A stretch of DNA of 64,000 bases from Pseudomonadota bacterium (GTDB lineage: Bacteria > Pseudomonadota > Alphaproteobacteria > Sphingomonadales > CAKZYD01): contig JBMOOS010000039.1 of NCBI GenBank assembly GCA_049324415.1, forward strand, positions 20,363 through 84,362, given 5' to 3'. Under the pieces are notes generated by a model. That model was not told the origin of the DNA. It saw only the letters and a program-made list of their open reading frames with translations, and ran no database searches. Both the position numbers and the translations under genes were made by a program. How positions within the stretch are numbered: position 1 is the first letter of the stretch; every line of letters starts with the position of its first letter. Below are positions 1 through 64,000 of the stretch, in pieces.

Positions 1-29
1 AGAAAACGTCCAGGAAGACCAAGGAGTAA
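1..29 (+). CDS. rplU: probable 3' end of ribosomal protein L21 gene (partial)
   Basis: Frame open to the window edge ends in TAA at 27-29, directly upstream of rpmA. rplU-rpmA adjacency is near universal. Only 9 codons are visible, so this rests on synteny alone. Confidence 0.3.
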
Positions 30-34
30 GCGAC

Positions 35-298
35 ATGGCGCATAAAAAAGCAGGTGGTTCGTCCCGGAACGGGCGCGACAGCGCGGGCCGGCGCTTGGGC
101 GTCAAGAAATTCGGCGGCGAGGCCGTGGTCGCCGGCAACATCATCGTGCGCCAGCGGGGCACCAAGTTTCACCCCGGCGACAATGTGGGGCTGGGCAAGG
201 ATCACACTCTTTTCGCCACCAGCGCCGGTCATGTGAAGTTCCATGGCGGCAAACAGGGCCGCACTTATGTCTCGGTCGAACCGAGCCCGACCAACTGA
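35..298 (+). CDS. rpmA: 50S ribosomal protein L27
   Basis: [28 protein letters not shown]...[13 protein letters not shown] is the classic L27 sequence. AAGGAG Shine-Dalgarno lies upstream. Confidence 0.97.
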
Positions 299-358
299 CA
301 TAACCGGCGACTCGGAATCGCCGCAGGCGATCCGCCACGCAAAGTTCAGGAAGGGGAG

Positions 359-3148
<2,790 letters not shown>

Positions 3149-3152
<4 letters not shown>

Positions 3153-4429
3153 ACCGCGCGAAAGCGCCAAGCGAAGACGCCGCGCAGTGCATCGCCGCCA
3201 TGGGCCTGGCGGCGAAGGGGGTGCGGGCGCGGCTGGCGCAAGCGACACCTCGGGAAAAGAACGACGCCCTTGTCGCGGCGGCGGACGCCTTGCGGCAAAA
3301 CAGCGAAAAGATCCTGGCCGCCAACGCCGCCGACATGGGTGCGGCGCGTGACGCGGGGCTGGGCGCCGCCATGCTCGACCGCCTGGCGCTCGATGCCGGG
3401 CGCCTTGAAGCGATTGCCGGGGCGCTTGAAGCGATTGTCCGCCTTGACGACCCCATCGGCGCCGCCATCGCCACCTGGCGGCGGCCCAACGGCCTTGAGA
3501 TTTCCCGGGTGCGGGTGCCCCTGGGCGTCATCGGGGTGATATACGAATCGCGGCCCAATGTGACCGCGGATGCCGCCGGCCTGTGCCTCAAGGCCGGCAA
3601 CCCGGTCATCTTGCGGGGCGGCTCGGAGAGCCGACGCTCATCGGCGGCGATCCACCGCTGCCTCATAAGCGGCCTTGCGCGGGCGGGCCTTCCCGAAGCG
3701 GCGGTTCAACTCGTCCCCACCACCGACCGCGCCGCCGTCGGGGCGATGCTGACCCGCTCCGACCTCATCGATGTCATTATCCCCCGCGGCGGCAAGTCCC
3801 TGGTTGCCCGGGTGCAGGCGGAGGCAAGGGTGCCAGTCTTGGCCCATCTCGAAGGCATCTGCCATGTCTTCATCGACAAGGCGGCGGACCTAGACAAGGC
3901 GGTGGCCATCGCGGTCAACGCCAAGATGCGCCGCACCGGCATTTGCGGGGCGATGGAAACGCTGCTGGTCCACCGCGCGGTGGCGGCGAGCCACCTGCCG
4001 GCGATCTTGACGGCCTTGCGCGCCGCCGGCTGCGCCTTGCGCGGCGACGATGGGGTGCGGGCGCTCGACGACAAGGTGGCGCCGGCGACGCAAGAGGATT
4101 GGCGCACCGAATATCTCGACGCCATCCTCGCGGTGCGCATCCTTGATGACCTCGACGCCGCGGTCCACCATATCGCCACCTATGGCTCGGGCCACAGCGA
4201 CGCCATCGTCACCGAGGACGAGGCGGCGGCGGCGCGCTTCCTTGCCCAGGTGGACAGCGCCATCGTCCTTGTCAACGCCTCGACCCAGTTCGCCGACGGC
4301 GGCGAATTTGGCATGGGTGCGGAAATCGGCATTTCCACCGGACGCTTGCACGCCCGCGGCCCGGTCGGGGTGGAACAGCTCACCACTTATAAATATGTGG
4401 TGCGCGGCACCGGCCAGACCCGCCCGTGA
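3149..4429 (+). CDS. proA: gamma-glutamyl phosphate reductase
   Basis: Full-length ProA-like sequence with the catalytic Cys context [13 protein letters not shown]. 4-nt overlap with proB. Confidence 0.95.
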
Positions 4430-5115
4430 GCGCCGCCAAGGCCGCAAGGCAGCTCTTTCTCGGCGGTCACGGCCGGTGGCGCGGCCGCACGGTGGGGCTT
4501 TATGGCGGCTCCTTCAATCCCGCCCATGCCGGGCACCGCCATGTCAGCCTCACGGCCTTGAAGGCCCTGGGCCTCGACGCCCTCTGGTGGCTGGTCAGCC
4601 CAGGCAATCCCCTGAAGGCGGAACGCGACATGGCGCCGCTTGCGCAGCGCCTGGCGCAAGCGCAGGCCATCGCCCGCCACCCCCGGTTTTTCGTCACCGA
4701 TGTGGAACAAGCCCTGGGCAGCGTCTACAGCGCCCATAGCGTGGCGGCTTTGCGTCGCCGCCACCCGAGAACCCGCTTTGTGTGGATCATGGGGGCGGAC
4801 AATCTTGCCGATTTTCACCATTGGCGGGACTGGGAAAAAATCTTTAAAAGCCTGCCCATTGCCGTCATCGACCGCCCGGGTTATGCTTTTTGCGCGTTGG
4901 CCGCGCCCGCCGCGCGGCATTTTCAGCGGTGGCGGGCGCCGGCGGGGCGTGCTAGAGCCTTGGCGGCGATGGATCCGCCGGCATGGGTTTTCCTGCGCAT
5001 CCCCCGGCATCGGGCCAGCGCAACGGTGCTGCGCCAGGCCGCCGCCGGCGATTGGCCATTGGCGGCCCAGCGGGGAGCGAGGCTGTCCCGGCACGGCATC
5101 GTCGAAGCGCCATGA
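4426..5115 (+). CDS. nadD: nicotinate-nucleotide adenylyltransferase
   Basis: [11 protein letters not shown] (HxGH nucleotidyltransferase motif). Conserved proA-nadD-rsfS-rlmH order. Confidence 0.9.
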
Positions 5116-5146
5116 CGGCGCCGACCACAACAGCAAGGAGTAACGG

Positions 5147-5572
5147 TTGCACCCCAAGACAGCTCTACCGTCGCCCGACGGTTCCTCCCGGCGCCGCGCC
5201 AGCGGCCGGCGGGAGCCGATGTCCGCCAAAGGCCGGGCCATATTGGCAACGATTCTCAAGGCTCTTGAAGACGGCAAGGCGGAAGATATCGTCACCATCG
5301 ACCTTATTGGAAAAACCTCCCTTGCCGACGCCATGGTGATCGCCTCCGGGCGAAGCCAGCGCCAGGTCGCGGCCTTGGCGGGCCAGGTGGTCGAGAAGCT
5401 CAAGGCCAGCAGCGCTCTTGTTCCCAAGGTCGAAGGCAAGACCTCCGGCGACTGGGTCTTGATCGACGCCGGCGATATCATCGTCCATGTCTTTCGCCCC
5501 GAGGTGCGCAGCTTTTACAATCTGGAAAAGATGTGGGCGATCGACGTCGTCGAGCCGCTGGCGCAGGCCTGA
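5147..5572 (+). CDS. rsfS: ribosome silencing factor RsfS
   Basis: LEDGKAEDIVTIDL..SLADAMVIASGRSQRQV and WVLIDAGDIIVHVF are RsfS hallmarks. TTG start preceded by AAGGAG 7 nt upstream. An alternative ATG lies at 5219. Confidence 0.88.
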   Translation: MHPKTALPSPDGSSRRRASGRREPMSAKGRAILATILKALEDGKAEDIVTIDLIGKTSLADAMVIASGRSQRQVAALAGQVVEKLKASSALVPKVEGKTSGDWVLIDAGDIIVHVFRPEVRSFYNLEKMWAIDVVEPLAQA

Positions 5573-5590
5573 GGGCGCGGCGCTTTTTCC

Positions 5591-6049
5591 ATGGCGTCGC
5601 CGATCACCGTTATTGCCGTCGGCCGACTTGGGCGCGGCCCTGAGGCCGAGTTGTGCGCGTCTTACGCAAAACGCATCGCCTGGCCGATGGACATCATCGA
5701 AATCGACGACCGCAAGGCGCCCGCCGCCAAGCGCAAGGTCTGGGAAGCGGCGCAGATCCTCAATGCCTGCCCCAGGGATGCCCATATCATCCTGCTTGAT
5801 GAACGCGGACGAGCGGTGACGAGCCCGCAACTGGCGCGTCTCATCGGCGCCAAAAGGGAGGCTGGCGAGGCCTTGGCGTTCATCATCGGCGGCGCGGACG
5901 GCGTTGATGAAGCGGTGCGCGTCCGGGCGGGCGAGGCTATCGCTTTTGGCGGCATGACCTGGCCGCATAAATTGGCGCGGGCCATGCTGATGGAGCAGCT
6001 TTACCGCGCTGGGACAATTTTAACCGGCCACCCCTATCATCGGAGCTGA
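5591..6049 (+). CDS. rlmH: 23S rRNA (pseudouridine1915-N3)-methyltransferase RlmH
   Basis: SPOUT family with FIIGGADG and a C-terminal LMEQLYRA...GHPYHR. Confidence 0.92.
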   Translation: MASPITVIAVGRLGRGPEAELCASYAKRIAWPMDIIEIDDRKAPAAKRKVWEAAQILNACPRDAHIILLDERGRAVTSPQLARLIGAKREAGEALAFIIGGADGVDEAVRVRAGEAIAFGGMTWPHKLARAMLMEQLYRAGTILTGHPYHRS

Positions 6050-6062
6050 AAGCCTGTTTGCC

Positions 6063-7313
6063 GTGACCGTGAAAAAGTTAAGGATAATGGCGTCAGCACG
6101 CTCCATCGCCCTTGCCTGCCCGGTGGCCGCAAGCATCGCGGCGCTGGCGCCTCATGATCTTGCGCTGGCGGGCCAAGCGCCGCAAAAACAGCTGGAGGCG
6201 GTGCGTGAGGCGCTGGATAGCGCGCAAGACCGCAGCAAGGCCCTGGAGGCCGAGGAAGCCGCGCTGGCCACCCAAGTGCAGGACCTGGCCCGCCGCCTGG
6301 TCGAGACCGCCGCCAAGGTGCAGCGCCAGGAAGACAGCTTGACGCGGATCGAGATGGAAATAGACGCCCTCAACCAGGAAGAACGCCGGCTTGCCCAAGC
6401 GCTCGCCGCCCGCCAGGCGCAGCTTGCCGAGACCCTGGCGGCGTTGCAGATGCTGAGCCGCCAGCCGCCGCACCTGGTGCTGCTGCGACCGGCCTCGGCG
6501 ACCCAGACCGCCCGCTCCGCCGCGCTGCTCAACCAGGTGATGCCGGAAATCCGCGCCCAGGCGGCAGGCGTGCGCGCCGAGCTCGACACCCTGGCCACGG
6601 TGCGCGCCGAGCTCGACGCCCGGCGAACCCGGCAAAGGATCGAGCTTGCCGCCCTTGAGACGACGCGCGTCGAGCTCGACCGTCTGCGCGAGGAGCGCAC
6701 CAAGCGCCGCGCCGAGGTTTCCGACCTCGCCCGCGCCGAACGGGCGCGCATCGCCGCGCTGGTGCGCCAATCGCGCACCCTTGAGGAGCTGCTCGCCAAG
6801 CTGGAGGCCGAACGCCAGCGCCTTGCCGCGGTGCCGAGCCCGATCCCGCGCCCCCAGGCCCGGCCTGGGGCTTCCCGGCCTTTCTCCAAGGCCCGCGGCG
6901 CTCTGCCCCTCCCCGCGCGGGGAGATATTCTGATCGGCTTTGGCGACAAGACGGAGGAGGGCGCCGCCAAGGGCCTTTCCATTCTCACCCGCGACGCAGC
7001 GACCGTGGTCGCGCCCTATGACGGCACCATCGTCTATGCCGACCGCTTCCGCTCCTATGGCCAGCTCTTGATCATCGAGCATGGCGAAGGATATCATTCG
7101 GTTTTGGCGGGCATGATTCGGCTCGATGGCAGTGTCGGCCAATGGGTTCTGACGGGTGAGCCGGTGGGTGAGATGGGCCGCGCCGACGCCGCCCAGAAAC
7201 AGACCGGCAACCCCGCAGGGCGGCCGGTGCTTTATGTCGAGTTGCAGCGCGACGGCAAGCCGATCAATCCGCTGCCGTGGCTGTCGGCCAAGCTGGAAAG
7301 GGTAAGTCCATGA
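6063..7313 (+). CDS. envC: murein hydrolase activator EnvC-like (coiled coil + degenerate M23/LytM domain)
   Basis: Signal peptide, a long Q/A/E/R/L coiled-coil region and a C-terminal M23-like domain (LIIEHGEGYHSVLAG). Conserved position before ctpA. Confidence 0.8.
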   Translation: MTVKKLRIMASARSIALACPVAASIAALAPHDLALAGQAPQKQLEAVREALDSAQDRSKALEAEEAALATQVQDLARRLVETAAKVQRQEDSLTRIEMEIDALNQEERRLAQALAARQAQLAETLAALQMLSRQPPHLVLLRPASATQTARSAALLNQVMPEIRAQAAGVRAELDTLATVRAELDARRTRQRIELAALETTRVELDRLREERTKRRAEVSDLARAERARIAALVRQSRTLEELLAKLEAERQRLAAVPSPIPRPQARPGASRPFSKARGALPLPARGDILIGFGDKTEEGAAKGLSILTRDAATVVAPYDGTIVYADRFRSYGQLLIIEHGEGYHSVLAGMIRLDGSVGQWVLTGEPVGEMGRADAAQKQTGNPAGRPVLYVELQRDGKPINPLPWLSAKLERVSP

Positions 7314-8644
7314 AGCGTCTCGTCTTGACCGCCTTTGCGGCCGGCGCGTTGGCCATCGGCCTCGCCGCGGCGACCCAGGCGGATAATGCCTCCAAGACCT
7401 TCCGCCGCTTCGACAAATTGGTCGATGTGTTCGAGCGGGTGCGCGCCGAATATGTCGAGCCGGTGGACGAGGACAAGCTCATCGAGGCGGCGATCAGCGG
7501 CATGCTTTCCTCGCTCGACCCGCATTCCAGCTATATGCCGCCGGACAGTTTCCGCGCCATGCAGGTGCAGACCGATGGCGAGTTTGGCGGGCTCGGCATC
7601 GAGGTGCAGATGGAAAACGGCCTTGTCAAGGTGGTTTCCCCCATCGACGACACGCCGGCGGCGCGCGCCGGGATCGAGGGCGGCGACCTCATCATCCAGA
7701 TCGATGGCGAGCAGGTCTATGGCCTCAGCCTTCAGGAAGCGCTCGACAAGATGCGCGGGCCGGTGGGGGCGCCGATCACCGTCACCATCTTGCGCGAAGG
7801 CAAGGACGAGCCCTTCGATGTCACCATCGTGCGCGACATGATCAAGCTGCGCGCGGTGCGCGCCCGGGTCGAGGACGGCAGCGTCGGCTATGTCCGCATT
7901 TCCACCTTCAACCGCCAGGCCAGCGATGGCCTCGAGGAGGCGGTGGCGGACTTGCGCAAGCAACTGGACGGGCGCATGACCGGCCTTATCCTCGACTTGC
8001 GTGGCAACCCAGGCGGGCTCTTGGATCAGGCGGTGGGCGTCGCCGACGCCTTTCTCGACCATGGCGAGATCGTCTCGACCCGCGGCCGGCGCAAGGCCGA
8101 CATCGACCGCCGCGCGGCGCGTCCGGGGGATGTCATCGATGGCTTGCCGCTGATCGTGCTGGTCAATGCCTATTCCGCGTCGGCATCCGAGATTGTCGCG
8201 GGCGCGCTGCAGGACCATCGCCGGGCCGTGGTCCTCGGCACCCAGACCTTCGGCAAGGGGACGGTGCAGACGGTGATCCCGCTCGCTGGCGAGGCCGCCA
8301 TGCGGCTGACCACGGCGCGCTATTACACCCCTTCTGGCCGCTCGATCCAGGAATATGGCATCAAGCCTGATATCGAGGTGAAGCAGCCCCGTCCGGCCGG
8401 CGCGGAAGAGGAAGACGAAACCCCGTCATCGCCGCGTCGCGAGGCTGACTTGCGCAACCATTTGAGCAACGAGCACAGCCCCGCTGGGCAGACCAATCTC
8501 GAGGTTAAGGACGCGCCGCTCGCCCCGCGCGAAGTGGTCCCCACCAGTGTCGACACCGAGGACGCGAAGGACTATCAATTGGGCTATGCCTTGTCGCTGA
8601 TGCGCGGCATCGCCCAGCAAAAGGCCCAGTTGGCGTTGAATTAG
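7310..8644 (+). CDS. ctpA: carboxy-terminal processing protease (S41)
   Basis: PDZ region (GIEV..VVSPIDDTPAARAGI..GD.I..IDG) and S41 catalytic region (NAYSASASEIVAGAL, TFGKGTVQ). Start trimmed to MKRLVLTAF, which overlaps the envC stop as ATGA. Confidence 0.93.
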   Translation: MKRLVLTAFAAGALAIGLAAATQADNASKTFRRFDKLVDVFERVRAEYVEPVDEDKLIEAAISGMLSSLDPHSSYMPPDSFRAMQVQTDGEFGGLGIEVQMENGLVKVVSPIDDTPAARAGIEGGDLIIQIDGEQVYGLSLQEALDKMRGPVGAPITVTILREGKDEPFDVTIVRDMIKLRAVRARVEDGSVGYVRISTFNRQASDGLEEAVADLRKQLDGRMTGLILDLRGNPGGLLDQAVGVADAFLDHGEIVSTRGRRKADIDRRAARPGDVIDGLPLIVLVNAYSASASEIVAGALQDHRRAVVLGTQTFGKGTVQTVIPLAGEAAMRLTTARYYTPSGRSIQEYGIKPDIEVKQPRPAGAEEEDETPSSPRREADLRNHLSNEHSPAGQTNLEVKDAPLAPREVVPTSVDTEDAKDYQLGYALSLMRGIAQQKAQLALN

Positions 8645-8660
8645 GAACCTGGCCGGGGCC

Positions 8661-9761
8661 ATGCCGAACAACCCCGCCGCGAGGGGCAAATGGGCAAAGA
8701 CAGGGGCGATGGCAAGGCTGAGTAAAGGCGAAAAGCTTCTGGCGGGCGCCTGGGCGGGGTTTATCCTCCTGGTGGCCAGCCTTTCGCTGTGGGTGGTCGC
8801 TGGCGGGCCGCCGCCGCGCCCTATCGCCAATCTTGCCGATGCAACGCCGAACCGCGCGCTTGAGGCGGCCCCTGCGCACGACGGCGAGGAAGCGGCGGCT
8901 TTGCCCCCCGTCGCGCAAGATGATGAAGCGCCGCCGCCAGCCGTTGCCTCGGATCTTTCCCTTGCGCCGGTGAGCGAGGCCTTGAGCGAGACGACGCCGC
9001 GAGGGGCCTTGCCGCGGATCAGCGATGACGGACGCGAGCCCTGGCGGGTCTATGCCGCGCCCGCGCCGCCCGACGATGGCCGGCCGCGAATCGCCGTCAT
9101 GCTGACCGCCCTTGGCCTCAACCAGGCGGCGGGCGAAGCCGCCATCGCCAAGCTCCCGCCCGCCATCAGCTTTGCTTTTTCCCCCTATGGCCGGGATTTG
9201 CCGGATTGGGCCCACAAGGCGCGCGCCAAGGGGCATGAAATCTTCCTCATGGTGCCGATGGAGCCCTTGCGCTATCCCGAGAACGACCCCGGCCCCCAGA
9301 GCCTGTTGCGCAGCCTGTCGCCGGCGGACAATATCGCGCGGCTCAACGAGGTGATGACCCGTTTCGCCGGCTATGTGGGGATCGTCAACGACATGGGCTC
9401 GGCCTTCACCGCCAACGAGGCCGCCATGCGGCCCGTCCTGCAGGAGCTTAAAAACCGCGGCCTTATGTTTATCGACGCGCGCTCGACCAATTATTCCGTC
9501 GCGGCCTCGCTCGCCGGTCAGATGGCGGTGCCGGTGGCGGTGAACAACCGGTTCATCGACGAAACGCCGTCGGCAGACGAGGTGCGGCGCATGCTGCTTG
9601 AGCTGGAGACCACGGCGCAGACCCTTGGCAACGCCGTGGGTTTTGCCCGCCCGCTGCCGCTGAGCATCGAGGCCATCGCCACCTGGTCAGCAGGGGTTGG
9701 CGAACGCGGGCTAAGTCTCGTCCCCGTCAGCGCCATTGCCAATCGCCAGCCAGTGCGCTAG
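8661..9761 (+). CDS. divergent polysaccharide deacetylase family protein (YibQ-like)
   Basis: N-terminal TM helix. IAVMLTALGLN..SFAFSPYG...HEIFLMVPMEP..YP.NDPGP matches my recollection of the YibQ/DUF610 family. Conserved after ctpA. Confidence 0.75.
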   Translation: MPNNPAARGKWAKTGAMARLSKGEKLLAGAWAGFILLVASLSLWVVAGGPPPRPIANLADATPNRALEAAPAHDGEEAAALPPVAQDDEAPPPAVASDLSLAPVSEALSETTPRGALPRISDDGREPWRVYAAPAPPDDGRPRIAVMLTALGLNQAAGEAAIAKLPPAISFAFSPYGRDLPDWAHKARAKGHEIFLMVPMEPLRYPENDPGPQSLLRSLSPADNIARLNEVMTRFAGYVGIVNDMGSAFTANEAAMRPVLQELKNRGLMFIDARSTNYSVAASLAGQMAVPVAVNNRFIDETPSADEVRRMLLELETTAQTLGNAVGFARPLPLSIEAIATWSAGVGERGLSLVPVSAIANRQPVR

Positions 9762-9771
9762 CAAGCCGGCC

Positions 9772-10293
9772 ATGTCAGAAAAGCACCCGGCCACGCGCGG
9801 CCCCCGCCATCACGAGACGCGTTATCGCCCCGGCGTTGGCGTGTTGTTGTTCAATGCCATGGGCGACGTCTTTGTCGGCCAGCGTATCGATACACAGGTC
9901 GAGGCCTGGCAGCTCCCCCAGGGCGGCATCGATGCCGGCGAGGCGCCGCTTGACGCGGCTCGGCGCGAGCTGCGCGAGGAAATCGGCACCGACAAGGCGC
10001 GCCTCCTCGCCGAGACGGTGGACTGGCTTGCCTATGACCTGCCGGAGGATCTGCGCGGCAAGGTGTGGGGCGGCCGTTATCGCGGCCAGCGGCAGAAATG
10101 GTTCGCCATGCGCTTTGAAGGCGCCGAGGCGGACATCGATCTTGCCACCGCGCATCCGGAATTTGCCGCCTGGGCCTGGCAACCGCTGGAGAGCTTGCCG
10201 GCCCTCATCGTTCCCTTCAAGCGCGGCGTCTATAGCGAGCTGGTGCGCCGTTTTCAGCCCTTGGCGGAACGCGTCAAGGCCGGGGAAATTTGA
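9772..10293 (+). CDS. rppH: RNA pyrophosphohydrolase RppH (Nudix)
   Basis: Nudix box GGIDAGEAPLDAARRELREEIG and YRPGVGVLLFN. Start trimmed to MSEKH just after the upstream stop. Confidence 0.9.
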   Translation: MSEKHPATRGPRHHETRYRPGVGVLLFNAMGDVFVGQRIDTQVEAWQLPQGGIDAGEAPLDAARRELREEIGTDKARLLAETVDWLAYDLPEDLRGKVWGGRYRGQRQKWFAMRFEGAEADIDLATAHPEFAAWAWQPLESLPALIVPFKRGVYSELVRRFQPLAERVKAGEI

Positions 10294-10318
10294 ACCCGGC
10301 ATTCCGTACGCCAGGGCG

Positions 10319-11317
10319 TCAGCCTTCCATCCAGGGCGGGGTGGGAAGGTTTTTTTCGCGCAAAAAAGCAGGATTGAAAATGCGCGAAAGATACCGCAGG
10401 CCGGAATCGCAAAGAACCGTGACGATGGTCTTGCCGGGGCCCAGCGCGCGCGCCAGCTTCATCGCGCCAACGACATTGATGGCCGAGGAAAGGCCAAGGC
10501 ACAGCCCTTCGTCGCGCATCAAGGCAAACAGCACCGGCAAGGCCTCGGCATCGCTCACCTGGAACTGGTCGTCGATCGGCGCGTCTTCAAGATTGGCGGT
10601 AATCCGGCTTTGCCCGATGCCCTCGGCGATGGAGCTGCCTTCGGCCTTCAATTCGCCATGGGCGTAATAATTGTAAAGCGCCGCCCCCATGGGGTCGGTA
10701 AGGGCGATGACCACCTTCTCGTTGCGCGCCTTCAGCCCCATGCCGACGCCAGCCAGGGTGCCGCCGGTGCCCACCGCGCAGGTAAAGCCATCGACCGCGC
10801 CCCTGGTCTCGTCCCAGATTTCCGCCGCCGTGGTCTCGATATGGGCGCGCCGGTTCGCCACATTGTCGAACTGGTTGGCCCAGATGGCGCCGGCGGTTTC
10901 CTCGGCGATGCGGCGCGAGGTATGAACGAAATGCCCGGGATTGGAAAAGGGCGCGGCGGGGACGAGGACCAGCTCCGCGCCCAGCGCCCTTAAGGTGTCC
11001 TTCTTCTCCTGGCTTTGGGTTTCCGGCATGACGATGATGGTGCGATAGCCCTTGGCGTTGCCGACCACGGCAAGGCCGATGCCGGTGTTGCCGGCGGTGC
11101 CTTCCACCACGACGCCGCCGGGCCCCAGCTCGCCCCGCGCTTGTGCGTCCTCGATGATGAACAGCGCGGCGCGGTCCTTGACCGAGCCGCCGGGGTTCAT
11201 GAATTCGCACTTGCCCAGGATGGTGCAGCCGGTTTCCTGCGACGCGCGGCGCAGCTTGACGAGCGGCGTATTGCCGATGAGGGCAAGGACGCTTTCGGGC
11301 GGTGGTTTTCTGGTCAT
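10319..11317 (-). CDS. PLP-dependent cysteine synthase family protein (CysK/CBS-like)
   Basis: LIGNTPLVKL, PLP-lysine motif GGSVKDR, GNTGIGLA. Track ORF trimmed by 67 non-homologous codons to MTRKPP. Confidence 0.88.
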   Translation of the reverse strand: MTRKPPPESVLALIGNTPLVKLRRASQETGCTILGKCEFMNPGGSVKDRAALFIIEDAQARGELGPGGVVVEGTAGNTGIGLAVVGNAKGYRTIIVMPETQSQEKKDTLRALGAELVLVPAAPFSNPGHFVHTSRRIAEETAGAIWANQFDNVANRRAHIETTAAEIWDETRGAVDGFTCAVGTGGTLAGVGMGLKARNEKVVIALTDPMGAALYNYYAHGELKAEGSSIAEGIGQSRITANLEDAPIDDQFQVSDAEALPVLFALMRDEGLCLGLSSAINVVGAMKLARALGPGKTIVTVLCDSGLRYLSRIFNPAFLREKNLPTPPWMEG

Positions 11318-11400
11318 GCTTGGTCTGCCTCGGCATGGATGAAGGCGCGCTCCAGACTTAAAAGCCTGGGGCCAGCCCCGCAACGCAGAATTTCTAATGC

Positions 11401-11521
11401 CTAGTGGTGCGATTCCAACGGATGGTTCCCATCTGTTGGAGAAATCGCACCACAGATTCAATAACTTAGTGGTCCACTTTTCCCAAACGGAAGGATTTAT
11501 CCGTTTGGGGCGGACCACTAG
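11401..11521. repeat. two tandem diverged ~55-nt palindromic units (REP/MITE-like) bounded by CTAGTGGT(G/C)CG inverted termini
   Basis: Unit A is GTGGTGCGATT-CCAACGGATGG / CCATCTGTTGG-aga-AATCGCACCAC. Unit B is TAGTGGTCC..CCCAAACGGA / TCCGTTTGGG..GGACCACTA. The units align with each other, and the outer ends form a 10/11 inverted repeat. Confidence 0.6.
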
Positions 11522-11552
11522 GCGTTCCCGGATAATCGATCGCGATCACCGC

Positions 11553-12650
11553 TCATGCCTGGCGCATCGCCTTTTCCGCATGGGCCCAGCCCAGCTCGGC
11601 CAGGGGTGCGATCATGGCGCCCATCTGCCGGGCATGGCGGGACGCGGCGGTGCCGCGCACCACCCGGCCCTGGATGCCATGGACGATGGCGGCGAGGCGA
11701 AACAGGTTATAGGCGAAATAAAAGTCAAGATGGGGAATGCCTTCTTCGCGCCCCGTGCGCCGGCAATAGGCGGCGACATAAGCCTCCTCGCAAGGGATGC
11801 CGAGGGCCTGAAGGTCGGCGCCATAAAGGCCGGCGGTCTCCATCGGCGGCATGCGGTACATCATCAAATGATAAGAAAAGTCGGCAAGGGGGTGCCCGAG
11901 GGTCGACAGCTCCCAGTCGATGACCGCCAGCACCTTGGGCTCCCGGGGATGGAAAATCAGGTTGTCGCAGCGATAGTCGCCATGGACGATGGCGGTCTCG
12001 TCGCCCGGCGGAATATGCGCCGGCAGCCAGGCAACCAACCGGTCCATCGCCGGGAAGCGCCCCGCCGCCTCGTCCGCTTCATATTGCCGCGACCAGCGGG
12101 CGATCTGGCGGGCGAAGTAATTGCCCGCCTTGCCGAAGTCGGCAAGGCCGAGGGCGGCATGGTCGGCGCAGTGCAGCCGGGCAAGGGTCGCGTTCATGGC
12201 GTCGAAATAGGCGGCGCGCGCCTCGCGGGGGAGTTGCGGGAAGCTGGCGTCCCAGAAAATCCGCCCCTCCACGAAGTCCATGACATAGAACCAGGTGCCG
12301 ATCACCCCCTCATCGGTGCACAGGCCATGGGTCCTGGCGACGGGAAAGCCGGTGGCGGCCAAGGCGGTGACGACCTTATATTCGCGGTCCACCGCATGCG
12401 CCGACTGCAAAAGCTTTCCCGGCGGCTTGCGGCGCAGGACATAGGCGGCGCCCGGGGTGGTGAGCTTATAGGTGGGGTTTGACTGGCCGCCCTTGAACTC
12501 GGCGATCTCGAGCGGCCCTTCATAGCCCTCGACATGGGCGCGCATCCATAAGTCAAGCGCCCCCTTGTCGATATGATGGGCCGCGCGCACCGCCATGGTG
12601 CCGGAAAACTTCTCTTGCCGCGATGCCTGGCTCATAGACGGGTTCTCCAT
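11553..12650 (-). CDS. phosphotransferase family protein (APH/choline-kinase fold)
   Basis: FKGGQSNPTYKL, the Brenner-type motif IVHGDYRCDNLIF and VIDWE. Start chosen at MENPSM, which has an AGGAA SD upstream. Confidence 0.82.
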   Translation of the reverse strand: MENPSMSQASRQEKFSGTMAVRAAHHIDKGALDLWMRAHVEGYEGPLEIAEFKGGQSNPTYKLTTPGAAYVLRRKPPGKLLQSAHAVDREYKVVTALAATGFPVARTHGLCTDEGVIGTWFYVMDFVEGRIFWDASFPQLPREARAAYFDAMNATLARLHCADHAALGLADFGKAGNYFARQIARWSRQYEADEAAGRFPAMDRLVAWLPAHIPPGDETAIVHGDYRCDNLIFHPREPKVLAVIDWELSTLGHPLADFSYHLMMYRMPPMETAGLYGADLQALGIPCEEAYVAAYCRRTGREEGIPHLDFYFAYNLFRLAAIVHGIQGRVVRGTAASRHARQMGAMIAPLAELGWAHAEKAMRQA

Positions 12651-12672
12651 CGCCGTTCCTAGGGAACTGGCC

Positions 12673-13137
12673 CTAAAACACACCAACGTCAAGCCCGGCG
12701 GCCATCAGCGCGCCAAGCGCGGCGCATTCCCCGATAAAGTCTTCTGTCCACGCCCCGCGGCAGATGAGCGGGGGCTGGACGGCGCGCCAGCGCAGGCCAG
12801 TGACGATGGTCTCGACCCCCCGCCGGGTGCCGGTGCCGTCATGGCCGGCGCGGATGTAAAGCGCATAGGGAAGGCCTTGGGTGCGCTCCAGGCACGGATC
12901 ATAGACGCGGTCGAAGAAGTCCTTGAGCGCCCCCGCCATATAGCCAAGGTTTTCCGGGGTGCCGAGCACCACCGCCTGGGCCGCGAGCACGTCATCGGCC
13001 CCGGCGTCGAGGGGGGCGATGGCCTTAACCTCGATCGCCTCGCCGCCCGCTTCCCGCGCCCCGCGCGCGACCGCCTCGCGCAAAGCCTGGGTGTTGGCGG
13101 ACGGGGCGTGGGCAACGATGAGGAGGCGTTTCTTCAT
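12673..13137 (-). CDS. flavodoxin-like / NAD(P)H-dependent oxidoreductase family protein
   Basis: [13 protein letters not shown]...[21 protein letters not shown] is typical of the flavodoxin-like fold. ATGA overlap with the purD stop. Confidence 0.7.
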
Positions 13138-14432
13138 GGCGCATCGGCTTTGTCGGCCGCTTCCTCCCGTGCCGTCGCTCGCCAGCCGATATCCCGGCGA
13201 TAATAGGCGCCCGGCCAAGTGATATGGGCAAGCGCTTCATAGGCGCGCCGCTGCGCTTGGCGGACATTTGCCGCGAGCGCGGTGACGCCTAGGACGCGGC
13301 CACCGCTGGCGTGGATTTCTCCCCCTTGAGCGGTGGTGCCGGCATGGAACACCGTTACCTCGGGCATGGCGCTGGCGCGCGCAAGGCCGTGTATCGCATC
13401 GCCCTTAACGTGCGACCCGGGATAGCCCTTGTTGGCCATCACCACGGTGAGCGCAGTACGGGTGTCCCAGCGCAGGTCGAAATGGGCAAGCCCACCCTCC
13501 ACCGCGGCAAGCAGCGCTGGCAGCAGGTCGGACTTAAGGCGCGGCAGCATCGCCTGGCACTCCGGGTCGCCAAAGCGCACATTATATTCGATGAGCTTGG
13601 GCCCGTCCCGGGTCAGCATCAGGCCGGCATAAAGGACCCCGACAAAGGGCGCGCCCATGTCGCGCATCGCTTTCACCGTCGGGTTGATGATGCGCGCCAT
13701 CACTGTATCGACGAGCGCCGGGGTCATGGCGGGGGCCGGCGAATAGGCGCCCATGCCGCCGGTATTGGGGCCGGTGTCGCCCTCCCCGATACGCTTGTGG
13801 TCCTGGGCGCTGGTCAAGGCCAGCGCGGTCTTGCCGTCGACCAGGGCGAAGAAGGAGGCTTCCTCGCCTTCCAGATATTCCTCGACGACGACGGCGGCGC
13901 CAGCGGGGCCGAAACGGCCGGAAAAGCAGTCATCGATGGCGGCGAAGGCCTCGGCCTCGCTTTGCGCGATGATGACGCCCTTGCCGGCCGCCAGGCCATC
14001 GGCCTTGATGACGATGGGGGTGCCGCGGATAGCGACATAATCTTTGGCTTCCTGGGCCTCCAAACAACGCTGATAGGCGGCGGTGGGGATGCCGTAGGAA
14101 CGGCACAGATCCTTGGCGAACCCTTTGGAGCCTTCGAGCTGGGCCGCCGCCGCGCTGGGCCCGAAGGCCTTGATGCCGGCGGCGGTCAAGGCATCGACCA
14201 GGCCGGCGACCAGCGGCCCTTCCGGTCCGACGACCACCAGTTCGACATGGTTTTCACGGCAAAAGTCGATCACCGCGCCGGGGTTATCGGCATTGAGGTC
14301 CACGCAGGTGGCGCACTGCGCGATGCCGGGATTGCCCGGCGCGCAATAAAGGGTGGTCAGCAGCGGCGAAGCCGCGAGTTTCCAGGCAAGGGCATGTTCG
14401 CGCCCGCCTGCGCCGATCAATAGGACATTCAT
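13134..14432 (-). CDS. purD: phosphoribosylamine--glycine ligase
   Basis: [22 protein letters not shown]-grasp region and GGMGAYSP. Confidence 0.96.
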
Positions 14433-14469
14433 GTCCGCTCCTTATTGGTATTGGGCCCATGAAACTGTT

Positions 14470-15975
14470 ATGTCGTTTTTGCTGGCATGGCGAAACGCTG
14501 GCGGCCATGCCAGAGAATGGCCCTTTGTAGCAGGCGGCGATAACGAGGCAAGCCGGCAAAAGAACGAGGCATGGGTGGTCGAACTGGTCGAATATAGCGT
14601 TTCTGAGCTGGCAAGCGCGCTCAAGCGCGCGGTCGAGGAGCGTTTTTCCCATGTTCGCCTGCGGGGGGAGATTTCCGGCTTCAAGCGCCATACCTCCGGC
14701 CATTGCTATTTGAGCCTCAAGGACGAGAAGGCGGTCATCGACGCAGTGATTTGGCGGGGCACCGCCAGCGCGCTCAGCTTTCGCCCCGAGGATGGGCTCG
14801 AAGTCATCGCCATCGGCAAGGTGACCACTTATCCCGCCCGCTCCAAATACCAGATCGTCATCGACCATTTGGAGCCCGCGGGCGTCGGCGCCCTGATGGC
14901 GCTTCTCGAGGAGCGCCGCCGGGCGCTCGCCGCCGAGGGCCTCTTTGAGGCGGCGCGGAAAAAGCCCTTGCCGTTTCTCCCCGAGGTGATTGGCGTCGTC
15001 ACCTCGCCCACCGGGGCGGTCATCCGCGATATCCTGCACCGCCTTGCCGACCGCTGTCCCCGCCGGGTCCTTTTGTGGCCGGTGGCGGTCCAGGGCGAGG
15101 GGGCGGCGGAACAAATCGCCGCGGCGATTGCCGGCTTCAACGCCCTGCCATCCCAGGGCCCGGTGCCGCGCCCCGAGGTCCTCATCGTCGCCCGGGGGGG
15201 CGGCAGCCTCGAGGACCTATGGGCTTTCAACGAGGAAATCGTGGTCCGCGCGGCGGCGGCCAGCGCCATCCCCCTCATTTCCGCCGTCGGCCATGAGACC
15301 GACACCACCCTCATCGACCACGCCGCCGACCGGCGGGCGCCGACGCCGAGCGCGGCGGCGGAAATGGCGGTGCCGGTGCTCGCCGAGCTGCGCTACCAGA
15401 ACGAGGACTTGGCGGCACGGCTTGCGCGGGCGATGGCGCGCCACCTCGCCCAGCGCGGCGAAAGGCTGAAAGGGCTGGCGCGCGGCCTTCCCGTCTTGCG
15501 CGACGTCCTCGCCATTCCCATGCAGCGACTGGATGAGCTGGGAGAGCGCCTGCCCCGCGCCCTGCGCGCCCTCAACGCCGAGAAGCGCGCCGCCCATGAA
15601 CGGGTCGCCGGCCGCTTGCAGGGCCGTCTTCTTGCCACAAGCTTGCGCCAGCATGGCGTTGCGGTGCATGAGCTTGAGCGCCGCCTCGCCCATGGCTTGG
15701 ACCGCCGGCTGGAGCGGGCGGGCGCGCGCATCGAGGCGAGCGCCCGGCTGCTCGAAGGTTTGAGCTATGAGCGGATATTGGAGCGCGGCTATGCGGTGGT
15801 TCTTGACCAGGCGGCGCGGCCCATCGTCCGGCGCGTCGGGATAAGGCCGGGTGACGCCTTGACGCTGCGTTTTCACGATGGCGAGCTTGGCGCCATCGCC
15901 GCCGCCGGCAAGCCGCGCCGCGCGCCCGCGAAAGGCGGCGATGGCACGCCGCCGGCCCAAGGAAAACTGCTATGA
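14470..15975 (+). CDS. xseA: exodeoxyribonuclease VII large subunit
   Basis: N-terminal OB fold ([24 protein letters not shown]), [12 protein letters not shown] and a long helical C-terminus. Start trimmed so it no longer overlaps divergent purD. Confidence 0.92.
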
Positions 15976-16181
15976 GGGAAGCGAAGCTGGTTTACGAGGC
16001 GGCGGGGGTGCGCATCCTCGTGCCGGGGGATTATGTCCTTTGCGCGGTCACCGGCGCACGCATCCCCTTGGAAGCGCTGCGCTATTGGAACGCCGAGCTG
16101 CAGGAAGCCTATGTCGATGCGCAAGCGGCGAGCGCGCGGCACCGGCAGCGCCATGAGGCGCGCCCGGAGGAAGCGCCATGA
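15972..16181 (+). CDS. DUF2093 domain-containing protein
   Basis: Small conserved protein ([34 protein letters not shown]) that I recall as DUF2093, commonly after xseA in alphaproteobacteria. Confidence 0.65.
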
Positions 16182-16996
16182 GGCTGGGGCCCCTCTTCAT
16201 CGCGGCGCTTATTCTAGCGCTTCCGGCTGAGGCCTTGGAGCTCTCCGGGGCCTTGAAGCAAGGCGGCCTCGTCCTTGGCCAGGTGGCGCCGGGAAGCCGG
16301 GTGTGGCTTGATGGCGCGGAAATCAAGGTGGCGGGCGATGGCCGCTTTATATTCGGCTTTGCCCGCGAGGCCGGCGCCAAGGCCGTGCTCAGCTTTGCCA
16401 GCCCCGATGGCGTACGGGAACAACGCCAGCTCGCCATCGCGCCGCAAGACTACGCCATCGACCGGGTGGACGGCCTGCCGCCGGCGACCGTCACCATCCC
16501 GCCGGAGGAAGCGGCGCGGCGCCAGCGCGAAAGCGCGCTTGTCCAACAAGCCCGCGCCCCGGTTTCCGAGCTGATGGCCTGGGCCGATGGCTTCATCCTC
16601 CCCGTCGCGGGGGCGCGTATCAGCGGGGTTTATGGCGCGCAGCGCATCCTCAATGGCGAGCCGCGCTGGCCGCATTACGGCCTCGACCTCGCAGCGCCGG
16701 TGGGCACCCCGGTCACGGCGCCGGCCGCCGGCATCGTCCGCCTTGCCGAAACCGACTTTTTGCTCGAGGGCGGCATCGTCATCATCGACCATGGCTTTGG
16801 CGTTTCCTCGACCCTCATGCATTTGCATTCCGTCGCCGTGACGAAGGGCCAGTCGGTGCGCCAGGGCGAAGTCGTCGCCACTTTGGGGATGAGCGGGCGC
16901 GCCAACGGCCCGCATGTGGACTGGCGCATCAACTGGGGCGATGTCCGGGTCGACCCGAGGCTGGCCTTGGAGATGCGGCCCAAGGCGGACCCATGA
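16178..16996 (+). CDS. M23 family metallopeptidase
   Basis: Signal peptide plus the M23 motifs HYGLDLAAPVGTPV and VIIDHGFGVSSTLMHL...GPHVDW. Confidence 0.9.
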   Translation: MRLGPLFIAALILALPAEALELSGALKQGGLVLGQVAPGSRVWLDGAEIKVAGDGRFIFGFAREAGAKAVLSFASPDGVREQRQLAIAPQDYAIDRVDGLPPATVTIPPEEAARRQRESALVQQARAPVSELMAWADGFILPVAGARISGVYGAQRILNGEPRWPHYGLDLAAPVGTPVTAPAAGIVRLAETDFLLEGGIVIIDHGFGVSSTLMHLHSVAVTKGQSVRQGEVVATLGMSGRANGPHVDWRINWGDVRVDPRLALEMRPKADP

Positions 16997-16997
16997 C

Positions 16998-17672
16998 ATG
17001 AAAAGATGGGCCACCGTCTTATTTTTCCTGGCGCTTGTCGTGCCTTCCCCGCTTGCCGCCCAATGGTATGGCGAGGCGAGCGTGACCAGCGACTATCGCG
17101 ACCGCGGGGTTTCCTATTCCGGCGGCGATGTCGCGGTCCAGGGGCTTATCGAGCGCGGCTTTGACAGCGGCCTTAATCTAGGGGTCTGGGCCTCGACTTT
17201 GCGCCAAGCGCCGGGCGGGGACGCCGAGGTGAACATTTATGCAAGCTATGGCAAGGACATGGGCGCCGTCGGCTTCTGGTCGCTGGGGGCGCAATATGTC
17301 GGCTTTGTCGGCGCGCCCGGCACCGATTATGGCGAAGTTTTCGCCGCCATCGGGGTGGATTATGGCCTTGCCGTTGCAAGCCTTGGCCTGAGCTATACCC
17401 CCAGCCGCAACGACATCAAGGCCGGCGGCGATCTTTACACCCAGGCCCGCATCGACGCCCACTGGCCGGGCCGCCCCTATGGCGCCAGCGCGCGCTTGGG
17501 CTATGACCGGCTTGAGAAGCTGACCGACAAATGGGACTGGTCCCTGGGGCTGTTCTACCGTTGGCGGGCGGCGACTTTGAGCCTTGACTATGTGGACAGC
17601 GCCCGGGCTAACGCGCAAGTCTTTGCCCGCCGCGGCGCCACTATCGTCGGCGCGGTGAAGCTGAGTTTTTAG
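16998..17672 (+). CDS. outer-membrane beta-barrel protein (TIGR02001/Gcw_chp-like)
   Basis: Signal peptide MKRWATVLFFLALVVPSPLAAQ, alternating beta-strand pattern with repeated SDYR.RG.S and a terminal F. Confidence 0.6.
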   Translation: MKRWATVLFFLALVVPSPLAAQWYGEASVTSDYRDRGVSYSGGDVAVQGLIERGFDSGLNLGVWASTLRQAPGGDAEVNIYASYGKDMGAVGFWSLGAQYVGFVGAPGTDYGEVFAAIGVDYGLAVASLGLSYTPSRNDIKAGGDLYTQARIDAHWPGRPYGASARLGYDRLEKLTDKWDWSLGLFYRWRAATLSLDYVDSARANAQVFARRGATIVGAVKLSF

Positions 17673-17729
17673 GGTCCGGACCCTAGCCCTTGGCGCCGAA
17701 GCGGATCGGCAAGGCCAGCATAAAGGGTA

Positions 17730-19076
17730 TCAGGCGCCGGCCACCATCATCGTCTCGATGCGCAAGCTAGGCGCGTCGATGCCATAGCGGAACTGCAAGT
17801 CGTTGGCCGGCGTCAAGGCGGCGAACATGTCGAGAAGATTGCCGGCGATGGTGACCTCGGCGACCGGGCGCGTCACCTCGCCGTTTTCAATGAGAAAGCC
17901 GGCAGCGCCGCGGCTATAGTCGCCGGTCACCGGGTTGACGCCCATGCCGATGAGCTCGGTGACGTAAAAGCCGGCGCTCATATCCTCGATCAGCGCCGCC
18001 GGCGTCACGGCGCCGGGGGCAAGATAAAGATTGCTGGGCGCCGGCGCTGGCGCGCTCGCCGGCGCGCGGGCGGCGTGGCCGGTGGTGGCAAGGCCCAGTT
18101 GCCGCGCCGTCGCGCTGTCCAGAAGCCAGCTTTCAAGGACGCCGTCCGCGACGAGCGTGCAAGGCTTGGAGGCCACCCCTTCGCCGTCGAAGGGGCGCGA
18201 GCGCAAGCCCCGCCGGCGCAACGGGTCGTCGACGATGCGGATGCCGGGGGCGAAGACGCGCGCTGCCATTTTCTTGCGCAAGAAACTCGTCCCCCTCGCC
18301 ACCGCCTGGCCATTGATGGCGGCAGCGAAATGGCTGACAAGGCCGCCGGCGACGCGCGGATCGAAGACCACCGGCATGGCGCCGGTCTTGATGCGGGTGG
18401 GCAAGAGCCGGCGCACGGCACGGTTGCCGGCGCGCCGGCCCACCGTCTCGGGCGCTTCCAGATCAGTCCAATGGCGGGCCGAGGAAAAGGCATAGTCGCG
18501 CTCCATGGCGTTGCCTTCGCCAGCGATCACCGAGACCGAAAGGCTGCTTGCCGTGGCGCTTTGCGCGGCCTCAAAGCCGGCCGAGGTGGCAAGCCTCATA
18601 TGGCTGCGCGACCAGTGGGCACTGGCGCCCTCGGAATTGCTGACGCCAGGGACGGCGCGGGCGGCGTCCTCGCTGGCAAGGGCGGCGGCGAAAAGATTCT
18701 CCACCGGGCGCTCCACGCCATCGTCGAGGTCGAGGTCCAGCGCCGTGCCGCGAGACAGCCGGGAAGGATCGGCAAGACCGGCATAGGGGTCAGGCGGGGC
18801 GAGGCGGGCCATGGCGACGGCGCGCGCGGCAAGCTCGGCGAGGGCATGGGGCTTGAGGTCGGCCGACGAGGCCATCGCCTGGCGGCCGCCGATAAACACC
18901 CGCAAACCCAACTCGGTGGTCTCGGCGCGGGCGATATCTTCGCGCGCGCCAAGACGCACCGTCGCCGATAGCGCGGTTTCCGCGAATAATATGGCATCGG
19001 CCGCCTCGGCGCCGGCGGCAAGAGCAAGGGCGAGGGCCTTTTCAAGGACGGCGGCGCCCTGCGGCGGCGTGGCCAT
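17730..19076 (-). CDS. pmbA: TldD/PmbA family metalloprotease
   Basis: Full-length similarity to PmbA, including C-terminal GDYSRGAAGFLIENGE and ...MVAG. Confidence 0.88.
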   Translation of the reverse strand: MATPPQGAAVLEKALALALAAGAEAADAILFAETALSATVRLGAREDIARAETTELGLRVFIGGRQAMASSADLKPHALAELAARAVAMARLAPPDPYAGLADPSRLSRGTALDLDLDDGVERPVENLFAAALASEDAARAVPGVSNSEGASAHWSRSHMRLATSAGFEAAQSATASSLSVSVIAGEGNAMERDYAFSSARHWTDLEAPETVGRRAGNRAVRRLLPTRIKTGAMPVVFDPRVAGGLVSHFAAAINGQAVARGTSFLRKKMAARVFAPGIRIVDDPLRRRGLRSRPFDGEGVASKPCTLVADGVLESWLLDSATARQLGLATTGHAARAPASAPAPAPSNLYLAPGAVTPAALIEDMSAGFYVTELIGMGVNPVTGDYSRGAAGFLIENGEVTRPVAEVTIAGNLLDMFAALTPANDLQFRYGIDAPSLRIETMMVAGA

Positions 19077-19302
19077 TCATATCCTCCTTCACACTGGGAA
19101 AACGCGGGCGCCTTTCTTCAGGACTCCGGGGAGGTACGCCGTGGTCGCCTGCAAGGCAAGCCGCTTTTGTGCGCGCTGCCCGCATGCCAACAATTTTAAC
19201 TTGCAATTTTTTTCGGGCATGCGCAGATGAGGGCATCGTTCGCCTTGGGGGAGGCGCGTTTAAAATGGCCGGCCTGTGGGCCGTGTCCCGCGCTGTCATG
19301 CT

Positions 19303-19779
19303 ATGCAGAATGCCAAAATTTCTGTCGCCACGGATGACGCGCTTGCCGATGAGGAAAAGGCGGCGTTCAAAAATGTCATCAGGGCCTGCGCATGCGGCAA
19401 TCTGCGCCGCGCGACCCGCGTGGTGACGCGCCAGTTCGACGAGGTTTTTCGCGCGCTCGGCCTTCGCTCGACGCAAGTGGTCATTTTGATGCATGTGGGC
19501 GAGCAGGGGACCGCCATTTTATCGGCGCTGGCGCGCAAGCTGGCGATGGACGCCTCGACGTTGACGCGCAACCTCAATCCGCTGGAAGAGGCCGGGCTTA
19601 TCGTCGCGGAAAAGACGCCGGCGGGGCGCCGCCGCTCGGTCAAGCTCACCGATGCCGGCATCGCCATGCTGCGCCGCGCCTTGCCGCTATGGCAAAAAGC
19701 GCAAGCAAGCGTCACTGCCTCATTCGACGGCGCTGAATGGGAACGCCTTCGCGGCACGCTCGATCGCCTGGCGGGCTAA
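19303..19779 (+). CDS. MarR family transcriptional regulator
   Basis: Winged-helix region LRSTQVVILMHV.....LSALARKLAMDASTLTRNLNPLEEAGLI. Start taken at MQNAK. Confidence 0.85.
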   Translation: MQNAKISVATDDALADEEKAAFKNVIRACACGNLRRATRVVTRQFDEVFRALGLRSTQVVILMHVGEQGTAILSALARKLAMDASTLTRNLNPLEEAGLIVAEKTPAGRRRSVKLTDAGIAMLRRALPLWQKAQASVTASFDGAEWERLRGTLDRLAG

Positions 19780-21770
19780 TTTCGCTCGCCTGCGGCCATA
19801 AGCGCCGCCAGTTTATCCCCGCCAAGCACGGTGCGGGCGATGAAAAGGGCGCTCGCCGCCTCCAGCGCTTCCGCGTTGCCGCGCCGCGAGAAGCCATGGC
19901 CCTCGTCCTCGGCGAGGAGATACCACACTTCCCCCCCTTGGGCACGGAGGGTGCGCACCATCTGCTCCGACTCGCTGGCCGGCACCCGCGGGTCGTTGCG
20001 CCCCTGGGCCACCAGCAGCGGGCGGGTGATGCGCCGGGCGTTGGTCAAGGGCGAGATGGCGTTGAGATAAGCGCGCATCTGCGGATCGTTTTCATCGCCA
20101 TATTCGACGCGGCGCAAATCGCGGCGGAATTCCCCGGTCGACTGCAAAAAAGTGACGAAATTGGAAATCCCCACGATATCGATCCCGCCCCGCAGCCGGT
20201 CGTTATATCGCACAAGGGAGGCGAGCGTCAGATAGCCGCCATAGGACGCGCCCTGCACCATGACGCGGCTGGCGTCGAGATCGGGGACGGCGGCGATCCA
20301 GTCAAGCAGCGCCCCCACGTCGCGCACCGCGTCCTCGCGCAGGCGGCCATTGTCGAGGGCGGCGAAGTCGCGCCCATAGCCGGTGGAGCCCCGGACATTG
20401 GGAAGAATGACCGCGACCCCCAGCTCGCGCACCCAGAATTGGGTGGTGGCGGAATAGCTGGCCACCGATTGCGCCTCCGGCCCGCCATGGAAGCGGATGA
20501 CCACCGGATGCGGCCCGGGGCCGACGGGGCGGTAGATGAGCGCCGGGATACGCCGCGCCGCCCCCTGGTCCAGGTCGAAGCTGGGGTAGGTGATCATCTC
20601 CGGCTCTGGCAAAGCCCGTTCGGCGACGATCCCCTTGTCGCTGCGGCTCCACTGCGTCACCGCGCCGGTCGCCATGTCGAGGGCATAGGCGTTCTGCCCC
20701 AGGCGGGCGGCATCCAGGCTGAACCCTAAGCGCTTGCCCGCCTCATCGAAAGCCAGGTCGCTGATGAGCCCCATGGGCAAGTCGGGCGCCCATAGGGTGG
20801 CGCCGCTCGCCAGGTCGCGCACAACCAAGCGAAAGGCGCCGCCTTCGTTGACCGCGAAAGCGATCGCGCGGCCATCGGGCGAGATGTCGAACTGGGTGAC
20901 GTTCCAGGGGATATCCGCGGTCAAAGTGCGTAATAGGGCCCCATCGAAGCCGCGATAGCGCAAATGCAGGAAATCGCTTTGCGCGTTGGATGTGTAATAG
21001 ACGCCGCGCCCGTCCGGCGCAAACCGCGCGTCGCTATAGCCGATGGCGCCAGCATGGGCGTCGAGCGGCGCCTTGATGCCGGTCGCGACGTCGGCGATAT
21101 AAAGCGTGCTGTCGTGGACGCTGGTGAAGCGCAGAAGCAGCAGCCACTTATCGTTCGGCGACCAGTCGAGCGCCAGCCAGGCGCCAGGGTCCTGAAACAA
21201 GACCCGGGTCGCACCCGGCTCTTCCACCGCGCTGATCAAGACTCCCCAATCATCGCCCTCCCCGGTCTGCGCCCGGGTATAGGCGATGCGCCGCCGGTCA
21301 TTGGCGATGACGGCGTTGGAATTGCGCCCGCCGGGCTGGGTCAGGGCGCGAACCTCGCCCCCCGCGCCAGCGATGCGGTAAAAATGGAAATTCTCATCGC
21401 CATCGCGGTCGCGGGCAAAGACAACGCCCCCGTCGGCGGCGAACATGCCGCGCGTCACCGGCTGATCGAAATCGGTGAGCTGGCGCGGCTTTGCGCCCGG
21501 CTCCTCGATCAGGAAAAGCTGCGTCGTCTCGCCTTCGTTGGCGGCGACCAGCATGCCCTTGCCGCCCGGCTGCCAATCGAGGAACCGGGTCTCGCGCAAG
21601 GCGCTGTAGCGGCGCAGCTTGGCGATGAGGGCGGGCGGCAGGTCGGGCACGCCTTCCATGCGCAAGCCGCCGATTTGGCTGACCCGCGCCGCCTCCTCGC
21701 CAGACAAGGCGGGCGCGGCCAAAACCATGGCGAGCAGGGCGCCCGCCGGCATCAGCCAAAAGCGCGTCAT
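19776..21770 (-). CDS. S9 family peptidase (beta-propeller + prolyl-oligopeptidase catalytic domain)
   Basis: Signal peptide, propeller repeats, nucleophile elbow GASYGGY, and a C-terminal Asp/His region (GRNDPRV ... DEGHGF). Confidence 0.9.
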   Translation of the reverse strand: MTRFWLMPAGALLAMVLAAPALSGEEAARVSQIGGLRMEGVPDLPPALIAKLRRYSALRETRFLDWQPGGKGMLVAANEGETTQLFLIEEPGAKPRQLTDFDQPVTRGMFAADGGVVFARDRDGDENFHFYRIAGAGGEVRALTQPGGRNSNAVIANDRRRIAYTRAQTGEGDDWGVLISAVEEPGATRVLFQDPGAWLALDWSPNDKWLLLLRFTSVHDSTLYIADVATGIKAPLDAHAGAIGYSDARFAPDGRGVYYTSNAQSDFLHLRYRGFDGALLRTLTADIPWNVTQFDISPDGRAIAFAVNEGGAFRLVVRDLASGATLWAPDLPMGLISDLAFDEAGKRLGFSLDAARLGQNAYALDMATGAVTQWSRSDKGIVAERALPEPEMITYPSFDLDQGAARRIPALIYRPVGPGPHPVVIRFHGGPEAQSVASYSATTQFWVRELGVAVILPNVRGSTGYGRDFAALDNGRLREDAVRDVGALLDWIAAVPDLDASRVMVQGASYGGYLTLASLVRYNDRLRGGIDIVGISNFVTFLQSTGEFRRDLRRVEYGDENDPQMRAYLNAISPLTNARRITRPLLVAQGRNDPRVPASESEQMVRTLRAQGGEVWYLLAEDEGHGFSRRGNAEALEAASALFIARTVLGGDKLAALMAAGERN

Positions 21771-21772
21771 GC

Positions 21773-22732
21773 CTATTCCGCCGGGGCCGTCAGGCTGGCA
21801 TGGATGGAAGCGACCAGACGATCGCCGTGCACGAAGGCGTCGGGGGCGTCCCAGGTCGCGTCATAGGTGGCGGTAAGGCCCGCCTTCTGGATCTCGGCCA
21901 AGGACTTGCCGGCGGCGATTTCCCCCGCCACCTTGTTGCGCACATCGGCGAGCATGGCGCGGTAGGCCTTGAGCGCCGCCTTGTCCGCCAGCGGGCCGTG
22001 GCCGGGAATGATGCGGCTGTTCTCGTCGGCAAGCTCAAGCCCCTTATCGACGGCGGCAAGGACGCCGTCGACATGGCCGCCCGACTGCACGTCGATATAG
22101 GGATAGCGGCCGTTGAAGAAAATATCGCCCATATGGATGACGTTGGAGCCGGTAAAATGGATCAGCGCGTCGCCGTCGGTATGGGCGTGGGGGACATGGA
22201 TGGCGCGCACCGCCTCGCCGTTCAAGTGGAAGGTGGTGGTCTCGGAAAAGGTGACAACCGGCAAGGCGGCCTCTGGCGCCGGCGGCGTCACCTGGCCGCC
22301 GCCGCGGTCGAGCCCGGTCGCCAGCCGCGCCCGGACATTGTCATGGGCGAAGATCAACGTGTCGTGCTGGGCGGCGAAATTCTCGTTGCCGCCAGTATGG
22401 TCGTAATGCCAATGGGTGTTGACAAGGAAGCGGATCGGCCCGTCGGAAAAGGTGCGGATGGCAGCGACGATGCGCGGGCTCAATTCAGCGAACTGATCGT
22501 CGATGACGAAAACCCCATCCGGTCCCGAGGAGACGCCGATATTGCCGCCGGCACCGAACAGAACGTGAATATTGGGGGCAAGCTGGCGCGCCTCCACCTG
22601 CACCGTGGAAAAGTCGCGCTGGGCATGGCTTGGCACGACGGCAAGCAGGGCCATCATGGCGCCAGCGGCGGCGGCGCGCAATGGGGGCATCGGCAGTGGA
22701 AAGGGATGAAGCATCTTGTCTTCCTCCGGCAA
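21773..22732 (-). CDS. MBL-fold metallo-hydrolase
   Basis: HxHxDH motif (THWHYDHTGG) and a signal peptide. Directly downstream of the S9 peptidase gene. Confidence 0.88.
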   Translation of the reverse strand: MPEEDKMLHPFPLPMPPLRAAAAGAMMALLAVVPSHAQRDFSTVQVEARQLAPNIHVLFGAGGNIGVSSGPDGVFVIDDQFAELSPRIVAAIRTFSDGPIRFLVNTHWHYDHTGGNENFAAQHDTLIFAHDNVRARLATGLDRGGGQVTPPAPEAALPVVTFSETTTFHLNGEAVRAIHVPHAHTDGDALIHFTGSNVIHMGDIFFNGRYPYIDVQSGGHVDGVLAAVDKGLELADENSRIIPGHGPLADKAALKAYRAMLADVRNKVAGEIAAGKSLAEIQKAGLTATYDATWDAPDAFVHGDRLVASIHASLTAPAE

Positions 22733-22818
22733 GGGGCCGCATAAGCTTAGCCAAGGCCGGCGCCGGGTTCCAGCCCCCTCCGGCGCCTGGATTTATGGGA
22801 GCATGGGAGATAACGCGC

Positions 22819-23601
22819 ATGCCGTTCACCGCCATTGACGGACACAGCCTGTTCTATCACGAGGAGGGGGTCGCCAGCGGCGGGCCGCCCCTGGTCTTCA
22901 TCCATGGCTGGACCTGCGATCATAGCGCCATGCTGCCGCTCGCCGAGCGGTTCTCCGCCGACCATCATTGGATCGCCCTCGACCTTTTGGGCCATGGCCG
23001 CTCCGACAAGCCAGAGGCCGGCTATGCCATCGCCGACCAGGCAAAGGGGGCGCTGGCGCTGATCCGGCAATGGGCAGGGGCCCATCCGGTTCTCATCGGC
23101 CACTCCATGGGGGCGCAAGTCGCCCTCGAGGTCGCCGCCATGGCGGACTTTCCCCCCAAGGCCTTGGTGCTGCTCGACCCGGCGCCGATCCTGCCCCATG
23201 ACAAGGCGCGCGCCTGGGGCAAGGATTTGCGCCGCCAACTGGCGCGCCAGGACATCCCCGCCTTTCTCGCCGCTTTCGCCCGCCGCCAGTTCATCGAGCC
23301 CGTGGACCCGGCGGCCGTCGACCGCCTGATCGAGGTGATGACGGCAACCCCGGCGCATGTGGTGCGAGCCGCCTGGGACGGCGTCATCGACTGGGACGGC
23401 GCGAGCGCCCTTGCCCGCCTTTCCTCTCCGACCCTTGTCATTTCCGCCGACAAGCCGCTCAACCGCCCGCAAGACATCGCCCGCGCCAACCCGCGGGTGA
23501 TAACGGCGCAGACCGCCGGCGCCGGCCACATGCAGCAGTTCGAGGTGCCCGATCAGCTGGAAGCGATGATCCGCCGGTTTCTCCATCTGCTGGGGCATTG
23601 A
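22819..23601 (+). CDS. alpha/beta hydrolase
   Basis: LVFIHGW and nucleophile elbow GHSMGA. Start trimmed to MPFTAIDG. Confidence 0.85.
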   Translation: MPFTAIDGHSLFYHEEGVASGGPPLVFIHGWTCDHSAMLPLAERFSADHHWIALDLLGHGRSDKPEAGYAIADQAKGALALIRQWAGAHPVLIGHSMGAQVALEVAAMADFPPKALVLLDPAPILPHDKARAWGKDLRRQLARQDIPAFLAAFARRQFIEPVDPAAVDRLIEVMTATPAHVVRAAWDGVIDWDGASALARLSSPTLVISADKPLNRPQDIARANPRVITAQTAGAGHMQQFEVPDQLEAMIRRFLHLLGH

Positions 23602-23688
23602 AGGGCGTTCATGACAGATTCAGCCGATCTGCTATTGTCTCACTTGCGGCAAGGGAGCGGGGCGAAATTGAGAGGAGGAGAAAGCGAC

Positions 23689-24342
23689 ATGGCAAAGGCC
23701 ACTATCCGCGCGATACTGCTTGGAACGCTGACGGGGTTCGCCCTTGGCGCCTGCACCACCAATCCTTATACCGGCGAGCGGCAGGCTTCCAAGACCGCCA
23801 TCGGCGCCGGGGCCGGGGCGGCGGTGGGGGGCATCATCGGCGCCATCGCTGGCAAGCGCAAGGCGGCGCTCATCGGCGCCGGGGTCGGCGCGCTGGCGGG
23901 CGGCGCCGTCGGTGGCTATATGGACGCCCAGGAAGCCAAGCTCAAACGCCAGCTTGCCAACACCGGCGTCTCGGTCACCCGCGATGGCGACACCATCATC
24001 CTCAACATGCCCTCCAACATCACGTTCGACGTCGATAAGGCCGAAGTGAAGCCGCAATTTTACCCAGTTCTCAATTCCGTCGCCCTGGTGCTGAACGAAT
24101 ATGAGAAAACCTATGTCGATGTGATGGGCCACACCGATTCCACCGGCTCGGAAGAATATAATCTCGACCTTTCGGTGCATCGCGCCAACGCCGTCGCCAA
24201 TTATCTGATGGGACAAAAGGTTTTGGGCGAGCGCTTTCTGGTGCGCGGCATGGGCGAGGCGATGCCCATTGCCACCAACGACACCCCCGAGGGCCGGGCG
24301 CTCAACCGCCGGGTCGAGATCACGCTGCAACCGGTGACTTGA
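23689..24342 (+). CDS. OmpA-family lipoprotein with glycine-zipper segment
   Basis: Lipobox LGAC, a G/A zipper (GAGAGAAVGGIIGAIAG) and a C-terminal OmpA domain (GHTDSTGSEEYNLDLS..RA..V..YL, NRRVEI). GAGGAGGAG SD lies 8 nt upstream. Confidence 0.88.
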   Translation: MAKATIRAILLGTLTGFALGACTTNPYTGERQASKTAIGAGAGAAVGGIIGAIAGKRKAALIGAGVGALAGGAVGGYMDAQEAKLKRQLANTGVSVTRDGDTIILNMPSNITFDVDKAEVKPQFYPVLNSVALVLNEYEKTYVDVMGHTDSTGSEEYNLDLSVHRANAVANYLMGQKVLGERFLVRGMGEAMPIATNDTPEGRALNRRVEITLQPVT

Positions 24343-24424
24343 GCCTGGATTGAAGCCATAAGTTGAGCCGCGTCAAGGCATCCGGCCTTGCGCTTGCGCA
24401 TTGTGCCTCGCATGGAGGCATGGA

Positions 24425-25144
24425 ATGCTGACGCCGGCAAGCCAAGGGACGATCCGGACGGTGGCGCTCGCCAAGACTTATGGCGCGGGTGCAAGTGCCG
24501 TCTATGCCTTGCGCGGGGTCGATCTTGCCATCGCCCAAGGCCAACTGGCGGTCATCCTTGGCCCCTCGGGCTCGGGCAAGTCGACGTTGCTCAATATCCT
24601 CGGCGGGCTTGACCGGCCAAGCGCTGGCCAGGTGTTTTTCCGCGACGAGGAGATCACCGCGCTCGATGATCGCGCGCTGACCCGCTTTCGCCGCGCCCAT
24701 GTCGGCTTCGTCTTCCAGTTCTACAACCTCATCCCGTCCTTGACGGCGTTGGAGAACGTCGCCCTGGTGACCGAGATCGCCGATGACCCGATGCCGCCGG
24801 AAGAAGCCCTTGACCTCGTCGGCCTTGGCCCGCGCACCCACCACTTTCCGGCGCAACTGTCGGGTGGCGAACAGCAGCGGGTCGCCATCGCCCGGGCGAT
24901 CGCCAAGCGCCCGACGCTGCTGTTGTGCGACGAGCCCACCGGCGCCCTTGATTCGCAGACCGGGGTCAAGGTGCTGAGCGCCATCGCCAAGGTCAATCAG
25001 GCGCTAGACACCACGACGCTGGTCATCACCCATAATGTCGCCATCGCCGACATGGCCGATCGCGTCCTTTTTTTCGCTGACGGCCGGCTGGTGAAGGAAA
25101 AGCGCAATGAGCAGCGCAAAGCTAGCGAGGAGATCGCCTGGTGA
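24425..25144 (+). CDS. ABC transporter ATP-binding protein (MacB/DevA/LolD type)
   Basis: Walker [10 protein letters not shown], signature [14 protein letters not shown], Walker B LLLCDEPT. Confidence 0.93.
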
Positions 25145-27543
25145 GCTGGAGAGCACGGCTTGACCGCCTGCTTGCGCCCCTCGCGCCGCTCGACCGCAAG
25201 CTGGCGCGCGATCTGTGGCACATTCGTGGTCAAGGCCTTGCCATCGCCGTCGTCATCGGCTGCGGGGTGGCGGTGTTCGTCATGTCGGTGGGAATGATCC
25301 GCTCGCTCGATCTGACCCGCGACACCTATTATGAGCGTTATCGCTTCGCCGACCTCTATGCCGCGGTGACCCGCGCCCCCTTACACCTTCTGTCACGACT
25401 TGCCGACCTCCCTGGAATGCGGGCGGTGGAAGGGCGCATTTCGGCAAACGCCATCGTCGATGTCCCGGGGATGGACGAGCCGGTCACTGGCCGGCTGCAC
25501 GCCCTGCCCATGCAGGGCGCGGCAAAGGTCAACGCCCTCGTCCTGCGGCAGGGACGCTGGCTCGATCCAACGCGCGCCCATGAGGTTCTGGTCAACCAAT
25601 CCTTCGCCGAGGCGCACGGCCTTCAGCCTGGCGATGGCTTGGCCGTCACCATGAAAGGCAAGAAGCAACGCCTCGCCATCGCCGGCCTCGTCCTCTCGCC
25701 GGAATATGTCTACGCCATCGCCCCAGGCCAGATCATTCCCGACAATCGCCGCTTTGCCGTCTTGTGGATGGGCTATGACCATCTTGCCGCCGCCTACGAT
25801 CTTGAAGGCGCTTTCAACGAGATGGTGGCAACGCTGGACCATGGGACAAGCGCCGCGCCGGTGATCGACGCGGTCGATCGGCTTCTCGCGCGTTATGGCG
25901 GCACCGGCGCCTATGTGCGGTCGGAGCAGATCTCGGAAAAATTCGTCGCCAACGAGATGGACCAGTTGCGCACCATGACCGCCATCCTGCCGCCCATTTT
26001 CCTGGGCGTCGCCGCTTTTCTCCTCAACGTGGTGCTGGCCCGCCTCATCGCGACCGAACGCGAGCAGATCGGCCTGTTAAAGGCCTTCGGCTATGCCAAC
26101 ACGGCGATCGTCTGGCATTACGCCAAAATGGTGCTGATCTTGACCAGTATCGGCATCCTATTGGGCTTTGCCGTCGGCGCCTGGCTGGGGCGAGGGTTGG
26201 CGCGGCTTTATACCGATTTTTTCGTCTTCCCTTTCCTGTTGTTCCGCGCTGGCGCCGATGTCTATGCGCTGGCCGCCCTCATCAGCCTCGCCGCGGCGCT
26301 AAGCGCTACCTTCGGCGCGGTTTTGCGCGCCGCCCGGCTTTCTCCGGCAACCGCCATGCAGCCGCCGGCGCCCGCCGACTATTCCGGCCGGCTGCTCAAC
26401 TGGCTGGCGCGGCCACGCTGGCTTAACGAGCCCAGCCGCATGATCCTGCGCCATGTTTTGCGCAAACCCATGCGCGCTGGCGTCACCGTCCTGGGCCTTG
26501 GCCTTGCATTGGGCCTCAGGATCGCGACCGACGCGACGCTCGATGACACCGACCGAATGATGGAGCTGATTTTCGACTATGGCGAGCGCCAGGACGCCAC
26601 CCTTCTCCTTGCCGAGCCGCGCAGCATCGCCGTGATGCATGATCTCCACCGCTTGCCGGGGGTGCGCGCCGCCGAGCCATTCCGCGCCGTTCCCGCCATC
26701 CTGCACTTTGGCGCCCGGGAACGGCGGCAAGGCTTGACCGGGGTTACGGAAGCGCCAAGCCTCAACCGCATGATCGACACCGCGACCCGGCCGGTGGCGC
26801 CGCCGTCTCATGGCCTGCTGCTGTCGCGCAGCCTTAGCCGCGAGTTGGGCGTCCGCACCGGCGATGTCGTGACGGTGCAGGTGACCGAAGGCGCGCGGCC
26901 CGTTGCCCAGCTTCGGGTGAGCGGCCTTGTCGACAGTTTCATCGGCACCCCCGCCTATATGGCGCTGGACGCGCTCAATCGCCTGATGCAGGACGGCGAG
27001 GTGATAAGCGGCGCCTATCTCCTCAACGACAGGGCGCAAAGGCCGGCGCTCTATCGCGCCATCAAGGAGACCCCGCAGGTCGCCGCCATCAGCTTCAAGG
27101 AAGCCTCGATCGCCATGTTCCAGCGCACGGTGGAGGAAAATATCGGCATCATGACCCTGTTCAACACCATTTTCGCCAGCCTCATCGTCGTCGGGGTGGT
27201 TTACAACAACGCCCGTATTTCCCTCTCGGAAAAGGCCCGCGACCTTGCGTCCTTGCGAGTACTGGGCTTCACCCGGGCCGAGGTTTCCGCCATTCTTCTC
27301 GGCGAGCTTGCCCTTTTGACGCTTTTGTCCCTTCCCCTAGGGATCGGCTTTGGCGTCGCTTTGTCCTGGTACATGGCCGAAGCCTTTTCCAACGATCTTT
27401 TCACCCTTCCTTTCGCGCTGACCAGCCGAACGGTGGCGATCGCCGTGATCACCGTTCTCCTGGCCGCCGTCGCCTCGGCCCTCATCGTGCGCCGCCGTGT
27501 CGATCGCCTTGACCTCATCGGCGTTCTCAAGACCAGGGAGTAG
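25141..27543 (+). CDS. ABC transporter permease with two FtsX-type domains
   Basis: 800 aa with two copies of the FtsX 4-TM module (..[11 protein letters not shown].. and ..[13 protein letters not shown]..), each preceded by a large periplasmic domain. 4-nt overlap with the ATPase gene. Confidence 0.88.
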
Positions 27544-27548
27544 GCGTC

Positions 27549-28778
27549 ATGGCCGCGGCCGACAAGCATCGCTGGACCCGCCGCCTGCTCTTTGCCGCCG
27601 TGGGGCTCAGCCTTGCGCTGGCGCTTATCCTTGCCTTAAGGCCATCGCCGGTTGCCGTCGATTCTGCAAGCGTGACGCGGGGCGCCCTGGTGGTGACCAT
27701 CGACGAGGAGGGCAAGACCCGGGTGCGCGATGTCTATCGCGTCGCAGCGCCAGTCACCGGGCACCTCCTGCGCATTAGCTGGGAAGTGGGCGACCCGGTG
27801 GTTGCCGGCGCCACCGTACTTGCCCACCTGCAGCCCGTTTCCCCCGGCTTTCTCGACCTGCGCAACCAGCGCCAGGCCGAAGCCGAGATGGCGGCGGCGG
27901 CGGCGGCGCTGCGCCAAGCGCAGGCTGAGCTGCAACGCGCCCTGGCGGAGCGTGATTACGCGGCAAGCGAATTTGCCCGAGCAAATCGCCTTGTCGAGAC
28001 GGGAACCGCGGCACCTGCTACCCTCGACCGCGCCCGCGCCGCGCTTGACGCCGCCCGCGCCAGCGTCTCAAGCGCCCAAGCCGCCATCGATGTCGCCGCC
28101 TACAAGCGTGAGGCCGCTAAGGCCGGTCTGATCGCGCCATATCTTGCCGCAGGGGAAGGGCCCGAAGCGCCTTGCTGCGCCCTTGCCCTTCACGCCCCGA
28201 TCAATGGCGTGATCTTGCGCCTTTGGGAGGAAAGCGAGACGGTGGTGCCAGCGGGTGCGGCGCTGGTGGAGGTGGGCGATGCGCAAGACTTGGAAGTCGT
28301 GGTCGAGCTCTTGTCGCGCGATGCCGTGCGCATCGCGCCCGGCGCGGCGGTTGAGGTCATAGACTGGGGCGGCAAGGAGACGCTGGCCGGCGTCGTGCGC
28401 CAGGTTGAGCCTTTTGGCTACACCAAGGTCTCCGCCCTTGGCGTCGAGGAGCAGCGAGTAAATGTAATCATCGACTTTACCGGCCCGCCCGAAGCCCGCG
28501 CCGCCCTTGGCCATGGTTATCGCATCGAGGCGCGGATCGCCGTCTGGCGTGGAGAGGACGTCGTCAAGGTCAACGAGGCGGCGCTGTTTCGCGCTGGCGA
28601 TGACTGGGCGGTCTATGCCCTGGTGGAAGGCCGCGCCCGCCTGCGCCTGGTCAAGGTGGGGGAGCGCAACGGGCGCGAGGCGCAGCTTCTTGGCGGTCTG
28701 GAGGCCGGCGACAGGGTGGTGCTCTATCCCGGGGAAAAGGTGGAGGACGGCGCGCGCCTCAAAGCGCGGCCGCGCTAA
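27549..28778 (+). CDS. HlyD-family periplasmic adaptor subunit
   Basis: N-terminal TM anchor, a coiled-coil hairpin rich in A/Q/R/E and a beta-barrel C-terminus. Follows the ABC genes. Confidence 0.85.
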   Translation: MAAADKHRWTRRLLFAAVGLSLALALILALRPSPVAVDSASVTRGALVVTIDEEGKTRVRDVYRVAAPVTGHLLRISWEVGDPVVAGATVLAHLQPVSPGFLDLRNQRQAEAEMAAAAAALRQAQAELQRALAERDYAASEFARANRLVETGTAAPATLDRARAALDAARASVSSAQAAIDVAAYKREAAKAGLIAPYLAAGEGPEAPCCALALHAPINGVILRLWEESETVVPAGAALVEVGDAQDLEVVVELLSRDAVRIAPGAAVEVIDWGGKETLAGVVRQVEPFGYTKVSALGVEEQRVNVIIDFTGPPEARAALGHGYRIEARIAVWRGEDVVKVNEAALFRAGDDWAVYALVEGRARLRLVKVGERNGREAQLLGGLEAGDRVVLYPGEKVEDGARLKARPR

Positions 28779-30103
28779 TCCTTGGGCTTGTCGCCGGCGG
28801 CGCGCCACCAGTCCTGCAGGCGTTGCAGCGTTTCCTGGCTGACGTGGAGGTCGCGCTGCGGGAAGGGAAATTCGATGCCGTTCTCGTGGAACAAGTCCCA
28901 GATCTGCAACAGGACATCGGACGAGACATTGGCGACGCCGTTATAGGGGTCGTCGATCCAGAAGCGCAGCTCAAGATCGACGCCGTCGGCACCAAAGCCC
29001 TTGAGCAGCGCCTTGGGCGCCGGGCTCTTCAGCACCCGCTCGATCTTCATGGCGGCCTCGGTCATCAGCTCCATGGCCTTCTTGATATCGCAGCTATAGG
29101 CCACCTGCACCGGCAGCCGGCGGCGCACGTTGCGGTCGGAATGGGACCAGTTGATCACCGCCTGGGTGACCATGTCCTCGTTGGGGATGAGATATTCGAC
29201 GCCGTCGCGCGTCACCACCGAGGTATAGCGCGCCGCCAGCTTGTTGATCCAGCCATAGGTGCCCTGGGCCTCGATGACGTCGCCCGGCTTGATCGAGCGG
29301 TCGAGCAGCAGGATGATGCCAGAAACGAAGTTCGACACCACCTTCTGGAGGCCGAAACCGAGGCCGACGCCAAGCGCCCCGGAAAAGACGGCAAGCGCAG
29401 TGAGGTCGATGCCGGCCGAGGACAGGGCGATGAGCACGGCGATGGAGAGCAAGAGGATGCGCACCATCTTGCCGAACAGCACCTGCAATGAGGGGTTGAG
29501 GGCCTGCGCCCGCTTCAGGCTTTGCTCCGTCGCGCTGGCGAGAAGCTGAGCGCCCCAGATGAGAAGGATCGCGGTGAGGGCGCCCGAGAGAATGCCATAG
29601 GCGGTGATCTGGGACCCGCCCAACTGGAAGCCGATGGCTTTCAGCCGGTCTATCAGCGGATCGAGCCAGTCGAGGATGTTGAGGGCGGCGATCGCCCAGG
29701 CGGTGAGCGCAAAGGCGCGCGCCAGCGCCCGGTTGCGGATGAAGTTGGACGCGAAGCGAATGATGATCCAGGCGGCAAGCAGGCTGGACGCGACCACAAG
29801 AAGGCCGGTCTGCACGCCCAAGGGGCGCAGCGCCATGATGGCGAGGCGCAACAGGATGAGGGCGGCCACCGGGCGGCTCAAGCTGGTGATGAAGGGGGCA
29901 ACGCGGCGCCAGGCGTCCCACCGCCCGAGGGCGCTGTTGCACCAGCGGTCGATCCGCCGGCCAAGCCAGCCGCTGGCCAGCGCCGCAAGGGCGATGAGAG
30001 CGCCTTGGGTGGCGATGTCCGCGGTCCACACTTCCGCCTTGAACCAAGCGAAAAGCTGATCGCTCCACAGGAGCCATTGCTCACGGTCAAAAAATTGCGC
30101 CAT
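28775..30103 (-). CDS. mechanosensitive ion channel family protein (MscS-like)
   Basis: Multiple N-terminal TM helices and the MscS core (VVSNFVSGIILLLDRSIKPGDVIE, ...NWSHSD). Confidence 0.88.
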   Translation of the reverse strand: MAQFFDREQWLLWSDQLFAWFKAEVWTADIATQGALIALAALASGWLGRRIDRWCNSALGRWDAWRRVAPFITSLSRPVAALILLRLAIMALRPLGVQTGLLVVASSLLAAWIIIRFASNFIRNRALARAFALTAWAIAALNILDWLDPLIDRLKAIGFQLGGSQITAYGILSGALTAILLIWGAQLLASATEQSLKRAQALNPSLQVLFGKMVRILLLSIAVLIALSSAGIDLTALAVFSGALGVGLGFGLQKVVSNFVSGIILLLDRSIKPGDVIEAQGTYGWINKLAARYTSVVTRDGVEYLIPNEDMVTQAVINWSHSDRNVRRRLPVQVAYSCDIKKAMELMTEAAMKIERVLKSPAPKALLKGFGADGVDLELRFWIDDPYNGVANVSSDVLLQIWDLFHENGIEFPFPQRDLHVSQETLQRLQDWWRAAGDKPKD

Positions 30104-30112
30104 GGCGCAAGA

Positions 30113-30565
30113 TTAGCGTCGGCTGTGGAAAAAGTCTCTTAAAAGCTTGGCCGCCCGCGCCTCGCCAATTCCGGGATAAAGCTCAGGTTTATGGTGGCAG
30201 GTGGGGTGGGCGAAAACCCGCGGCCCATGGGCGACGCCGCCGCCTTTGGGATCGTCGGCGCCATAATAGAGCCGGGCGATCCGGGCAAAGGATATCGCCG
30301 CCGCGCACATCGGGCACGGCTCCAGGGTGACGTAAAGGTCGCAGCCGGCAAGCCGCTCGCTCAAAAGGACCTGGCAGGCGGCGCGGATGGCGAGCAGCTC
30401 GGCATGCGCGGTGGGGTCGCGCTCCGCCACCACCCGATTGCCGGCGCGCGCGACAACCTCGCCGTCGCGGACGATGACGGCGCCCACCGGCACCTCGCCG
30501 CGCTGCGCCGCGGCTTGGGCTTCGGCGAGGGCAAGCGCCATGAAGGGATTGGCCTTGGCGTTCAT
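30113..30565 (-). CDS. tadA: tRNA adenosine(34) deaminase
   Basis: Zinc-binding deaminase motifs HAELLAI and PCPMCAAA. Confidence 0.93.
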   Translation of the reverse strand: MNAKANPFMALALAEAQAAAQRGEVPVGAVIVRDGEVVARAGNRVVAERDPTAHAELLAIRAACQVLLSERLAGCDLYVTLEPCPMCAAAISFARIARLYYGADDPKGGGVAHGPRVFAHPTCHHKPELYPGIGEARAAKLLRDFFHSRR

Positions 30566-30646
30566 GGGGAAAACTCCTGTCAGTGCCCGGGCCGGCGGTC
30601 AAGCAGCAATTGTCGCGCGCGCATCATCGGCTTATGGTGCTGGGCC

Positions 30647-31492
30647 ATGAGCCAGGAACCAGACCCACCCCAGACAGGCGAGCGCATCGCCAAGCTGCTC
30701 GCCCGCGCCGGCGTCGGCTCACGGCGGGCGGTGGAGCTGATGATCAGCGAAGGCCGCGTCCACCACCGCGGCACGCCGGTGACGACGCCCGCGACCCTAC
30801 TGACAGCGCTCGAGGGCATCACCGTCGATGGCAAGCCGGTGGCGGCGGTGGCGCCGCCGCGGCTATGGCGCTTCCACAAGCCGCGCGGGGTCATCACCAC
30901 GCACAAGGACCCGCAAGGACGGCGCACCGTCTTCGATCTCTTGCCGCCGGGAGCCGGCCGCCTCATTTCGGTGGGCCGGCTCGACCTCAACAGCGAAGGG
31001 CTGCTGCTGCTTACCAATGACGGCGCGCTCGCCCGCCATCTGGAGCACCCGGCGACCGGGCTGGCGCGGCGCTATCGGGTGCGCGTCCATGGCGAGGTCG
31101 ATGAAGCCCGGCTTGGCGCGCTCATCGAAGGCATCACCGTCGAAGGCGTGCGCTACGGCCCCATCACGGCAAGCCTGGAGCGCGCCCAAGGAAGCAATGC
31201 CTGGCTTATCGTCACCTTGCACGAAGGCAAGAACCGCGAGATCCGCAAGGTCCTCGCCGCCCTTGGCCTCATGGTGACGCGGCTGATCCGCATCGCTTAC
31301 GGCCCCTTCGGGCTTGGCCAATTGGCGCCGGGGGAAATGAAGCCGGTTCCGCCCAATGATTGGGCACCCCTGGCGCGGCCCATCGCCGGGGCCCTCGCCG
31401 GCGCTTCGGACGCAACCCTCAGCGCCCGCCCCAAGGGCTGGGCCAAGCCCAAGCCGCGCCGGCGAGGGCGTAAAAGTCGGCAGGGCGGCTGA
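30647..31492 (+). CDS. pseudouridine synthase (RluB/RsuA family)
   Basis: S4 domain (RIAKLLARAGVGSRR) and catalytic motif GRLDLNSEGLLLLTNDG. Track ORF trimmed by 152 antisense-derived codons. Confidence 0.9.
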   Translation: MSQEPDPPQTGERIAKLLARAGVGSRRAVELMISEGRVHHRGTPVTTPATLLTALEGITVDGKPVAAVAPPRLWRFHKPRGVITTHKDPQGRRTVFDLLPPGAGRLISVGRLDLNSEGLLLLTNDGALARHLEHPATGLARRYRVRVHGEVDEARLGALIEGITVEGVRYGPITASLERAQGSNAWLIVTLHEGKNREIRKVLAALGLMVTRLIRIAYGPFGLGQLAPGEMKPVPPNDWAPLARPIAGALAGASDATLSARPKGWAKPKPRRRGRKSRQGG

Positions 31493-32040
31493 TGCGCATC
31501 ATCGCGGGGCGGTTTCGCGGCCGGCGCTTGCAGGCCCCCGCCGGGGTGGGCACCCGCCCCAGCAGCGACCGGCTGCGCGAGGCGCTGTTCAACCTTTTGG
31601 CCCACCGCCCCGGCCCACCCTTGGAAAACGCGCTTATTGGCGATTTTTTCGCCGGCACCGGGGCGTTGGGGCTCGAGGCCTTGTCCCGCGGCGCCCGCCA
31701 TGCCTTCTTTGTCGAGCCGGCGCGCCAAGCGCTTGCCGCCTTGCGCGCCAACATCGCCCGCCTCGGGGTTGGCGGGCAAAGCACCGTTCATGCCATTGAC
31801 GCGCGGCGGCTGCCGCCAGCGGCGCAAGCGCTGGATTTTCTGTTCCTCGACCCGCCTTATGGCCAGGGGCTGGCGCTGCCCGCGCTGGAGCGGGCCATGG
31901 CCCAAGGCTGGCTTAAAAGCGGCAGCCTTATCATCGTCGAGGCCGGGCGCGATGAAGCGCTCGACTGGCCCGCAGCCTGGCGCCTTCTCGACCGGCGGGT
32001 CTACGGCCAAGGCGTGGTTTACCTCGTACACAACTTTTAA
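31492..32040 (+). CDS. rsmD: 16S rRNA (guanine(966)-N(2))-methyltransferase
   Basis: MRIIAG.FRGR.L, DFFAGTGALGLEALSRGA and FLDPPY. Confidence 0.92.
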   Translation: MRIIAGRFRGRRLQAPAGVGTRPSSDRLREALFNLLAHRPGPPLENALIGDFFAGTGALGLEALSRGARHAFFVEPARQALAALRANIARLGVGGQSTVHAIDARRLPPAAQALDFLFLDPPYGQGLALPALERAMAQGWLKSGSLIIVEAGRDEALDWPAAWRLLDRRVYGQGVVYLVHNF

Positions 32041-32148
32041 TTGTAATTTATAACTATATTTTTGTTTATGGTTGCATTTTCGAGGTAATTTTGCCATCAT
32101 CTACCTTAAGTAGAAAAACTATAACATGATACGATCATTAGGAAATAT
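32041..32148. promoter_or_regulatory. strongly AT-rich intergenic island (probable promoter/operator region)
   Basis: About 110 bp of AT-rich sequence (taattgtaatttataactatatttttgtttatggttgcattttcg...) in an otherwise GC-rich context. Contains TTGCAT/CATCAT- and TTGTAA-type hexamers and an ATGAT-N3-ATCAT inverted repeat. Confidence 0.4.
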
Positions 32149-32343
32149 ATGACCATTGCCAGCCCACCCCCCTCGACACGCGACGCGATCCGCTTGTGCC
32201 TCGCGCAGCTGCTCGACGACTGCCTGCATGCCGGCTTCCACGTGACGGCCCTCCATATTCGGCTCGCCATCATGGAGCTTGACGACTTTATCGAAGACCC
32301 GGCGTCGCGCGATGGAGAAAAGCCCAAGCGCAATGTCGCCTAG
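32149..32343 (+). CDS. hypothetical small protein (64 aa, helical, acidic)
   Basis: ORF with an AGGAAA SD-like sequence upstream and GC-rich third positions, unlike its AT-rich leader. I recognise no family. Confidence 0.4.
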   Translation: MTIASPPPSTRDAIRLCLAQLLDDCLHAGFHVTALHIRLAIMELDDFIEDPASRDGEKPKRNVA

Positions 32344-32379
32344 CGGGCCTTGGGCTTGGGTTGATCGACTTTTTTTGAG

Positions 32380-34188
32380 CTAACGGCGGCCGAACAGGCG
32401 CTCGATATCGGCGAGCTTTAACTCCACATAAGTGGGCCGGCCGTGATTGCACTGGCCGCTATGGGGGGTGGCCTCCATGTCGCGCAGCAGCGCGTTCATC
32501 TCCTCCGCCGTCAAGCGCCGGCCAGCGCGGATGCTGCCATGACAGGCCATGGTGGCGCACACCGCTTCCAGCCGTTCCTTGAGCGACAGCGTTTCCTCAA
32601 GGTCCGCCAGATCGTCGGCAAGGTCGCGCACCAAGCGGGCGCAATCGGCGCGCCCCAGCAAGGCCGGCGTTTCGCGCACGAGGACGGCGTCCTCGCCAAA
32701 GGGCTCCAGCGCCAGGCCCAGCTCCTTGAGCTCGTCGGCGCGCGCGCAAAGCCGGGCGGCGGCGGCGTTATCCAGCTCCACCACCTCGGGCAAGAGGAGG
32801 AGCTGGCGCGCGACGCCGCCCTCGTTAAGCGCTGCCTTCATCCGTTCATAGACGAGCCGCTCATGGGCGGCGTGCTGGTCGACGAGGACGATGCCGTCGC
32901 GGGTCTGGGCGATGATATAGGTCTCATGAAGCTGGCCGCGGGCGGCGCCCAGGGGAAAGGCCTCGGCCGTCTCCTCGGGCGCGGCGGCGAGAAGGGCGTG
33001 CGGCGCCGCCGGCCGTTCCTGGGTCAAGCCCAGCTCGGCTTGGGGGCCGGCATGGTAGCGCCGCGTCCATTCGGCAACCCCCGGCGGCAACGGCTGCGCC
33101 TTGCCCGGCCGCCCAGCGTAAGTCCCACCCGCGGGTTGCATGCGCCCCAGGGCCGCCGCCGCGACGGTGGTCGCGGCGCGGTGGCCGGCCTCGGCCAGGG
33201 CATGGCGCAAGCCGCTGACGATGAGCCCGCGCACCAGCCCGGGGTCGGCAAAGCGCACCTCCGCCTTGGCCGGGTGGACGTTGACGTCGACCACCTCCGG
33301 CGGCACTTCGAGGAACAAGGCGACCACCGGATGGCGATCGCGGGCCAAAACGTCGGCATAGGCGCCGCGCACCGCGCCCACCAGCAGCCGGTCGCGCACC
33401 GGCCGGCCGTTGACGAACAGATATTGATGCTGCGCCGTCCCCCGGTGATAGGTGGGAAGCCCGGCAAGCCCCGTAAGGCGCAAGGCCTCGCGCGTAGCCT
33501 CGATGGCGAGGGCGTTGTCGGCGAAATCGCGCCCCAGCACGCCAGCGAGGCGGGCGGCCCGGGCGGCGGCTGGTGAGGCCCCGGGCGCGAGCGCCTCGGC
33601 GTGGAACGCGGCGCGGTTATCGACGGTCACTTGAAAGGCGATGCCGGGATGGGCCATCGCCAGGCGTTTCACCGCGTCCAGCGCGGCGGCCTGCTCGCTG
33701 CGCGCGGATTTAAGGAATTTGCGCCGCGCCGGGGTGGCGTAGAACAAGTCTTCGACCACCACCTGCGTGCCCTTGCCGCCGGCGGCCGGCCCGGCGGCGA
33801 CTTGGCGCCCGCCCTCGACGCGGATGTACCAGGCGCTGTCGGCGCCGGCGACCCGGCTGGTGATGTCAAGGCGCGCGACCGAGGCGATGGAGGGCAAGGC
33901 CTCGCCGCGAAAGCCAAGGCTGGCGATATGGGTTAAATCATCGTCCGGCAGCTTCGAGGTGGCATGGCGCTCCAACGCGAGGGCCATCTCCGCCGCGCTC
34001 ATGCCCATGCCATCATCGCTGACGCACAGCCGCCCGACCCCGCCATCTTCAAGCGCGATGTCGATGCGCTGGGCGCCGGCGTCGATGGCGTTTTCCACCA
34101 GTTCCTTCAAGGCGCTGGCGGGGCGTTCCACCACCTCGCCGGCGGCGATCTGGTTGACGATGGTGTCGGGCAGGCGGCGAATGGGCAT
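32380..34188 (-). CDS. mutL: DNA mismatch repair endonuclease MutL
   Basis: GHKL ATPase N-terminus ([32 protein letters not shown]) and C-terminal dimerisation/endonuclease domain (..CNHGRPT..). Confidence 0.96.
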
Positions 34189-34254
34189 GGCCGCGTTTTA
34201 GCATAGCATGGCGAGCGCGCCCACTGCCCGAAGGTATTTTCTTATTAAGGAGAC

Positions 34255-34728
34255 CTATTGCGGCGGCGCCAGGGGAGCCGAGCTCATATGCTCGATGCTG
34301 GTGGCGGTGGAATCGACCAGGCCGTCGGAGGTATCGAGGATTTCGCGCAGGAAGACCCCCTTGTCGGCGACCAGGGTCGCCGGTTGCGAGACTTGCGAGC
34401 GCACGCTGGCGTCCACCTCGTTGGCCCCCGCCTGGGAAAGAAGCGCGCGCTCGCCGGCGCTTTTGGGCGGCAGGCTGGTGCGCCCCGGGAAAAGGGCGGC
34501 GATGGCTTGCGCCTGACTGTCCAATTCCTTGGCCTGCTTTTCCCCTGGGCGGGGGGGGCGCAAACTATAGTCCGGCGGCATGATCAGCGGCTTGCCGGGG
34601 ACCACGGCGAATTCATCGGGCGCTTTCTTGGTCATCCCCAAGCTTTCGCGCATGCTGGAGCAGGCACCCAAAAGCAGCGCCGAAAGGGCAAGGGCCGCGC
34701 CCGCCGTTCCCATCCGCCTTGCCATCAC
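34255..34728 (-). CDS. DUF3035 domain-containing lipoprotein
   Basis: Lipobox LLGAC, then KKAPDEFAVV...PL.MPPDY.LRPP, which I recall as DUF3035. Confidence 0.7.
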   Translation of the reverse strand: MMARRMGTAGAALALSALLLGACSSMRESLGMTKKAPDEFAVVPGKPLIMPPDYSLRPPRPGEKQAKELDSQAQAIAALFPGRTSLPPKSAGERALLSQAGANEVDASVRSQVSQPATLVADKGVFLREILDTSDGLVDSTATSIEHMSSAPLAPPQ

Positions 34729-35228
34729 GCATCCCCTTTGGTCGTTGTCACGCTCTGCTCTTCACTTTTGCTTCCCGGCTTCAGCATCGCTTCAACAAGC
34801 AACAGCCCGACCCCTATGGTAATCGCGCTGTCGGCAATGTTGAACACATAAAAATCATGGCCCCAGCCATGGAGGTGGACAAAATCCGCCACCGCACCGA
34901 AGCGGATGCGGTCGACGATGTTGCCGATGGCCCCGCCGATGACGAGACCAAGGCCAAAACGCAGCATGCCCTGCCTCGCCGTGCGCAGCCAGAACAGCAA
35001 CAACATCGTTACGGCGAGGGTCACGCCCACCAGCAGCCAGCGCGCGCCATCGCTGCCCGCCTGCATGAGGCCAAGGCTGATGCCGCGATTCCACACCATG
35101 GTGAGGGAGAAAAACGGCAGGATTTCGACGCTGCCCTTGGCCGGGAGGTCATAAACGGCCAAAATCCAATATTTGCTGAGCTGGTCGAGGACCAGCACCA
35201 CAGCGGCAAGGCTTAGCCCTAAGCGCAT
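34725..35228 (-). CDS. lspA: signal peptidase II
   Basis: DQLSK, WNRGISLG and FNIADSAI motifs. Start overlaps the ileS stop (TGATG). Classic ileS-lspA linkage. Confidence 0.93.
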   Translation of the reverse strand: MRLGLSLAAVVLVLDQLSKYWILAVYDLPAKGSVEILPFFSLTMVWNRGISLGLMQAGSDGARWLLVGVTLAVTMLLLFWLRTARQGMLRFGLGLVIGGAIGNIVDRIRFGAVADFVHLHGWGHDFYVFNIADSAITIGVGLLLVEAMLKPGSKSEEQSVTTTKGDA

Positions 35229-38017
35229 CAGGCTCCCGCCCCCTGATATTCGGCGACCGCCTCGACGCAGCGGCGGCACAGGTCGGGCGCCTGCGGCGTT
35301 GACCCCACCTCCGGCAACACCTGCCAGCAGCGCTGGCATTTCTCGCCCGCCGCCGGGGCGAAGGCGACGGCGACATCGGGCACCTCGGCCAGGCGAAAAG
35401 CGGCGGCCGGCGCGTCCTCGCCGCTAAGCCGCGCGCCCGAAGTGATGAAGACTTCAGCCGGGTCGAGCCCTTCGAAGGCCGCCAGCGTCTCGGCGCACTT
35501 CACATAAACGATGGGCGCGGCCTGCAGGCTGGCGCCGATCACCTTGTCGCGGCGGGCGATCTCCAGCGCCCCGGTGACGACCCGGCGCACCGCCCGCACC
35601 TGCCGCCATTTGGCCTCCAGCGCGTCGTCGCGCCAAGCGGCGGGCAGAGAGGGAAACAGGCGCTCGTGGACCGAGCCTTGGCCATCGCCATGCCGGGTGC
35701 GCCAGACTTCCTCGGAGGTGAAGACGAGGATCGGCGCGAACCAGGCGGTGAGGCAATCAAAAACCGTATCGAGCACCGTGCGCGCGGCGCGGCGGCGCAA
35801 GGAGGATGGCGCGTCGCAATAGAGCGTATCCTTGCGGATATCGAAATAAAAAGCCGACAGGTCGAGAATGCAAAAGCTGTGAAGCGCGGTATAGACCTTG
35901 TTGAGGTCATAAGCGGCGATGGCGGCGCGGATTTTCTCGTCGAGCAGGGCAAGCCGATGCAGCACCCAGCGCTCGAGCTCGGGCATCGCCTCGGCCGCCA
36001 CCCGCTCGGCCGCGGTAAAGCCGGAAAGATTGCCCAAAAGATAGCGGAAGGTATTGCGGATCTTGCGATAAGCGTCCACCTGGCCGCGCAGGATCTCCTC
36101 GCTGATGCGCTGATCCTCGAAATAGTCGGTGGAGGCCGCCCAGAGGCGCAGGATATCAGCGCCATACTGGTCCACCACTTTTTGCGGCGCCACCACATTG
36201 CCCAGCGACTTCGACATCTTGCGTCCCTCGGCGTCGAGGGTGAAGCCGTGGGTCACCACGTCGCTGAAGGGCGCCTTGCCCCGGGTGCCCACCGACTCGA
36301 GCAAGGACGACTGGAACCAGCCGCGATGCTGGTCCGAGCCTTCGAGGTAAAGCACCCGCTCGGCATTTTGAAGTTGGGGCCGGGTCTCCACGACGAAGGC
36401 GTGGGTCGAGCCCGAATCGAACCAAACGTCGAGGATGTCCTTAACCTGCTCATAGTCCGCCGCGGCATAAGCGCCGCCGAGCAAATCTTGCAAAGGCGTG
36501 GTGAACCAGGCATCGGCGCCGCCGGCGCGCATGGCGGCGATGATGCGCGCGTTCACCGCCTCGTCGATGAGGATTTCGCCGCTCGCCTTGTGGACGAAGA
36601 GGGTGATGGGCACGCCCCAGGCGCGCTGGCGGGAGATCACCCAGTCGGGCCGCTCGGCGACCATCGCCCTGATGCGGTTCTTGGCCTGCGGCGGGAACCA
36701 TTGCACCCGCTCGATCTCGGCCAAGGCCTTGTCGCGCAGCCCGTTCTTGTCCATCGACACGAACCATTGCGCGGTGGCGCGGAAGATGAGCGGCGCCTTG
36801 GAGCGCCAGGAATGGGGGTAGCTGTGCACCAGCTTGCCCCTGGCAAGGAGCGCCCCGCCCAAAAGATCGCAGACGATGGGGTCGGCCTTGAACACATGTA
36901 CGCCGGCGACCAGCGGCACATGGTCATGGAAGCGCCCATCACCGCCCACCGTCATCGGCACCTCGAGGCCGAATTGCTGGCCGACGGCGAAATCCTCCTC
37001 GCCATGGCCTGGCGCGGTATGGACAAAGCCGGTGCCGGCCTCGGTGGTGACATGCGCCCCAGGCAGCAGGGGGACATCGAAGTCATAGCCCCGGCCGCGC
37101 CAGGGATGGGCGCACAAGGTGCCGTGTAAATCCCTCCCTTGGAGGCGTGAAACGACCGTCAAATCCCCAATGCCGGCGCGCGCGCCAAAGGCTTCGACAA
37201 GCGCCTCGGCCAGAACCAGGCGGCGGCCTTTCGTTTCGGCAACGACATAAGCAATGTCTGGACCATAACAAATTGCCCGGTTGCCCGGCATGGTCCAGGG
37301 CGTCGTCGTCCAGATGACGATCTCGGTGTCTCGCAGCGCGGCAACGGACGGCGCCACCACCTTGAAGGCGACGTCGATTTGCGTCGATTCATGGTCGTGA
37401 TATTCGATTTCCGCCTCAGCCAGGGCGGTTTGTTCCACCACAGACCACATCACCGGCTTGGCGCCGCGATAAAGGCTGCCAGCACGGGCGAATTTCAACA
37501 GTTCCTCGGCGATCCTCGCCTCGGCCTCGAAAGCCATGGTGGTGTAGGGATTGTCCCAATCGCCCATGACGCCAAGGCGCTTGAACTGCTCCCGCTGGAT
37601 ATCGAGCCATTTGGCGGCGAAGGCGCGGCATTGGGCGCGAAACGCGATGGGATCGATTGCGTCCTTTAAGGTGCCAGCCTTACGATAGGCCTCCTCGACC
37701 TTCCATTCGATCGGCAAGCCATGGCAGTCCCAGCCCGGCACATAGGGCGCGTCGAAGCCCAGCATGGCGTGGGCGCGCACGACAAAGTCCTTCAAGATCT
37801 TATTAAGGGCGGTGCCGATATGGATTTCGCCATTGGCGTAGGGCGGGCCGTCGTGGAGGACATATTTGGGCCGCCCTTGGGCCGCCTTGCGCAGCCGCCC
37901 ATAAAGGTCCTCATCCGCCCAGCGCTTGAGCCAGAGGGGCTCGGACGCCGGCAGGCCGGCCTTCATCGGCAGATCGGTCTTGGGCAGGAAAACGGTGGAC
38001 TTATAGTCGCTGGACAT
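35228..38017 (-). CDS. ileS: isoleucine--tRNA ligase
   Basis: PPYANGEIHIGTALNK (HIGH-type), KMSKS, an editing domain and a C-terminal Cys4 zinc motif (CQRCW...CRRC). Confidence 0.98.
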   Translation of the reverse strand: MSSDYKSTVFLPKTDLPMKAGLPASEPLWLKRWADEDLYGRLRKAAQGRPKYVLHDGPPYANGEIHIGTALNKILKDFVVRAHAMLGFDAPYVPGWDCHGLPIEWKVEEAYRKAGTLKDAIDPIAFRAQCRAFAAKWLDIQREQFKRLGVMGDWDNPYTTMAFEAEARIAEELLKFARAGSLYRGAKPVMWSVVEQTALAEAEIEYHDHESTQIDVAFKVVAPSVAALRDTEIVIWTTTPWTMPGNRAICYGPDIAYVVAETKGRRLVLAEALVEAFGARAGIGDLTVVSRLQGRDLHGTLCAHPWRGRGYDFDVPLLPGAHVTTEAGTGFVHTAPGHGEEDFAVGQQFGLEVPMTVGGDGRFHDHVPLVAGVHVFKADPIVCDLLGGALLARGKLVHSYPHSWRSKAPLIFRATAQWFVSMDKNGLRDKALAEIERVQWFPPQAKNRIRAMVAERPDWVISRQRAWGVPITLFVHKASGEILIDEAVNARIIAAMRAGGADAWFTTPLQDLLGGAYAAADYEQVKDILDVWFDSGSTHAFVVETRPQLQNAERVLYLEGSDQHRGWFQSSLLESVGTRGKAPFSDVVTHGFTLDAEGRKMSKSLGNVVAPQKVVDQYGADILRLWAASTDYFEDQRISEEILRGQVDAYRKIRNTFRYLLGNLSGFTAAERVAAEAMPELERWVLHRLALLDEKIRAAIAAYDLNKVYTALHSFCILDLSAFYFDIRKDTLYCDAPSSLRRRAARTVLDTVFDCLTAWFAPILVFTSEEVWRTRHGDGQGSVHERLFPSLPAAWRDDALEAKWRQVRAVRRVVTGALEIARRDKVIGASLQAAPIVYVKCAETLAAFEGLDPAEVFITSGARLSGEDAPAAAFRLAEVPDVAVAFAPAAGEKCQRCWQVLPEVGSTPQAPDLCRRCVEAVAEYQGAGA

Positions 38018-38200
38018 GGGGTTTCGGGCTCAACTGTCAAAAAATCCAACATCTAAGGAAAAGGCGAGCTTCCCGGCGCCCGTCACCTAAGCGCCGGGGC
38101 GATAATTCGCGAGAATTGAGCCACGTCTTGCCACGCCATGGCGCCCTTCTAGCGGCGCGACCACCCCCTGTCGAGGGGCTTTGTGCAAGCAAGGCAGCCC

Positions 38201-39175
38201 TTAAAGACAATCGGCAAGCCTCGGCGCGGGGAACCGATCGGCGGCATTGGCGGGCTCGGCGAGAAGACGCCGCGCCGCCGCGCAATCCTTGGCGATTTGC
38301 TCTCGCAGCGCTTCGCGCCCGGTGAATTTTTCCTCCCCACGGATGAACCCCACCAGCTCGACGCGCACCGCCCGGCCGTAAAAATCGCCTTGGACCTCGA
38401 AAAGATGCGCTTCCAACACCACGTCGCTCTCACCAAAGGTGGGCCGCCGGCCGATATTGGCAACGCCGTCATAAGACGCACCGCCCATTCCCACCCGCAC
38501 GGCGTAGACGCCGAGGCGCGGCCGCAGATAGTCGGTCATGGCCAGGTTCAAGGTGGGAAAGCCGATTTGCCGCCCCCGCTGGTCGCCCTTCATCACATGG
38601 CCCTCGATGGCCCACCAGTGGCCGAGCAGCTCGGCGGCGGCGTAAGGCTCGCCGGCGCGCAGCTTTTCGCGGATGAGGGTGGAGGAAAAGACCGCCCCCT
38701 TGGCGGCCACCGGTTCGAGCACGTCCAGCCCATAGCCCAAGGCGGGTGCGCGCGCGCGCAGGAGGTCGGCGTTGCCGGCGCGGCCCTTGCCGAAGCGGTA
38801 GTCATAGCCGACGACGAGATGGGCAAGGCCCAATTGTCGGCGCAAGACATCCTCGATGAAGGCCTCGGCGCAGGTCGCCGCCAATTGCGCGTCGAAGGGC
38901 AGCACGAACAGGATATCGACGCCGAATTCCTGCAAATGATGCGCCTTGACGCGGAACGGGGTCAAAAGAAAGGGGGTTTGGTTGGGCTGGAAAAAGAGAC
39001 GCGGGTGCGGCTCGGTGGTCAAGACCGCGAGGGGGCGATCCATAGTGCGGGCGATGCCTCCGGCATGGGCGATGACCGCTTGATGGCCGCGATGAAAGCC
39101 GTCGAAGGTGCCAAGGGCCGCCACGGCGCCCCACGCGGTGGAGGGCAAGGTTGCGCCATGCCGATAAATCTGCAT
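38201..39175 (-). CDS. ribF: bifunctional riboflavin kinase/FAD synthetase
   Basis: GTFDGFHRGHQ and C-terminal kinase motifs (GFPTLN, YAV). Confidence 0.95.
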   Translation of the reverse strand: MQIYRHGATLPSTAWGAVAALGTFDGFHRGHQAVIAHAGGIARTMDRPLAVLTTEPHPRLFFQPNQTPFLLTPFRVKAHHLQEFGVDILFVLPFDAQLAATCAEAFIEDVLRRQLGLAHLVVGYDYRFGKGRAGNADLLRARAPALGYGLDVLEPVAAKGAVFSSTLIREKLRAGEPYAAAELLGHWWAIEGHVMKGDQRGRQIGFPTLNLAMTDYLRPRLGVYAVRVGMGGASYDGVANIGRRPTFGESDVVLEAHLFEVQGDFYGRAVRVELVGFIRGEEKFTGREALREQIAKDCAAARRLLAEPANAADRFPAPRLADCL

Positions 39176-39195
39176 TCGTCCCGTTCACCCCCGCC

Positions 39196-39600
39196 TTATG
39201 CCGGCACCATGATCATCGCCTCGCCGCTGACCACCGGACGCCCCTTGACCCACGCCATGCAGTCGAGTCGCACCCGGCGCCTGGCCGGGATCAGTTCAGC
39301 GATGGTGACTTCCGCTTCGACCTGGTCGCCAATCCACACCGGCGCCAGGAATTTGAAGCTCTGCGACAAATAAATGGCGCCGTGGCCCGGCAACTGGGTG
39401 CCCAGCAGGGTGGAAAACAGGCTGCCCGTCAGCATGCCATGGGCGATGCAGCCGCAAAACTGCGTGCCGCGGGCATAATCCTCGTCGAGATGGACCGGAT
39501 TGGTGTCGCCGGTGATGGCGGCAAAGCCGACCACATCGGCGCGCTCGATGGTCTTGCGCAAGCGCGCCTGCTGTCCGACCACCAGTTTTTCAAAGGCCAT
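39196..39600 (-). CDS. MaoC-like (R)-hydratase/dehydratase domain protein
   Basis: Hot-dog fold signature FAAITGDTNPVHLDEDYA. Track ORF trimmed by 105 codons to MAFEKL. Confidence 0.85.
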   Translation of the reverse strand: MAFEKLVVGQQARLRKTIERADVVGFAAITGDTNPVHLDEDYARGTQFCGCIAHGMLTGSLFSTLLGTQLPGHGAIYLSQSFKFLAPVWIGDQVEAEVTIAELIPARRRVRLDCMAWVKGRPVVSGEAMIMVPA

Positions 39601-39846
39601 CCCGTTTCCCCTCATGACCAAGGTGCGACCTGGCGGGCACTGTAGTGGGACGAGGAAAGGCCGGCAACGCCTTCCTTGCGCTGAGAGCCGGTTTTGAAAC
39701 TCGCCTGGGGCCGTGCCGATGGCGGGCGCGCCGTTAACCGATTTTTTAAGCCACCCGCCTAATCTGCAATCACGGTCGAGCGCACGCCCTGGGCTTGGCG
39801 CGCGATCTGGCGTTAAGGAACTCACAGCCGCGAGAGTTGGGTAGTC

Positions 39847-40233
39847 ATGGCAGTAGACTTGCAGATGCCGATCCTCATCGTCGATGATTATAAGACGATG
39901 CTGAGGATCATTCATAACCTATTGAAGCAGTTGGGCTTCAATAATGTCGATGAAGCGATGGACGGGTCGCAAGCATTGGCCAAGATGCGCGCCAAGAGCT
40001 ATGGTCTGGTGATTTCCGATTGGAACATGGAGCCGATGACCGGCTATGAGCTGCTGAAGGAAGTGCGCGCCGACGAGCACCTCAAGGCGACCCCCTTCAT
40101 CATGGTTACCGCCGAATCGAAAACCGACAACGTCGTCGCCGCCAAGAAGGCGGGGGTCAACAACTATATCGTCAAGCCCTTCAACGCCGCGACGCTGAAA
40201 TCCAAGCTGAGCACGGTGTTGGGGGATTTTTAA
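39847..40233 (+). CDS. cheY: chemotaxis response regulator CheY (stand-alone receiver)
   Basis: ILIVDDY.TM.RII.NLLKQLGFNNV, phospho-acceptor context VISDWNMEPMTG and NNYIVKPF. Very close to the canonical CheY layout. Confidence 0.93.
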   Translation: MAVDLQMPILIVDDYKTMLRIIHNLLKQLGFNNVDEAMDGSQALAKMRAKSYGLVISDWNMEPMTGYELLKEVRADEHLKATPFIMVTAESKTDNVVAAKKAGVNNYIVKPFNAATLKSKLSTVLGDF

Positions 40234-40278
40234 AAAGCACCGGCCTTACGATTTTCCTCGGTCACGCGAAAACAAAGG

Positions 40279-40310
40279 ATGCCGCCGGCTAGACCCGGCG
40301 GCATTTTTTT
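40279..40310 (+). terminator. rho-independent terminator (usable bidirectionally, cheY / EAL gene)
   Basis: Perfect 10-bp GC-rich stem ATGCCGCCGG / CCGGCGGCAT around a 6-nt loop, followed by T7. The opposite strand reads CCTTTGTTTT after the stem. Confidence 0.85.
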
Positions 40311-40346
40311 GGCTCATGCCCCTTGATCCATGGCGCCCTCCCTATG

Positions 40347-41540
40347 TCAGGCGACGCCGCGGGCGGGCTCAGCCTCCATGCTTTCGATCGGACTTTGCCT
40401 GGGGCGGCCGAACAAATAGCCTTGCGCGTAATCGATATCGCGATCGAGGACCTCGACCACCGTCTCTTCCCGCTCGATATGGGTGGCGATGAGGTCGATA
40501 TTCTGCCGCTTGAGGCTGAGCTTGAGCTCGCCGCGCCCGGCTTCTTCTTTGCTGAGCAGCAAGGCCGCGTCCAGTTTCAGGTAAGCCACCTGGTGCCGGG
40601 CCAGGGCGATGGGGTCGAAATCGAGGCTGTCCACATTATCCAGCGAATAACGAAAGCCGGCGCGCGCCAGCCGGGCAAGGTCGTCCCATATGGCCGGCCC
40701 GAAACCCATGGCGTCGGCATAGTCGAACTCGAACACCAGCCTTGGGGCAAGGGCCCGGTTGCGCGACATGAAGTCGACGAATTGCGGGAAGAACTGCGAG
40801 TCTCCAAGCGAGGCGGAAGAGATGTTGCAGAAGAATTTCACCCCCGGCCGGCGATGGCCGAGGCGGCGAATGAGCTGGACGCAGCGGAACAAGATGAGGT
40901 TGTCAAGCGTGCTTGACAGTCCCCGCTCCACCGCGACTTCCAGATAATCCCTGGGAAAAATGATGCGGCCCACCTCGTCGCGCACGCGCGAGAAGCATTC
41001 GTAATGCCAGGGCCGCCGGCTTGGCAGGTGGACGATGGGCTGAACGTGAAGGTCGATGCGGTTTTCCTGAAGCGCGTTGCGCATGATGGCAAAGATATCC
41101 TCCGCGTCATGGCGCGGCGCGGCTTCGCTGGCTTGGGCGGGCGGGCGGGCGGCTTCGGCTTTTGCCCCCGGCTTGTGCTCGACAACCTGCTGGAGCAAGG
41201 TCTGGAGGATTTTCACCTCGGCCATGACCTCCTCCGATTGCCGTTGGGTCGCGGCATCGAATTCAGCACGTGTCCCATCCAGGCTGGCGGCGAAATTCTC
41301 CAGCGCCTTTGCCTGCACCCGCACCGCGCCCTCAAGCGCGGCCTGGCGGCGCTTGAGGGTGCGCAGGCCAAGGCCGCCGCCGATAAGGACATGGAGAAAC
41401 GCGCAGACGAGGAAAACAAGCGCGGCGGCGAGCAGCGTTGCCTCGATGGGCGCCGCTTCCTGCCGCAGGGTCCAGGCGGCGGCGGTGGCGATGGCGGCCG
41501 CGTAGCTGATGGCAAGAACGGCGTGGATAAGGAGTGTCAT
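40347..41540 (-). CDS. membrane-anchored EAL-domain protein (putative c-di-GMP phosphodiesterase)
   Basis: Two N-terminal TM helices and a coiled-coil linker. EAL-domain-like motifs: QPIV, FSR.R, LVFEF, LDN, YLKLD, ATHIEREE, AQGYLFGRP. Track ORF trimmed by 135 codons to MTLLIHAV. Confidence 0.85.
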   Translation of the reverse strand: MTLLIHAVLAISYAAAIATAAAWTLRQEAAPIEATLLAAALVFLVCAFLHVLIGGGLGLRTLKRRQAALEGAVRVQAKALENFAASLDGTRAEFDAATQRQSEEVMAEVKILQTLLQQVVEHKPGAKAEAARPPAQASEAAPRHDAEDIFAIMRNALQENRIDLHVQPIVHLPSRRPWHYECFSRVRDEVGRIIFPRDYLEVAVERGLSSTLDNLILFRCVQLIRRLGHRRPGVKFFCNISSASLGDSQFFPQFVDFMSRNRALAPRLVFEFDYADAMGFGPAIWDDLARLARAGFRYSLDNVDSLDFDPIALARHQVAYLKLDAALLLSKEEAGRGELKLSLKRQNIDLIATHIEREETVVEVLDRDIDYAQGYLFGRPRQSPIESMEAEPARGVA

Positions 41541-41699
41541 GCGAACCTTGTTGGCTTGTCGTTTCCTTGAAAGAAGACATGGTGCCGCGCCGTCGCTTGA
41601 AATATGGTTAACATTTCGCCATGCCAGCGCGAGGACGTGGCATGCACATCTGAGCCAAGCCGGCGTATGCGCCATGCTGGTCGGGGGGAAGGGGACTTG

Positions 41700-42512
41700 A
41701 TGAACATCGATCCCGGCACATTGGCGCTTATCCTGTTGACCGGGCTCGGGGCGGGTTTTGCCGGCGGCCTGCTGGGCATTGGCGGCGGCATCATCATCGT
41801 GCCCACCCTGTTTTCCCTTGCCCCCCTGTTTGGCTGGCCGGCGGCGAGCGCCATGCACCTTGCCGTCGGCACCTCGCTTGCCACCATCATCGTCACCGCG
41901 GCGGTCTCGGCGGCGGGCCATGGCCGCCGCGGCGCCATCGACCATGGCCTCCTCAAGCGCTGGATACCTACCCTTCTTCTTGGCGTCGTCCTTGCCAGTC
42001 TCGCCGCCGGCCCCCTTAAGAGCACGGTTCTATCCGGCCTTTTCAGCGTCATCGCCTTCGCCGTCGCCCTCAACATGGCGCGCACGGCGCCTCTTGCGGT
42101 GGCGGCCCATTTGCCCGCCCGCTGGATCCAGCACGGCCTGGCCCTGGCCATCGGCTTATTGTCGACCTTGATGGGAATTGGCGGCGGCACCTTGAGCGTA
42201 CCGGTGCTGACCGCCTATGGGATGCCGATCCATCGCGCGGTGGGCAGCGCCGCCGCGCTTGGGGTCGCCATCGCCGTCGTCGGCGCCGCCGGCTTCGTGT
42301 TCGCGGGCCTTGCCGCCGCCCAGCCCTTGCCGCCAGGCGCCCTCGGCTTTGTCTACCTGCCGGCGGCGCTGCTGATTGTCCCCGGCGCCATGCTGGCGGC
42401 GCCTTGGGGGGTGCGTCTTGCTCATGCGCTCGATGCCAGGCGGTTGCGGCGGGTTTTCGCCCTTGCCTTGATGGCCATCGCTGGCCGCATGATGTGGGCC
42501 GCGCTGGCTTGA
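41700..42512 (+). CDS. sulfite exporter TauE/SafE family protein
   Basis: 7-8 TM helices with a duplicated G.GGG motif (LLGIGGGIIIVP / LMGIGGGTLSVP). Confidence 0.85.
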   Translation: MNIDPGTLALILLTGLGAGFAGGLLGIGGGIIIVPTLFSLAPLFGWPAASAMHLAVGTSLATIIVTAAVSAAGHGRRGAIDHGLLKRWIPTLLLGVVLASLAAGPLKSTVLSGLFSVIAFAVALNMARTAPLAVAAHLPARWIQHGLALAIGLLSTLMGIGGGTLSVPVLTAYGMPIHRAVGSAAALGVAIAVVGAAGFVFAGLAAAQPLPPGALGFVYLPAALLIVPGAMLAAPWGVRLAHALDARRLRRVFALALMAIAGRMMWAALA

Positions 42513-42539
42513 CGGTGATCACATTCCTGCCCCATAGCC

Positions 42540-43415
42540 ATGATAGGGGATACCAGAAGCGCGCAGTGGGGCTGGGGCATAGGCGGCGGACACGCCAGCG
42601 TTAAGAGGCCAAAGGCTTTGAATCGTTTTGTGAGAATTCTTGGCTGGACGGTGGGGCTGGCGATAGCCGCGCTCGTCGGCGGGGGGATTTATGCCTATCT
42701 CAACGGGCAGACCCTGATCCGCGATGCCGTCACCCAATACGGTCCGCAAGTGACCGGCACGCCGGTTTCGCTGCGCTCGGTCTCCTTGGCGCCTTCTTTC
42801 GGAAAGGCCAGCGTGCATGGCTTGGAAATCGGCACGCCCCCGGGCTTTGGCGCGCCCTTCACCTTGCGCCTGGATAAGGCCGACCTGACCCTGGTTCCGC
42901 GCAGCTTGTTCAAGGATACGCTGCACATCCGCAAACTGGAGTTGGTCGCGCCCATCATTGTGTACGAGCCGGGGCGGCGCGGCTCCAACCTGGATGTTTT
43001 GCAACGCAACATCAACGCCTTCAGCACGCGCGTGGCGGCGCAATTCGGCGATGCCGAGGAGGCGCGAGGCAAGTCCCTCATCATCGACGCGCTGGTCATC
43101 CGCCAGCCGCAGCTGCGCATCATGGCGACACAAGCCGGATTGGGCGAGCACGCGCTGACCCTTGCCGACATAACATTAAGGGATATCGGCGTCGCCGAAG
43201 GCGGGATAGCGCCAGGGCAAGCGGCGCGCCTGGCGATGGACGCGCTGATGCCGCAGGTCATGGCGGCGCTGGCGTCGCGGCAAGGCCGGCGTCTGCTCGA
43301 CCAAGCGCTGAGGGGAAGGGTCGAGCTTGATGGATCGCTGGTGGAGCAGGGCAAGAAGGCCCTTGGCAGCAAGCTCAAAGACAGGCTAAAGAATATAACT
43401 GGCGAGAAAAACTAA
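42540..43415 (+). CDS. hypothetical membrane-anchored protein (AsmA/DUF748-like?)
   Basis: Single N-terminal TM (FVRILGWTVGLAIAALVGGGIYAYL), then a soluble beta-rich region. Family assignment uncertain. Confidence 0.5.
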   Translation: MIGDTRSAQWGWGIGGGHASVKRPKALNRFVRILGWTVGLAIAALVGGGIYAYLNGQTLIRDAVTQYGPQVTGTPVSLRSVSLAPSFGKASVHGLEIGTPPGFGAPFTLRLDKADLTLVPRSLFKDTLHIRKLELVAPIIVYEPGRRGSNLDVLQRNINAFSTRVAAQFGDAEEARGKSLIIDALVIRQPQLRIMATQAGLGEHALTLADITLRDIGVAEGGIAPGQAARLAMDALMPQVMAALASRQGRRLLDQALRGRVELDGSLVEQGKKALGSKLKDRLKNITGEKN

Positions 43416-43459
43416 AATCCCCTTCAATGGGCATTCAATAAAATGAGGAGGTGTTGACA

Positions 43460-43771
43460 ATGACGAAACAGTTGGAACTGATGCGCCGCCTGGGCCTTGG
43501 CCTTGCTGTGAGCCTGCCTTTGGCCTTGGCTGCCTGCGGCAAGGAGAAAAGCCAGCAAGCCGAGGAGGCCGTGGAAACCGCGACCGAAGCCGCCGATAGC
43601 GCCGCTACGGCAACACAGGAAGCGGTCGAGGCGACGGGCGAGGCCGCCGGCGACATGATGGACGGCGCGGCGGAAGCGATGGGCGATGCCATGGACGCCG
43701 CGCAGCATGAAGGCGCCGCCATGATGGAAGGCGCCGCCGAAGCGGCCAAGGAAGAAGCGCCGAAGAACTGA
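43460..43771 (+). CDS. small acidic Ala/Glu-rich lipoprotein
   Basis: Lipobox LALAAC. GAGGAG SD 9 nt upstream of the ATG. A strong terminator follows. Confidence 0.65.
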   Translation: MTKQLELMRRLGLGLAVSLPLALAACGKEKSQQAEEAVETATEAADSAATATQEAVEATGEAAGDMMDGAAEAMGDAMDAAQHEGAAMMEGAAEAAKEEAPKN

Positions 43772-43778
43772 TGCCAAA

Positions 43779-43812
43779 GCGCGATGAGGATGACTCATCG
43801 CGCGCTTGTTTT
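43779..43812 (+). terminator. rho-independent terminator
   Basis: Stem GCGCGATGAG / CTCATCGCGC (10 bp), 5-nt loop, then GCTTGTTTT. Confidence 0.75.
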
Positions 43813-44041
43813 AAGTCCGCGCGGCGCTTCAATGCTTCGGATCGCTCATGCCGTGGCGCGCGTGCGATCCGGTGTGGGTTTTTTTCGCGCATAAGGGGCC
43901 GTGCCAGGCGTTGCTTGGCCGGCCCCGTTTCATTTGGCGTTGCGGTTTTTATCCGCCTGCGCGAAAAAGGCGCTACCGTCGCCCGGCGAGGGGTGATAGC
44001 GTGCTTGCCGTGATTTTCAACGACACAGGGGAGAACCCAGA

Positions 44042-44341
44042 ATGAGCCTCGCAGAAGTCACCCAGCAGATGAAAAGCCGGATTGGCGATGGCGCTGGAAT
44101 CGGCAAGGTGATCAAGTTCGACTTCGGCGGCGACGGCGTGCTGCGCATCGACGATTCGCAAAGCCCGGCCGTGGTCAATAACGAGGACGGCGCGGCGGAC
44201 GTCACGATCAAGGTGACGATGGATGACTTCAAGGCGATCGCCAGCGGCGAGCAAAACCCGCAAATGGCGTTCATGATGGGCAAGCTGAAAATCGAAGGCG
44301 ACATGGGGCTAGCCATGCGGCTGGGCCAGATCCTGGGATAG
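44042..44341 (+). CDS. SCP2 sterol-binding domain-containing protein
   Basis: 99 aa ending ...QNPQMAFMMGKLKIEGDMGLAMRLGQIL, the typical SCP2 C-terminal signature. Confidence 0.85.
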   Translation: MSLAEVTQQMKSRIGDGAGIGKVIKFDFGGDGVLRIDDSQSPAVVNNEDGAADVTIKVTMDDFKAIASGEQNPQMAFMMGKLKIEGDMGLAMRLGQILG

Positions 44342-44640
44342 GACGTCGCCAAGCGCGCAAGTCAATGCCTGGCGAGGCGTAAAGCTTGGCTGTATCGCAG
44401 CGCAAGAGGGGTGGTGTTTTACCTTGGCTTTTTTTTGAAGGATTTGAGAGGTTCTTTAGTAAATTCCAGCGATGACCACAATATTGGCAAAGGAACAGCG
44501 GTCGCACGAGCCGGTTAACCTTTTTACTTAAGCGATCGTTTACACGGCGCACGACAAGCTGATGAAAGAGCAAGCCGGCAAGAAAATACAATGCCCGGCT
44601 TATCCGCCACCGTCTGGCAAGGGGACATGAGGCCGAAAGG

Positions 44641-45186
44641 ATGATCATGACAACCCCGCTGAAGAAATTGGCCGCACGCTCCCTCACGCACGCCCTGTCG
44701 GCCGCCTTGCTTGCTGGCTTTCTTGCACCCAATACAGCACGGGCGGGCGGCTGCATGACGGCAGACGAGGCCATGGCGGAAGAAGTGCGCCGCTTGCAAA
44801 CCACCTTGATGGTCGGCGCGCTCCAGTGCCGCAGTCAGCCTGCGCTGCGGACCGCCGAGATTTACAATCGTTTCGTCCAGCGCCATGGCGCGGCGATTGC
44901 CGCGCAGAACAGAATTTTCACCCGCTATTTTCAGCGCACCTATGGGGCCAATCACCAAAGCGCCATGGACAGTCATATCACCGTGCTGGCCAACACCGCT
45001 TCCCGCCTTGGCCATATGGATGGGAATTTTTGCGCCCGGGTCACTGCGCTGGGTGAAGCCACCTTGACCGCCAATGGTGGCCTTGCCGAGACCGCGCATA
45101 AAAACACGCTGGTGGCGGGTACGCTGAAAAGCTGCCTGCCGGCGCGGGCGCAAACGGTCGACAACCGCAGCAGCACGGCGCAATAA
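44641..45186 (+). CDS. hypothetical secreted protein (four Cys)
   Basis: Signal peptide (ALSAALLAGFLAPNTARA) and real-looking amino-acid composition. I recognise no family. Confidence 0.5.
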   Translation: MIMTTPLKKLAARSLTHALSAALLAGFLAPNTARAGGCMTADEAMAEEVRRLQTTLMVGALQCRSQPALRTAEIYNRFVQRHGAAIAAQNRIFTRYFQRTYGANHQSAMDSHITVLANTASRLGHMDGNFCARVTALGEATLTANGGLAETAHKNTLVAGTLKSCLPARAQTVDNRSSTAQ

Positions 45187-45404
45187 GGCAATCGGACACT
45201 TCCAAGAACTGAAAATTTTGCTGATCTGAGCAGGAGCCGTGAAGGCGAGCACCGCAGAATATAGGGACATATTTGAGGAGCGCAGCCGAGCGGCGAGGAA
45301 GTCAGAGCACAAAAGGGCGGTTCTTTAAGGTGTCCAATCGCTTTGGGACGCCGGCCGGGGCGCGGCCGCCTGGCTTTTCATCAAGTCATGCACTGAATCG
45401 CGAA

Positions 45405-45431
45405 GGGACGCCTGGATTTCCCAGGCGTCCC
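45405..45431 (-). terminator. stem-loop, probable terminator of the OmpA-family gene
   Basis: Perfect 11-bp stem GGGACGCCTGG / CCAGGCGTCCC with a 5-nt loop, 38 nt past the ompA-like stop. The U-tract is weak. Confidence 0.5.
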
Positions 45432-45468
45432 TCGATGTGCTCATTGGCCCGCGGTGGGCGCAAGGCGG

Positions 45469-46608
45469 CTATTGCACCGACGGAAAGGAAATTTCCACCC
45501 GACGGTTTTGCGGCTCGCGCACGCCATCCAAGGTTTCGATGAGTGGCTGGTTTTCGCCAAAGCCGCGGGTCGTTATCACGCTGGCCTCGACCCCGTTGCG
45601 GGCGAGCTCGGCTTGCACGGCGGCCGCCCGTTGCTCGGAAAGGCGCTGGTTATAGCTGGCGGCACCCGAACGGTCGGCATGGCCTTCCAAGAGGATGCGC
45701 GCCTGGCCCGTTTGGCGATAGGCATTGGCCGCATCACGGATGATGGCGGCCGCCTCGGGCGTGATATCCGCCACATCCCAATCGAAGAAGACGATGAAGG
45801 GACCCGGGATCGGGGGCGGCGGCGGAGGCGGTGGCGGAGGCGGCGGCGTCGGCTCCGGCTTTGGCTTGGCCGCGGGCGGCGGTGGGGGTGGTGGCGGCGT
45901 CGGCTCGGGTTGCGGCTTGGGGGCAACGCCGAATTTATAGCTCAGCCCGAACAGGAGGGAGTTGGAACGAAACCCTCCTTCCAGGGAGCGGCCCGTGACG
46001 TCGCGGAATCTGCCGCCATCGGTTTGGAAATGCCGGAACTTGGCGGTCAGGGAAAGCCGCTCGCTGAGGGTTTTACGCAAGCCCGCCAGAATCTGCCAGG
46101 CGAAGGCGTCGTCCTTGTCGTCGAGGAGAAGGCCCGCCGGCGCGGCAAGGCCCTTGTTGTTGACCCGGGCAAAACCGGCGCCAGCGCCGACAAAGCCGGA
46201 CACGCCGCCTTCGGACTGGGGTGTTTCGACAAGGCCGTTCAACATATAGGAAACGGCCCGCCGGTTGCCCCTCATGGGGTCGATGCTGTCAAGCGCGGAC
46301 ACGCCCAGGGCATTTACGAAAACGCTGTCGTTGAAAGCGTTGCCAGTATCGGCGCCGGCGCGCTGAAAGCCGACATCGCCTTCCAGACGAAAGCCGCCGA
46401 AGTCATAGCCAAGCTGGCCGCCGATGCTGTAGCCAAGCTTGCTCCGCACGCGAAGGACGTCGGTTTCGCTGGCATTTTCGAAATTTTGCGTGCCGACAAG
46501 ATTTGGCCCGCCGTCAACGCCTATGTACCAGCCCGTGCTCTCTTGTGCCTGCGCCGCACCGGCAAGGATGCTGGTGCCGAGCAAAGCGGCGAGAAATAGT
46601 CTCTGCAT
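45469..46608 (-). CDS. OmpA-family outer membrane protein (beta-barrel + Pro-rich hinge + OmpA_C)
   Basis: Signal peptide ..AGAAQA, N-terminal barrel strands, a poly-Pro hinge, and a C-terminal OmpA domain (LEGHADRSGAASYNQRLSEQRA, NRRVEI). Confidence 0.92.
   Translation of the reverse strand: MQRLFLAALLGTSILAGAAQAQESTGWYIGVDGGPNLVGTQNFENASETDVLRVRSKLGYSIGGQLGYDFGGFRLEGDVGFQRAGADTGNAFNDSVFVNALGVSALDSIDPMRGNRRAVSYMLNGLVETPQSEGGVSGFVGAGAGFARVNNKGLAAPAGLLLDDKDDAFAWQILAGLRKTLSERLSLTAKFRHFQTDGGRFRDVTGRSLEGGFRSNSLLFGLSYKFGVAPKPQPEPTPPPPPPPPAAKPKPEPTPPPPPPPPPPPPIPGPFIVFFDWDVADITPEAAAIIRDAANAYRQTGQARILLEGHADRSGAASYNQRLSEQRAAAVQAELARNGVEASVITTRGFGENQPLIETLDGVREPQNRRVEISFPSVQ
45799..45924 (-). repeat. 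coding tandem repeat (Pro-rich hinge, two ~50-bp units)
   Basis: KPQPEPTPPPPPPPP / KPKPEPTPPPPPPPPPPPP. The DNA units ggcggcgtcggctc(c/g)gg.t..ggcttgg occur twice within a long GGN/GGC run. Confidence 0.8.
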
Positions 46609-46783
46609 GTGAAATCCCCTTGTTAAAAACCAAGGATATAGGATCGCGGCACGGGCTTGTTGTCCTCACTCGCCGCAACGCCGCGTAAAACGCGGCGACC
46701 TGTCTCGTTATATCCGTGGCTCAACTAGGGGATGAAATATGGCGCGACCATGGAAAAGCCATGGCGAAAATGGAAAAGCCACC

Positions 46784-47284
46784 TCATGTTGCAATTATGC
46801 CATGGTTGCGCAAAGCCGCCAGAATAGCCGTGGTTGCGCTGCGTGCTTCATTATCGATGGTCGTCCCGCCGGTGGGGTTGGCGATGGCGGGCTGGCGCGC
46901 GGCGAGCACTTTAACGCCGCCAACGCGAATTTCAGAACCAATCAGCACTCCCGCCTGCCATTGGGCACCGTCGAAGCGGGCGGGCAAGGCCTCGTCCTTG
47001 AGCCAGGCGGTGGCGCCCTCTCGCGGGGCGAGGAAGCGCCAGCCGCCGCTAGCCCACAGGGCAAGCTCTCCGTCCTTGCCTGTCCACTCGCCCGTCCCCC
47101 CTGTGGCGACGATCCACACCGCGCCTTCAGGCGGCGTTGCGGGCGGCGTGGCGCTTAACCGGCTTTCCACCGCAGGGTGGATTAGCGCATCGAGCAGCAG
47201 CAAGGCTTCGTTATGGGTGACCTCCTTTTGCGCCTGATTGGTGGCGATCAGGGGCAGCAGCCAGCGTGCGGTGGCCTCGGACAT
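46784..47284 (-). CDS. DUF2793 domain-containing protein (GTA-cluster terminal gene)
   Basis: LP.I...QAQKEVTHNEAL..LDAL start and ..GEW.G....LA.W..GGWRF..P.EG... Typical partner downstream of the host-specificity gene. Confidence 0.8.
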   Translation of the reverse strand: MSEATARWLLPLIATNQAQKEVTHNEALLLLDALIHPAVESRLSATPPATPPEGAVWIVATGGTGEWTGKDGELALWASGGWRFLAPREGATAWLKDEALPARFDGAQWQAGVLIGSEIRVGGVKVLAARQPAIANPTGGTTIDNEARSATTAILAALRNHGIIAT

Positions 47285-47299
47285 GGTGAAAGCTCCTTA

Positions 47300-49549
47300 T
47301 CATAAAGCGATGGTCACTTGCGCCGGCAGGCCGCGCCCGACCTGCGCCGAACGCTGGTAAAGCCGCAAGCTGAGGGTTGCCGGCAAGCCGCCAAAATCGC
47401 TGAGCTGGTCGGCGGCGCTATAAAGTGCCTGGGGCGTGGTCGTGGCATAGCTGCGCGCCACGGTGGCGCCATTGAGGATTTCCAGGTCATAAGCCTCGCT
47501 TTCCTCGGCGAGGGGGGCATCGGCACCGTCGATCCAGGCGGCGCCGGCGCGGCTGCGCCGGATCCAGCTTATGCTGATGGCGCCATCGGCCTGGCGGCGG
47601 CCCCGCACATGCACCGGGGCAAGGGGGCGCAAATTGGCCGCAGTGAAAGTGAAGGGCGTCTCCCCTGCATTGATAAGAGCCTCGTTTGGCCCCACCGCCT
47701 TATAGCGACGCGTTTCGCCAACCTGCGCCAGTGTCGCGTTAATTGCGACAATGCTCGTGCGGTCCAAAAGGACGAAGCGCTCGCCCGCAAGATGGCCGGC
47801 GATCGCCGCCTCGCTGCCCCCCCGCCCCCGCAGCAATTGGGACAGGATATAGCTGCCGTCGGCTTGCAGAGCGGCATTGCGGAACTGGATGACTTCATCG
47901 CCGAGAAGCGCGGCGTTGGCGCCGCCAAGCACGGCTATTTGTGACCGCGATTCCAGCGTTGCCTGGGGATTGTCCAAGCCAACGCGCACTGTGTTTTGTA
48001 AGTCCCAGACATGAGGGGACGCTGGCGGCAGGGCGTCAAGGGCGGCACCCATGATGGCGGGCAGCGCGCTACGCGCCACGGGCTGATAGCTGAGGCCGCC
48101 ATCGCCCGATTCGAAAAGGCTGGCCGAGCGCCACGCATCATCATCGCCAGTGGCGGCGAAGTAAAAGCGCGGCATGCTCAGCTGCTCCGGGGTCAGCGCC
48201 GGCAGGTCGAAGAGGGTAAAGAAGGTTGGCCCCTGCAAGCGCAGGGTTTGACCGATCGGCGATCCGCCGTCGGCAAGCCCGGCGCCGGTCACCGCTTCCA
48301 AGTCAACAACGCGCCCGGCAAGGCGAACGCTGACGCCGTCATAGCGCTTGTCCTCGACCAGCATCAGCGGCGCCCCGCCCGGTGTCGCCGGCAGGCGAAT
48401 GACATCGCCCGGCTCGATGGCAAGATCGGTTGGCGGCAGCGAAAGGCTGTATCGTGCGCGCCCGCTCCAGGCCTTTTCCAATCGGCGCTCGGCCGCCGCC
48501 TTGGCCGTCGCTGCATCAAGGGCGACGGGGGCGCTGAACGCGCTCGCCCCCTCGCTCGCCGCCGTCCGCCGGCGGGCGCGCTGCACATTGGGCTGGTAGT
48601 CGCGGTCGGTGTCCCAGAAATAGACCCGGGTTTCTCGCGGCAGTTCTGATGCCTCGGCCTGCATACGCTCGATGCGCGGGCGCGGCGCGCCTTCCTCGCC
48701 AGCGCCAAGCCGTGCGGCATCGAAATCGATGGCGCCTTGTGGCATATCGCGCAAATAAAGCACGCCCTGGCTTTCCACCGCGGAAAAGTCGCGGGCGAGC
48801 GAGAGATTTTCCAGCGCATCGCGAAAGCCGGTGCCGCCATCGGTGACGAAGCCGGCGACGCTTCCTGTCAGGCCCCCGCCATCGACGGGCGCAAGCCCCA
48901 CGCGCCCGGCGATGTCCAGCGCCACCGCCGCAAGACCGGCATTGGGCTCGTCGGCCACCACTTCAAAATTGAGATTGGGCACGCGATTGGCGAACTCCGC
49001 CAGGGGCAAGTCCTCGAGGACGGCATAGGCAAGGCCGCGATGGGCCGGTACCTGCCCCACCCCTTGCGCGGCTTCGATCACCGGATCGGGCTGCTGTCCT
49101 TCCTCTCCGGCATAGACCCGCAGCGTGCCACCGACGCTCAGCGGACCACTGGCCGCACGGATGAGTTTGCCGTCGGCCCAGATCCGCTCAACGCGCGCGA
49201 TGGGGCGGCCAGAGAGCGCCACCGCCAGCGAAGCGCTGTAATTGAAGCGCACCGTGGTGGTGCCGCCTCCGCCCCCCTTGCCGCCGCTTCTTTCCTCGGA
49301 CCGGCTTTCGACGAGCCCGCTCGACCAGATGACGTTGCCCGCCACCCGGGCGCGGCCATAGATAAGGGGTATTGGCGCGCCATAGGACGCGCCCTGCACG
49401 CTGAGATCCTTCAGCCGCGGCCCTTCGCGCAGGCCGCCGCCGGGGCGAAAGATCTGGCGGTCGATGAAACTGCCGGCAACGGCGCCAACAAGGCTGCCGA
49501 CGGGGCCGGCGATGGCTTGACCGACAGCGGCGAGGACGAGCGTGGCCAT
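47300..49549 (-). CDS. phage tail/host-specificity protein (RcGTA g15 'megatron'-type, short form, 749 aa)
   Basis: The N-terminus MATLVLAAVGQAIAG...YGAPIPLIYGRARVAGNVIWSS...GGKGGGGG..V.F.YSASLAVAL..GPI..V.RIWADGK...AHRGLAYAVLEDLPL..F.NRVPNLNFEV matches the g15 N-domain. The C-terminal two-thirds are phage-tail_3-like. Start trimmed to MATLVL. Confidence 0.85.
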   Translation of the reverse strand: MATLVLAAVGQAIAGPVGSLVGAVAGSFIDRQIFRPGGGLREGPRLKDLSVQGASYGAPIPLIYGRARVAGNVIWSSGLVESRSEERSGGKGGGGGTTTVRFNYSASLAVALSGRPIARVERIWADGKLIRAASGPLSVGGTLRVYAGEEGQQPDPVIEAAQGVGQVPAHRGLAYAVLEDLPLAEFANRVPNLNFEVVADEPNAGLAAVALDIAGRVGLAPVDGGGLTGSVAGFVTDGGTGFRDALENLSLARDFSAVESQGVLYLRDMPQGAIDFDAARLGAGEEGAPRPRIERMQAEASELPRETRVYFWDTDRDYQPNVQRARRRTAASEGASAFSAPVALDAATAKAAAERRLEKAWSGRARYSLSLPPTDLAIEPGDVIRLPATPGGAPLMLVEDKRYDGVSVRLAGRVVDLEAVTGAGLADGGSPIGQTLRLQGPTFFTLFDLPALTPEQLSMPRFYFAATGDDDAWRSASLFESGDGGLSYQPVARSALPAIMGAALDALPPASPHVWDLQNTVRVGLDNPQATLESRSQIAVLGGANAALLGDEVIQFRNAALQADGSYILSQLLRGRGGSEAAIAGHLAGERFVLLDRTSIVAINATLAQVGETRRYKAVGPNEALINAGETPFTFTAANLRPLAPVHVRGRRQADGAISISWIRRSRAGAAWIDGADAPLAEESEAYDLEILNGATVARSYATTTPQALYSAADQLSDFGGLPATLSLRLYQRSAQVGRGLPAQVTIAL

Positions 49550-49959
49550 TAGGAAACCCCTGGGAAACGGTAGGCGCCGACAAGCCGCGCGCGCCACACG
49601 GGGTCAAGCCGGTGCTCGACCACGCGGCGCGCCAAGGCATAGGCGTGGATCATGCCCTTGTCGCTGGCGAGCGCCACATGCTGCGCCGGTCCATCGATGC
49701 GAAACAGCAAGACATCGCCGGGAAGCGCCGCCACCGGCGGGATCGGCGCCAGGCCGGCGGCGGCAAGATGGCGCTCCAACAGGCCGTGCGCCGGCTGGCG
49801 GCCATAGTCGCAAGGGTCGTCGGTCTGCAACCCCACGCCATGGGCGACATGGATGAGAAGGCCGACGCAATCGAGCCCCCGGCCCAATGCCCGGCCTTGA
49901 TGGCGAAAGGGCGTGCCCAAACACTGCCGGGCGGCGGCCACCAGATCATCGCGGGTCAT
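49549..49959 (-). CDS. NlpC/P60 family peptidase (RcGTA g14 type)
   Basis: GTPFRHQGR...GLDCVGL (catalytic Cys) and ...GD.L.F......HVA.. (His). Conserved position. Confidence 0.88.
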   Translation of the reverse strand: MTRDDLVAAARQCLGTPFRHQGRALGRGLDCVGLLIHVAHGVGLQTDDPCDYGRQPAHGLLERHLAAAGLAPIPPVAALPGDVLLFRIDGPAQHVALASDKGMIHAYALARRVVEHRLDPVWRARLVGAYRFPGVS

Positions 49960-50795
49960 TGCAAGCCTGGATAGTCGAGGAGCGAGTCAACGCCCGGCAC
50001 GAACGGTTCGCCACGAAAATTCTCGCCATTGGCGAATTTGTCGCGGCATGTGACAAAACGTTTGTCGCAGCCGGCTTCGACTTGAAACCGGTCGCCGATT
50101 TCGATCGGTGCGGCAAGGCTTCCCTGCAGCGCCAGCACGCCGGCGCTGTCGCTGCTCACGTCCATTTCCAAGCCGGCATTGCCGCCGCCAAGCCACAACA
50201 GCCGGCCATAGTGAAACCAGCCATCGGGAAAACCAAGGGCGCTGCGCATGCGTTTGGTCCCTTCCACCGCCGCCACCTGGCTCATCACCGTGAAGTCGCG
50301 CAAGGCGACGCGGCATTGCCGGTCGCCGAGGTCGGCGCGGCATTCGGGCGAGAAAACGGCGCCCACCGGCTGCTGCAGGGCTTGTTTGAGGCCGCGCATT
50401 TCGGCGGTGAAACGAGCGTCCTCGGCGCGTACTTCACCAAGGGTGCCGGTTTGCAGGACGATGCGCCCGGCCGGCGGGTCGGCCCAATTGACGAGGAACA
50501 CCGCAATACGCGCCAAGTCATAGCGCCCGGCAAGCAGGTCCGCCTCGCGGATGGCGCTGTCGGACAATACGCCTTCAATTTCCATATTATCGACGTTAAG
50601 GCCACTGCCGGCGGCGATCTGCGAAGGCAGGAAGGAGGGCGCCGGGCGATAGCGCGCGCCATCGATGACAAGCGTCTGATCGTGGGTGGTGAACCCAAGG
50701 CTGACGCCGTCCCGCCGGGTGACGCGCCAGCACAAGGCAAGGCTGGTCACCGGCGCGGCGAGATGCGCCGCCAGGGCGGGGGAAAGGCTGAGCAC
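49956..50795 (-). CDS. DUF2163 / BR0599-domain tail hub protein (RcGTA g13 type)
   Basis: T.LA.CWRVTRRDGV.LGFT.HD, SPEC.ADLGD..C, and C-terminal GCDKRF.TC..KF.N..NFRGEP.VPG. Confidence 0.88.
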   Translation of the reverse strand: MLSLSPALAAHLAAPVTSLALCWRVTRRDGVSLGFTTHDQTLVIDGARYRPAPSFLPSQIAAGSGLNVDNMEIEGVLSDSAIREADLLAGRYDLARIAVFLVNWADPPAGRIVLQTGTLGEVRAEDARFTAEMRGLKQALQQPVGAVFSPECRADLGDRQCRVALRDFTVMSQVAAVEGTKRMRSALGFPDGWFHYGRLLWLGGGNAGLEMDVSSDSAGVLALQGSLAAPIEIGDRFQVEAGCDKRFVTCRDKFANGENFRGEPFVPGVDSLLDYPGLQ

Positions 50796-50798
50796 GGC

Positions 50799-53153
50799 CT
50801 AAAGCCTGATCTCAACGAGGGGGATGGAAGGCACTTCCCCCGCCGCGAAGGTCTCGAAGCTGACTGCAAGGCTGTCCTCGGCGAAGCGCACGGGCACATC
50901 GAACTCGAAGCCGGCGGTGATCTGCGCGCCGCTGACCGGCGGATTTTCAAAATCGAGCACGCCGGTGGTGGTGTCGACGACCCAGCCGCTGGTCAGCTCG
51001 ACCCCATCGAGGGCGACGCGCACCGTTCCCGCCACCGGCTTCAAAATGGGGCGCACCACATCGGCGCCAAGGTCGCCATAATGCTTCACCAGTTGGAAGC
51101 TGGTGGCAAGGCCATCGCCCGCACCTAGCACTTGATCGCTCGCGCTGACCGAGGTGCCCACGCTGGCGGAGCTGAAATCGGCCCAGTCCTTGAAGCGAAA
51201 GCCGTGGGCGCGACCTTGGCGGGCGCGAAAAAAGGCGATGAGCTGGGCCAGGTCGGCCTCGCCGCGCAAGCCTCCGCCCACGTCATAGCGGGCACGCGCC
51301 TGCGCCCAATTGATATTGCGCTGTTCGGCGCCGGAGACCATCTCGCTCACCGTGGTGGAAAAGACAGGGCCGCCCGTGGCGCCGAAAGCGATATCGACGG
51401 GAAAGCGCACCTCGTGGAAGCCGGTCATATCGTCATCCTCCAGTTGGAAAAAAACAAAGCCGTCCCGGGCGACCTGCGGATAGGCCCAGACGAAGACCTC
51501 GGCAAAGCCGCGGGCGCGCCCATCCTCGATGGCGCGCGCGATGTTGCGCCACAGCGCACCATCGGCGGGGTCAAGGACGAAGCCGGCGAAATAATCGCTG
51601 TCCTGCGGGCTGTAGCCGAAACGCGCAGCGACTTGCGCAAGGCCCGCCGCATGGGCGCGCCAATCGCCAGCGATGACGTGGTCATAGTCTTCGACCTGCA
51701 GCCGGGTGAAGGCGGGAAATGACCAGCTTGCCGGCATGTTGACGCTGGCCAGCATGGGCGCGTCCGTGCGCAACACCTGCGGGGTGTAGACCAGAAGAAA
51801 GACCTTGGCGCCGGGATAGGCCCCCTGCACCGCATCGCGCAAGGCAAGGGTCGCCGCGCCCAGCTTCGTCCCGAGCCAATCGAGATAAGCCTGCTGCGCC
51901 GCATCTGGCGTTTCGGTGACGCTTTGATGGGCCGGCGGCACCGCCTGTCCCGTCTCCGCCGTATAAAGGGCGGTGGTGGTAGCGTCGTAAAAGCAGGGCT
52001 TGGCGCTAGCATCGGACGCAACCCACCACCAGGGCTCACCAATCTGCACCGCAGGGAGAAGGCCGGCGGCGGCCTGCACGCCGGTAAATTCCAGAAAGGC
52101 GTCGGCGAGATAATCCATGGCGGTGTCGTTGGTGGGCGTAAGGAGGGTGGAGGGCGGCTGCCAGCCGGTGAGCGCCGGGCTGGCGTCAAAGGCGCGCTGC
52201 TTCCAGCTTGCCGGCGCCCAAGCGTCGAAGAGCTCGAAGGAAAGCGAAAGGATGACCTCATAGCCCAAGGCGGCGGCGCGGGCGAAATAATCCTGATGCC
52301 ACGCCCGGCACGGGGCATTGAGGACGCTGCCATTGCCATCGCGGGCGGCGATGAAACGGCTCTCGCCGGCATCGAAGGCCAAGCGGAAATAATGGCTCAT
52401 CCCGGCATAATGGTCGAGCGCGCCTTGATAGCCGAGATGAAGGGCGTTGCGCAGCAGACGCTCAGGCGTCTGGTTGAATACATCGTCATAGCCATTGGCG
52501 AGGCGCAGCGGGTGCGGCGGGGTGAAGGCATCGCCAAGGCCGATGGTGCTCAGCGGCCCCTCGGCCGCCATCGCGCTGATTTCCACCCAGGCCTCGGCGG
52601 CGCCATTGGCGAGCGGGCCGGTGGCGACGCCATCAAAGTCGGGCGGCACCATGGAGATGAACATGCGGTCGATATCGCCCGGCCATAGCGGGTCGGCTTC
52701 TTGGGGAAGAAGAAAGCCGCCGTCCATTTGGCTGAAGTCAAGGGTGATGAGGGCGTCATCGGTGGCGCCGACGGCATAGTTCCAGAGCCGCACATACCAG
52801 GTGCGCGGCGCCCCGCTGGCGTCGCGGCCTTCGATGGTGAGGGTGGGGCCATTGACCTCGGCCAGGCCGCGGATGCCGCCGGCGCGCCAGCGGAAGCGCA
52901 AAACCGTGCCGCTATAGTCCCGCGCCGTTTCATAGCGCAAATGCGGCGGGTCGAGGGTATCGACGCTGTCCCAAATAAGCCCGGCAAGATTGTCGCGCTC
53001 GTAAAATGTCAAATCGACCCTGAGGGCGTCGCTCCCCTGGGTGATGACCGAGGCCATCATCGGGCGGGGGAAGTTGACGGTCCAGAAGCGGGGGTCGAAG
53101 CGCTTGATGAAGGTGCGCCTCAGCGCGTCTTCGGGGGCGGTGAGCCAATACAT
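50799..53153 (-). CDS. DUF2460 distal-tail protein (RcGTA g12 type) fused in frame to a ~575-aa N-terminal module of unknown (TIM-barrel-like?) function
   Basis: The C-terminal 209 aa (MTGFHEVRFPVDIAFGATGGP....RN.NW.....YDV..G......L..LIAFF.AR.GR.HGFRFKDW.D) are a complete DUF2460. The 575 upstream codons are in the same frame with no stop and have normal W/Y/F/D-rich composition. An internal GGAGG-N8-ATG lies at 51441-51426. Confidence 0.8.
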   Translation of the reverse strand: MYWLTAPEDALRRTFIKRFDPRFWTVNFPRPMMASVITQGSDALRVDLTFYERDNLAGLIWDSVDTLDPPHLRYETARDYSGTVLRFRWRAGGIRGLAEVNGPTLTIEGRDASGAPRTWYVRLWNYAVGATDDALITLDFSQMDGGFLLPQEADPLWPGDIDRMFISMVPPDFDGVATGPLANGAAEAWVEISAMAAEGPLSTIGLGDAFTPPHPLRLANGYDDVFNQTPERLLRNALHLGYQGALDHYAGMSHYFRLAFDAGESRFIAARDGNGSVLNAPCRAWHQDYFARAAALGYEVILSLSFELFDAWAPASWKQRAFDASPALTGWQPPSTLLTPTNDTAMDYLADAFLEFTGVQAAAGLLPAVQIGEPWWWVASDASAKPCFYDATTTALYTAETGQAVPPAHQSVTETPDAAQQAYLDWLGTKLGAATLALRDAVQGAYPGAKVFLLVYTPQVLRTDAPMLASVNMPASWSFPAFTRLQVEDYDHVIAGDWRAHAAGLAQVAARFGYSPQDSDYFAGFVLDPADGALWRNIARAIEDGRARGFAEVFVWAYPQVARDGFVFFQLEDDDMTGFHEVRFPVDIAFGATGGPVFSTTVSEMVSGAEQRNINWAQARARYDVGGGLRGEADLAQLIAFFRARQGRAHGFRFKDWADFSSASVGTSVSASDQVLGAGDGLATSFQLVKHYGDLGADVVRPILKPVAGTVRVALDGVELTSGWVVDTTTGVLDFENPPVSGAQITAGFEFDVPVRFAEDSLAVSFETFAAGEVPSIPLVEIRL

Positions 53154-53180
53154 GATGAAACCGTTGCGCTGTTGACGGTG

Positions 53181-53858
53181 TCAGCGGTCGCGCTCGGCCC
53201 GTTCGACCGCGCGGCGCACGGCAAGGGCGATTTGCCCGGCGCTTTCGCGGCCCAGGCGGGCGCTGGGCGCGGCGTTGACATTGATGGTGATGGCGATGGA
53301 CCGGCGTTGCGCCAGGTTGGGATCAGCGCGGCTTAAGGGGGCGATGCGGCCGCTGGCGGGGGGAAGAAAAACCTCCGGCCCGCGTTCGCCGACCAAGACC
53401 GGACGCCGCTCGACGACGGGGCCGCCGATGGCCCGCCCGGCGGTCGAGAGCACGGGCGGCGCGCTCCCGAAGATGGCGCTAAAGAAGCTCCCGAGAAGCC
53501 CGCCCCCGGAAGCGCCGCCGAAAATCCGATCGAGGCCAGAACGGATGGCGGCGCTGGCGATATCGTTCAAGACCCCCAGCGCCACCACGCGCAAATCCTC
53601 GAACGACAGGCGGCCGGTGCGGGCAAAGCGGATGAAGGCGTTTTCCATGCGCCGACCGGCGCTGGTGGCGGCGGTGGCCAGCAGGGCGCCAAAATTATCC
53701 ATTTCGCCGGCAAGGCTGCCCAATTGCCGCTTGGCGCCATTGCCGGCATCACTAAGGCCGGCAAGGTCGGCGCGCACGCGGCCCAGATCCCGCTCAAGGG
53801 CGCGGGTATCGGCGCGCACGGCAACGACCAGCGTGTCGAGGACTGTCTCCACGCGCAT
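53181..53858 (-). CDS. short phage tail tape measure protein (RcGTA g11 type, 225 aa)
   Basis: Helical N-terminal half, a Gly-rich middle (GGASGGGLLGSFFSAIFG) and ...GGPV...RP.LVGERGPE.F.P. Size and position match GTA g11. Confidence 0.8.
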   Translation of the reverse strand: MRVETVLDTLVVAVRADTRALERDLGRVRADLAGLSDAGNGAKRQLGSLAGEMDNFGALLATAATSAGRRMENAFIRFARTGRLSFEDLRVVALGVLNDIASAAIRSGLDRIFGGASGGGLLGSFFSAIFGSAPPVLSTAGRAIGGPVVERRPVLVGERGPEVFLPPASGRIAPLSRADPNLAQRRSIAITINVNAAPSARLGRESAGQIALAVRRAVERAERDR

Positions 53859-53883
53859 TTCTCCATCACTATGAAAAAATCGG

Positions 53884-54174
53884 TTAGCGCCGCCGGCTCA
53901 TATGCAGCCACAGATGAATGGCGCGGCCCGCCACGAAGAGAAGGCTCGGCGCTATGACGGCCCAGATATTGAGGTTCTGGAAACCGCGCTCGAACAAAAG
54001 CCAGGCATAAGCGAGCAACAGCGTCAACCCCACCGCTTGCAGGGTGAAGGCGAGCGTGCGCCACCGGCGTTGGGTCTTGGCGTCGCGGCGCGCTGTCTGC
54101 GGGTCGCTTTCCCCGCGCTGACGGGCGGCGACGCGCTCACGCAAAGAAGGGCGGGGCGGCGGTGGTTCAGTCAT
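53884..54174 (-). CDS. hypothetical small membrane protein (96 aa, Arg-rich N-terminus + 2 TM helices)
   Basis: ORF on the operon strand fills the gap between the chaperone and tape-measure genes. Predicted TMs are WRTLAFTLQAVGLTLLLAYAWLLF and IWAVIAPSLLFVAGRAIHLWL. The SD is weak (GGGAG about 17 nt upstream). Confidence 0.5.
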   Translation of the reverse strand: MTEPPPPRPSLRERVAARQRGESDPQTARRDAKTQRRWRTLAFTLQAVGLTLLLAYAWLLFERGFQNLNIWAVIAPSLLFVAGRAIHLWLHMSRRR

Positions 54175-54204
54175 GGCCCATGATGGCCGCTCCCACCCCT
54201 CCCG

Positions 54205-54414
54205 TCAACGATCGGGAAAGCGCGCCTTGAGGGCGGCAAGCCCTTCGCCGTCGAGCCTTGCCGGCGCTTCTCCGCCCAAGCCGTGCGCTTTTGCCCACAG
54301 GCTCCAGGCGGCGAGGAATTCATGGGGCGTTGCCCGCCAGAAATCCTCGGGCGGCCAGCCCATGAGGCCAGTGGCGACGCCAGCGCAGCCTTGCCAGTCG
54401 ATGAGCCGGGTCAT
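54205..54414 (-). CDS. rcc01693-family phage tail assembly chaperone (RcGTA g10.1 type)
   Basis: IDW........GLMGW.P..FW..TP.EF..A is as I recall this family. ATGA overlap with the upstream gene. Confidence 0.75.
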   Translation of the reverse strand: MTRLIDWQGCAGVATGLMGWPPEDFWRATPHEFLAAWSLWAKAHGLGGEAPARLDGEGLAALKARFPDR

Positions 54415-54731
54415 GCCGGCCCCTTGAGCACCGCCAACAGGATATCGCGATAGGCGGTGGTCACGGCGGCGACGCCATCGCCAGCGATGAGTTCGCCCAC
54501 GTCGTCACGGCTGAGGCCCGCGCCGCCCGCGTCAAGGCACGCCCACAAAACGGTGACAATGTCGCCAAGCCGGGGTGCGCCGCTGCTTGCCCGTTCGATA
54601 AGGGCAAGCAGGCTCCCCTCGGCTTCCTCGATGCGCGCAAGGGCGGCAAAGCTTGGCCGCAGCACATAGCCTGTGCCGCCCAGGCGCAGCGCGACCTCGC
54701 CGCGCAAGGGATTGGCCTTATGTTCAGACAT
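54411..54731 (-). CDS. gene transfer agent family protein (RcGTA g10 type tail assembly chaperone)
   Basis: ANPLRGEVALRLGG..Y.LRPSF.AL..IE.. is typical of GTA g10. Start trimmed to MSEHKANP. Confidence 0.8.
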   Translation of the reverse strand: MSEHKANPLRGEVALRLGGTGYVLRPSFAALARIEEAEGSLLALIERASSGAPRLGDIVTVLWACLDAGGAGLSRDDVGELIAGDGVAAVTTAYRDILLAVLKGPA

Positions 54732-55137
54732 CGGTGAAGACCACTGGCCCCGAGCTTTCCAGCTGCAGGCTATAGGTCCGCTCGCCATTGAAGTCGCCGG
54801 CATATTCAAGGCTGGTGACCTGGAAGCTGCCGGCAAAGCTGTCGCCGGTCTCGAACACTACTTGATAGGCGCCAAGGCTTGCATCCATCGCCTTGGCTTG
54901 AACGAGGCGCTCGGCGGCGCCGTCGGTGAACACGCCGGCACCGGTAATCGATACCGCGCGCACCCCGGCGCCGGCAAGCAGCGTGCGCCAGCCATTGGAC
55001 GCCTTGGTGGTGACATCGACCGCCTCGGCGTTGATGGTGAATTGGGTGGTGCGCATGCCGGCAACGGTGGTGAGGACCGGCGGGGTCCCATCATCGGAAA
55101 TTTTCAACAAAAAGGCACTGCCTTTTTCGGCGGGCAT
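54724..55137 (-). CDS. phage major tail protein, TP901-1 family (RcGTA g9 type)
   Basis: G..FLLKI.D......T.VAG.R.T....N.E.VDVT.K.S.GWR.LL.GAG.R...I.G.GVF.D. 137 aa. Confidence 0.88.
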   Translation of the reverse strand: MPAEKGSAFLLKISDDGTPPVLTTVAGMRTTQFTINAEAVDVTTKASNGWRTLLAGAGVRAVSITGAGVFTDGAAERLVQAKAMDASLGAYQVVFETGDSFAGSFQVTSLEYAGDFNGERTYSLQLESSGPVVFTDV

Positions 55138-55162
55138 GGCAAGGCTCCTTTCAGCCGTGGAG

Positions 55163-55570
55163 TTAAGGAAGGGCGTGGGTGAGGGCGCGGAAGCGCATAA
55201 TCGCGTGATGGAGGGGTCCCGCCGCCTCGCGCAGGATTTGCCCGAACTCGAAGCGCAAGCTTACAAGCGCGTGGCCGGGAAGGGTGAGCGCCGCCTCGTG
55301 CAAGGCGTCATAAGCAAGGGCCATCAACTCCTTGGCTTCGCCATGACCGGGGGCGGCGGACCACAAATGGACATCGAAGCGATGCTCCTCGCCGCTGAAG
55401 CTTTTGCTCGACCAGTCGCGCACCGTCGCTGGCCCAAGGGTGGCATAAGGATAGGCCGCCTCAGGGGAAACATGGTCGTAAACCCCGTTAAGCCGCGCCA
55501 TCAGCGCCATATCGCCGGTCAGGCGGCCATAGACCGCCTGTTGCAGCGGCCAGCTTGCGTCAAGGGGCAT
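55163..55570 (-). CDS. DUF3168 tail terminator/completion protein (RcGTA g8 type)
   Basis: LQ.AVY.RL..D..L..L...VYD.VP....YPY..LG and ....H.W. 135 aa. Confidence 0.82.
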   Translation of the reverse strand: MPLDASWPLQQAVYGRLTGDMALMARLNGVYDHVSPEAAYPYATLGPATVRDWSSKSFSGEEHRFDVHLWSAAPGHGEAKELMALAYDALHEAALTLPGHALVSLRFEFGQILREAAGPLHHAIMRFRALTHALP

Positions 55571-55590
55571 GAATAAATTCCCGATGCTGT

Positions 55591-55935
55591 TCAGCGGGCG
55601 GAGAAATCGTCTGGCGTCAGCCGCGCTGCCAAGGCGGCGGGACCAAGAAAGGGCCGCGCCGGCTGGCGGGCGGTGCCGAATTCGACAAAGCCGGCGTGGG
55701 GCGCGGCGGCGACAACCTTGACGGCCGCGCCATCCTCGATAACCGCGATGCTTTCGGCAAGCGTGCTGGGCAAGGGCCGGGCCGGGTCGCGCCCGGCCAG
55801 CACATTGGTGCGGGCATCCATGGCGACTTTTTCGGCAAGCTGGCGCGAAAGGCCGGCAAGGTGCGCCGCCAAGGCGGCGCGATAGGCCTTGTCGGCTTGC
55901 GCCAGGCGATCCGTGGACAGCGCCGTCTTAATCAT
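55591..55935 (-). CDS. HK97 gp10-family phage neck/tail-component protein
   Basis: ...HAGFVEFGTARQPARPFLGPA is the HK97-gp10-like signature. ATGA overlap with the upstream gene. Confidence 0.7.
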   Translation of the reverse strand: MIKTALSTDRLAQADKAYRAALAAHLAGLSRQLAEKVAMDARTNVLAGRDPARPLPSTLAESIAVIEDGAAVKVVAAAPHAGFVEFGTARQPARPFLGPAALAARLTPDDFSAR

Positions 55936-56267
55936 GTCGCCGCCGCCCCTTCGCAATCCAGCTCCAGCATGCGCCGGGCGCCGGTGGAGTCGATGACCCG
56001 CAGCACCAGCAAGGGGCGGCCGCGCCACAGGAGACGCATGCCCGGCGCCACCCCGGCGCGATAGCGCAAATAGACTTTATAGGCCACCACGGCATCACGG
56101 CGCTGGGCGATATCGACACTGCTCGCGGCGCGCGGGGTGATGGCCGCCTTGCAGCGCGCGACATCGCGCCAGACGTCCTCTTGGCCGCCACCGCCATCGC
56201 CGGCATCGCTCGCCCGCGCTTGCAGCCATACCGAGTGGCTGAGCGCGCCGGCTTCTTCCCCGCCCAT
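55932..56267 (-). CDS. phage head closure / head-tail adaptor protein (RcGTA g7 type)
   Basis: ...VWA.......E......Q......Y.V.LRYR.GV..GMRL.W.GR.L.V..V.D. Start trimmed to MGGEEAG (TGATG junction with g6). Confidence 0.75.
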   Translation of the reverse strand: MGGEEAGALSHSVWLQARASDAGDGGGGQEDVWRDVARCKAAITPRAASSVDIAQRRDAVVAYKVYLRYRAGVAPGMRLLWRGRPLLVLRVIDSTGARRMLELDCEGAAAT

Positions 56268-56806
56268 CACAGGTGCATCTCCCGATAGGGTTGCCACAAG
56301 GCGGTGACGGCGGTGGGCACCGCCGGCGCCGAAGCATCGTCGCGATAGCGATAGGCGTGGGCGATGAGGCGCAACAGTCCTTGGCGCAGGGGCCAGGGGA
56401 CGGCGTTCCAATCCGCGCCATAGCCGGCGCGATAGTCGATCTCGAGACGGCTGGCGGTGGCGGGCAAGCGTTTAAGGACAAGCTGGTCGCGGCCATCGCC
56501 CTGCACCAGCGCATAGTCGCCGGCGGACCAATCGAAGCTTGCGAGGCTGCTGGCTTCGCGCACCGTAAGGATGGCTTCCACCGGCCCATGGCCAAGGGTG
56601 ATGGCGGCCGTCATCGCTTGAGTGCGGTAGCGCCAGGTCTGGCTGATGAGGGAACGGCCCGTGAACCCCTCGCAGGTCTGGCGCGCCGTGGTGATCAGCA
56701 TGGCGACAAGCGCGTCTTCCGTCTCGTCCTCGAGGCGCAAATAGGCGCGCGCCTCGTCGAGCGAGACAGGCTCCACCGCCGGCGGGGAAAGAAGAAGATA
56801 GCTCAT
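56267..56806 (-). CDS. phage gp6-like head-tail connector protein (RcGTA g6 type)
   Basis: P.VEPVSLDEARAYLRLEDETEDALVAMLITTARQTCEGFTGRSLI.QTWRY is the classic gp6-like connector N-domain. Confidence 0.85.
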   Translation of the reverse strand: MSYLLLSPPAVEPVSLDEARAYLRLEDETEDALVAMLITTARQTCEGFTGRSLISQTWRYRTQAMTAAITLGHGPVEAILTVREASSLASFDWSAGDYALVQGDGRDQLVLKRLPATASRLEIDYRAGYGADWNAVPWPLRQGLLRLIAHAYRYRDDASAPAVPTAVTALWQPYREMHL

Positions 56807-57087
56807 CAGCGCTCATCCACCAGAATGGTGAAGCTGCGTTCCTCGACAAGGCCGCCCGATAGAGCGATGCGGTTGGCAACGCGATAGGCGTGGCGCTTAA
56901 TCCCGGCGGCCAGGGTGACTGAAGCCTTGGTCCCGTCGAGCGCCTCGCCAAGGATGGCAAGCCCGCCTTCCTCTTGCGGCGAAAGCGACCAGTTGCTCGT
57001 GAGGATGGTTTGTCCGGCAAACCCGGCGTCCGCCCATTCAATGCTGTAGTCAAGGGTGGCTTGCGGGTCTTTAAGAAAGGTGGTCAT
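56806..57087 (-). CDS. small phage protein (93 aa), K-DP-x3-LDY-x3-W family
   Basis: MTTFLKDPQATLDYSIEWA....GQTI.TS.W...... ...Y.V.NRI....G...ERSF.I.V.ER resembles a widespread small phage beta-sandwich family that I recall sitting next to fibre/tail genes. Only the last 93 codons of track ORF 56806..57516 look real. Confidence 0.6.
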   Translation of the reverse strand: MTTFLKDPQATLDYSIEWADAGFAGQTILTSNWSLSPQEEGGLAILGEALDGTKASVTLAAGIKRHAYRVANRIALSGGLVEERSFTILVDER

Positions 57088-57587
57088 ACGCTGGCCGCCG
57101 TCAAGGTCACGGTAACGTCGATGGTGTCGCCGTTCGCCACTACCCGGTTGCCACCGGCAAATGCCGCCCCGCCCATCAAAATGCCGGTGGTCCCGCCCTT
57201 GGTCGCATTGGTGGCGACGAAGGCGCCGCCCACGGTGCCGCTGGCGTTGATGGCAAAGCTCGCCTTGACGGCTGAATTGTCCACCGATTGCGCCGAGACG
57301 GTCCCCAAGGTCAGCGTCGGCCGGGCGGCGTTTGAATAGACGGTGCTTTCGGTCCAGCCGGCGTGGGAAGCCATGGTGTCGGCGGCGGCGAAAGTGGGCG
57401 TCCCGCCGGCGAGCCCGACATAATGCGCCGCCGTGTAGGCAGCGCCTTTCCAGAACTTGTCGAGAATCTCGTCGAGCCCGACATTGACCGTGATGTTTTT
57501 TACGGTCTCGCGCCATTTGACGGCGCCCGCCGCATCGCGGCAGACAACTTCATAGGTGTTGCGGAAAGCGGTATTGATTTGGGTCAT
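57084..57587 (-). CDS. hypothetical phage structural protein (167 aa, beta-rich)
   Basis: ATGA-coupled on both sides within the operon. Real-looking composition (W, Y, F, N, T rich). I recognise no family. Confidence 0.6.
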   Translation of the reverse strand: MTQINTAFRNTYEVVCRDAAGAVKWRETVKNITVNVGLDEILDKFWKGAAYTAAHYVGLAGGTPTFAAADTMASHAGWTESTVYSNAARPTLTLGTVSAQSVDNSAVKASFAINASGTVGGAFVATNATKGGTTGILMGGAAFAGGNRVVANGDTIDVTVTLTAASV

Positions 57588-58660
57588 GCCTTGATGCTCC
57601 TTTGGCTGGCAGTGATGGTGATGGTGCGCTTCCCCGCGCCCACGGTGAGGGTGCGGCTGGCCGCGCCGATGGCAATGGTCCTTCCCGGGCTGGGCGTGAC
57701 GGTGGTGGCAAGGGCAAACAGCGCACCTGCGCCATGCCCTATCTCGATAAGGTCATTGACGGTGAGCTTGCCCGATGCGCTCGCCGCGAACAGGCCGGCA
57801 ATGGTGATGGTTGCGCCCACCGCCGTGCGTTCTTGCTGGGCAATGTCAAGGTCCACGGCAAGCGCCAGGTCGGCGCCGATCCTGACTGCGTTCAGCGGCG
57901 AAAGGCCAGCGCCAAGGCTTAGCGACAGTGCCTCGGCGATGGCCTGGCCGCCGGGGCTTGCCGCCAGCCCGGCTCCTATCCCAAGCGCCATCGGGGCGAT
58001 GAGATAAGAGGTGACGGCAGCATCGAGCCCGGCGCCCTGGTCAAGGCTTATCAGCCCGGCAACGCCCGCCGTGCCGCCCAGTCCTGCGCTCGCGCCAAGG
58101 CCTAGATTTATTGTCTCGCTAAATACCGTACCGCCCGCAACCGGTGTAATGCTGACATGGGCGAGCGCCCAATAGCCGCTCAAGCTTGCATCGCCCAGCC
58201 GGAAGGTGGCGATAGAGCCAGTGAAGGTCAGCGTCGCCGCGGCATTGTTGGCGACCCAGTCGGCGACGCTGGTACGCAAAACATTGCTCGCGTCGTAGAA
58301 CTGCGCGGCATTGGTCGAACCCGGCGCGATGTCGAGGAGGACCGTCGCGCCGTCGAGCACCTGGATGCGCTGGGCGGTTTGCGCGAAACCCTCATCGCCC
58401 AGGGCAAGGCGTATCTGATATTGGCCGGGCGCTGGCAAATCGACGGAGAAGTTTCTTATTTTGGTGGCAAGATGCGAATGCACCCCGGCAAGCCGGGCGT
58501 CCACCGCGTTCGAGCGGTTGGCCCGCGTCAGGCCGCCGGTATTGTCCCAGCCGAAGGTCTGACCGTCGCGGGTGACGGGATAGGTATCGTTGCCGACGAA
58601 CACGTCGCCCGGCGCGTCCGTCACATGGGACGCCGTCGCCCTGAAGTTAAAGCCGGCCAT
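57584..58660 (-). CDS. hypothetical phage structural protein (358 aa; globular N-domain + periodic Gly/Ala/Leu-rich C-terminal half)
   Basis: Operon strand, starting 54 nt after the capsid stop. The N-terminal ~175 aa are beta-rich. The C-terminal half has recurring L.LGAGL-type segments and ends in four R(T/S)-led ~9-mers. Confidence 0.6.
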   Translation of the reverse strand: MAGFNFRATASHVTDAPGDVFVGNDTYPVTRDGQTFGWDNTGGLTRANRSNAVDARLAGVHSHLATKIRNFSVDLPAPGQYQIRLALGDEGFAQTAQRIQVLDGATVLLDIAPGSTNAAQFYDASNVLRTSVADWVANNAAATLTFTGSIATFRLGDASLSGYWALAHVSITPVAGGTVFSETINLGLGASAGLGGTAGVAGLISLDQGAGLDAAVTSYLIAPMALGIGAGLAASPGGQAIAEALSLSLGAGLSPLNAVRIGADLALAVDLDIAQQERTAVGATITIAGLFAASASGKLTVNDLIEIGHGAGALFALATTVTPSPGRTIAIGAASRTLTVGAGKRTITITASQRSIKA

Positions 58661-58714
58661 GGATGAAATGGGCGAGGCGGCCGTTTCTTGCCGCCCCGCG
58701 TCCGTCCCTTGTTT

Positions 58715-59974
58715 TCAGCTGAGGGCGAATTTGAGAAGCTTGATGGCCTCGGAATTCATCACCCCGCCGCCTGTGCGCCTGGTGGCGTAGAAATGAATGA
58801 AGGGCTTGTTGGAGAAGGGGTCGCGCAAGACCCGTGTCCCCATGCGGTCGGTAATGAGATAGCCGCGGGTGAAATTACCGAAAGCGATGGGCAGACCGTC
58901 GGCGCCGATATCGGGCATGTCCTCGGCTTCAACGACGGGATAGCCAAGCAAGGTGGCGGCCGCCGCCTCGCCCAACCCCGGCCGCCATAGATAATTGCCA
59001 TCGGCATCCTTGAACTTGCGGATGCGGGCCAGCGTGTTGGTGTTCATGACGAAGCGCGCGCCTTGGCGATAGACCGGCCGCAAGGCATGGACGAGGTCCA
59101 CCAGCTTATCGGCAGGATTGCTAGCCGGAAAGTCGCCGGAAACCCCGGTCGCCACATGCTGCAAGGTGCCGAAGGGGCGGCTTGCGTCATCGCTGGCGGC
59201 GGTGGCGTAGCTGAGGAAACCCCTGGGCTTGTCGATCCCGTCGCCGGCGACAAAGGCGGCGCCTTCCTTGGCCCCGAATTCGATGGCAAGCTCGTCGGCG
59301 AGCCAAGCCTCGACGTCGAAAAAGGCATCATCGAGCATGCCTTGGGTCGCCGCCGGATTGGCGTAAATCTCGCCCAAGGGCGGGGTGACCTCGGCAAATT
59401 GCGGGGTTCCCGTCTCCGGCCGGGCAGCGCTTTCCCCCACCCAGCCCGAGGCGGCGCCCGTCATGCTCACCAGTTTTTTGTAACTGCCGCTGCCGATCTG
59501 CGTCACATTGGCGATGGCGCGGATGGGGGAGACATCCTTTAAGAGACGCTCGATGGCGGCATCGATTTGCTGCGGCACGGCAAATCCGCCGTCCGCGTCA
59601 ACCCCGGTATTGAGCGCCTTGGCCTCAATCCGGGGCAAGCCGGTCTCGAGGCCCTTGCGCACATAGCGATCGATGAACGCGGTCTTGTATTCGTCGGCTT
59701 GTCCGCCGCGCCCGCTGCCTTCGAGCATGGGCCGAGCGGCGCGGCGCGTCAGCATGTCGACACGGCCGTGCAGCCGGTCGACCTCGGCATTGATACGGTC
59801 AAGTTTTTGCTCGAGGACGGCATCGCCCGTCCGCTCGGCCTCTTCATGGCTGGCCTTGAAGGCCTCGAAGGCCTGGCCCAGTTCGTCGACCGCCGCCTTG
59901 ATTTCATAGGCGCTGGCGGCGGGCCGGGCACAGGCTTCGGCCGGACTATCGGTTGGAGAGTGGCTATAGGTCAT
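58715..59974 (-). CDS. phage major capsid protein, HK97 family (RcGTA g5 type)
   Basis: N-terminal delta/scaffold-like helical region, then ..GGF.VP.......I..L....SP.R..A.V. and ...P.GFL.Y...... 419 aa. Confidence 0.92.
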   Translation of the reverse strand: MTYSHSPTDSPAEACARPAASAYEIKAAVDELGQAFEAFKASHEEAERTGDAVLEQKLDRINAEVDRLHGRVDMLTRRAARPMLEGSGRGGQADEYKTAFIDRYVRKGLETGLPRIEAKALNTGVDADGGFAVPQQIDAAIERLLKDVSPIRAIANVTQIGSGSYKKLVSMTGAASGWVGESAARPETGTPQFAEVTPPLGEIYANPAATQGMLDDAFFDVEAWLADELAIEFGAKEGAAFVAGDGIDKPRGFLSYATAASDDASRPFGTLQHVATGVSGDFPASNPADKLVDLVHALRPVYRQGARFVMNTNTLARIRKFKDADGNYLWRPGLGEAAAATLLGYPVVEAEDMPDIGADGLPIAFGNFTRGYLITDRMGTRVLRDPFSNKPFIHFYATRRTGGGVMNSEAIKLLKFALS

Positions 59975-60540
59975 GGACGTGCTCCTGTGTTGAGGGCGTG
60001 AATGAGGTTTTGCAAGCTCGCAAGAAGCGCCGACGAAGTGGGCTTTGCGTACCTGTCTGGCGGCGCGTCAGGGGCTGGTCTTGCCTTGATGGCGGTAAGC
60101 CTGGCGGCCGGCTGCATGGGGAAAGTCACCAGCGAGACTTCCCACAAGTCGATGTCGATGAGCCGGCGCACGCTGCGCGCGGCGTCGACTTCCGCCGCGC
60201 GGACCTTGTAGCCGATCGACAGGCCATCAAGGGCGCCGGCCCGCAGCAAGGCCTGGGCTTCCCGAGCACGAATGACATCGCCCAGCAGCCGGCCGCGCAC
60301 GAACAGGCCGTGGCTGTCCTCCCGGATATGCTCGATGACGCCGACAGGCTCGCGCGGGTCGTGCTGCCATAAAAGCTTGACGCCGCCCGCGCCGCGGGCT
60401 TTCAGCGAGCGGGCAAAGGCGCCGGGCATGATTTCATCGCGACCCTGGTCGATGCGTCCGAAAACGCTGGCATAGCCCTCGAAGCGTCCCACCTCGGCAA
60501 GGGACGCGAGGGCGCCAGCGGCGTTGCAGCAATGCGCCAC
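59971..60540 (-). CDS. HK97 family prohead protease (RcGTA g4 type)
   Basis: FEGYASVFG..D..RD.I.PGAF..SL......VK.LWQHD...P.G and ...GL.V.G.L......A.E....R.GALDGLSIGY. 4-nt overlap with the capsid gene. Confidence 0.9.
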   Translation of the reverse strand: MAHCCNAAGALASLAEVGRFEGYASVFGRIDQGRDEIMPGAFARSLKARGAGGVKLLWQHDPREPVGVIEHIREDSHGLFVRGRLLGDVIRAREAQALLRAGALDGLSIGYKVRAAEVDAARSVRRLIDIDLWEVSLVTFPMQPAARLTAIKARPAPDAPPDRYAKPTSSALLASLQNLIHALNTGARP

Positions 60541-60577
60541 GGCGAGTGTTCCTTCTGCAATGGTCGAAGCCGGTTTC

Positions 60578-60901
60578 CTAAGGGCGGACCGTCTTGAGGT
60601 AGAGCACCAGCCCGACGAGGAGAGCGGTGATCATGATCTTGACCAGCCAATTGACGGCGGCACGCCAGGCGGTGCGCCGCAGATCGCGCCAGGCGGTGAT
60701 GAGCTGGCGCAATTCGTAAATATCGCCGCCGGCATGGGCATCGCCAAGGCCAAGCTGGGCAAGGGCGCGGGCAGCGCCTATTTCGCTGGCCTCCTCGACA
60801 AGCGCACGCAAGGTAACGACATCGGCGCCGCCAGCCTGGGCTTGCCGCGCCAGGGCGGCGAGCAGGCTTTCGCTGTTTTGGTATCGGGCTGGCTTGTTCA
60901 T
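60578..60901 (-). CDS. small protein with C-terminal TM helix at the g3.5 position of GTA clusters
   Basis: 107 aa with a helical N-terminal part and a C-terminal TM (WLVKIMITALLVGLVLYL). The position between portal and protease mirrors the RcGTA g3.5 slot. Confidence 0.55.
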   Translation of the reverse strand: MNKPARYQNSESLLAALARQAQAGGADVVTLRALVEEASEIGAARALAQLGLGDAHAGGDIYELRQLITAWRDLRRTAWRAAVNWLVKIMITALLVGLVLYLKTVRP

Positions 60902-61044
60902 GAGGCAATCGGGAATAGCCGAGCGGGCAGGTGGCTCTCGCCTGCCCGCGCGTCGTCGGTTTGGCTTGGAAGTTTTTTTCGCTATTTAAGATTTATTGAA
61001 AACATTCTCCATCCGGCCCGTAAGAGTTTGCGCCGGCAGGCTTT

Positions 61045-61227
61045 TTAGAGCCAAATGAGAAGAATTTCGTCAGGCCGCGTGGTCTCGGTCTCGATCAACA
61101 GTTGAATGCCCGGCTGCGGCGGGGGCGGCGCGGCGCGGGCGCTGTCTTCGGTCGTTGGCGCCGCCTGCTCCAGGGCAAGCGCCGTCAGCCCCATCAACAT
61201 GGTTCCCTTCAAGGTCGCTGCCAGCAT
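61045..61227 (-). CDS. possible tiny secreted/Pro-rich peptide (60 aa), moron-like
   Basis: ATG preceded by GGGAGA 7 nt upstream. Signal-peptide-like MLAATLKGTMLMGLTALALEQA, then a PPPPQP segment. Flanked by AT-richer DNA. No homology recognised. Confidence 0.3.
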   Translation of the reverse strand: MLAATLKGTMLMGLTALALEQAAPTTEDSARAAPPPPQPGIQLLIETETTRPDEILLIWL

Positions 61228-61359
61228 GATCGCATCTCCCTGCACGCCATGGCCAATATGTCAGCAAGACCAATGCCAGATTCGTAAAACGCATATTTCT
61301 CAAATCGTTAGCATGAGAAAGGCGCGTCATGGTTAGGAAAATGTAAAGATTTCCAACGC

Positions 61360-62604
61360 TCAAGCGCCAGCCTCGTCCCCTTCTGGGACGTCCTCGCCAT
61401 CGCGCATCCGGGCCGGCAGGAGCGGCAATCCCAGAACGACACGCTTTTCCGCGTCAGTCAAAAAGCTTGCCGCCGCCACCATGCGCCATAAAGCCTCGCG
61501 CTCCGGTAACAAGGCCGGGATGGCGTTGCGGTCGAAGTCGAGCTTCAACCCACCGCCAAAGGCGGGGGCGAGCCAGCGGTCGAGGGCGCCGGCAAGCTTG
61601 CCGAGTAGGGGCAACAGGCTGAGCCGCCACAGGGCGCGGTTGGCTTCCTGATAATTGGCGTAAGTATTGTCGCCGGGGATGCCCAACAGCATGGGCGGGA
61701 CGCCGAAGGCGAGCGCGATGTCGCGGGCGGCAGCGTTTTTGGTCGCGTGATAATCCATGTCGGACGGCGAAAAGGCCATCTGCTGCCATTTAAGGCCGCC
61801 TTCGAGAAGCAGAGGCCGGCCGGCGTTGCCGCTGCCTTGGAAGTTTTCCTCCATTTCTTTTTTAAGACGCAGGAACTGCTCCTCGCTGAGCGCTGGCGCG
61901 CCGTCGCGGGGCTCGAAAACGAGCGCCCCGGAAGGCCGCGCCGCGTTGTCGAGAAGAGCCTTGTTCCAGCCATCCACGGCGCCGTGGAGGTCGAGGCCGC
62001 GGGCTGCGGCATCGAGGGCTGAAAGACCCAAATGGTCGTCGAGGGGATCGAATTCGCGGATATGCAAAATTGACGAGGCGCCGCTAATGGGATCGACGGG
62101 AAAACGGTGCTTGGCGCCTCCAGCGCGGTATTCATAGGCCTCCGGCCAGCCGGACGCGCCAGCAAGGATATGCATGCGGTCGGGCCGCAGCACATGAAGC
62201 TCCGCCGGCGCCCCCTCGCTGTCATCGACCCGCTCGATGAAGGCATCCCCCGCAAGCAGAAGATAGCCAATGAGCGCTTCGATGAATTCCGCGCCGCCAA
62301 GCAGCGGGTTGGGCCGTCGCAAAAGATCAAGAAGCGGGTGCTGGATCAGCGCCCGGCCTTCCTGCTCAAGCCGCCAGGGCACTGCGGCGATCGATTGGCT
62401 GACGATCCGCACGCAACGCTGGACCACGGGATTTTCCGCCATCCCGCGCCGCACGAGGCTGGCATAAGACCGCCCCGACCATTGGGCGCCCATGCCAGCG
62501 AAAAGCCATGTTTCAAGCCGCGCCGGCGCGCCGCCACGCGCCGCGCTCGCCTTGGCTTCCAGTACGGGTCGCGGCCGCCGGAAGGGATTGCCAAATATCG
62601 CCAT
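61360..62604 (-). CDS. phage portal protein, HK97 family (RcGTA g3 type)
   Basis: ...NP.V.RCV..I...IA.VPW.L......... .HPLL.LL.RPNP...G..F.E......LL.G.A. and ...GW.....Y. 414 aa. Confidence 0.92.
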   Translation of the reverse strand: MAIFGNPFRRPRPVLEAKASAARGGAPARLETWLFAGMGAQWSGRSYASLVRRGMAENPVVQRCVRIVSQSIAAVPWRLEQEGRALIQHPLLDLLRRPNPLLGGAEFIEALIGYLLLAGDAFIERVDDSEGAPAELHVLRPDRMHILAGASGWPEAYEYRAGGAKHRFPVDPISGASSILHIREFDPLDDHLGLSALDAAARGLDLHGAVDGWNKALLDNAARPSGALVFEPRDGAPALSEEQFLRLKKEMEENFQGSGNAGRPLLLEGGLKWQQMAFSPSDMDYHATKNAAARDIALAFGVPPMLLGIPGDNTYANYQEANRALWRLSLLPLLGKLAGALDRWLAPAFGGGLKLDFDRNAIPALLPEREALWRMVAAASFLTDAEKRVVLGLPLLPARMRDGEDVPEGDEAGA

Positions 62605-62692
62605 GTGATGTCCTTGCCCGCTTGGGATATGAAAAAGACTATTGGCCCTTGAAGGGGGTTTGAGGTCCGGCCCGGCGTTTCAAGACGGGCTC

Positions 62693-64000
62693 TTAGCCGA
62701 GCCGCCGCACCCGCGGCGCGGCGGCGGCCGATGCGCCCATCAAGTCGGTCAGCGCCCAGACCAGCGCGTCCATGCGGTCGGGGCTCGCCTTGCCGCCGGC
62801 CGGCGCAAAGCTGCACATCTCATCCTCGAGTTCCAGCATGAGGCCGACATGATGGACCTGGCCGCGCTCGTAAAGCGCCGCCACCGGCTCGGCGCGGATA
62901 AGCTTGCCGCGGCTGGCGCGCACCGCGCGATAAGCGACATGGGACGCGCAGGCGCGCAGCACCGCTTCCACGAGGTCGCCGCCATTGTTCACCTCCGCCA
63001 CCAGCCGGTCGGCGCCATGGCGGTCATAGGCGGCGACGGCGCGTTGGCTCCAGCCTTCGGGGCTCAGGCCCTGCACGCTGTCGTCGGCAAGGACATAGAA
63101 ATGGCCGTCCGGCCCGAGGCCAGCAGTGACAATGCCGCAGCGATCGGAGGTGGCATGGCTGGTCACTGGCGGGTCCACCGCCACCACCACGCGCATGAGC
63201 GGCGGCGGCGCCTCGACGCGGTAGGCGTCGATCATGTCTTGGCGCCACAGGGCGCCAGCGTGATCCTCCAAGAGCATGCCTTCCAGCTCTTGCCGGCCCA
63301 AGCGCGTGCCCTGATAGCGCTCGCGCATCTGGGCGATGAAGCCGGCCGGCAAATGCGTGGCATTTTCCCAGGTGGTTCCCCGGGTGACGACGGTGGCGGG
63401 GGCGGCAAGAAGATTGCGCAGCAAGGCCATGGGCCGCGGCGTCGTGGTGACCAGAAGGCGCGGGCGCGCGCCCAGGCGCAAGCCCAGCAAGAGGTTGGAC
63501 CAGACGGCCTCGGCGCGGTGCCATTTCGCCAGCTCATCGCCCCAGGCAAGGCCATGCTGGGGGCCGCGCAGTTGATCCGGCTCGTCCGCCGAATAGAGGG
63601 TGGCGACCGCGCCGTTGGGCCAGACGAGGCGGCGCCGCGCGGCTTCGAAGCAGGGCCGTTGCCCGGGCGGCGCGCAGGCAAGAAAGCCGGATTCGCCCTC
63701 GACCAGGATGTCGCGGCCATCGGCAAGGCTGCCGGCGACAAGGGCGATGCGCGCCGGCGCGTGCCCAGGCGCCAAAAGCGGGCTTGCCCCTTCGACGAAG
63801 CGACGGACCCATTCCACCCCCAGCCGCGTCTTGCCAAAGCCGCGCCCGGCAACCACCAGCCAGCAGAACCAATCGCCCGGCGGCGGCAGTTGCTTGGGCC
63901 GGGCCCAAAAGCGCCAGTCATGAAGAAGCTGGCGTGCGGCGGACGCATCGATATCGCTTATCACCGCGCGCCAGGCGGCGGGACCTTGGCGCACCAGCCG
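62693..64000 (-). CDS. phage terminase large subunit (RcGTA g2 type), 5' end at or beyond window edge
   Basis: LL.DW.FWARP.Q..P.GDW..WL..AGRGFGKTR.G.EWV (Walker-A-like) and a C-terminal RNaseH-like nuclease region. The frame stays open to position 64000. Confidence 0.9.
   Translation of the reverse strand, partial: RLVRQGPAAWRAVISDIDASAARQLLHDWRFWARPKQLPPPGDWFCWLVVAGRGFGKTRLGVEWVRRFVEGASPLLAPGHAPARIALVAGSLADGRDILVEGESGFLACAPPGQRPCFEAARRRLVWPNGAVATLYSADEPDQLRGPQHGLAWGDELAKWHRAEAVWSNLLLGLRLGARPRLLVTTTPRPMALLRNLLAAPATVVTRGTTWENATHLPAGFIAQMRERYQGTRLGRQELEGMLLEDHAGALWRQDMIDAYRVEAPPPLMRVVVAVDPPVTSHATSDRCGIVTAGLGPDGHFYVLADDSVQGLSPEGWSQRAVAAYDRHGADRLVAEVNNGGDLVEAVLRACASHVAYRAVRASRGKLIRAEPVAALYERGQVHHVGLMLELEDEMCSFAPAGGKASPDRMDALVWALTDLMGASAAAAPRVRRLG

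Follow-up and report, generated by a model that had tools for sequence, protein, structure and literature searches.

A probable chromosomally inherited RcGTA-like gene transfer agent with a fused distal tail protein and a three-gene block after the capsid gene

The minus-strand region 46784..64000 of the window, i.e., the whole 64,000-nucleotide stretch analyzed here, was identified with a probability of approximately 0.8 as the head-tail operon of an RcGTA-like gene transfer agent (GTA) that is domesticated and chromosomally inherited. Its "extra" genes are for the most part shared with related GTA clusters, and it is therefore read not as a half-domesticated prophage but as an ordinary member of a known GTA type, whose architecture is common to the Sphingomonadales and neighboring alphaproteobacterial lineages. 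No description of its variant baseplate and neck-fiber features was found in the literature searched, and to our knowledge neither particles nor DNA transfer have been experimentally shown for any Sphingomonadales GTA.

Gene organization of the operon

ORF calls combined with Pfam, PHROG, and NCBIfam assignments gave the order TerL, portal, 60-aa ORF, DUF6127, S78 protease, HK97 capsid, 358-aa protein, 167-aa protein, Gp77-like protein, gp6-like adaptor, g7 head completion protein, gp10-like protein, DUF3168 protein, tube, TAC11, TAC6, 96-aa 2-TM protein, 225-aa tape measure, 784-aa DUF2460 protein, hub, NlpC/P60, megatron, and DUF2793, followed by OmpA. The head-tail series listed in the original prediction was thus present in full, on the minus strand and in the order given there, and its recognition as GTA-like, specifically RcGTA-like, was upheld by the family assignments of the core genes and by matches to RcGTA structures for the capsid (PDB 6tb9; E 5e-90), the distal tail protein (Rcc01695; E 8e-66), and the megatron (E 1e-62). 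The operon runs on for ~520 bp beyond the window end. From the small-terminase-like gene to DUF2793 it spans ~17.7 kb, which exceeds the length of the RcGTA cluster, in line with the prediction of a cluster larger than the canonical one. Gene junctions were mostly 1-8 nt overlaps or 3-54 nt gaps, the extra genes being joined via ATGA-type overlaps, and both GC (0.663 in the cluster vs 0.664 in host genes) and GC3 (0.775 vs 0.801) corresponded to those of the host, so that the extras are indeed integrated into the operon.

The large terminase gene (g2; 62693..64000; Terminase_6N E 2e-21, Terminase_6C E 5e-17) runs off the window end; the complete TerL, of 454 aa, is encoded at 1345-2709 in an identical 7.3-kb contig (L001). 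The portal gene (g3; 61360..62604; Phage_portal E 2e-86) is followed by a putative 60-aa ORF with a hydrophobic N-terminus (61045..61227), which was called as a gene in L001 and gave neither a family match nor a tblastn match in any related locus. Between portal and protease lies the gene for a 107-aa DUF6127 protein (60578..60901; PF19622 recorded for the product), which occupies the place of RcGTA's small g3.5 ORF; it was missing from the gene list of the original prediction. The prohead protease (g4; 59971..60540; Peptidase_S78 E 6e-32) and the HK97-fold major capsid protein (g5; 58715..59974; Phage_capsid E 3e-89) are encoded next.

Beyond the post-capsid block, the operon encodes the head-tail adaptor (g6; 56267..56806; TIGR02215 E 3e-36, Phage_connect_1), a head completion or stopper protein (g7; 55932..56267; Phage_HCP E 3e-17), an HK97-gp10-like/Neck1-type protein (55591..55935; phrog_5 E 3e-8, HK97-gp10_like E 0.018), the DUF3168 tail terminator (g8; 55163..55570; PF11367 E 7e-34), which was found in 126 of 126 loci, and the tail tube (g9; 54724..55137; Phage_tail_2 E 2e-37). 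Two tail assembly chaperones follow, the first of GTA-gp10 type (54411..54731; Phage_TAC_11 E 2e-19; and 54205..54414; Phage_TAC_6 E 1e-11). The subsequent 96-aa protein, having two predicted TM helices (53884..54174), gave no family match in profile scans and is rare among relatives: its homologues were confined to the related loci L002, L006, and L092, and a chaperone-to-tape-measure gap as large as that seen here occurred in only 6 of 130 loci. The tape measure (53181..53858; Tape_meas_lam_C E 1e-8) covered positions 9-220 of the NCBIfam RcGTA_tape model, although with 20.7 bits, far under the cut-off of 220. Its length of 225 aa had been reported correctly, but was not unusual as had been supposed, since the RcGTA_tape model itself has 220 positions.

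Relation to phages and chromosomal flanks

In neighbor-joining trees of the capsid, TerL, and portal, of the kind proposed in the original prediction and constructed without bootstrap values, the window grouped with L002, L003, and L004 (capsid and TerL) and with L006 (capsid), and this group fell inside or beside a clade made up of chromosomal clusters that come from genomes and MAGs of Sphingomonadales. The phages MW202777 and SfIV and a Desulfofustis phage lay outside that clade in the capsid and TerL trees; the portal tree was less clean.

The subclade of the window branched close to the base of the sphingomonad-type clade, a position that would suit the predicted intermediate, namely, a prophage partway to a GTA that keeps phage genes shed by RcGTA. 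The HK97-gp10-like gene, which is absent from RcGTA, points in the same direction: an iterated HMM search gave hits in 6 of 126 loci, including the true phage MW202777; the gene is rare, being found in 5 of ~125 related chromosomal or IMG/VR loci, all within the window's subclade, plus L002 and L172. Likewise, g7 is kept here (see also PMC9765227), yet only 51 of 126 related loci gave a match for it. These points are set against an RcGTA-length tape measure, the lack of lysis and replication genes in view, an adjoining gafA-type gene, a host-like composition, and the nesting of capsid and TerL among chromosomal clusters. Moreover, the remaining extras are clade-wide or recurring cassettes rather than phage leftovers. 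In 130 of 133 related loci, the 575-aa extension is fused to g12 within one unbroken ORF, and it comes with a shortened megatron; 67 of 80 genome loci have a DUF6127 homologue, and the slot after the capsid gene is occupied in ~50 of 131 loci (about 38%), with the same type of cassette also present in a canonical-type GTA cluster. A transitional element is thus considered unlikely. The description of the extras as phage-like applied to the gp10-like neck gene, but not to the g12 extension, DUF6127, or the post-capsid block, and the former is one retained ancestral phage gene rather than the sign of a transitional element.

On the downstream side, the operon ends with a DUF2793 gene (46784..47284; E 6e-32), whose product is a probable short tail fiber, judging from its match to the roseophage R4C tail-machine chain 8gtc_S (9 chains in the entry; E 8e-16) and two weaker PHROG matches, both annotated as tail fiber. 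The downstream host genes include those for OmpA, an EAL protein, IleRS, and MutL, the IleRS of this alphaproteobacterial host sharing 64-66% identity with its counterparts in Rhodothalassiaceae, Iodidimonas, and Kordiimonas. The ordinary OmpA gene noted earlier in this flank was confirmed as a recurrent feature: among 80 related genome loci, 32 contained DUF2793, and 23 had OmpA downstream of it.

On the upstream side, a gene located just past 64000 and overlapping the TerL start encodes a 154-aa small-terminase-like candidate, which matched Sf6_terminase weakly (E 1.5e-4, under the Pfam cut-off). It is followed, further upstream, by an AT-rich spacer and a divergent gene for a small membrane protein, the latter with a terminator-like hairpin, and then by the C-terminal end of a DUF6456 domain (E 2.7e-20). 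GafA homologues carry the DUF6456 annotation (PMC9638019, PMC9765227), and DUF6456 genes were also found upstream in L002, L003, L065, L076, and L094; judged by its domain, the gene just upstream is a gafA-type GTA activator gene. The suggestion to look beyond 64000 was thus rewarded with respect to the small terminase, but not the promoter motif, as no canonical CtrA box (TTAA-N7-TTAA) occurred within ~500 bp upstream of the small-terminase-like gene, either here or in 42 relatives.

The original claim that integrase, replication, and lysis genes are lacking was borne out over 46 kb downstream and 1.3 kb upstream. The upstream view past the window end is limited to this 1.3 kb, and the capsid and TerL are ~48-52% identical to real-phage counterparts, which leaves some room for an intact temperate siphophage, of which the operon would be the late region and whose integrase, regulation, replication, and lysis genes would lie upstream of 64000. 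However, neither the spacer, the divergent gene with its hairpin, nor the gafA-type gene is of phage nature, and in the close relative L003, an HTH protein and a DUF6456 protein were the only recognizable products over 4.7 kb upstream. By inspection only, the upstream ORF families in 52 related loci resembled ordinary host genes. The true phage MW202777 shares the module order, but possesses a 700-aa tape measure, in contrast to the 225 aa here that are normal for RcGTA, as well as a lysis gene (muramidase) and helicase/nuclease genes. In addition, the fused distal tail protein was present on >600 IMG/VR contigs, the best 80 of which were all ≤25 kb, and among isolated phages it was found in none apart from one 5.4-kb fragment. 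An intact siphophage is hence highly improbable.

Relatives decaying at the same chromosomal site, such as L030 without tail genes, L041 without the tube-to-tape-measure genes, and L089 retaining TerL and part of the portal only, would accord with a cryptic, non-functional prophage remnant that is conserved only by descent and makes no particles. In the window, by contrast, all 22 of the 22 family-assigned or conserved genes were intact with tight junctions, the architecture is held in >130 loci whose proteins are 45-65% identical, selection acting on the GTA genes of Sphingomonadales has been reported (PMC9765227), and an activator gene is adjacent. Such a remnant is therefore quite unlikely, and the domesticated GTA remains the preferred reading.

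The post-capsid block and putative neck fibers

In the proposed working of this GTA, a GafA-like activator would turn on one long transcript, the terminase would pack host DNA into small HK97-type heads, and the 225-aa tape measure would set up a short tail, while the adsorption apparatus would depart from that of RcGTA twice, in a tail-tip crown and in neck fibers.

The first gene after the capsid (57584..58660) encodes a variable 358-aa protein, beta-rich in its N-terminal domain and Ala/Gly-rich in its C-terminal half, which gave no Pfam or PHROG match, was found at full length in its own MAG only, and yielded an unusable AlphaFold2 model (mean pLDDT 43). Of the 1545 representative proteins that make up the N-domain family, 9 were scanned, and some of these also matched CBM_35, Big_2, or NPCBM_assoc profiles, weakly in several cases; in some relatives, the protein encoded in this place has a Peptidase_S74, GDSL, or Laminin_G_3 domain. 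The protein is proposed to be a distal fiber or adhesin.

The second gene (57084..57587) encodes a conserved 167-aa virion structural protein (phrog_8123 E 4e-29) with 2975 homologues, the best being 60-70% identical, and itself without a Pfam match. Its profile matched PDB 26la_U "Structural protein" (E 5e-18), which shows full identity to ORF007 of Pseudomonas phage KPP25 across the aligned residues 14-158. The AlphaFold2 model (mean pLDDT 90) gave BFVD fold matches including tail fiber proteins and nothing significant in Foldseek against the PDB, and the similarity to GP4 fiber I was weak (24.6 bits for a homologue, under the 27-bit cut-off). The protein may be a fiber subunit. In some podophage contigs, a homologue is placed between the terminase genes.

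The third gene (56806..57087), overlapping the g6 adaptor start by 1 nt, encodes a Gp77-like fiber-tail adaptor (PF23148 Gp77 E 3e-21; PDB 8jou_D E 0.003), whose homologue in phage GP4 forms a 15-copy collar around the 12-mer adaptor and anchors fibers (PMC11445570). On the basis of this homology, the Gp77-like protein would encircle the adaptor ring as a collar, as its counterpart in podophage GP4 does, anchoring the conserved 167-aa protein and the variable adhesin-like protein, and the cassette would thereby add neck fibers, unlike in RcGTA. The same trio of variable, 167-aa-like, and Gp77 proteins also occurs in L173, a cluster of canonical type, and in L172 and L089, where it is located upstream of the small-terminase-like gene.

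The fused distal tail protein and the predicted baseplate

The 784-aa fusion protein (50799..53153; PF23844 E 2e-88, PF23845 E 4e-129, PF09343 E 3e-85) joins an N4 sheath-like module, consisting of NCTSP_N and a TIM barrel (aa 1-575), to the DUF2460 distal tail protein (aa 578-784); besides Rcc01695, it matched N4 gp64 (9lc0_M; E 2e-52) and the N-terminus of N4 gp65 (E 1e-14). Downstream of it are the baseplate hub (49956..50795; TIGR02218 E 7e-80; PF09931, PF09356), an NlpC/P60 peptidoglycan peptidase (49549..49959; NLPC_P60 E 1e-6), and the host-specificity protein or megatron (47300..49549; GTA_megatron 557 bits, under the cut-off of 800), which comprises 749 aa from ATG or 765 aa from an upstream GTG.

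The megatron aligned to residues 27-332 and 766-1303 only of its RcGTA counterpart and thus lacks the central peripheral TIM-barrel region; the GTA_TIM domain, absent here, is present in the megatron of L056. Megatrons measured 701-764 aa in loci with the fusion (n=38) and 1260-1334 aa in those without (n=5), and the 575-aa extension always pairs with a megatron devoid of the TIM barrel.

In the N4 sheath, gp64:gp65 heterodimers are arrayed with six-fold symmetry, gp65 being the receptor-binding protein (PMC13434306), and in RcGTA the distal tail protein forms a hexamer that contacts the hub and megatron through its N-terminus (PMC7296036). If the distal tail protein is hexameric as in RcGTA, its six copies would each bear the sheath-like N-terminal module, composed of a gp65-like N-domain and a gp64-like TIM barrel, and these homologies suggest that the six modules would form a crown at the tail tip. 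With a megatron ~540 aa shorter than that of RcGTA, a difference that offsets the 575-aa extension, such a crown may stand in for the lost peripheral TIM-barrel domain, which in RcGTA provides one of the three contacts between the TspA tailspike and the baseplate (bioRxiv 2026.07.19.739414).

Gene order and phylogenetic placement of the cluster

The cluster was found to occupy the minus strand from the window end (position 64000) down to position 46784. Its head part comprised genes for a large terminase (TerL), a portal, a 60-aa open reading frame (ORF), a DUF6127 protein, an S78 prohead protease, and an HK97-type capsid protein, followed by a post-capsid block encoding proteins of 358 aa, 167 aa, and 93 aa, the last being Gp77-like. 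The neck and tube genes on the same strand encoded a gp6-like adaptor, a head completion protein (g7), an HK97-gp10-like protein, a DUF3168 terminator, and a tube protein; these were succeeded by two chaperones of the gene transfer agent (GTA) type, a 96-aa protein with two predicted transmembrane helices (2-TM protein), and a 225-aa tape measure. The tip genes, for a 784-aa DUF2460 protein (the distal tail protein), a hub, an NlpC/P60 peptidase, a host-specificity protein of 749 to 765 aa (megatron), and DUF2793, completed the series, and an OmpA gene came next. Families were assigned with Pfam, PHROGs, and NCBIfam. Junctions were overlaps of 1–8 nt or short gaps, and the genes regarded as additional to RcGTA were joined through ATGA-type overlaps. 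The gene series of the original prediction was confirmed in its tight packing on the minus strand, its family matches, and its junction types.

Sixteen positions of the RcGTA head-tail order were filled, g1 and g3.5 through weak similarity or position only. The DUF6127 gene was present in 67 of 80 genome loci between portal and protease, where the small g3.5 ORF lies in RcGTA. The 60-aa ORF was without relatives and may not be a real gene. The composition of the cluster (GC 0.663, GC3 0.775) was close to that of host genes (0.664 and 0.801), with no extra gene deviating, and promoter and terminator scans of the cluster gave counts at or below chance.

Relatives were collected by a capsid-based scan with one genome per species; more than 560 were returned and 80 loci, mostly from Sphingomonadales genomes or metagenome-assembled genomes (MAGs), were kept, the closest capsid being 67% identical. 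A tblastn comparison of every window protein with these 80 loci revealed the same layout throughout. Cultivable bacteria with this architecture include Blastomonas natatoria DSM 3183 (L009). In neighbor-joining trees of capsid and TerL, constructed without bootstrap values, the window fell into a small clade with the related loci L002, L003, L004/L005, and L006. This small clade lay within or next to the one formed by the chromosomal clusters of Sphingomonadales genomes and MAGs. More distant were the clusters of Hyphomicrobiales, Parvularculaceae, and unclassified alphaproteobacteria, which RcGTA, included in the capsid tree only, joined outside the sphingomonad clade. Three phages, MW202777, Desulfofustis phage, and SfIV, fell outside the chromosomal clusters; the portal tree was less clean. 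In these trees, capsid and TerL grouped with chromosomal GTA-type clusters and not with phages. The window IleRS shared 64–66% identity with its counterparts in Rhodothalassiaceae, Iodidimonas, Kordiimonas, and "Sphingomonadales bacterium" MAGs, and the host was therefore regarded as an unclassified alphaproteobacterium near Sphingomonadales.

Several loci in the sampled set had peculiarities of their own. A contig labeled Acidovorax delafieldii (L008) grouped with Blastomonas in the capsid tree at the same identities to the window, and a 'Maricaulis salignorans' MAG contig (L017) paired with Sphingorhabdus rigui; both labels are probably due to contamination or mis-binning. In MW091529, filed as 'Bacteriophage sp. 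103231' (L083), the tape measure has 181 aa, the distal tail protein is plain, the megatron has 1272 aa, and efflux genes come next; this record is probably a canonical RcGTA-type bacterial locus deposited as a phage. Insertions were seen in L006 (about 6.7 kb at 2269–9004, between portal and DUF6127) and in L002 (about 2.5 kb at 10145–12674, between adaptor and gp10-like gene). Decayed clusters lay at the same OmpA-adjacent site in L030, without tail genes, and L041, without the genes from tube to tape measure; in a further decayed cluster, L089, only the three-gene cassette, TerL, and a truncated portal remained.

Flanking regions and the question of a phage-GTA intermediate

The region beyond the window end was viewed through L001, a public 7.3-kb contig identical to the window end that reaches 1.3 kb further upstream. 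It completed TerL (454 aa), whose start overlapped a gene for a 154-aa protein resembling small terminases only weakly (Sf6_terminase, E 1.5e-4, which misses Pfam's cut-off). Counted from this gene to DUF2793, the cluster spans about 17.7 kb. Directly upstream of this small-terminase-like gene lay about 350 bp of 20–40% GC (L001 450–800) in a genome of 66% GC; no motif was identified in this AT-rich spacer, and similar stretches occurred in L003 and L047. Beyond it were a divergent gene for a small membrane protein with a terminator-like hairpin and, at L001 1–165 (about window 65239–65400), the C-terminal 48 residues of a DUF6456 domain (E 2.7e-20), this fragment ending at a distance of about 720 bp from the small-terminase-like gene. 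DUF6456 is the annotation of homologues of GafA, which activates RcGTA directly (PMC9638019, PMC9765227). The gafA gene of RcGTA is located outside its head-tail cluster (PMC9765227), whereas a gafA-type gene was adjacent to the cluster in the window and in five relatives (L002, L003, L065, L076, and L094). When CtrA boxes (TTAA-N7-TTAA) were searched with at most one mismatch allowed, no full site was detected in about 500 bp (L001) or 400 bp (42 relatives) upstream of the small-terminase-like gene, and a single-mismatch site appeared once, in L028.

No integrase, replication, or lysis genes were seen in the 1.3 kb upstream. The upstream ORFs of relatives were host-gene-like by inspection, and Pfam recognized only one HTH and one DUF6456 protein upstream in L003. 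The downstream side within the window was likewise devoid of an integrase, repressor, replication, or lysis module, carrying instead genes for OmpA, an EAL protein, IleRS, MutL, and a pseudouridine synthase. Neither tRNA genes nor Rfam families at the gathering threshold were found in the entire 64-kb window. Of the 80 related genome loci, 32 also had DUF2793, and OmpA followed it in 23. In the window, about 2 kb between OmpA and the next recognizable gene (43400–45470, GC 0.61) contained ORFs without a Pfam match.

These observations bear on whether the locus is a phage, a GTA, or, as originally predicted, possibly an intermediate between prophage and GTA. An intact prophage would be at odds with the window and its 1.3-kb upstream extension, which hold no integrase or att site and no lysis or replication genes, and with a tape measure that is not full-length: the 225-aa protein spans positions 9–220 of the 220-position RcGTA_tape model, although its score is far below the family cut-off. 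The true phage MW202777 (a metagenomic siphophage, 45 kb, circular) does share the order of head, neck, and tail modules with the window, together with a gp10-like 'putative tail component' and TerL and capsid proteins 48% and 51% identical to the window's. It departs from the window, however, in a tape measure of 700 aa, a plain distal tail protein of 209 aa, a megatron of 1319 aa that includes GTA_TIM, and genes for a muramidase, a helicase, and a nuclease. The form of distal tail protein found in the window, in which an additional module is fused to the N-terminus, occurred in at least 600 IMG/VR contigs, the best 80 of which were all 25 kb or shorter; among isolated phages, it was found in one 5.4-kb fragment only.

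The evidence cited for an intermediate was the presence of genes foreign to RcGTA, and one of these, the gp10-like gene, does speak for it. When 126 neck intervals were searched with an iterated HMM, g8 was detected in all 126, g7 in 51, and gp10-like in 6, the six being five loci of the window's subclade and phage MW202777; L002 and L172 additionally carry gp10-like genes. Loss or replacement of g7 in Sphingomonadales, at a variable g7 locus, has already been published (PMC9765227). Homologues of the 2-TM protein were confined to L002, L006, and L092, and a gap between chaperone and tape measure of a size to hold such a gene was present in 6 of 130 loci. As a lead only, its position before the tape measure gene is reminiscent of the HK97 gp15 moron, a superinfection exclusion protein. 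Apart from the gp10-like gene, one retained neck gene and the sole support for an intermediate, most genes "non-canonical" relative to RcGTA are normal in this alphaproteobacterial GTA branch, and the locus therefore offers no evidence of an evolutionary intermediate. Judged by its genes, the cluster belongs to the GTA-type head-tail operons with sphingomonad architecture. The short tape measure, the shortness of the contigs with the fusion, the composition, the recurrent flank, and the gafA-type neighbor fit a vertically inherited, domesticated GTA cluster of the 'large clusters' kind, a kind already described (PMC5721377). The main value of this result is corrective, in that comparison with RcGTA alone makes ordinary genes look extra.

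Baseplate remodeling and a proposed neck-fiber cassette

The 784-aa distal tail protein was revealed to be composite. Residues 1–575 matched the Pfam families NCTSP_N (PF23844, E 2e-88) and TIM-barrel_NCTSP (PF23845, E 4e-129); within this module, residues 278–568 matched the TIM barrel of gp64, the minor sheath subunit of phage N4 (9lc0_M, E 2e-52), and residues 13–89 matched the N-terminus of N4 gp65 (9lc0_I, gp65 residues 53–129, E 1e-14). Residues 578–784 matched the RcGTA distal tail protein (E 8e-66). The fusion formed one uninterrupted ORF in 130 of 133 related loci. Megatron length followed its presence, being 701–764 aa with the fusion (n = 38) and 1260–1334 aa without it (n = 5), and the window megatron aligned to residues 27–332 and 766–1303 of the RcGTA megatron, lacking the GTA_TIM domain. 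The TIM barrel is a matter of strict either/or, residing in the megatron or in the N4-like module of the distal tail protein. A homology between the two barrels was considered and rejected: BLASTP gave only a 54-aa match (E 0.016), and no Pfam cross matches were obtained at E ≤5. Since the two families are without significant similarity, the change is to be described as a replacement, with no demonstrated domain transfer.

In N4, gp64:gp65 heterodimers are arrayed with six-fold symmetry to form the sheath (PMC13434306); in RcGTA, the distal tail protein forms a hexamer, with its N-terminus touching hub and megatron (PMC7296036). The peripheral TIM-barrel domain of the RcGTA megatron stands out from the baseplate and provides one of the three contacts of the tailspike TspA (bioRxiv 2026.07.19.739414). 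The place of the lost megatron domain would be taken by N4-like modules, carried by the distal tail protein as a six-fold crown.

The interval between capsid and adaptor genes was empty (<500 bp) in 80 of 131 loci and measured 0.9–4 kb in about 50. Gp77-like genes were found in 45 of 172 loci, usually as the last gene of the insert directly before the adaptor gene; the window protein (~93 aa) matched PF23148 over 83 of 84 profile positions (E 3e-21). Its homologue in the podophage GP4 is Ig-like and 93 aa long, and 15 copies of it form a ring that surrounds the 12-mer head-tail adaptor and holds three sets of fibers (PMC11445570).

Upstream of the Gp77-like gene, relatives encoded highly variable proteins of 295–989 aa, several with fiber-like or glycan-related domains, such as an endosialidase chaperone domain (Peptidase_S74) in L007, Laminin_G_3 in L172, and a weak GDSL match below Pfam's cut-off in L057. 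The window counterpart, of 358 aa, has an N-terminal domain from an unnamed family of 1545 representative proteins; nine multi-domain members were scanned, and several matched CBM_35, Big_2, or NPCBM_assoc, some weakly. A full-length search gave no homologue of its Ala/Gly-rich C-terminal half, and its structural model was unusable (three-sequence alignment, mean pLDDT 43). By eye, three or four short Arg-x-[LIV]-x-[VI]-type repeats were noticed at the C-termini of the window protein (57584–57700) and of the variable proteins of its three nearest relatives, L002, L003, and L004; they could be a shared anchoring motif. A homologue of the N-terminal domain also occurred two genes after the capsid gene on an 11,195-bp JGI contig (that with P0003), which carries an integrase, a small terminase, and a capsid with no recognized tail genes and looks like a phage satellite.

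The 167-aa protein had 2975 homologues, the best 60–70% identical. Its profile matched the 'Structural protein' PDB 26la_U (E 5e-18), whose aligned residues 14–158 are identical to ORF007 of Pseudomonas phage KPP25; a bioRxiv paper in which KPP25 is mentioned does not say what ORF007 does. It had no Pfam match, and one homologue scored 24.6 bits against GP4 fiber I (gp80), below the 27-bit cut-off. The model was of good quality (mean pLDDT 90) and matched tail fiber folds only in a library of predicted viral structures. The mid-sized cassette proteins of L002, L003, and L004 were considered as relatives of the 167-aa protein and rejected, no significant similarity being detected by phmmer and HMM search. 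Two podophage ENA contigs with a P22-type portal (L090 and L091) have a member of the 167-aa family flanked by the small-terminase gene and by a 445-aa gene, possibly that of the large terminase, an odd position for a fiber protein. The trio of variable protein, 167-aa-like protein, and Gp77 occupied the same slot in the canonical-type cluster L173 and lay upstream of the small-terminase-like gene in L172 and L089. From this pattern we infer that the three-gene block is an optional neck-fiber cassette.

Taken together, we assign a probability of roughly 0.4 to the reading that sphingomonad-type GTAs constitute an undescribed morphotype, with an N4-like crown replacing the megatron domain and, in about a third of lineages, a GP4-like neck collar. 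The domain that the crown would replace, the peripheral one, contributes in RcGTA a contact for TspA, the biofilm-degrading tailspike, and the collar would carry swappable fibers. If this is true, host recognition by GTAs would be modular and exchangeable, like phage receptor-binding systems; baseplate remodeling and neck cassette alike point to diversified GTA binding of recipient cells. Neither the either/or TIM-barrel pattern nor a GP4-type neck-fiber cassette was mentioned in the literature searched. Only the reciprocal baseplate remodeling and the cassette deserve further study, and both may interest those who work on the structure of GTAs and phages.

Comparison with RcGTA, phages N4 and GP4, and Sphingomonadales clusters

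The cluster resembled RcGTA of Rhodobacter capsulatus (rcc01682–rcc01698; 6tb9, 6tba, 6teh) in its terminase, portal, protease, HK97 capsid, adaptor, and stopper, and, in the same order, in its terminator, tube, two chaperones, tape measure of about 220 aa, distal tail protein, hub, peptidase, and megatron; capsid, distal tail protein, and megatron gave direct sequence matches. In contrast to RcGTA, the window has an N4 sheath-like module of 575 aa at the N-terminus of the distal tail protein, a megatron without the peripheral TIM-barrel region of about 430–540 aa, the cassette between capsid and adaptor, and additional genes for the gp10-like neck protein and the 2-TM protein. The DUF2793 fiber gene and the gafA-type gene adjoin the window cluster, whereas the tail fiber and gafA of RcGTA lie at other loci.

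[quoted passage not shown] The N4 protein gp65, which is the major subunit of the sheath and binds the receptor, has 1382 aa and ten domains and is separate from its partner gp64. The window, however, combines both parts in a single chain together with a distal tail protein of the siphovirus type (DUF2460), its gp65 counterpart is limited to the N-terminal region with no separate large receptor-binding subunit, and the tail type differs. The Gp77-like protein agreed with gp77 of the Ralstonia podophage GP4 (8jou) in size (~93 aa), in family, and in its gene directly preceding that of the head-tail adaptor, but it sits in a long-tailed GTA-type cluster, and the partner fibers differ.

Agreement was also seen with the RcGTA-like 'large clusters' of Sphingomonadales (Shakya 2017, PMC5721377; Kogay 2019–2022, e.g., PMC9765227), which share with the window the fused N4-like distal tail protein, the short megatron, DUF6127, the small-terminase-like gene, and the DUF2793/OmpA flank; features common to the window and Sphingomonadales-type clusters recurred in dozens to hundreds of loci. 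Among the sampled loci, the sphingomonad-type baseplate and the conserved 167-aa family occurred together only in the window. In contrast to other Sphingomonadales clusters, the small deep subclade of the window (L002–L006 and L092–L094), whose hosts belong to non-Sphingomonadaceae lineages, keeps both g7 and the gp10-like gene.

Follow-up and report, generated by a model that had tools for sequence, protein, structure and literature searches.

The question raised by this locus is what has become of the large central module of the RcGTA megatron (g15) in a cluster where g15 encodes only 749 residues, and where the distal tail protein gene, g12, carries an N-terminal addition of about the missing length. 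The locus, read within a window of 64,000 nucleotides (the whole stretch that was analysed), appears to be the tail end of a cluster for an RcGTA-like gene transfer agent (GTA); its source would be an uncultured relative of Sphingomonadales within the alphaproteobacteria. An earlier note on this DNA had pointed to the similarity in size, which holds (about 540 residues missing from g15, 577 added to g12), and had suggested domain relocation or module swapping within the baseplate. The reading that we favour, with a probability of roughly 55%, is a non-homologous replacement, in which the outer glycan-binding or glycan-cleaving module of the baseplate has changed from the peripheral TIM barrel of the megatron to a g12 module resembling the sheath proteins of phage N4. 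Previously, the length difference of g12 and g15 was the sole point noted in print (Kogay et al. 2020; PMC7360931).

Features of the locus, with positions in the window, strand and supporting evidence
Feature	Position	Strand	Evidence or remark
DUF2793 protein, 166 aa, probable short tail fibre directly after g15	46784..47284	(-)	Pfam; PHROG tail fibre families
g15, short megatron homologue, 749 aa	47300..49549	(-)	Iris/penetration, adhesin-like, central and fibre-binding parts; without peripheral/GTA_TIM domain
g15 residues 498-593, Rcc01698_C domain, inside fibre-binding part	47771..48058	(-)	E = 3.5e-27, 95 bits
g15 residues 243-388, central domain, Pfam Phage-tail_3	48386..48823	(-)	E = 4.7e-30, 105 bits
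g15 residues 199-205, junction, ADEPNAG	48935..48955	(-)	Insertion falls here in a MAFFT alignment (short, PERI, MID)
g15 residues 1-200, Gly-rich N-terminal helix region and adhesin-like domain, closing with FANRVPNLNFEV	48950..49549	(-)	Alignment to RcGTA g15 residues 27 to ~222
g14, NlpC/P60 cell-wall peptidase, 136 aa	49549..49959	(-)	Pfam, NCBIfam
g13, baseplate hub, 279 aa	49956..50795	(-)	Pfam, NCBIfam, hub alignments
g12, distal tail protein fused to N-terminal N4-sheath-like module, 784 aa	50799..53153	(-)	Pfam, NCBIfam, alignment, model, fold search
g12 residues 578-784, complete distal tail protein domain (DUF2460 / TIGR02217)	50802..51422	(-)	Pfam, NCBIfam, alignment
g12 residues 567-577, short acidic linker, TIM barrel to distal tail domain	51423..51455	(-)	pLDDT dip to 64
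g12 residues 212-566, TIM-barrel_NCTSP	51456..52520	(-)	PF23845, 431 bits; N4 gp64 fold match
g12 residues 16-207, NCTSP_N beta-sandwich	52533..53108	(-)	PF23844, 295.5 bits; all-beta in model, pLDDT > 90
g11, short tape measure protein, 225 aa, GTA-type length	53181..53858	(-)	Pfam, NCBIfam, length comparison
Remaining RcGTA-like head-tail cluster: terminase, portal, protease, capsid, connector, tail completion protein, tube	54724..63994	(-)	

The absence of the central module from g15, as claimed in the earlier note, is borne out by both alignment and Pfam. Residues 15 to about 205 align with residues 27 to about 222 of the RcGTA megatron (PDB chain 6TBA_8A), and residues 206-748 with residues 766-1303 (E = 9e-63), while RcGTA residues ~223-765, about 540 in number, find no equivalent. 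The absent stretch is the 'peripheral domain' of the RcGTA protein (residues 230-744; PMC7296036), and the note had correctly given both the length of that protein (about 1300 residues; it has 1304) and the place of the domain. No Pfam match to GTA_TIM (PF13547) was found in g15, and relative to GTA_TIM-bearing forms the alignment shows a gap of 468-486 residues. NCBIfam GTA_megatron (NF048004) gives 557.6 bits in two stretches, covering profile positions 759-1298 and the N-terminus, which is below the equivalog cut-off of 800 bits. In gene order it follows the hub gene and the NlpC/P60 peptidase gene, as expected of a GTA megatron.

The protein begins with MATLVL, in agreement with the homologue consensus, and this Gly-rich N-terminus is kept among homologues. 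The N-terminal part had been said to end in FANRVPNLNFEV at about residue 215; the motif is present, but its end lies near residue 197. It is followed by the seven-residue linker ADEPNAG and then by LAAVALDIAGRVGL...VAGFV...FRDALENLSLARDFSAVESQGVL, which is indeed the post-TIM region of g15. Residues N188, R189, P191 and E196 are invariant in the homologues. At the junction, other lineages carry either a GTA_TIM module of 470-550 residues or an alternative module of 300-325 residues, and in all forms of the MAFFT alignment (short, PERI, MID) the insertion falls at this same point, for which three states are known. The GTA_TIM motifs that the note named are genuine, as GTA_TIM-bearing homologues contain GSEM/LxGLT and GIDAY.

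In g12, residues 1-577 are extra relative to the RcGTA distal tail protein (Dit). The remainder aligns with it end-to-end (E = 8e-66, Dit residues 2-210), residue 578 corresponding to Dit residue 2, and scores 262.5 bits with TIGR02217 (cut-off 136.65; profile positions 2-209 of 210); PF09343 is also far above its cut-off. Since the alignments of g12 and g15 are this strong, chance is not an issue. The extra part covers two Pfam families completely, PF23844 (positions 1-191 of 191) and PF23845 (1-348 of 348), for which the gathering score is 27. In an AF2 model with a mean pLDDT of 90.9, a beta-sandwich (1-207) is followed by an alternating beta/alpha barrel (212-566) and the Dit fold (578-784). 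The NCTSP_N domain aligns to residues 53-129 of N4 gp65, the barrel has 33% identity to N4 gp64 with a TM-score on target of 0.67, and Foldseek matches of the model are N4 gp64, gp65 and the Dit of phage R4C, then glycoside hydrolase barrels (GH50 agarase, the PgaB C-terminal domain, GH14 and GH66; 8-14% identity). The addition belongs to the N4 sheath (gp64/gp65) family, and a linker of about ten residues joins it to the Dit fold at residue 2. Phage tail proteins widely carry this module, with 326 phage records and further BFVD matches. No CAZy family match was obtained for the barrel. The homologue alignment contains the invariant motifs QIGEPWWW (E373) and EDY (E488, D489), and in the model these acidic residues are positioned after predicted barrel strands; guessing from their conservation, we regard them as putative catalytic residues. 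The literature search found nothing specific on the NCTSP Pfam families or on N-terminally extended GTA g12 proteins, and gp142 is unmentioned in the phi92 paper.

The presence of a barrel in each module invites the explanation that the g12 addition is the ancestral GTA_TIM domain of g15, transferred to the g12 N-terminus and since diverged past recognition. Besides their similar lengths, both modules are of the alternating beta/alpha type and keep Glu residues after barrel strands (GSE and EFG in GTA_TIM, GEP and ED in NCTSP). We nevertheless consider such a transfer highly improbable: the g12 addition scores 431 and 296 bits with NCTSP families and has 31-33% identity to phage proteins, whereas a profile search gave no GTA_TIM match in it at E <= 10, hhalign against 24 peripheral domains returned a probability of 1.2%, reciprocal PDB profile searches showed no crossing, and megatron chains are not in the top 50 Foldseek matches. 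Furthermore, the weak link of GTA_TIM to GH113 was not found for NCTSP, and NCTSP_N is without counterpart in the megatron. The structural comparison of the barrels stays indirect, because the model of the peripheral module (from three sequences) reached a pLDDT of only 40.9. By these profile comparisons, the g12 module and GTA_TIM have no detectable homology; both are (beta/alpha)8-like, and a very remote common ancestry may exist. The proposed relocation is thus not supported, since the addition consists of PF23844 and PF23845 and has no link to GTA_TIM in Pfam, profile-profile, PDB-profile or fold searches. What survives of the proposed module swapping is replacement by a non-homologous module of presumably similar function, not movement of the same domain.

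The co-occurrence of the two forms was tabulated, as the note had advised, from a sample anchored on the neutral hub gene. The locus scan used a four-sequence hub alignment (a six-sequence one was too divergent), and 63 loci were tabulated from the best 80 of 404 hub-positive genome loci. Among these 63, fused g12 was accompanied by short g15 in 27 loci, plain g12 by GTA_TIM-type g15 in 24, and plain g12 by a third g15 type in 12, with no mixed states. About 60 further loci with fused g12 were found in IMG/VR, each with a short g15 (54 pairs classified directly), so that the pairing has no exception in either set; a short g15 beside an ordinary g12 of 210 residues was never seen in the sampled loci. 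After start correction, 59 g15 ORFs of the IMG/VR fused loci have 717-763 residues, a truncated fragment of 326 residues in one locus being the exception. An initial assignment of seven IMG/VR g15s to the 'MID' type was rejected as an alignment-start artefact, as they too have 717-763 residues once their starts are corrected. Four genomic contexts that were viewed individually agree with the pairing.

Carriers of the fused/short form belong to Sphingomonadales, Emcibacterales, Rhodothalassiales or Iodidimonadales or are found among many marine MAGs, and the form is confined to GTA-type clusters. Rhodothalassium salexigens, Emcibacter, Pedomonas and Luteithermobacter are carriers in culture. 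In the hub tree, a single split separates the fused/short loci from all others, with the midpoint root falling inside the fused/short group. Domain content is strictly paired and restricted to one lineage of GTA-type clusters, and in phylogenetic terms the co-occurrence counts as a single event. With only one such contrast, the association cannot serve as proof that the two changes are linked in function. Two unlinked events on one ancestral branch might then suffice: g15 either lost its peripheral domain or never had one, and the fusion of a phage-derived NCTSP module to g12 was a separate step. One hub-tree bipartition would account for the whole pairing table, the DUF2460 Dit family readily gains other modules (a GH18-like domain with Dit in P0264, C-terminal extensions, tandem forms), and the g15 insertion point varies independently among its three states. 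We hold this to be possible but rather unlikely, as no intermediate state was encountered among about 120 loci of at least four orders. The similar size and glycosidase-like barrel nature of the two modules, and the fact that the Dit N-terminus adjoins the peripheral-domain site in RcGTA, also speak for a link, although they are suggestive only.

Trivial causes, such as a g15 pseudogene and/or a long g12 created by gene calling or assembly, could be suspected from one MAG (L016), in which g12 is split into ORFs of 526 and 251 residues, and from the 326-residue g15 fragment mentioned above. Yet more than 120 protein clusters of 770-800 residues have the same three domains as g12, more than 100 g15 clusters of 720-765 residues have the in-frame junction, and conservation is high along the whole length of both proteins. 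Neighbouring start and stop codons are tightly packed, the g14 stop and g15 start overlapping by 1 nt (TAATG), consistent with translational coupling. An artefact or decay is practically negligible as an explanation.

The surrounding genes are collinear with g2-g15 in complete order, with a short tape measure gene. Four hub cysteines (C152, C161, C243, C250) are invariant in both the four- and six-sequence alignments and are the probable counterparts of the Fe-S ligands in the hub of RcGTA. The DUF2793 gene is found in the same place in loci L001, L002, L005, L166 and L167. As phage homologues exist for every component, and IMG/VR lists such clusters as viral contigs, the locus might also be viewed as a prophage remnant with an ordinary siphophage baseplate variant. 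This is very unlikely in view of the complete gene order and the 225-residue tape measure protein. In fused-type loci, tape measure ORFs are uniformly short (median 192 residues, none of phage length), compared to 740-935 residues in phage-like relatives. Integrase, lysis and replication genes were not seen next to the cluster, whose upstream side runs off the window end; cellular genes lie downstream, and the same OmpA-like flank is kept across different orders. The locus is therefore predicted to be an RcGTA-like 'large cluster' gene transfer agent, with predicted GTA activity.

According to the non-homologous replacement that we propose, the baseplate periphery in this GTA lineage would be built differently from that of RcGTA. 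The short megatron keeps the parts for tail plugging and opening, docking to the distal tail ring and fibre holding, and has no peripheral TIM barrel at the conserved insertion point after ...NRIPNxxFEV. As the g12 module is fused to Dit, six copies would stand out from the Dit ring where tail and baseplate meet. A different glycosidase-like barrel would thus replace that of the megatron, the same domain not being transferred. In RcGTA, the Dit N-terminus lies at the interface of Dit with hub and megatron (PMC7296036), and the peripheral domain supports the fibre-binding domain and ranks as one of the sugar-binding sites (PMC7296036; PMC10276861). The sheath of N4 is six-fold, and its major subunit is the receptor-binding protein (PMC13434306). 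Most likely the g12 module attaches to a polysaccharide on the surface of the recipient during adsorption, and possibly cleaves it, which would be what has been proposed for the peripheral domain of the RcGTA and R4C megatrons. The functional link between the g12 and g15 changes, where the module sits in the particle, and its binding or hydrolysis of glycans are inferred. More specifically, and tentatively, the strict exclusion of one module by the other may be a sign that they are structurally equivalent: in this lineage a six-fold crown of N4-sheath-like glycosidase barrels, borne by the distal tail ring, would take the place of three megatron peripheral domains. If so, the symmetry and sugar specificity (possibly also the enzymatic activity) of the adsorption device would have changed, and the ...NRIPNxxFEV junction of the megatron and the Dit N-terminus would be alternative docking sites for GTA host-range cassettes.

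Knowledge of GTA host range and adsorption rests almost only on RcGTA. In the four orders and marine MAGs named above, the outer baseplate would be made from another module on another protein, and models of receptor recognition derived from RcGTA should not be transferred to these bacteria. With alignments and family thresholds that were set on RcGTA, g15 is also under-called, as seen from its NCBIfam score. The g12 module is a candidate for polysaccharide recognition or depolymerase function of these GTAs, and the two points of modular exchange, the megatron junction and the Dit N-terminus, could serve to retarget GTA particles.

Among the closest known systems is the RcGTA baseplate of Rhodobacter capsulatus (Rcc01695, Rcc01696, Rcc01697, Rcc01698; PDB 6TBA/6TEH; Bardy et al. 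2020), with which the locus shares the g11-g15 order, an end-to-end Dit match, a hub with the four invariant cysteines, and the N-terminal, central and fibre-binding parts of the megatron. It differs by the 577-residue module on Dit, by the lack of megatron residues equivalent to ~223-765, and by a fibre-like DUF2793 gene immediately downstream of g15. Roseophage vB_DshS-R4C (PDB 8GTC; Huang et al. 2023) has homologous Dit, hub and megatron proteins (46% identity of its Dit to the modelled Dit part) and the opposite arrangement, with a plain Dit of 214 residues and a megatron enlarged to 1447 residues by a carbohydrate-binding insert in the peripheral domain. The g12 module itself spans both Pfam families completely, and its relatives of solved structure are the gp65 (major, receptor-binding) and gp64 (minor) sheath proteins of phage N4 (PDB 9LC0, 9YF4, 9YF5). 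The module decorates a six-fold tail structure in N4 and would do so in the GTA; in N4, however, it resides in separate podophage sheath proteins, with eight further domains in gp65, whereas in g12 it is covalently fused ahead of a siphophage-type distal tail protein. The 'evolved' Dits of siphophages of lactic acid bacteria carry carbohydrate-binding module (CBM) insertions within the galectin or belt region of Dit. There, too, the Dit hexamer is a platform for extra glycan-recognition modules, but in g12 these are a beta-sandwich and a TIM barrel placed at the N-terminus of a DUF2460-type Dit.

The window carries a collinear RcGTA-like head-tail cluster on the minus strand, running from about 64000 down to 46784, with cellular genes on its downstream side: an OmpA-like outer membrane protein and, farther on, TauE and EAL proteins. 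Of the two additional ORFs between the capsid and head-tail connector genes, the first (358 aa) had no match in Pfam or PHROG and the second (236 aa) has a C-terminal Gp77 'fiber-tail adaptor' domain; this pair is not known from the canonical g5-g6 order of RcGTA. At a roughly equivalent place Pacificimonas (locus L002, with the capsid gene outside it) encodes a 713-aa SASA esterase-domain protein and a 93-aa Gp77 protein, and the ORFs are possibly head decoration or spike proteins. The DUF2793 protein, whose N-terminal ~110 residues match phage tail fibre families, directly follows g15 in every fused-type locus (defined below) with an inspected gene table, and is a candidate for a minimal fibre encoded within the cluster.

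Genes of the cluster in the window, with flanking and compared features (locus named where other than the window)
Feature	Position	Strand
Terminase	62693-63994	-
Portal	61360-62604	-
Prohead protease	59971-60540	-
Capsid	58715-59974	-
Two additional ORFs	56806-58660	-
Connector, tail completion protein	within cluster	-
Tube	54724-55137	-
Chaperone	within cluster	-
Tape measure, 225 aa	53181-53858	-
g12, distal tail protein (Dit) with N-terminal addition, 784 aa	50799-53153	-
Hub g13	49956-50795	-
NlpC/P60 peptidase g14	49549-49959	-
g15, megatron homologue, 749 aa	47300-49549	-
DUF2793 fibre-like protein, 166 aa	46784-47284	-
OmpA-like protein (OMP_b-brl + OmpA)	45469-46608	-
OmpA-like flank, L001	11363-12544	
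OmpA-like flank, L005	8354-9739	
OmpA-like flank, L166	3030-4190	
g12 in two ORFs, L016	7590-9956	

The g15 protein is read from an ATG that overlaps the g14 stop as TAATG, and its MATLVL start agrees with the family consensus. When g15 is aligned with the RcGTA megatron of known structure (6TBA_8A, 1304 aa), its residues 15 to ~205 pair with 27 to ~222, and its residues 206-748 with 766-1303. The RcGTA megatron is composed of iris/penetration (1-46), adhesin-like (47-229), peripheral (230-744), central (745-984) and fibre-binding (985-1304) domains (Bardy et al. 2020, PMC7296036); the missing part is therefore the peripheral domain. A Pfam scan of g15 identified Phage-tail_3 and Rcc01698_C and no match to GTA_TIM (PF13547), and NCBIfam GTA_megatron matched in two separate pieces (557.6 bits, below the 800-bit cut-off). 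These results confirm the earlier note, in which g15 was said to lack the large central module of its RcGTA counterpart; the N-terminal part before the junction is present as described, at about 200 rather than 215 residues, and the GTA_TIM motifs named there, GSExxGLT and IDxY, occur in GTA_TIM-bearing homologues. Short and long forms aligned with MAFFT differ by a gap at a single point, after ...NR(I/V)PNxxFEVxxxx and before the segment (x)LxxIxxDLxxRxGL, where GTA_TIM-bearing homologues carry 468-486 residues. At the same point the two aligned members of a third class (P0095, P0111) carry 301-324 residues of an unrelated module, and the inserted module of two scanned third-class proteins gave no significant Pfam match. 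The junction looks like a hot spot of module exchange.

In g12, residues 578-784 align with the RcGTA distal tail protein over its full length (its residues 2-210; E = 8e-66; 262 bits to TIGR02217), and the preceding part consists of full-length matches to Pfam NCTSP_N (residues 16-207, 295.5 bits) and TIM-barrel_NCTSP (residues 212-566, 431 bits). The solved relatives of this module are gp64 (barrel) and gp65 (N-terminal domain, 'non-contractile tail sheath') of phage N4, in which gp64-gp65 heterodimers assemble into a six-fold sheath and gp65 serves as receptor-binding protein (PMC13434306). An AlphaFold2 model based on 60 homologues (mean pLDDT 90.9) has an all-beta region (1-207), a barrel of alternating strands and helices (212-566), a short acidic low-confidence linker and finally the Dit fold. 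In a Foldseek search of the PDB it matched N4 gp64 best (33% identity, TM-score on target 0.67), followed by gp65, the R4C Dit and glycoside hydrolase barrels (GH50 agarases, PgaB C-terminal domain, GH14 beta-amylases, GH66 dextranases). The NCTSP module is common among phage tail proteins: tblastn found it in 326 phage records, including Acinetobacter siphophages, phi92-like myophages, and Campylobacter, Pseudomonas and Achromobacter phages, and BFVD matches are proteins of 870-1390 aa. The DUF2460 family of Dits is a frequent carrier of additional modules, as its 5705 representatives include C-terminal extensions, tandem forms, a GH18-like barrel before the Dit (P0264, 1339 aa) and others, such as a tape-measure-like N-terminus (P0385, 1190 aa) or a C-terminal Gp38 adhesin-like domain (P0348, 764 aa); no GTA_TIM-Dit fusion was found in ten such proteins scanned. 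In one Sphingomonadales MAG (L016) the fused g12 is divided into a 526-aa NCTSP ORF and a 251-aa ORF with the barrel end and Dit, either through a frameshift or sequencing error or as a naturally split version.

Pairing of the two genes was surveyed with the hub gene g13 as anchor, as it lies between g12 and g15 and is neutral to both architectures. Domains were mapped onto the ORFs of the best 80 of 404 hub-anchored loci (one-genome-per-species contigs), together with the window and five loci located by protein look-up, and loci with both genes readable were counted. Fused g12 (NCTSP + Dit) occurred with short g15, lacking GTA_TIM, in 27 loci, plain g12 (199-225 aa) with GTA_TIM-bearing g15 (1220-1408 aa) in 24, and plain g12 (199-295 aa) with third-class g15 (1066-1205 aa) in 12 (L004, L015, L035, L044, L050, L056, L059, L060, L062, L064, L066, L080), several of which have phage-length tape measures. 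No mixed state was present among the readable loci, and no plain-g12 locus was seen to have a stand-alone NCTSP gene nearby. Searching IMG/VR with the g12 alignment added 80 fused-g12 loci, in which complete g15 proteins all measure 717-763 aa after start correction, the sole exception being one 326-aa fragment. Single contexts from Luteithermobacter, Pacificimonas, Rhodothalassium and a soil metagenome have the same pairing. Among the database-wide matches listed, over 100 clusters of g15 have lengths of 720-765 aa and over 120 clusters of fused g12 have lengths of 770-800 aa; carriers with a name come from the orders Sphingomonadales, Emcibacterales, Rhodothalassiales and Iodidimonadales.

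The co-occurrence of short g15 and long g12 proposed in the earlier note therefore stands, but the relocation of the g15 domain to g12 that it suggested is not supported by profile, PDB or fold searches. The g12 extension did not match GTA_TIM at E <= 10, nor did GTA_TIM-bearing g15 proteins match NCTSP, having a weak link to GH113 instead; when the ORFs of all 86 loci were searched by phmmer with either module, no cross-match appeared, and hhalign between 26 NCTSP modules and 24 peripheral domains reached a probability of 1.2% at best. In the PDB, the peripheral-domain profile matched two megatrons and nothing else, and the g12 profile, up to E <= 10, only N4 gp64/gp65 and two Dits. Megatron chains were not among the best 50 Foldseek matches of the g12 model, although 8GTC_M has a built peripheral domain; this comparison of the two barrels is an indirect one. 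Both modules form barrels of the (beta/alpha) type in which acidic residues that follow strands are conserved (GSE and EFG for GTA_TIM; E373 of QIGEPWWW and E488/D489 for NCTSP). A very remote kinship, as among many glycosidase barrels, is possible.

In a neighbour-joining hub tree the plain-g12 loci form one clade, with every fused/short locus outside it. This single split accounts for all pairing counts, so that the association, though perfect, represents one evolutionary contrast; the changes in g12 and g15 might be unlinked and simply co-inherited, which we consider less likely than the replacement proposed below. The RcGTA Dit has its N-terminal residue where it contacts hub and megatron, and the peripheral domain of the RcGTA megatron supports the fibre-binding domain and is listed as one of the sugar-binding sites (PMC7296036); for R4C, carbohydrate capture has been assigned to the peripheral domain and Dit accessory domains (PMC10276861). 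A 575-aa module joined to Dit residue 2 through ~10 residues would emerge in six copies at the Dit/hub/megatron interface. We therefore consider non-homologous replacement of a peripheral glycan-recognition (possibly glycan-cleaving) module the likeliest explanation, and steric or functional redundancy could be why NCTSP and GTA_TIM never occur together. As the hub tree has its midpoint root within the fused/short group, the change may have gone in either direction.

The tape measure ORF upstream of fused g12 is always very short (median 192 aa), and the fused/short form is therefore seen in GTA-type clusters only; some plain-g12 loci are phage-like, with tape measures of 740-935 aa. The window's tape measure reaches no more than 20.7 bits against the RcGTA model, whose cut-off is 220; this suggests that the tail-length determinant is both very short and divergent. 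At the end of the cluster, directly beyond the DUF2793 gene, the window has an OmpA-like gene; this conserved flank is also present in Luteithermobacter, Rhodothalassium and another MAG, members of different orders, suggesting vertical inheritance. Many GTA-type clusters of this lineage are listed in IMG/VR as viral genomes (L086-L165), those with a full cluster mostly on contigs of 14-20 kb and others on shorter fragments, likely a systematic misclassification of GTAs as viruses.

Kogay et al. 2020 (PMC7360931) had already mentioned the length difference. Beyond that, the literature searched holds no description of the domain content of these two genes, the N4-sheath relationship of the g12 module, the reciprocal pairing or its spread beyond Sphingomonadales; the domain matches themselves are already carried by Pfam and NCBI annotations. 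Compared with RcGTA, the arrangement is a lineage-wide alternative GTA baseplate architecture with a putative role in glycan recognition.

Follow-up and report, generated by a model that had tools for sequence, protein, structure and literature searches.

Genomic context and gene layout

The window, which is the whole 64 000-nucleotide stretch of DNA that was analysed, carries a cluster of genes collinear with g2-g15 of RcGTA, in the order terminase, portal, DUF6127, protease, capsid, connector, tail completion, tube, GTA-gp10, tape measure and g12-g15. The gene described here is g12 of this RcGTA-like head-tail cluster of an uncultured alphaproteobacterium. Coordinates refer to the window, and all features for which they are given lie on the reverse (-) strand. 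Upstream of g12 is the gene for the g11 tape measure protein (53181-53858; PF09718, E = 1.2e-8) and downstream is the gene for the g13 baseplate hub protein (49956-50795; PF09931 and PF09356), an order that is repeated in related loci. These are followed by the g14 NlpC/P60 peptidase (49549-49959; PF00877) and a megatron-like g15 protein in a short form of 765 aa (47300-49597), which Pfam annotates with Phage-tail_3 and Rcc01698_C. Cellular genes (OmpA-like, EAL and TauE) border the cluster, and many related loci share the gene order of its tail part from g11 to DUF2793. Judged from gene content and order, these cellular flanks and the tail synteny fit a putative GTA.

The g12 gene consists of a long reading frame (g12-L, 50799-53153) whose translation of 784 aa comprises an N4-sheath-like module, a linker and a distal tail protein. 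In the ORF listing it begins with ATG, located at 53151-53153, 27 nt past the g11 stop, and inspection of the sequence finds no Shine-Dalgarno (SD) sequence within 30 nt upstream. This long-form start is ATG in 74 of 75 related loci, and 45 of the 75 have the SD core that is absent from the window. Nested in the same frame is a short frame (g12-S, 50799-51428; 209 aa plus stop), which begins with an in-frame ATG (Met576, 51426-51428) preceded at a distance of 8 nt by the SD sequence GGAGG (51437-51441). No stop codon separates the two modules. The 784-codon ORF with its internal ATG and GGAGG is thus confirmed from the sequence as it was described in the initial annotation, and the ORF is a genuine in-frame fusion of a TIM-barrel, glycoside-hydrolase-like module with a DUF2460 distal tail protein.

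Domain analysis

Three Pfam domains are identified in the 784-aa ORF (PF23844, PF23845 and PF09343; E = 1e-85 to 1e-129), and AlphaFold models the monomer with a mean pLDDT of 92 and a pTM of 0.82. The last 209 aa are a homologue of the RcGTA distal tail protein g12. The PF09343 (DUF2460) match at aa 580-783 (E = 3e-85) scores 285.3 bits against a cut-off of 30.4 and covers profile positions 1-205 of 205. Residues 2-210 of Rcc01695 (6tba_6B, 210 aa) align to ORF aa 578-784 with E = 8.2e-66, so that the RcGTA protein from residue 2 onwards (AFHEVRFP) is matched from ORF residue 578 onwards. The distal tail protein of roseophage R4C (8gtc_G) is recovered both by sequence (E = 1.8e-51) and by Foldseek (E = 1.4e-19, TMt 0.79). 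The C-terminal part thus resembles RcGTA g12 (Rcc01695; PDB 6TBA, 6TEB and 6TEH) and the R4C protein (8GTC_G) in sequence, in its position between g11 and g13 and in the canonical length that a short product would have. RcGTA g12 is a single 210-aa product, whereas the window gene also encodes, in frame, an N-terminal module of 575 aa. Canonical g12 proteins stand alone and are ~210 aa long, a length that the annotated 784-aa ORF does not have and that only the putative internal-start product (209 aa, beginning MTGFHEVRFP) would share.

The N-terminal 575 aa consist of two domains of the N4 tail sheath type, with PF23844 preceding PF23845 in N-to-C order. The first, NCTSP_N (52533-53108, aa 16-207; PF23844, E = 1.5e-88, 295.5 bits, cut-off 27), is beta-rich and common to N4 gp65, of which chain 9lc0_I matches g12-L aa 13-89 in a PDB sequence search (E = 1.2e-14). 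The second, TIM-barrel_NCTSP (51456-52520, aa 212-566; PF23845, E = 4e-129, 431 bits, cut-off 27), is a glycoside-hydrolase-like (beta/alpha)8 barrel, and the same PDB search matches N4 gp64 to g12-L with E = 1.8e-52. Foldseek searches with the g12-L model return N4 gp64 (9yf5_SA; E = 3e-25, TMt 0.67, rmsd 2.4 Å) and N4 gp65 chains (E ~1e-19). After N4 gp64 and the R4C distal tail protein come GH50 agarases, beta-amylases (GH14) and the C-terminal hydrolase domain of PgaB/BpsB, with E between 1e-8 and 1e-6. Within the barrel, E307, E373, E488, D489 and Y490 are invariant in 72 sequences. The four acidic residues, candidates for a catalytic role, lie at or adjoining the ends of AlphaFold model strands 299-305, 368-372 and 484-488. 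Acidic motifs are common to g12-L and N4 gp64, namely the E in SxxxE, QIGEPWWW and EDYD.

The initial annotation had proposed a TIM-barrel or glycoside-hydrolase-like fold for these 575 aa, which PF23845 and Foldseek bear out, and had suggested a check against GTA_TIM (PF13547), which led instead to the N4 sheath domains. GTA_TIM gives no Pfam match to the module even at E <= 10. Likewise, hhalign comparison of the N-module alignment with the peripheral region of RDJL Phi 1 gp84, used as the GTA_TIM comparator since it carries that domain at E = 4e-111, yields a probability of 0.2%. The annotation had also allowed for an N-terminal part with no conserved homologues; the contrary was found, with strong Pfam matches and a module ~53% identical to that of the window across loci.

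The same two domains, PF23844 and PF23845, form part of the non-contractile tail sheath of coliphage N4 (gp65/gp64; PDB 9LC0 and 9YF4). In N4 the module belongs to a 1382-aa receptor-binding protein and its 417-aa partner; the two build a sheath of sixfold symmetry round the podovirus tail, and this sheath is characterised as a receptor-binding protein rather than an enzyme (PMC13434306). Whereas the N4 module is part of a sheath, that of the window is fused to a siphovirus-type distal tail protein, and no sheath role is implied. The N4-sheath module has homologues in the 'glycan deacetylase' tailspikes of Vequintavirinae and of phi92-like phages. It is present in 326 phage records, whose annotations name a tail fibre, a tailspike or a sheath. 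Through these homologies, host recognition by GTAs is connected with the tailspike family of N4 and Vequintavirinae, whose targets are surface glycans.

A TIM-barrel-like domain of similar size (~500-575 aa) is also carried by a tail-tip baseplate protein of RcGTA, as the peripheral domain of g15 (PF13547). The window g15 contains no GTA_TIM match in Pfam. It aligns to the RcGTA megatron over residues 27 to ~222 and 766-1303 only, and the peripheral domain (megatron residues 230-744) is exactly the part that is missing. In all complete related loci g15 is likewise short and without this domain. The two modules differ in their carriers (g15 versus g12) and have no detectable sequence homology, and the arrangement would best be viewed as analogous placement rather than as a demonstrated relocated orthologue. 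Two proteins considered as possible megatrons with the NCTSP module at the site of the peripheral domain, and hence as signs of a relocated g15 domain, were rejected. One (P0134) has the module at residues 215-780 of 1274 and no similarity to g15, and the other (P0132) is Phage-tail_3 followed by the module, which is another architecture.

Comparison across related loci

The fusion is the standard architecture in the Sphingomonadales and Emcibacter-group clusters that were sampled. A protein search finds all three domains fused in 120 of 120 homologue clusters among the matches listed, with full-length homologues 52-64% identical to the window protein. At the genomic level the fusion is present in 80 of 80 related loci, with Sphingomonadales, Emcibacter and Pedomonas among those named. 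The initial annotation had considered it an unusual GTA tail-tip architecture, a view that does not hold given its presence in every related locus examined. The relatives' fusion proteins are 48-64% identical to the window protein, the N- and C-modules are equally conserved (each ~53% identity to the window), and the lowest pairwise identity among the sequences compared is 41%. Intact fusions include those in complete genomes of cultured Sphingomonas, Sphingobium, Novosphingobium, Polymorphobacter and Pedomonas, and an exact copy of the window protein is present both in NCBI and in an independent (Logan) assembly. Cultured carriers of the gene include Sphingomonas jatrophae, Sphingobium olei and Novosphingobium kunmingense.

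The ORF is intact in 79 of 81 sequences (the window and 80 related loci). The survey of orthologous loci for a stop between the modules, as recommended in the initial annotation, found none in the 81. Two loci from low-coverage MAGs (L002 and L031) contain in-frame stops, which were rejected as a sign of separate genes because both are located in the DUF2460 part. None of the 80 loci has the two parts as adjacent separate genes, and no stand-alone copy of the module was found within these clusters in the related loci examined. Stand-alone module proteins of 572-593 aa do exist elsewhere. One such gene, on a 3.2-kb contig (L083), lies in another context with a Phage_stabilise-like neighbour. 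In Rhodobacter phage RcKickapoo the tape measure gene and a gene for a 381-aa DUF2460 protein are separated by a 'glycoside hydrolase' gene, which has no relation to the module (hhalign probability 0.3%). The GTA literature searched, including papers on GTA evolution, mentions neither the fusion nor an internal start.

Conserved internal start signal

An acidic linker (FVFFQLEDD D, 51429-51455, aa 567-575) joins the two modules and carries the internal ribosome-binding site. Here the sequence reads CAA CTG GAG GAT GAC GAT ATG ACC GGC TTC CAC GAG GTG CGC TTT CCC, and AlphaFold assigns a pLDDT of 68 to residues 571-580. In related loci the linker varies from 9 to 15 aa in seven length classes, all of them in frame. 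Its GC content is 53%, compared with 65% for the ORF. Folding of a 60-nt window at the junction gives an MFE of -11.5 versus -20.4 kcal/mol, and ~96% of the remaining windows of these ORFs are more structured than this one.

Conservation of the internal start was evaluated in 81 sequences (the window and 80 related loci), and for the sequence statistics related genomes were treated as partly independent. A start codon (ATG, GTG or TTG) is kept at the internal site in all 81. The aligned codon is ATG in 41, GTG in 36 and TTG in one, while the other three have ATG or TTG at the next codon. Valine at this position is encoded by GTG in 36 of 36 cases, although GTG accounts for 55.5% of Val codons, which would occur by chance with a probability of ~1e-9.8 if the sequences are taken as independent; the single leucine is TTG. 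At least 21 independent changes have occurred at the internal codon, and a start codon was kept every time. An SD core is present at the internal site in 78 of 81 sequences, compared with 8.8% at other in-frame start-type codons, and a match to AGGAGG at five or more of six positions is present in 64 of 81, compared with 5.2%. Of the internal SD cores, 46 are in codon phase 2 and 18 in phase 0; they encode different amino acids, and their spacing to the start is 5-9 nt in 62 of 64. The SD is better conserved at the internal site (78/81) than at the long-form start (45/75). Taken together, this comparative evidence indicates nucleotide-level selection on the internal start. The initial annotation had suggested that the locus could yield both a 784-aa fusion and a 209-aa protein and had entertained a non-conserved internal SD. 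The latter is contradicted by the counts above, and the former is strongly backed by the conservation of start codon, SD, low RNA structure and frame.

Proposed products and ring assembly

Because the fusion gene keeps a second, conserved translation start, it most likely directs the synthesis of both a long and a short protein. Initiation at the first ATG (53153) would give the 784-aa long form of ~85 kDa, with NCTSP_N and TIM barrel, acidic linker and DUF2460. Initiation from the internal SD and ATG (51441-51426) would give a 209-aa short form of ~23 kDa that corresponds to the C-terminal domain of the long form and has the canonical size of RcGTA g12. Both forms may then enter a single hexameric distal-tail ring. 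Such a mixed ring, most simply three long and three short subunits, would place the bulky modules at the baseplate periphery and leave hub attachment unblocked. The module would stand in for the peripheral TIM-barrel domain of RcGTA g15, which is missing here, and its predicted task is likely the binding or cutting of surface polysaccharide on recipient cells. We consider this combination of a nested dual-product gene, a shared hexameric ring and a module replacing the g15 peripheral domain to be probable.

The structure of RcGTA provides the basis for the ring proposal. Its distal tail protein forms one hexamer, located between tail tube and baseplate, in which the N-terminal Ala2 contacts hub and megatron, odd and even subunits differ in conformation, and hub and megatron are threefold (PMC7296036). 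Since the N-terminus of the ring protein lies in this threefold interface and alternate subunits differ, a mixed ring could display modules without blocking the hub. The 3+3 stoichiometry and the co-assembly would apply here by analogy with RcGTA, in which g12 lacks the extension, and the AlphaFold model bears on the monomer, not on its fit in a ring. The replacement idea draws on position and fold class only, since the N-module and GTA_TIM have no sequence homology. A stricter version holds that an obligate heterohexamer of three long and three short subunits is general to Sphingomonadales-type GTAs, that internal initiation resolves the sixfold-to-threefold mismatch and that exactly three N4-sheath-type glycanase modules replace the megatron peripheral domain. 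This version is tentative, and we regard it as somewhat doubtful.

Alternatively, both products could be made without sharing a ring. The short form would then build the whole hexamer, with the long form docking elsewhere or leaving as an enzyme that is soluble or detachable; or else regulation of the ratio would give particles with or without the module. The long-form start in the window has no SD and the internal SD is perfect, which suggests that the short form is in excess and favours this arrangement. However, the long form keeps a full DUF2460 domain with the same degree of conservation as its other parts, which is hard to explain without a ring position or an equivalent contact, and these clusters hold no stand-alone copy of the module. 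We consider this alternative unlikely.

It is more improbable still that only the long fusion is made and that the internal SD and start are a relic of a separate g12 or an SD-like translational pause at the domain boundary. The fusion must derive from a stand-alone g12 with its own ribosome-binding site, the canonical g12 being ~210 aa, and SD-like sequences within genes have been proposed to slow elongation, although this role is disputed. A relic would nevertheless decay over the divergence seen (pairwise identity down to 41%), yet the start survived all of the codon changes counted above, moved by one codon in three lineages and is GTG wherever it encodes valine, while the SD has been rebuilt in different codon phases and RNA structure is minimal at the site. 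A pause site, in turn, needs no start codon 5-9 nt downstream. The remaining explanation, raised in the initial annotation, is an assembly or sequencing artefact or a recent pseudogenising loss of an upstream stop between what are in truth two genes; the stops in the MAG loci L002 and L031 show that errors or decay happen in such data, but they do not fall between the modules, and with the exact protein in the independent assembly, 79 of 81 ORFs intact, linker indels in frame throughout and the fusion in all 120 clusters listed and all 80 loci at 48-64% identity, this explanation is refuted in practice.

Relation to known dual-isoform genes and decorated tail proteins

Dual isoforms are exemplified by SctQ/YscQ/HrcQ of type III secretion, Fha of the T6SS, ClpB, CheA and IF2. 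In bacterial genes of this kind, for which examples have been published (PMC4295842, PMC8553256, PMC13389060), an in-frame internal SD and start give rise to a C-terminal isoform, which acts jointly with the full-length protein within a single assembly. The proposed two-product g12 would differ from these genes in that its internal start would serve a sixfold-to-threefold mismatch. We know of no report of internal initiation in the distal tail protein of a phage or GTA, and the literature searched contained none. If the 3+3 ring is correct, it would be the first case of a phage or GTA tail in which an internal start within a structural ring protein fixes the subunit stoichiometry. Should both forms be made, the gene would provide a simple genetic route to a mixed ring, allowing a bulky enzyme to be carried on a tip whose ring N-termini serve hub attachment.

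The 'evolved' distal tail proteins of Lactobacillus and Lactococcus siphophages carry carbohydrate-binding modules for host surface recognition. In these phages the modules are inserted in the C-terminal domain and are present on all six subunits, whereas the window g12 carries an N-terminal enzyme-like unit and would also supply an undecorated isoform from the same gene. GTAs appear to swap polysaccharide-directed modules among baseplate proteins, with g15 as the carrier in Rhodobacter, g12 here and a detachable TspA in RcGTA. GTA and phage annotation pipelines label the gene as one 'DUF2460 / Rcc01695 family' protein, so that both the N4-sheath-type module and the putative nested second product are missed. 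The same gene is present in cultured strains of Sphingomonas, Sphingobium, Novosphingobium and Pedomonas, which makes the proposed products testable.

Gene context and domain composition

The g12-L ORF, a long reading frame of 784 aa at 50799-53153 on the minus strand, is g12 of a collinear RcGTA-like head-tail cluster. This cluster, entirely on the minus strand, includes genes for the terminase (62693-63994), portal (61360-62604), DUF6127 protein (60578-60901), protease (59971-60540), capsid (g5, 58715-59974), connector (g6, 56267-56806), tail completion protein (55163-55570), tail tube (54724-55137), GTA-gp10 (54411-54836) and tape measure (g11, 53181-53858), followed after g12 by the hub (g13, 49956-50795), NlpC/P60 peptidase (g14, 49549-49959) and a 765-aa megatron-like protein (g15, 47300-49597). 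A gene for a 166-aa DUF2793 protein (46784-47284) lies directly after g15, an arrangement common to most related loci, and the cluster is flanked by cellular genes (OmpA-like, EAL and TauE). RcGTA has no genes between g5 and g6, whereas the window has two ORFs there on the minus strand, one of 358 aa with no Pfam match (57584-58660) and one of 236 aa with a C-terminal PF23148 'podophage fiber-tail adaptor gp77' domain (56806-57516). These could be head-decoration or spike genes.

A Pfam search of g12-L identifies PF23844 (NCTSP_N, residues 16-207, E = 1.5e-88), PF23845 (TIM-barrel_NCTSP, 212-566, E = 4e-129) and PF09343 (DUF2460, 580-783, E = 3e-85). The first two, which occupy the N-terminal 575 residues (N-module), are named for the 'non-contractile tail sheath' of coliphage N4, in which gp64 is the minor partner of gp65, the sheath subunit that binds the receptor (PMC13434306). 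Sequence searches of the PDB match g12-L to both gp64 (417 aa, E = 1.8e-52) and gp65 (1382 aa, E = 1.2e-14), as well as to Rcc01695, the solved 210-aa distal tail protein of RcGTA, whose residues 2-210 align to residues 578-784 of the ORF (E = 8.2e-66). An AlphaFold model built with 72 homologues has a mean pLDDT of 92 and a pTM of 0.82, with confidence dropping at the linker (pLDDT 68, residues 571-580). In the PDB, Foldseek matches this model to N4 gp64 (E = 3e-25, TM 0.67), N4 gp65 and the roseophage R4C distal tail protein, ahead of TIM barrels of glycoside-hydrolase type (GH50 agarases, beta-amylases and the PgaB C-terminal domain), in keeping with the TIM-barrel/glycoside-hydrolase-like fold proposed in the initial annotation. 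Residues E307, E373, E488, D489 and Y490 are invariant in the 72-homologue alignment and lie in motifs common to N4 gp64 by sequence match. The N-module belongs to the N4 gp65/gp64 domain families and the C-terminal domain to the Rcc01695/DUF2460 family, from whose stand-alone form of about 210 aa the annotated 784-aa protein departs. GTA_TIM (PF13547), previously raised as a candidate for the N-module, is rejected: Pfam gives no match in this region at E <= 10, and a profile comparison with the GTA_TIM-containing region of Roseobacter phage RDJL Phi 1 gp84 returns a probability of 0.2%.

Conservation of the fusion

NCBI and an independent Logan assembly each contain the exact g12-L protein. 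Among the matches listed, all 120 homologue clusters (including Pedomonas, Emcibacter, Luteithermobacter, Govanella, Rhodothalassium, Iodidimonas and Sphingosinicella) combine these three domains in about 780 aa, at 52-64% identity. A scan of species-representative genomes counted 588 relatives; since one search pattern falls in the DUF2460 part, some of these may be canonical short g12 genes. The 80 loci it returned, from genera including Sphingomonas, Sphingobium, Novosphingobium, Sphingorhabdus, Polymorphobacter, Stakelama, Emcibacter and Pedomonas, all carry the full-length fusion as one gene (48-64% identity) with no stop between the modules, so for this lineage the architecture is not the unusual one that it was initially thought to be. 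The linker from an invariant RDG motif to the internal start falls into seven length classes of 9-15 aa and is in frame every time. An assembly artefact or recent stop loss, as considered in the initial annotation, is rejected given the independent assembly, the presence of the fusion in every listed cluster and returned locus, and the in-frame linkers.

Both modules lie in a single uninterrupted ORF in 79 of 81 sequences (the window and the 80 loci), and neither is better conserved than the other, each showing about 53% identity to the window. Intact ORFs, in-frame linker lengths and equal module conservation together show that the long protein is maintained by selection. The two exceptions are low-coverage MAGs with an in-frame stop inside the DUF2460 part, at 1806-1830 of L002 (FH*VRLP) and about 5343-5963 of L031 (...APWG*AVSP); these stops reflect either sequencing errors or GTA copies undergoing decay. 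One contig labelled as the betaproteobacterium Acidovorax delafieldii CCH4-A2 (L052, NZ_LSHP01000109.1) also carries a long-g12 GTA locus of Sphingomonadales type; it is probably a contaminant or mis-binned.

Conservation of the internal start

The junction in the window reads CAA CTG GAG GAT GAC GAT ATG ACC GGC TTC CAC GAG GTG CGC TTT CCC. The ORF listing and sequence bear out, as first described, an in-frame internal ATG (Met576, 51428-51426, minus strand) preceded by GGAGG (51441-51437, minus strand) with 8 nt between them. Its 209-aa product, g12-S, begins MTGFHEVRFP.

Across the 81 sequences, the Met576 column contains ATG (41), GTG (36) or TTG (1), and in the three exceptions (GCC, ACC and GCG) the next codon is TTG or ATG, so that a start codon is kept in 81/81 when these one-codon shifts are counted. 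Valine in this column is encoded by GTG in 36 of 36 cases, compared to 55.5% of valine codons in the same ORFs (joint probability ~1e-9.8 from each sequence's own usage, with sequences treated as independent), and the single leucine is TTG, which makes up 12% of leucine codons. Fitch parsimony on a neighbour-joining tree requires at least 21 changes at this codon, each preserving a start codon. Start-type codons reach a frequency of 85% or more in only three other alignment columns, all of them invariant or near-invariant methionines that reflect ordinary amino-acid conservation.

A Shine-Dalgarno (SD) core (GGAG, GAGG or AGGA, 4-16 nt upstream) precedes the internal start in 78/81 sequences versus 8.8% of 3806 other in-frame ATG/GTG/TTG codons, and a match of at least 5/6 to AGGAGG is present in 64/81 versus a 5.2% background. 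Of the sequences with a GGAG core, 46 have it in codon phase 2 and 18 in phase 0, its spacing to the start is 5-9 nt in 62 of 64, and the encoded peptides vary (L-E-D, Q-E-D, G-E-D, Q-G-N, A-G-D and S-G-G), which points to an RNA motif rather than amino acids as the conserved feature. Mean MFE for the 60 nt around the internal start is -11.5 kcal/mol, versus -20.4 for windows elsewhere in the same ORFs; the region is less structured than about 96% of those windows, which is true of all 81 sequences, and its GC content is 53% versus 65% for the ORF. The internal initiation site is thus maintained at the nucleotide level. The reading of this SD and start as a relic or pause site is contradicted by the turnover of both elements, which preserves function across the 81 sequences.

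By comparison, an SD core precedes the long-form start in only 45 of 75 loci; in the window, where this start follows the g11 stop by 27 nt, the upstream sequence (53154-53183, minus strand) contains none. Together with the perfect GGAGG of the internal start, this suggests translation of the short form at a level equal to or above that of the long form.

Proposed tail-tip arrangement

The initial proposal that one gene yields both g12-L (784 aa) and g12-S (209 aa) is strongly supported by the conservation of the internal start and SD, and comparative genomics makes a dual-product g12 a well supported prediction. Both forms are likely to be produced and to function in the tail tip. The RcGTA distal tail protein forms one hexamer, in which the Ala2 N-terminus, long loops and C-terminus contact the threefold hub and the megatron, and odd and even subunits differ in conformation, one set binding the hub and the other the megatron (PMC7296036). 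By analogy, this interface would probably not accommodate six N-termini that each bear a 575-aa extension. A mixed ring would fit, most simply as three long and three short subunits, and this specific arrangement is suggested only tentatively. Less probably, both products are made without sharing a ring, or in a regulated ratio, and this is the main uncertainty about mechanism.

Of the RcGTA megatron, the window g15 matches residues 27 to about 222 and 766-1303, so that exactly the peripheral domain, the GTA_TIM region at residues 230-744, is missing from it. RcGTA g15 is roughly 1300 aa, and no g15 of the related loci comes near this length; it is short in all complete loci (719-948 codons stop-to-stop), barring two outliers (170 and 405). 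Because g15 lacks this domain, the peripheral TIM-barrel module seems to be supplied by g12-L instead. Pfam (E <= 10) and the profile comparison give no homology between the two TIM modules, and the placement is therefore analogous. The likely role predicted for the N-module would be to bind or cleave recipient-cell surface polysaccharide, paralleled by the numerous sites on the RcGTA tail that bind oligosaccharides (PMC7296036) and by the recently described detachable RcGTA tailspike TspA.

Known parallels and distribution of the module

Public annotation lists the gene as a single 'DUF2460 / Rcc01695 family' protein, and the literature searched describes neither this fusion nor internal initiation within the gene of a distal tail protein. 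Among bacterial machines, dual isoforms from internal initiation are known for ClpB, CheA and IF2, and decorated distal tail proteins occur in Lactobacillus and Lactococcus siphophages. Published accounts also report such isoforms for SctQ/YscQ/HrcQ and T6SS Fha.

The NCTSP module is found in 326 phage records, labelled as tail fibres, tailspikes or sheaths, and forms 627 clusters at 50% identity. Its position is N-terminal, central or C-terminal in proteins of about 570-2950 aa, and it also exists as a stand-alone protein, which marks it as a portable and probably carbohydrate-directed tail module. The 'homologous glycan deacetylase tailspikes' of N4 relatives, Vequintavirinae and phi92-like phages (PMC8669472) are taken here to be the same module, since the phage matches are annotated in the same terms. 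Individual proteins carry it N-terminal to faint DUF2460-like segments (P0121 and P0126), fused N-terminally to unrelated partners (P0128 and P0130), C-terminal to Phage-tail_3 (P0132) or as a stand-alone 593-aa protein (P0141) adjoining a Phage_stabilise-like gene on L083. In Rhodobacter phage RcKickapoo (L082, 6417-8791), a 408-aa gene annotated as 'glycoside hydrolase', which has no Pfam match and is unrelated to the NCTSP module, lies between the tape measure and DUF2460 genes. The DUF2460 protein of this phage is 381 aa, with the domain match beginning at residue 78, and the locus is another way to set an enzyme beside an N-terminally extended distal tail protein.

Follow-up and report, generated by a model that had tools for sequence, protein, structure and literature searches.

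A candidate collar-anchored neck fibre encoded within an RcGTA-type head-tail gene cluster

Introduction

For GTAs, appendages that bind polysaccharide, and whose genes lie outside the head-tail cluster, are considered to underlie recipient range. RcGTA attaches with the help of the head spikes GhsA/GhsB and the tail fibre/tailspike rcc00171 (PMC5721377, PMC7296036, PMC10218006). An earlier sequence-only reading of the DNA studied here, a stretch of 64,000 nucleotides that we call the window, stated that these spikes and fibres are encoded at separate loci, in agreement with the literature, and pointed to three extra genes that in the present RcGTA-type cluster separate the major capsid gene (g5) from the head-tail connector gene (g6). 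What do these genes encode, and could they form an adhesion module within the cluster itself?

Results

The head-tail cluster keeps the g2-g15 gene order and includes tail and baseplate proteins specific to this family. It starts with TerL, portal, DUF6127, protease and capsid; then g6, gp10-like, MTP, TAC_6, short TMP, DUF2460/TIGR02217 and the TIGR02218 hub; and finally NlpC-like, a partial megatron (NF048004) and DUF2793. Host genes are found from ~46.6 kb. No integrase, replication or lysis genes occur between 46.7 and 64 kb, and the stretch upstream of TerL falls outside the window. The DNA comes from a metagenome-assembled genome.

The upstream boundary of the three-gene block is g5, which encodes an HK97-type major capsid protein of 419 aa (58715..59974, minus strand; TIGR01554 E = 3e-122, Pfam Phage_capsid E = 3e-89). 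Downstream lies g6, encoding a head-tail connector/adaptor of 179 aa (56267..56806, minus strand; TIGR02215 E = 3e-36; phrog_442 head-tail adaptor). Between them, on the same strand, we find genes for proteins of 358, 167 and 93 aa, here called A358 (57584-58660), B167 (57084..57587) and C93 (56806..57087), each open reading frame having its one stop at the end. A358 and B167 overlap in an ATGA, as do B167 and C93, whereas C93 and g6 meet in a TGATG; the capsid stop and the A358 start are 54 nt apart. Gene sizes, chaining and spacing are thus all as the sequence-only reading had described them. Its premise that g5 and g6 normally adjoin in RcGTA-type clusters also holds in L009, a related cluster whose capsid frame ends at 18495 and whose g6 frame starts at ~18499, and because of this direct adjacency we regard the 1.85 kb as a genuine extra block.

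Two details of the upstream end deserve comment. The public record (P0001, 346 aa) starts A358 at a GTG 12 codons later than the ATG at 58660; we prefer the ATG because the conserved GFNFRAT strand lies upstream of the recorded GTG. The gene has no obvious Shine-Dalgarno sequence, and we found no close orthologue. The 54-nt spacer does contain the small GC-rich stem-loop that had been noticed earlier (58672..58699, minus strand; 10-bp stem, 8-nt loop; −26.8 kcal/mol), with no special tendency to fold (z = −1.65; 15 of 200 shuffles fold equally well). It lacks a U tract and the terminator scan makes no call, and since the fold is not significant we dropped it as a terminator or attenuator; it is probably unremarkable.

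All three are real genes rather than chance reading frames, given the approximately 2,975 homologues of B167, the Gp77 score of C93, the matches to the A358 N-terminal domain and a non-synonymous divergence that is low relative to the synonymous one. This divergence amounts to 0.275 versus 1.8 for B167 and 0.57 versus 2.4 for C93, with dS saturated in both. For the capsid and terminase genes dN is likewise far below a saturated dS, which suggests that purifying selection on B167 and C93 is comparable to that on these core genes and speaks against the near-neutral dN/dS of about 1 expected of genes under no constraint.

The smallest protein is the most readily placed. C93 matches Pfam PF23148 (Gp77) at E = 3e-22 and 79.3 bits, against a cut-off of 27, over model positions 1-83 of 84; phmmer links it to PDB chain 8jou_D (E = 0.003), and an HMM built from its relatives finds gp77 of the podophage GP4 at E = 6e-19. 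These matches mark C93 as a firm member of the family of the GP4 fibre-tail adaptor, and bear out the earlier suspicion that its motif belongs to a fibre-attachment family. In GP4, according to PMC11445570, this adaptor has 93 aa and encircles the dodecameric head-to-tail adaptor in 15 copies. A gene for the adaptor lies directly 3' of the Gp77 gene not only here but also in two other loci (L033 and L112).

B167 matches phrog_8123 (E = 4e-29) and PDB chain 26la_U (E = 1e-12 for the protein alone and 3e-18 for the profile of its family). The latter (26la_U/44nx), a 'structural protein', is identical to ORF007 of Pseudomonas phage KPP25; the literature on KPP25 and Kochitakasuvirus yielded no structural paper for these entries. 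By homology, then, B167 represents a conserved phage virion-protein family with a member solved in a Pseudomonas phage virion. Its AF2 model (pLDDT 84) finds GP4 fibre I as best PDB fold match (8jou_a; Foldseek prob 0.95, TM 0.39/0.46, E = 0.02); a connector chain of phage Bas63 (9mt4_L) is also among the PDB matches, and BFVD matches reach TM 0.84, some of them annotated as tail fibres. Its nearest likeness is the fold of the GP4 fibre-I subunit, in place of a jelly-roll decoration protein.

Sequence comparison did not extend this likeness to homology. B167 gives nothing at E ≤ 1 against Pfam PF23140 (Gp80), and 4 of 36 relatives reach ~25 bits, against a cut-off of 27. Direct comparison with GP4 gp80 gives an hhalign probability of 4.6% and, by Smith-Waterman with shuffles, z = 0.8; searches with the B-family profile against the PDB and with our own HMM likewise find no significant link. 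Because none of these four approaches gave significance, we do not file B167 under Gp80. It further differs from GP4 gp80 in carrying an extra N-terminal hairpin.

A358 is bipartite. Its residues 1-175 (58136..58660, minus strand) are modelled as a beta-sandwich at pLDDT >90, for which Foldseek finds CBM6, CBM35, CBM61, domain III of Cry toxins and the CBA120 tailspike in the PDB (prob 1.0, E = 1.6e-4 to 1e-3, about 1e-4; target-normalised TM 0.37-0.54 for stand-alone CBMs). The model thus predicts a carbohydrate-binding-module-like fold of the CBM6/35/61 kind. Relatives were absent from Pfam, PHROGs, NCBIfam, a PDB sequence search and tblastn against phages, and were reached solely by profile searches and an exhaustive search, the latter returning 1,546 cluster representatives with the N-terminal domain; within this family the domain is conserved and the tail variable. 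In A358 the tail begins with an Ala/Gly/Leu-rich region (residues ~176-322; 57695..58135, minus strand) that is predicted to be disordered (pLDDT <50) and has a modest 20-residue periodicity (lag-20 autocorrelation z = 3.8); in its relatives the period lies between 18 and 22, and z rises to as much as 18. It ends in four 9-residue repeats of the form xRTxxV (residues 326-358; 57587..57685, minus strand; lag-9 z = 6.4): GRTIAIGAA, SRTLTVGAG, KRTITITAS and QRSIKA. The earlier picture of a globular N-terminal domain followed by a repetitive tail is in this way substantiated.

Is the block a one-off insertion? It is not: we find it as a mobile cassette whose position varies and which occurs in several lineages. 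The same slot is occupied by it in a second GTA-type cluster and in a Bacteroidota prophage, while in three further GTA-type clusters it lies upstream of terminase. The RcGTA-type locus L112 reads capsid, 143-aa ORF, 387-aa ORF, B homologue, Gp77 and g6, and shares with L033 the order capsid, rope-like gene, B, Gp77, adaptor; in L015, a B homologue follows the tape measure gene. To the earlier question of whether the trio travels together, the answer is that B, C and a rope-like partner are co-retained across several GTA-type clusters whose core genes share just 50-60% identity. A limited full-text search of the GTA literature returned no report of Gp77, whiskers, neck fibres or extra g5-g6 genes.

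The partner of B has a recurrent architecture: in unrelated genomes, a B gene nearly always has a 20-residue-repeat protein encoded next to it. A 20-residue periodicity is present in 17 of 23 ORFs upstream of B genes versus 15 of 277 other ORFs (Fisher p = 2e-14, for loci that are not phylogenetically independent), and those 15 likewise adjoin B genes. The terminal 9-mers, by contrast, track Gp77: they occur in the rope-like proteins of the 11 loci in which Gp77 follows B (median z = 4.3) and are absent from the 11 in which it does not (median z = −0.8; Mann-Whitney p = 2.5e-4, again over loci that are not phylogenetically independent). At the other end, the proteins upstream of B bear Laminin_G_3, a CBM-like domain or no known domain. 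Because these proteins conserve their C-terminal repeat chassis and exchange their N-terminal head, we take the C-terminus to be the anchor.

The association also has exceptions. In 38 viral contigs with the A358-type N-terminal domain, our HMMs found no B or Gp77 genes, although many of the tails are periodic; a detectable B partner is therefore not a requirement for a periodic tail. The conserved ORFs of ~140 aa upstream of A-family genes in viral contigs are helical and not bead-like.

Discussion

Taken together, these features make it fairly probable that A358, B167 and C93 form a collar-anchored, beads-on-a-string neck fibre of the GP4/Bas63 type with a lectin-like tip. C93, as an Ig-like collar subunit, would form a ring around the g6 adaptor at the neck, with g6 as the collar platform, and the C-terminal 9-mers of A358 would insert as strands into this ring. 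Each 20-residue unit of A358 would complete the open beta-sandwich of one B167 subunit, so that with some seven units there would be room for roughly 3-4 dimers of B167, the beads, end to end, and the CBM-like domain would be left at the distal tip. There it may reversibly bind surface polysaccharide of recipient cells, aiding adsorption and shaping recipient range.

The closest model is the fibre-I complex of GP4 (PDB 8JOU), described in PMC12609058 and PMC11445570 as comprising the fibre-tail adaptor gp77, a 'rope' and fibre I, gp80. According to the former, whisker dimers wrap the rope in the manner of beads, a rope strand filling each incomplete sandwich, and the collar sits at the interface of adaptor and head-completion proteins. 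The present cassette resembles that of GP4 in that the genes are clustered, the adaptor is a 93-aa protein of the Gp77 family, the small beta-rich subunit of GP4 is the best fold match of B167, and a GP4 gene beside that subunit encodes Gly/Ala-rich 20-residue repeats with xR(T/Q)LxV motifs near its end. The GP4 gene adjoining fibre I has a 20-residue period over ~200 residues (z = 5.2), and 8JOU contains 10 chains of gp80 and 3 of gp77; from these ~200 periodic residues and 10 chains, we infer one 20-mer per gp80 subunit. That the periodic GP4 product is the rope is likewise our reading, since it is absent from the PDB by sequence: neither gp79 nor gp78 has a match there. The A358 tail aligns with this rope candidate at a non-significant E of 0.62 (BLASTP). 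Unlike the podophage GP4, the carrier here would be an RcGTA-type, siphovirus-like long-tailed particle; the genes run rope, bead, adaptor, whereas those of GP4 run bead, rope, 568-aa protein, adaptor; B167 has its additional hairpin and sub-threshold Gp80 score; and the rope candidate bears an N-terminal CBM-like domain. GP4 assembles a 15-mer ring with five fibres.

The Felixounavirus myophages Bas63 and Sf14 offer a second precedent in their collar-whisker complex (PDB 9MT4; PMC12609058, PMC11821841), where, as proposed here, a long-tailed particle carries an Ig-like collar at the interface of adaptor and head-completion proteins and whisker dimers on an extended rope. In Bas63 the collar protein itself supplies the rope, as an N-terminal extension that carries two dimers; here the rope would be a protein in its own right, of 358 aa and globular at its tip. 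The likeness of Bas63 to B167 is one of fold.

The sequence-only reading had left open whether the block is a decoration, a head fibre or a receptor-binding module. The genes could belong to the head, with the A358 N-terminal domain seated on the capsid, its tail and B167 projecting outward and C93 as an accessory. They do sit directly after the capsid gene, which this explanation takes as a sign that they belong with it; in L084 and the P0003 element, too, an A-family gene comes after a capsid gene, and Vibrio phage VS-ABTNL-3 has the order capsid, 97-aa ORF, 328-aa repetitive ORF, B homologue. Moreover, the A family conserves its N-terminal domain and varies its tail, and in many fibres the conserved end is the one that attaches to the virion. 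However, the cassette occurs equally upstream of terminase in related GTA-type clusters, and position is for that reason uninformative; the conserved C-terminal chassis and exchangeable heads mark the opposite end as the anchor; and the N-terminal domain has the fold of a sugar-binding module. The ring formed by the only Gp77 relative with a solved structure surrounds the head-to-tail adaptor rather than the capsid, and because the only solved relatives of the assembly (GP4, Bas63/Sf14) sit on that adaptor at the neck, we consider decoration or a head fibre unlikely; the best-supported part of the proposal is a module for a fibre or for receptor binding that bears on host range.

Another possibility is a self-standing trimeric side or tail fibre, in which the A358 repeats would form a beta-helical or beta-spiral shaft, B167 a chaperone or distal accessory and C93 an adaptor to tail or baseplate. 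The AF2 confidence of a monomer would be low for interdigitated trimeric shafts as well, and the periodic-tailed A-family proteins without detectable B or Gp77 genes, the 'tail fiber' annotation of some B-fold proteins and the B homologue behind the tape measure gene in L015 would all fit. Against it, B167 shows stronger conservation than does the capsid protein (69% versus 60% identity to the L009 counterparts) and has a virion-structural homologue, which is atypical for a chaperone; the adjacency of B to 20-residue repeats across lineages fits the published rope-and-bead architecture; and the period and the Gly/Ala-rich composition match those of the GP4 gene adjoining fibre I. We judge such a fibre rather improbable, and a rope threading B167 beads the more likely role of the A358 tail. 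Still less probable, and by a good deal, is that the block is inert cargo, a phage remnant of recent acquisition whose products particles no longer incorporate. The cassette is mobile and differently placed in related clusters, A358 has neither a close orthologue nor an obvious Shine-Dalgarno sequence, and the source is a metagenome-assembled genome. Yet the frames are intact and joined to g6 by start/stop overlaps, dN is far below dS for B167 and C93 as for capsid and terminase, and B, C and the rope-like partner have been co-retained in GTA-type clusters of 50-60% core-gene identity.

If the neck-fibre reading is correct, there are GTA-type clusters that themselves encode an exchangeable adhesion organelle, located at the neck. 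Tips differ between related clusters, being Laminin_G_3 in some and CBM-like here, and would offer a direct genomic handle on who receives DNA from whom. The number of 20-mers would predict how many beads a fibre has and how long it is, the 9-mers would identify the end that docks on the collar, and thousands of 'hypothetical' phage proteins (~3,000 of the B family, >1,500 clusters with the A-type domain) would gain an annotation. If the reading is wrong, this is just another mosaic phage fibre cassette. More tentatively, the components might belong to a widespread modular virion-fibre system, found in prophages of many bacterial phyla and with a bead fold reaching archaeal viruses, that combines an exchangeable lectin-like head, n 20-residue bead-seating units and ~3-6 xRTxxV units of 9 residues plugging into a Gp77 collar. 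Alphaproteobacterial GTAs may possibly have taken it over for neck fibres with lectin tips, which would determine the cells that GTA-borne DNA reaches; such an organelle would be distinct from the head spikes and tail fibres of RcGTA.

The RcGTA appendages themselves mediate polysaccharide-directed adhesion that affects recipient capability, as proposed for the present fibre. Unlike the cassette, they are encoded at separate loci and are attached to capsid vertices or the baseplate, and A358, B167 and C93 have no sequence match among the RcGTA chains in the PDB. Flexible bead-chain fibres hooked to the neck are also known as the neck fibres of cyanophage A-1(L) and the whiskers of T4 (PMC10966104). 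Those of A-1(L) even have a distal carbohydrate-binding module and three co-transcribed genes. The building blocks are unrelated: A-1(L) uses trimeric beads and a 15-mer gp5 ring that carries them, T4 the coiled coils of fibritin. The parallel is one of analogy only.

A three-gene block between capsid and connector

The GTA-type cluster of the window lies on the minus strand with its genes in RcGTA order: TerL (62693-63994), portal (61360-62604), DUF6127 (60578-60901), protease (59971-60540), HK97 capsid (g5, 58715-59974) and the g6 connector (56267-56806), then tail and baseplate genes ending with a short megatron (g15, 47300-49597) and a DUF2793 ORF. Between capsid and g6, as the sequence-only reading had it, stand three further minus-strand genes, encoding A358 (358 aa, 57584-58660), B167 (167 aa, 57084-57587) and C93 (93 aa, 56806-57087); they overlap by ATGA (A/B and B/C) and TGATG (C/g6), and 54 nt separate the capsid stop from the start of A358. 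The stem-loop noted in this spacer is present as a 10-bp GC stem, but it is no better than in shuffled sequence (z -1.65) and lacks a U tract. Because a related cluster, L009, has the capsid gene followed by g6 with nothing between, the block in the window is a true extra.

C93 belongs to the family of a fibre-tail adaptor

The proposed link of C93 to a fibre-attachment family holds: it matches Pfam PF23148, the family of the fibre-tail adaptor gp77 of Ralstonia podophage GP4, at 79 bits (cut-off 27) with the whole model covered. It also matches the solved GP4 chain 8jou_D in a PDB sequence search, and an HMM built from C93 relatives finds GP4 gp77 at E 6e-19. Membership in the Gp77 family is, at the level of sequence, secure.

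PMC11445570 describes the dodecameric head-to-tail adaptor of GP4 as ringed by 15 copies of the 93-aa, Ig-like gp77, which anchor the fibres. The myophage Bas63 has an Ig-like collar at its adaptor/head-completion interface, and out of this collar runs an extended "rope" wrapped by whisker dimers "like beads on a string", the incomplete whisker sandwich being completed by a rope strand (PMC12609058). In GP4, five fibre-I dimers are carried by a rope that is a separate protein (PMC12609058). In the GP4 genome, the neighbour of fibre I (gp80) is a 325-aa Gly/Ala-rich protein with a 20-residue period (z 5.2) across ~200 residues and ERQLFV/SRTLVV motifs close to its C-terminal end. PDB entry 8JOU contains 10 gp80 chains and 3 gp77 chains, and ten gp80 chains against ~200 periodic residues are consistent with one 20-mer per subunit in this candidate rope.

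A358 joins a CBM-like domain to a periodic tail

A358 has the globular N-domain and repetitive tail predicted for it. AF2 folds residues 1-175 (58136-58660) confidently into a beta-sandwich and leaves residues 180-358 unstructured; in fold, the sandwich, for which Pfam has no model, matches carbohydrate-binding modules (CBM6, CBM35, CBM61), Cry toxin domain III and a domain of a tailspike. The tail (20% Ala, 16% Gly, 13% Leu) has a 20-residue period (z 3.8), and its last 33 residues form four 9-residue repeats, GRTIAIGAA, SRTLTVGAG, KRTITITAS and QRSIKA (lag-9 z 6.4). A358 resembles the GP4 candidate rope in Gly/Ala content, 20-residue period and motifs near the end; BLASTP finds no significant sequence similarity between the A358 tail and that protein (E 0.62).

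Searching with the single A358 sequence returned only two partial relatives, a profile search 54, and an exhaustive search with residues 1-175 returned 1,546 cluster representatives (1,123 at E <= 1e-10). Relatives sharing the N-domain have unrelated tail sequences, yet these are periodic at 18-22 residues (z up to 18). The domain also occurs by itself (~190-210 aa), repeated in tandem two or three times, and as part of larger proteins, the longest of 2,540 aa (records including P0176-P0323). The public record of A358 (P0001, 346 aa) begins at a GTG and omits the first 12 codons counted from the ATG at 58660 (58625-58660, minus strand); since a conserved GFNFRAT strand (pLDDT ~92) lies upstream of that GTG, we favour the ATG, and the deposited protein is probably truncated.

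B167 is a candidate bead subunit

B167 has no match in Pfam or NCBIfam. It falls in phrog_8123 (E 4e-29) and has ~2,975 relatives, many at 60-70% identity; a solved homologue (PDB 26la_U/44nx, profile E 3e-18), labelled "structural protein", has the same sequence as ORF007 of Pseudomonas phage KPP25. For the AF2 model (pLDDT 84), the best PDB fold match by Foldseek is GP4 fibre I (8jou_a; prob 0.95), at a modest TM of 0.39/0.46, with a Bas63 connector chain further down. Four of 36 B167 relatives score slightly under the Pfam Gp80 threshold, and neither hhalign nor Smith-Waterman finds significant homology to gp80, so we leave B167 out of that family. On its modelled fold, B167 probably works like GP4 fibre I.

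In the viral structure library BFVD, the fold recurs (Foldseek TM up to 0.84), with matches that include annotated tail fibres as well as proteins of lipothrixviruses and haloarchaeal tailed viruses. Matches to haloarchaeal tailed viruses and to uncharacterised archaeal filamentous-virus proteins (AFV1 ORF274, SIFV gp53-like, Betalipothrixvirus) reach prob 1.0 at TM 0.5-0.65, and the modelled bead fold may extend well past tailed bacteriophages.

A 62%-identical B167 homologue lies elsewhere in an abundant phage (144 blocks of the collection; L114 6219-6776, L115 6976-7533), between a Terminase_2 small terminase and a 445-aa protein that precedes a P22-type portal, an odd place for a fibre subunit. 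A second small beta-rich family (~135-147 aa, N-terminus MALKYS...RIYSG..P; L003 6482-6925, L002 6461-6904, L104 7540-7950, L107 7160-7561) is found beside B homologues in KPP25 and in Acidovorax phage AP1 and, in two viral contigs, beside A-family genes, and may represent a further fibre-subunit family.

Putative rope, bead and collar genes travel together

Scanning species-representative genomes with a B profile gave 65 loci from many phyla. The ORF immediately upstream of B is typically 360-850 aa, with its C-terminal part in perfect 20-residue register. With ORFs shorter than 300 aa set aside, lag-20 z is at least 5 in 17/23 ORFs upstream of B and in 15/277 others (Fisher p 2e-14), and all 15 exceptions also adjoin B, mostly immediately downstream, as in GP4. 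A Gp77 gene follows B in ~17 loci; at loci with Gp77 the rope-like proteins have terminal 9-mers (median z 4.3 over 11 loci), and at loci lacking it they do not (median z -0.8 over 11 loci; Mann-Whitney p 2.5e-4). The loci being phylogenetically non-independent, both p-values are indicative only. N-terminal parts of the rope-like proteins differ, carrying Laminin_G_3, no known domain or, in the window, the CBM-like domain; judged from these sequences, the whole looks as one would expect if a conserved anchoring chassis carried distal heads that can be exchanged.

Taken together, the best-supported reading of the trio is a neck fibre of the collar-rope-bead kind with a lectin-like tip, its assembly, location and function being inferred. 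C93 would be the collar, seated on the g6 adaptor, A358 the rope, B167 subunits the beads and the CBM-like domain a distal sugar-binding tip; the ~seven 20-mers of A358 would leave room for roughly 3-4 B167 dimers. The earlier proposal of a decoration, head-fibre or receptor-binding module was broadly right as to fibre and receptor binding, and is narrowed here to the neck.

A capsid-bound decoration or head fibre is a rival reading, and the trio does follow the capsid gene in the window. The cassette sits in the same slot in L112, a canonical RcGTA-type cluster on a 675-kb contig (capsid, 143 aa, 387-aa rope-like protein, B at 63% identity, Gp77, g6), and in L033, a prophage of an Aliifodinibius MAG (portal, protease, HK97 capsid, Laminin_G_3 rope, B, Gp77, head-tail adaptor). 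In other GTA-type clusters (L005/L009, L007/L008, L113), rope, B and Gp77 stand directly upstream of the terminase genes: the three stay together and their position shifts. Against inert cargo, another rival, speaks a dN far below dS in B and C, as in capsid and TerL (dS is saturated). In comparison with L009, B (69% identity) is better conserved than capsid (60%), TerL (54%) or g6 (33%). The third rival, a trimeric fibre that stands by itself and has B as an accessory, has against it the association of periodic tails with B and in its favour 38 viral contigs carrying the A358-type N-domain, many with periodic tails, in which HMMs find neither B nor Gp77 and the conserved neighbours are helical. 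Periodic tails thus do not always have a recognisable B partner; those without may use other bead families or be fibres by themselves.

RcGTA encodes its own head spikes and tail fibres at loci away from the cluster, as claimed (PMC5721377), whereas the trio here is in-cluster, and by sequence search none of the RcGTA chains in the PDB resembles A358, B167 or C93. A limited full-text search of the GTA literature turned up no such module; the collar-rope-bead plan is already known, and what appears new is its carrier and the putative lectin tip on the rope.

Other features of the clusters

No integrase, lysis or replication genes occur within 46.7-64 kb of the window. The DUF2793 ORF (46784-47284, minus strand), directly after the megatron, is probably a cluster member; the next gene, for an OmpA-family outer-membrane protein (45469-46608, minus strand), marks the host boundary. 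L112 has an extra 143-aa ORF (5322-5753) between capsid and rope-like gene; nothing in the window corresponds to it, and no Pfam match is recorded. In two alphaproteobacterial MAGs, an HTH + Peptidase_S24 (LexA/CI-like) gene lies ~3 kb upstream of the cassette (L005 2959-3606, L007 2566-3225), and immediately before the rope-B-Gp77-terminase block come a TPR gene (both) and a sulfotransferase (L005 only); this may bear on how these GTA-type clusters are regulated.

A 784-aa uninterrupted ORF (50799-53153, minus strand) joins NCTSP_N (E 1e-88) and TIM-barrel_NCTSP (E 4e-129; "non-contractile tail sheath protein") to the g12 distal tail protein (residues 580-783, DUF2460/TIGR02217). The window's g15 has only 765 aa; its match to NF048004 is confined to the C-terminal half (positions 759-1298), and the GTA_TIM part present in the 1,319-aa g15 of L112 is missing. 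Apparently the TIM-barrel module has left g15 and become fused to g12.
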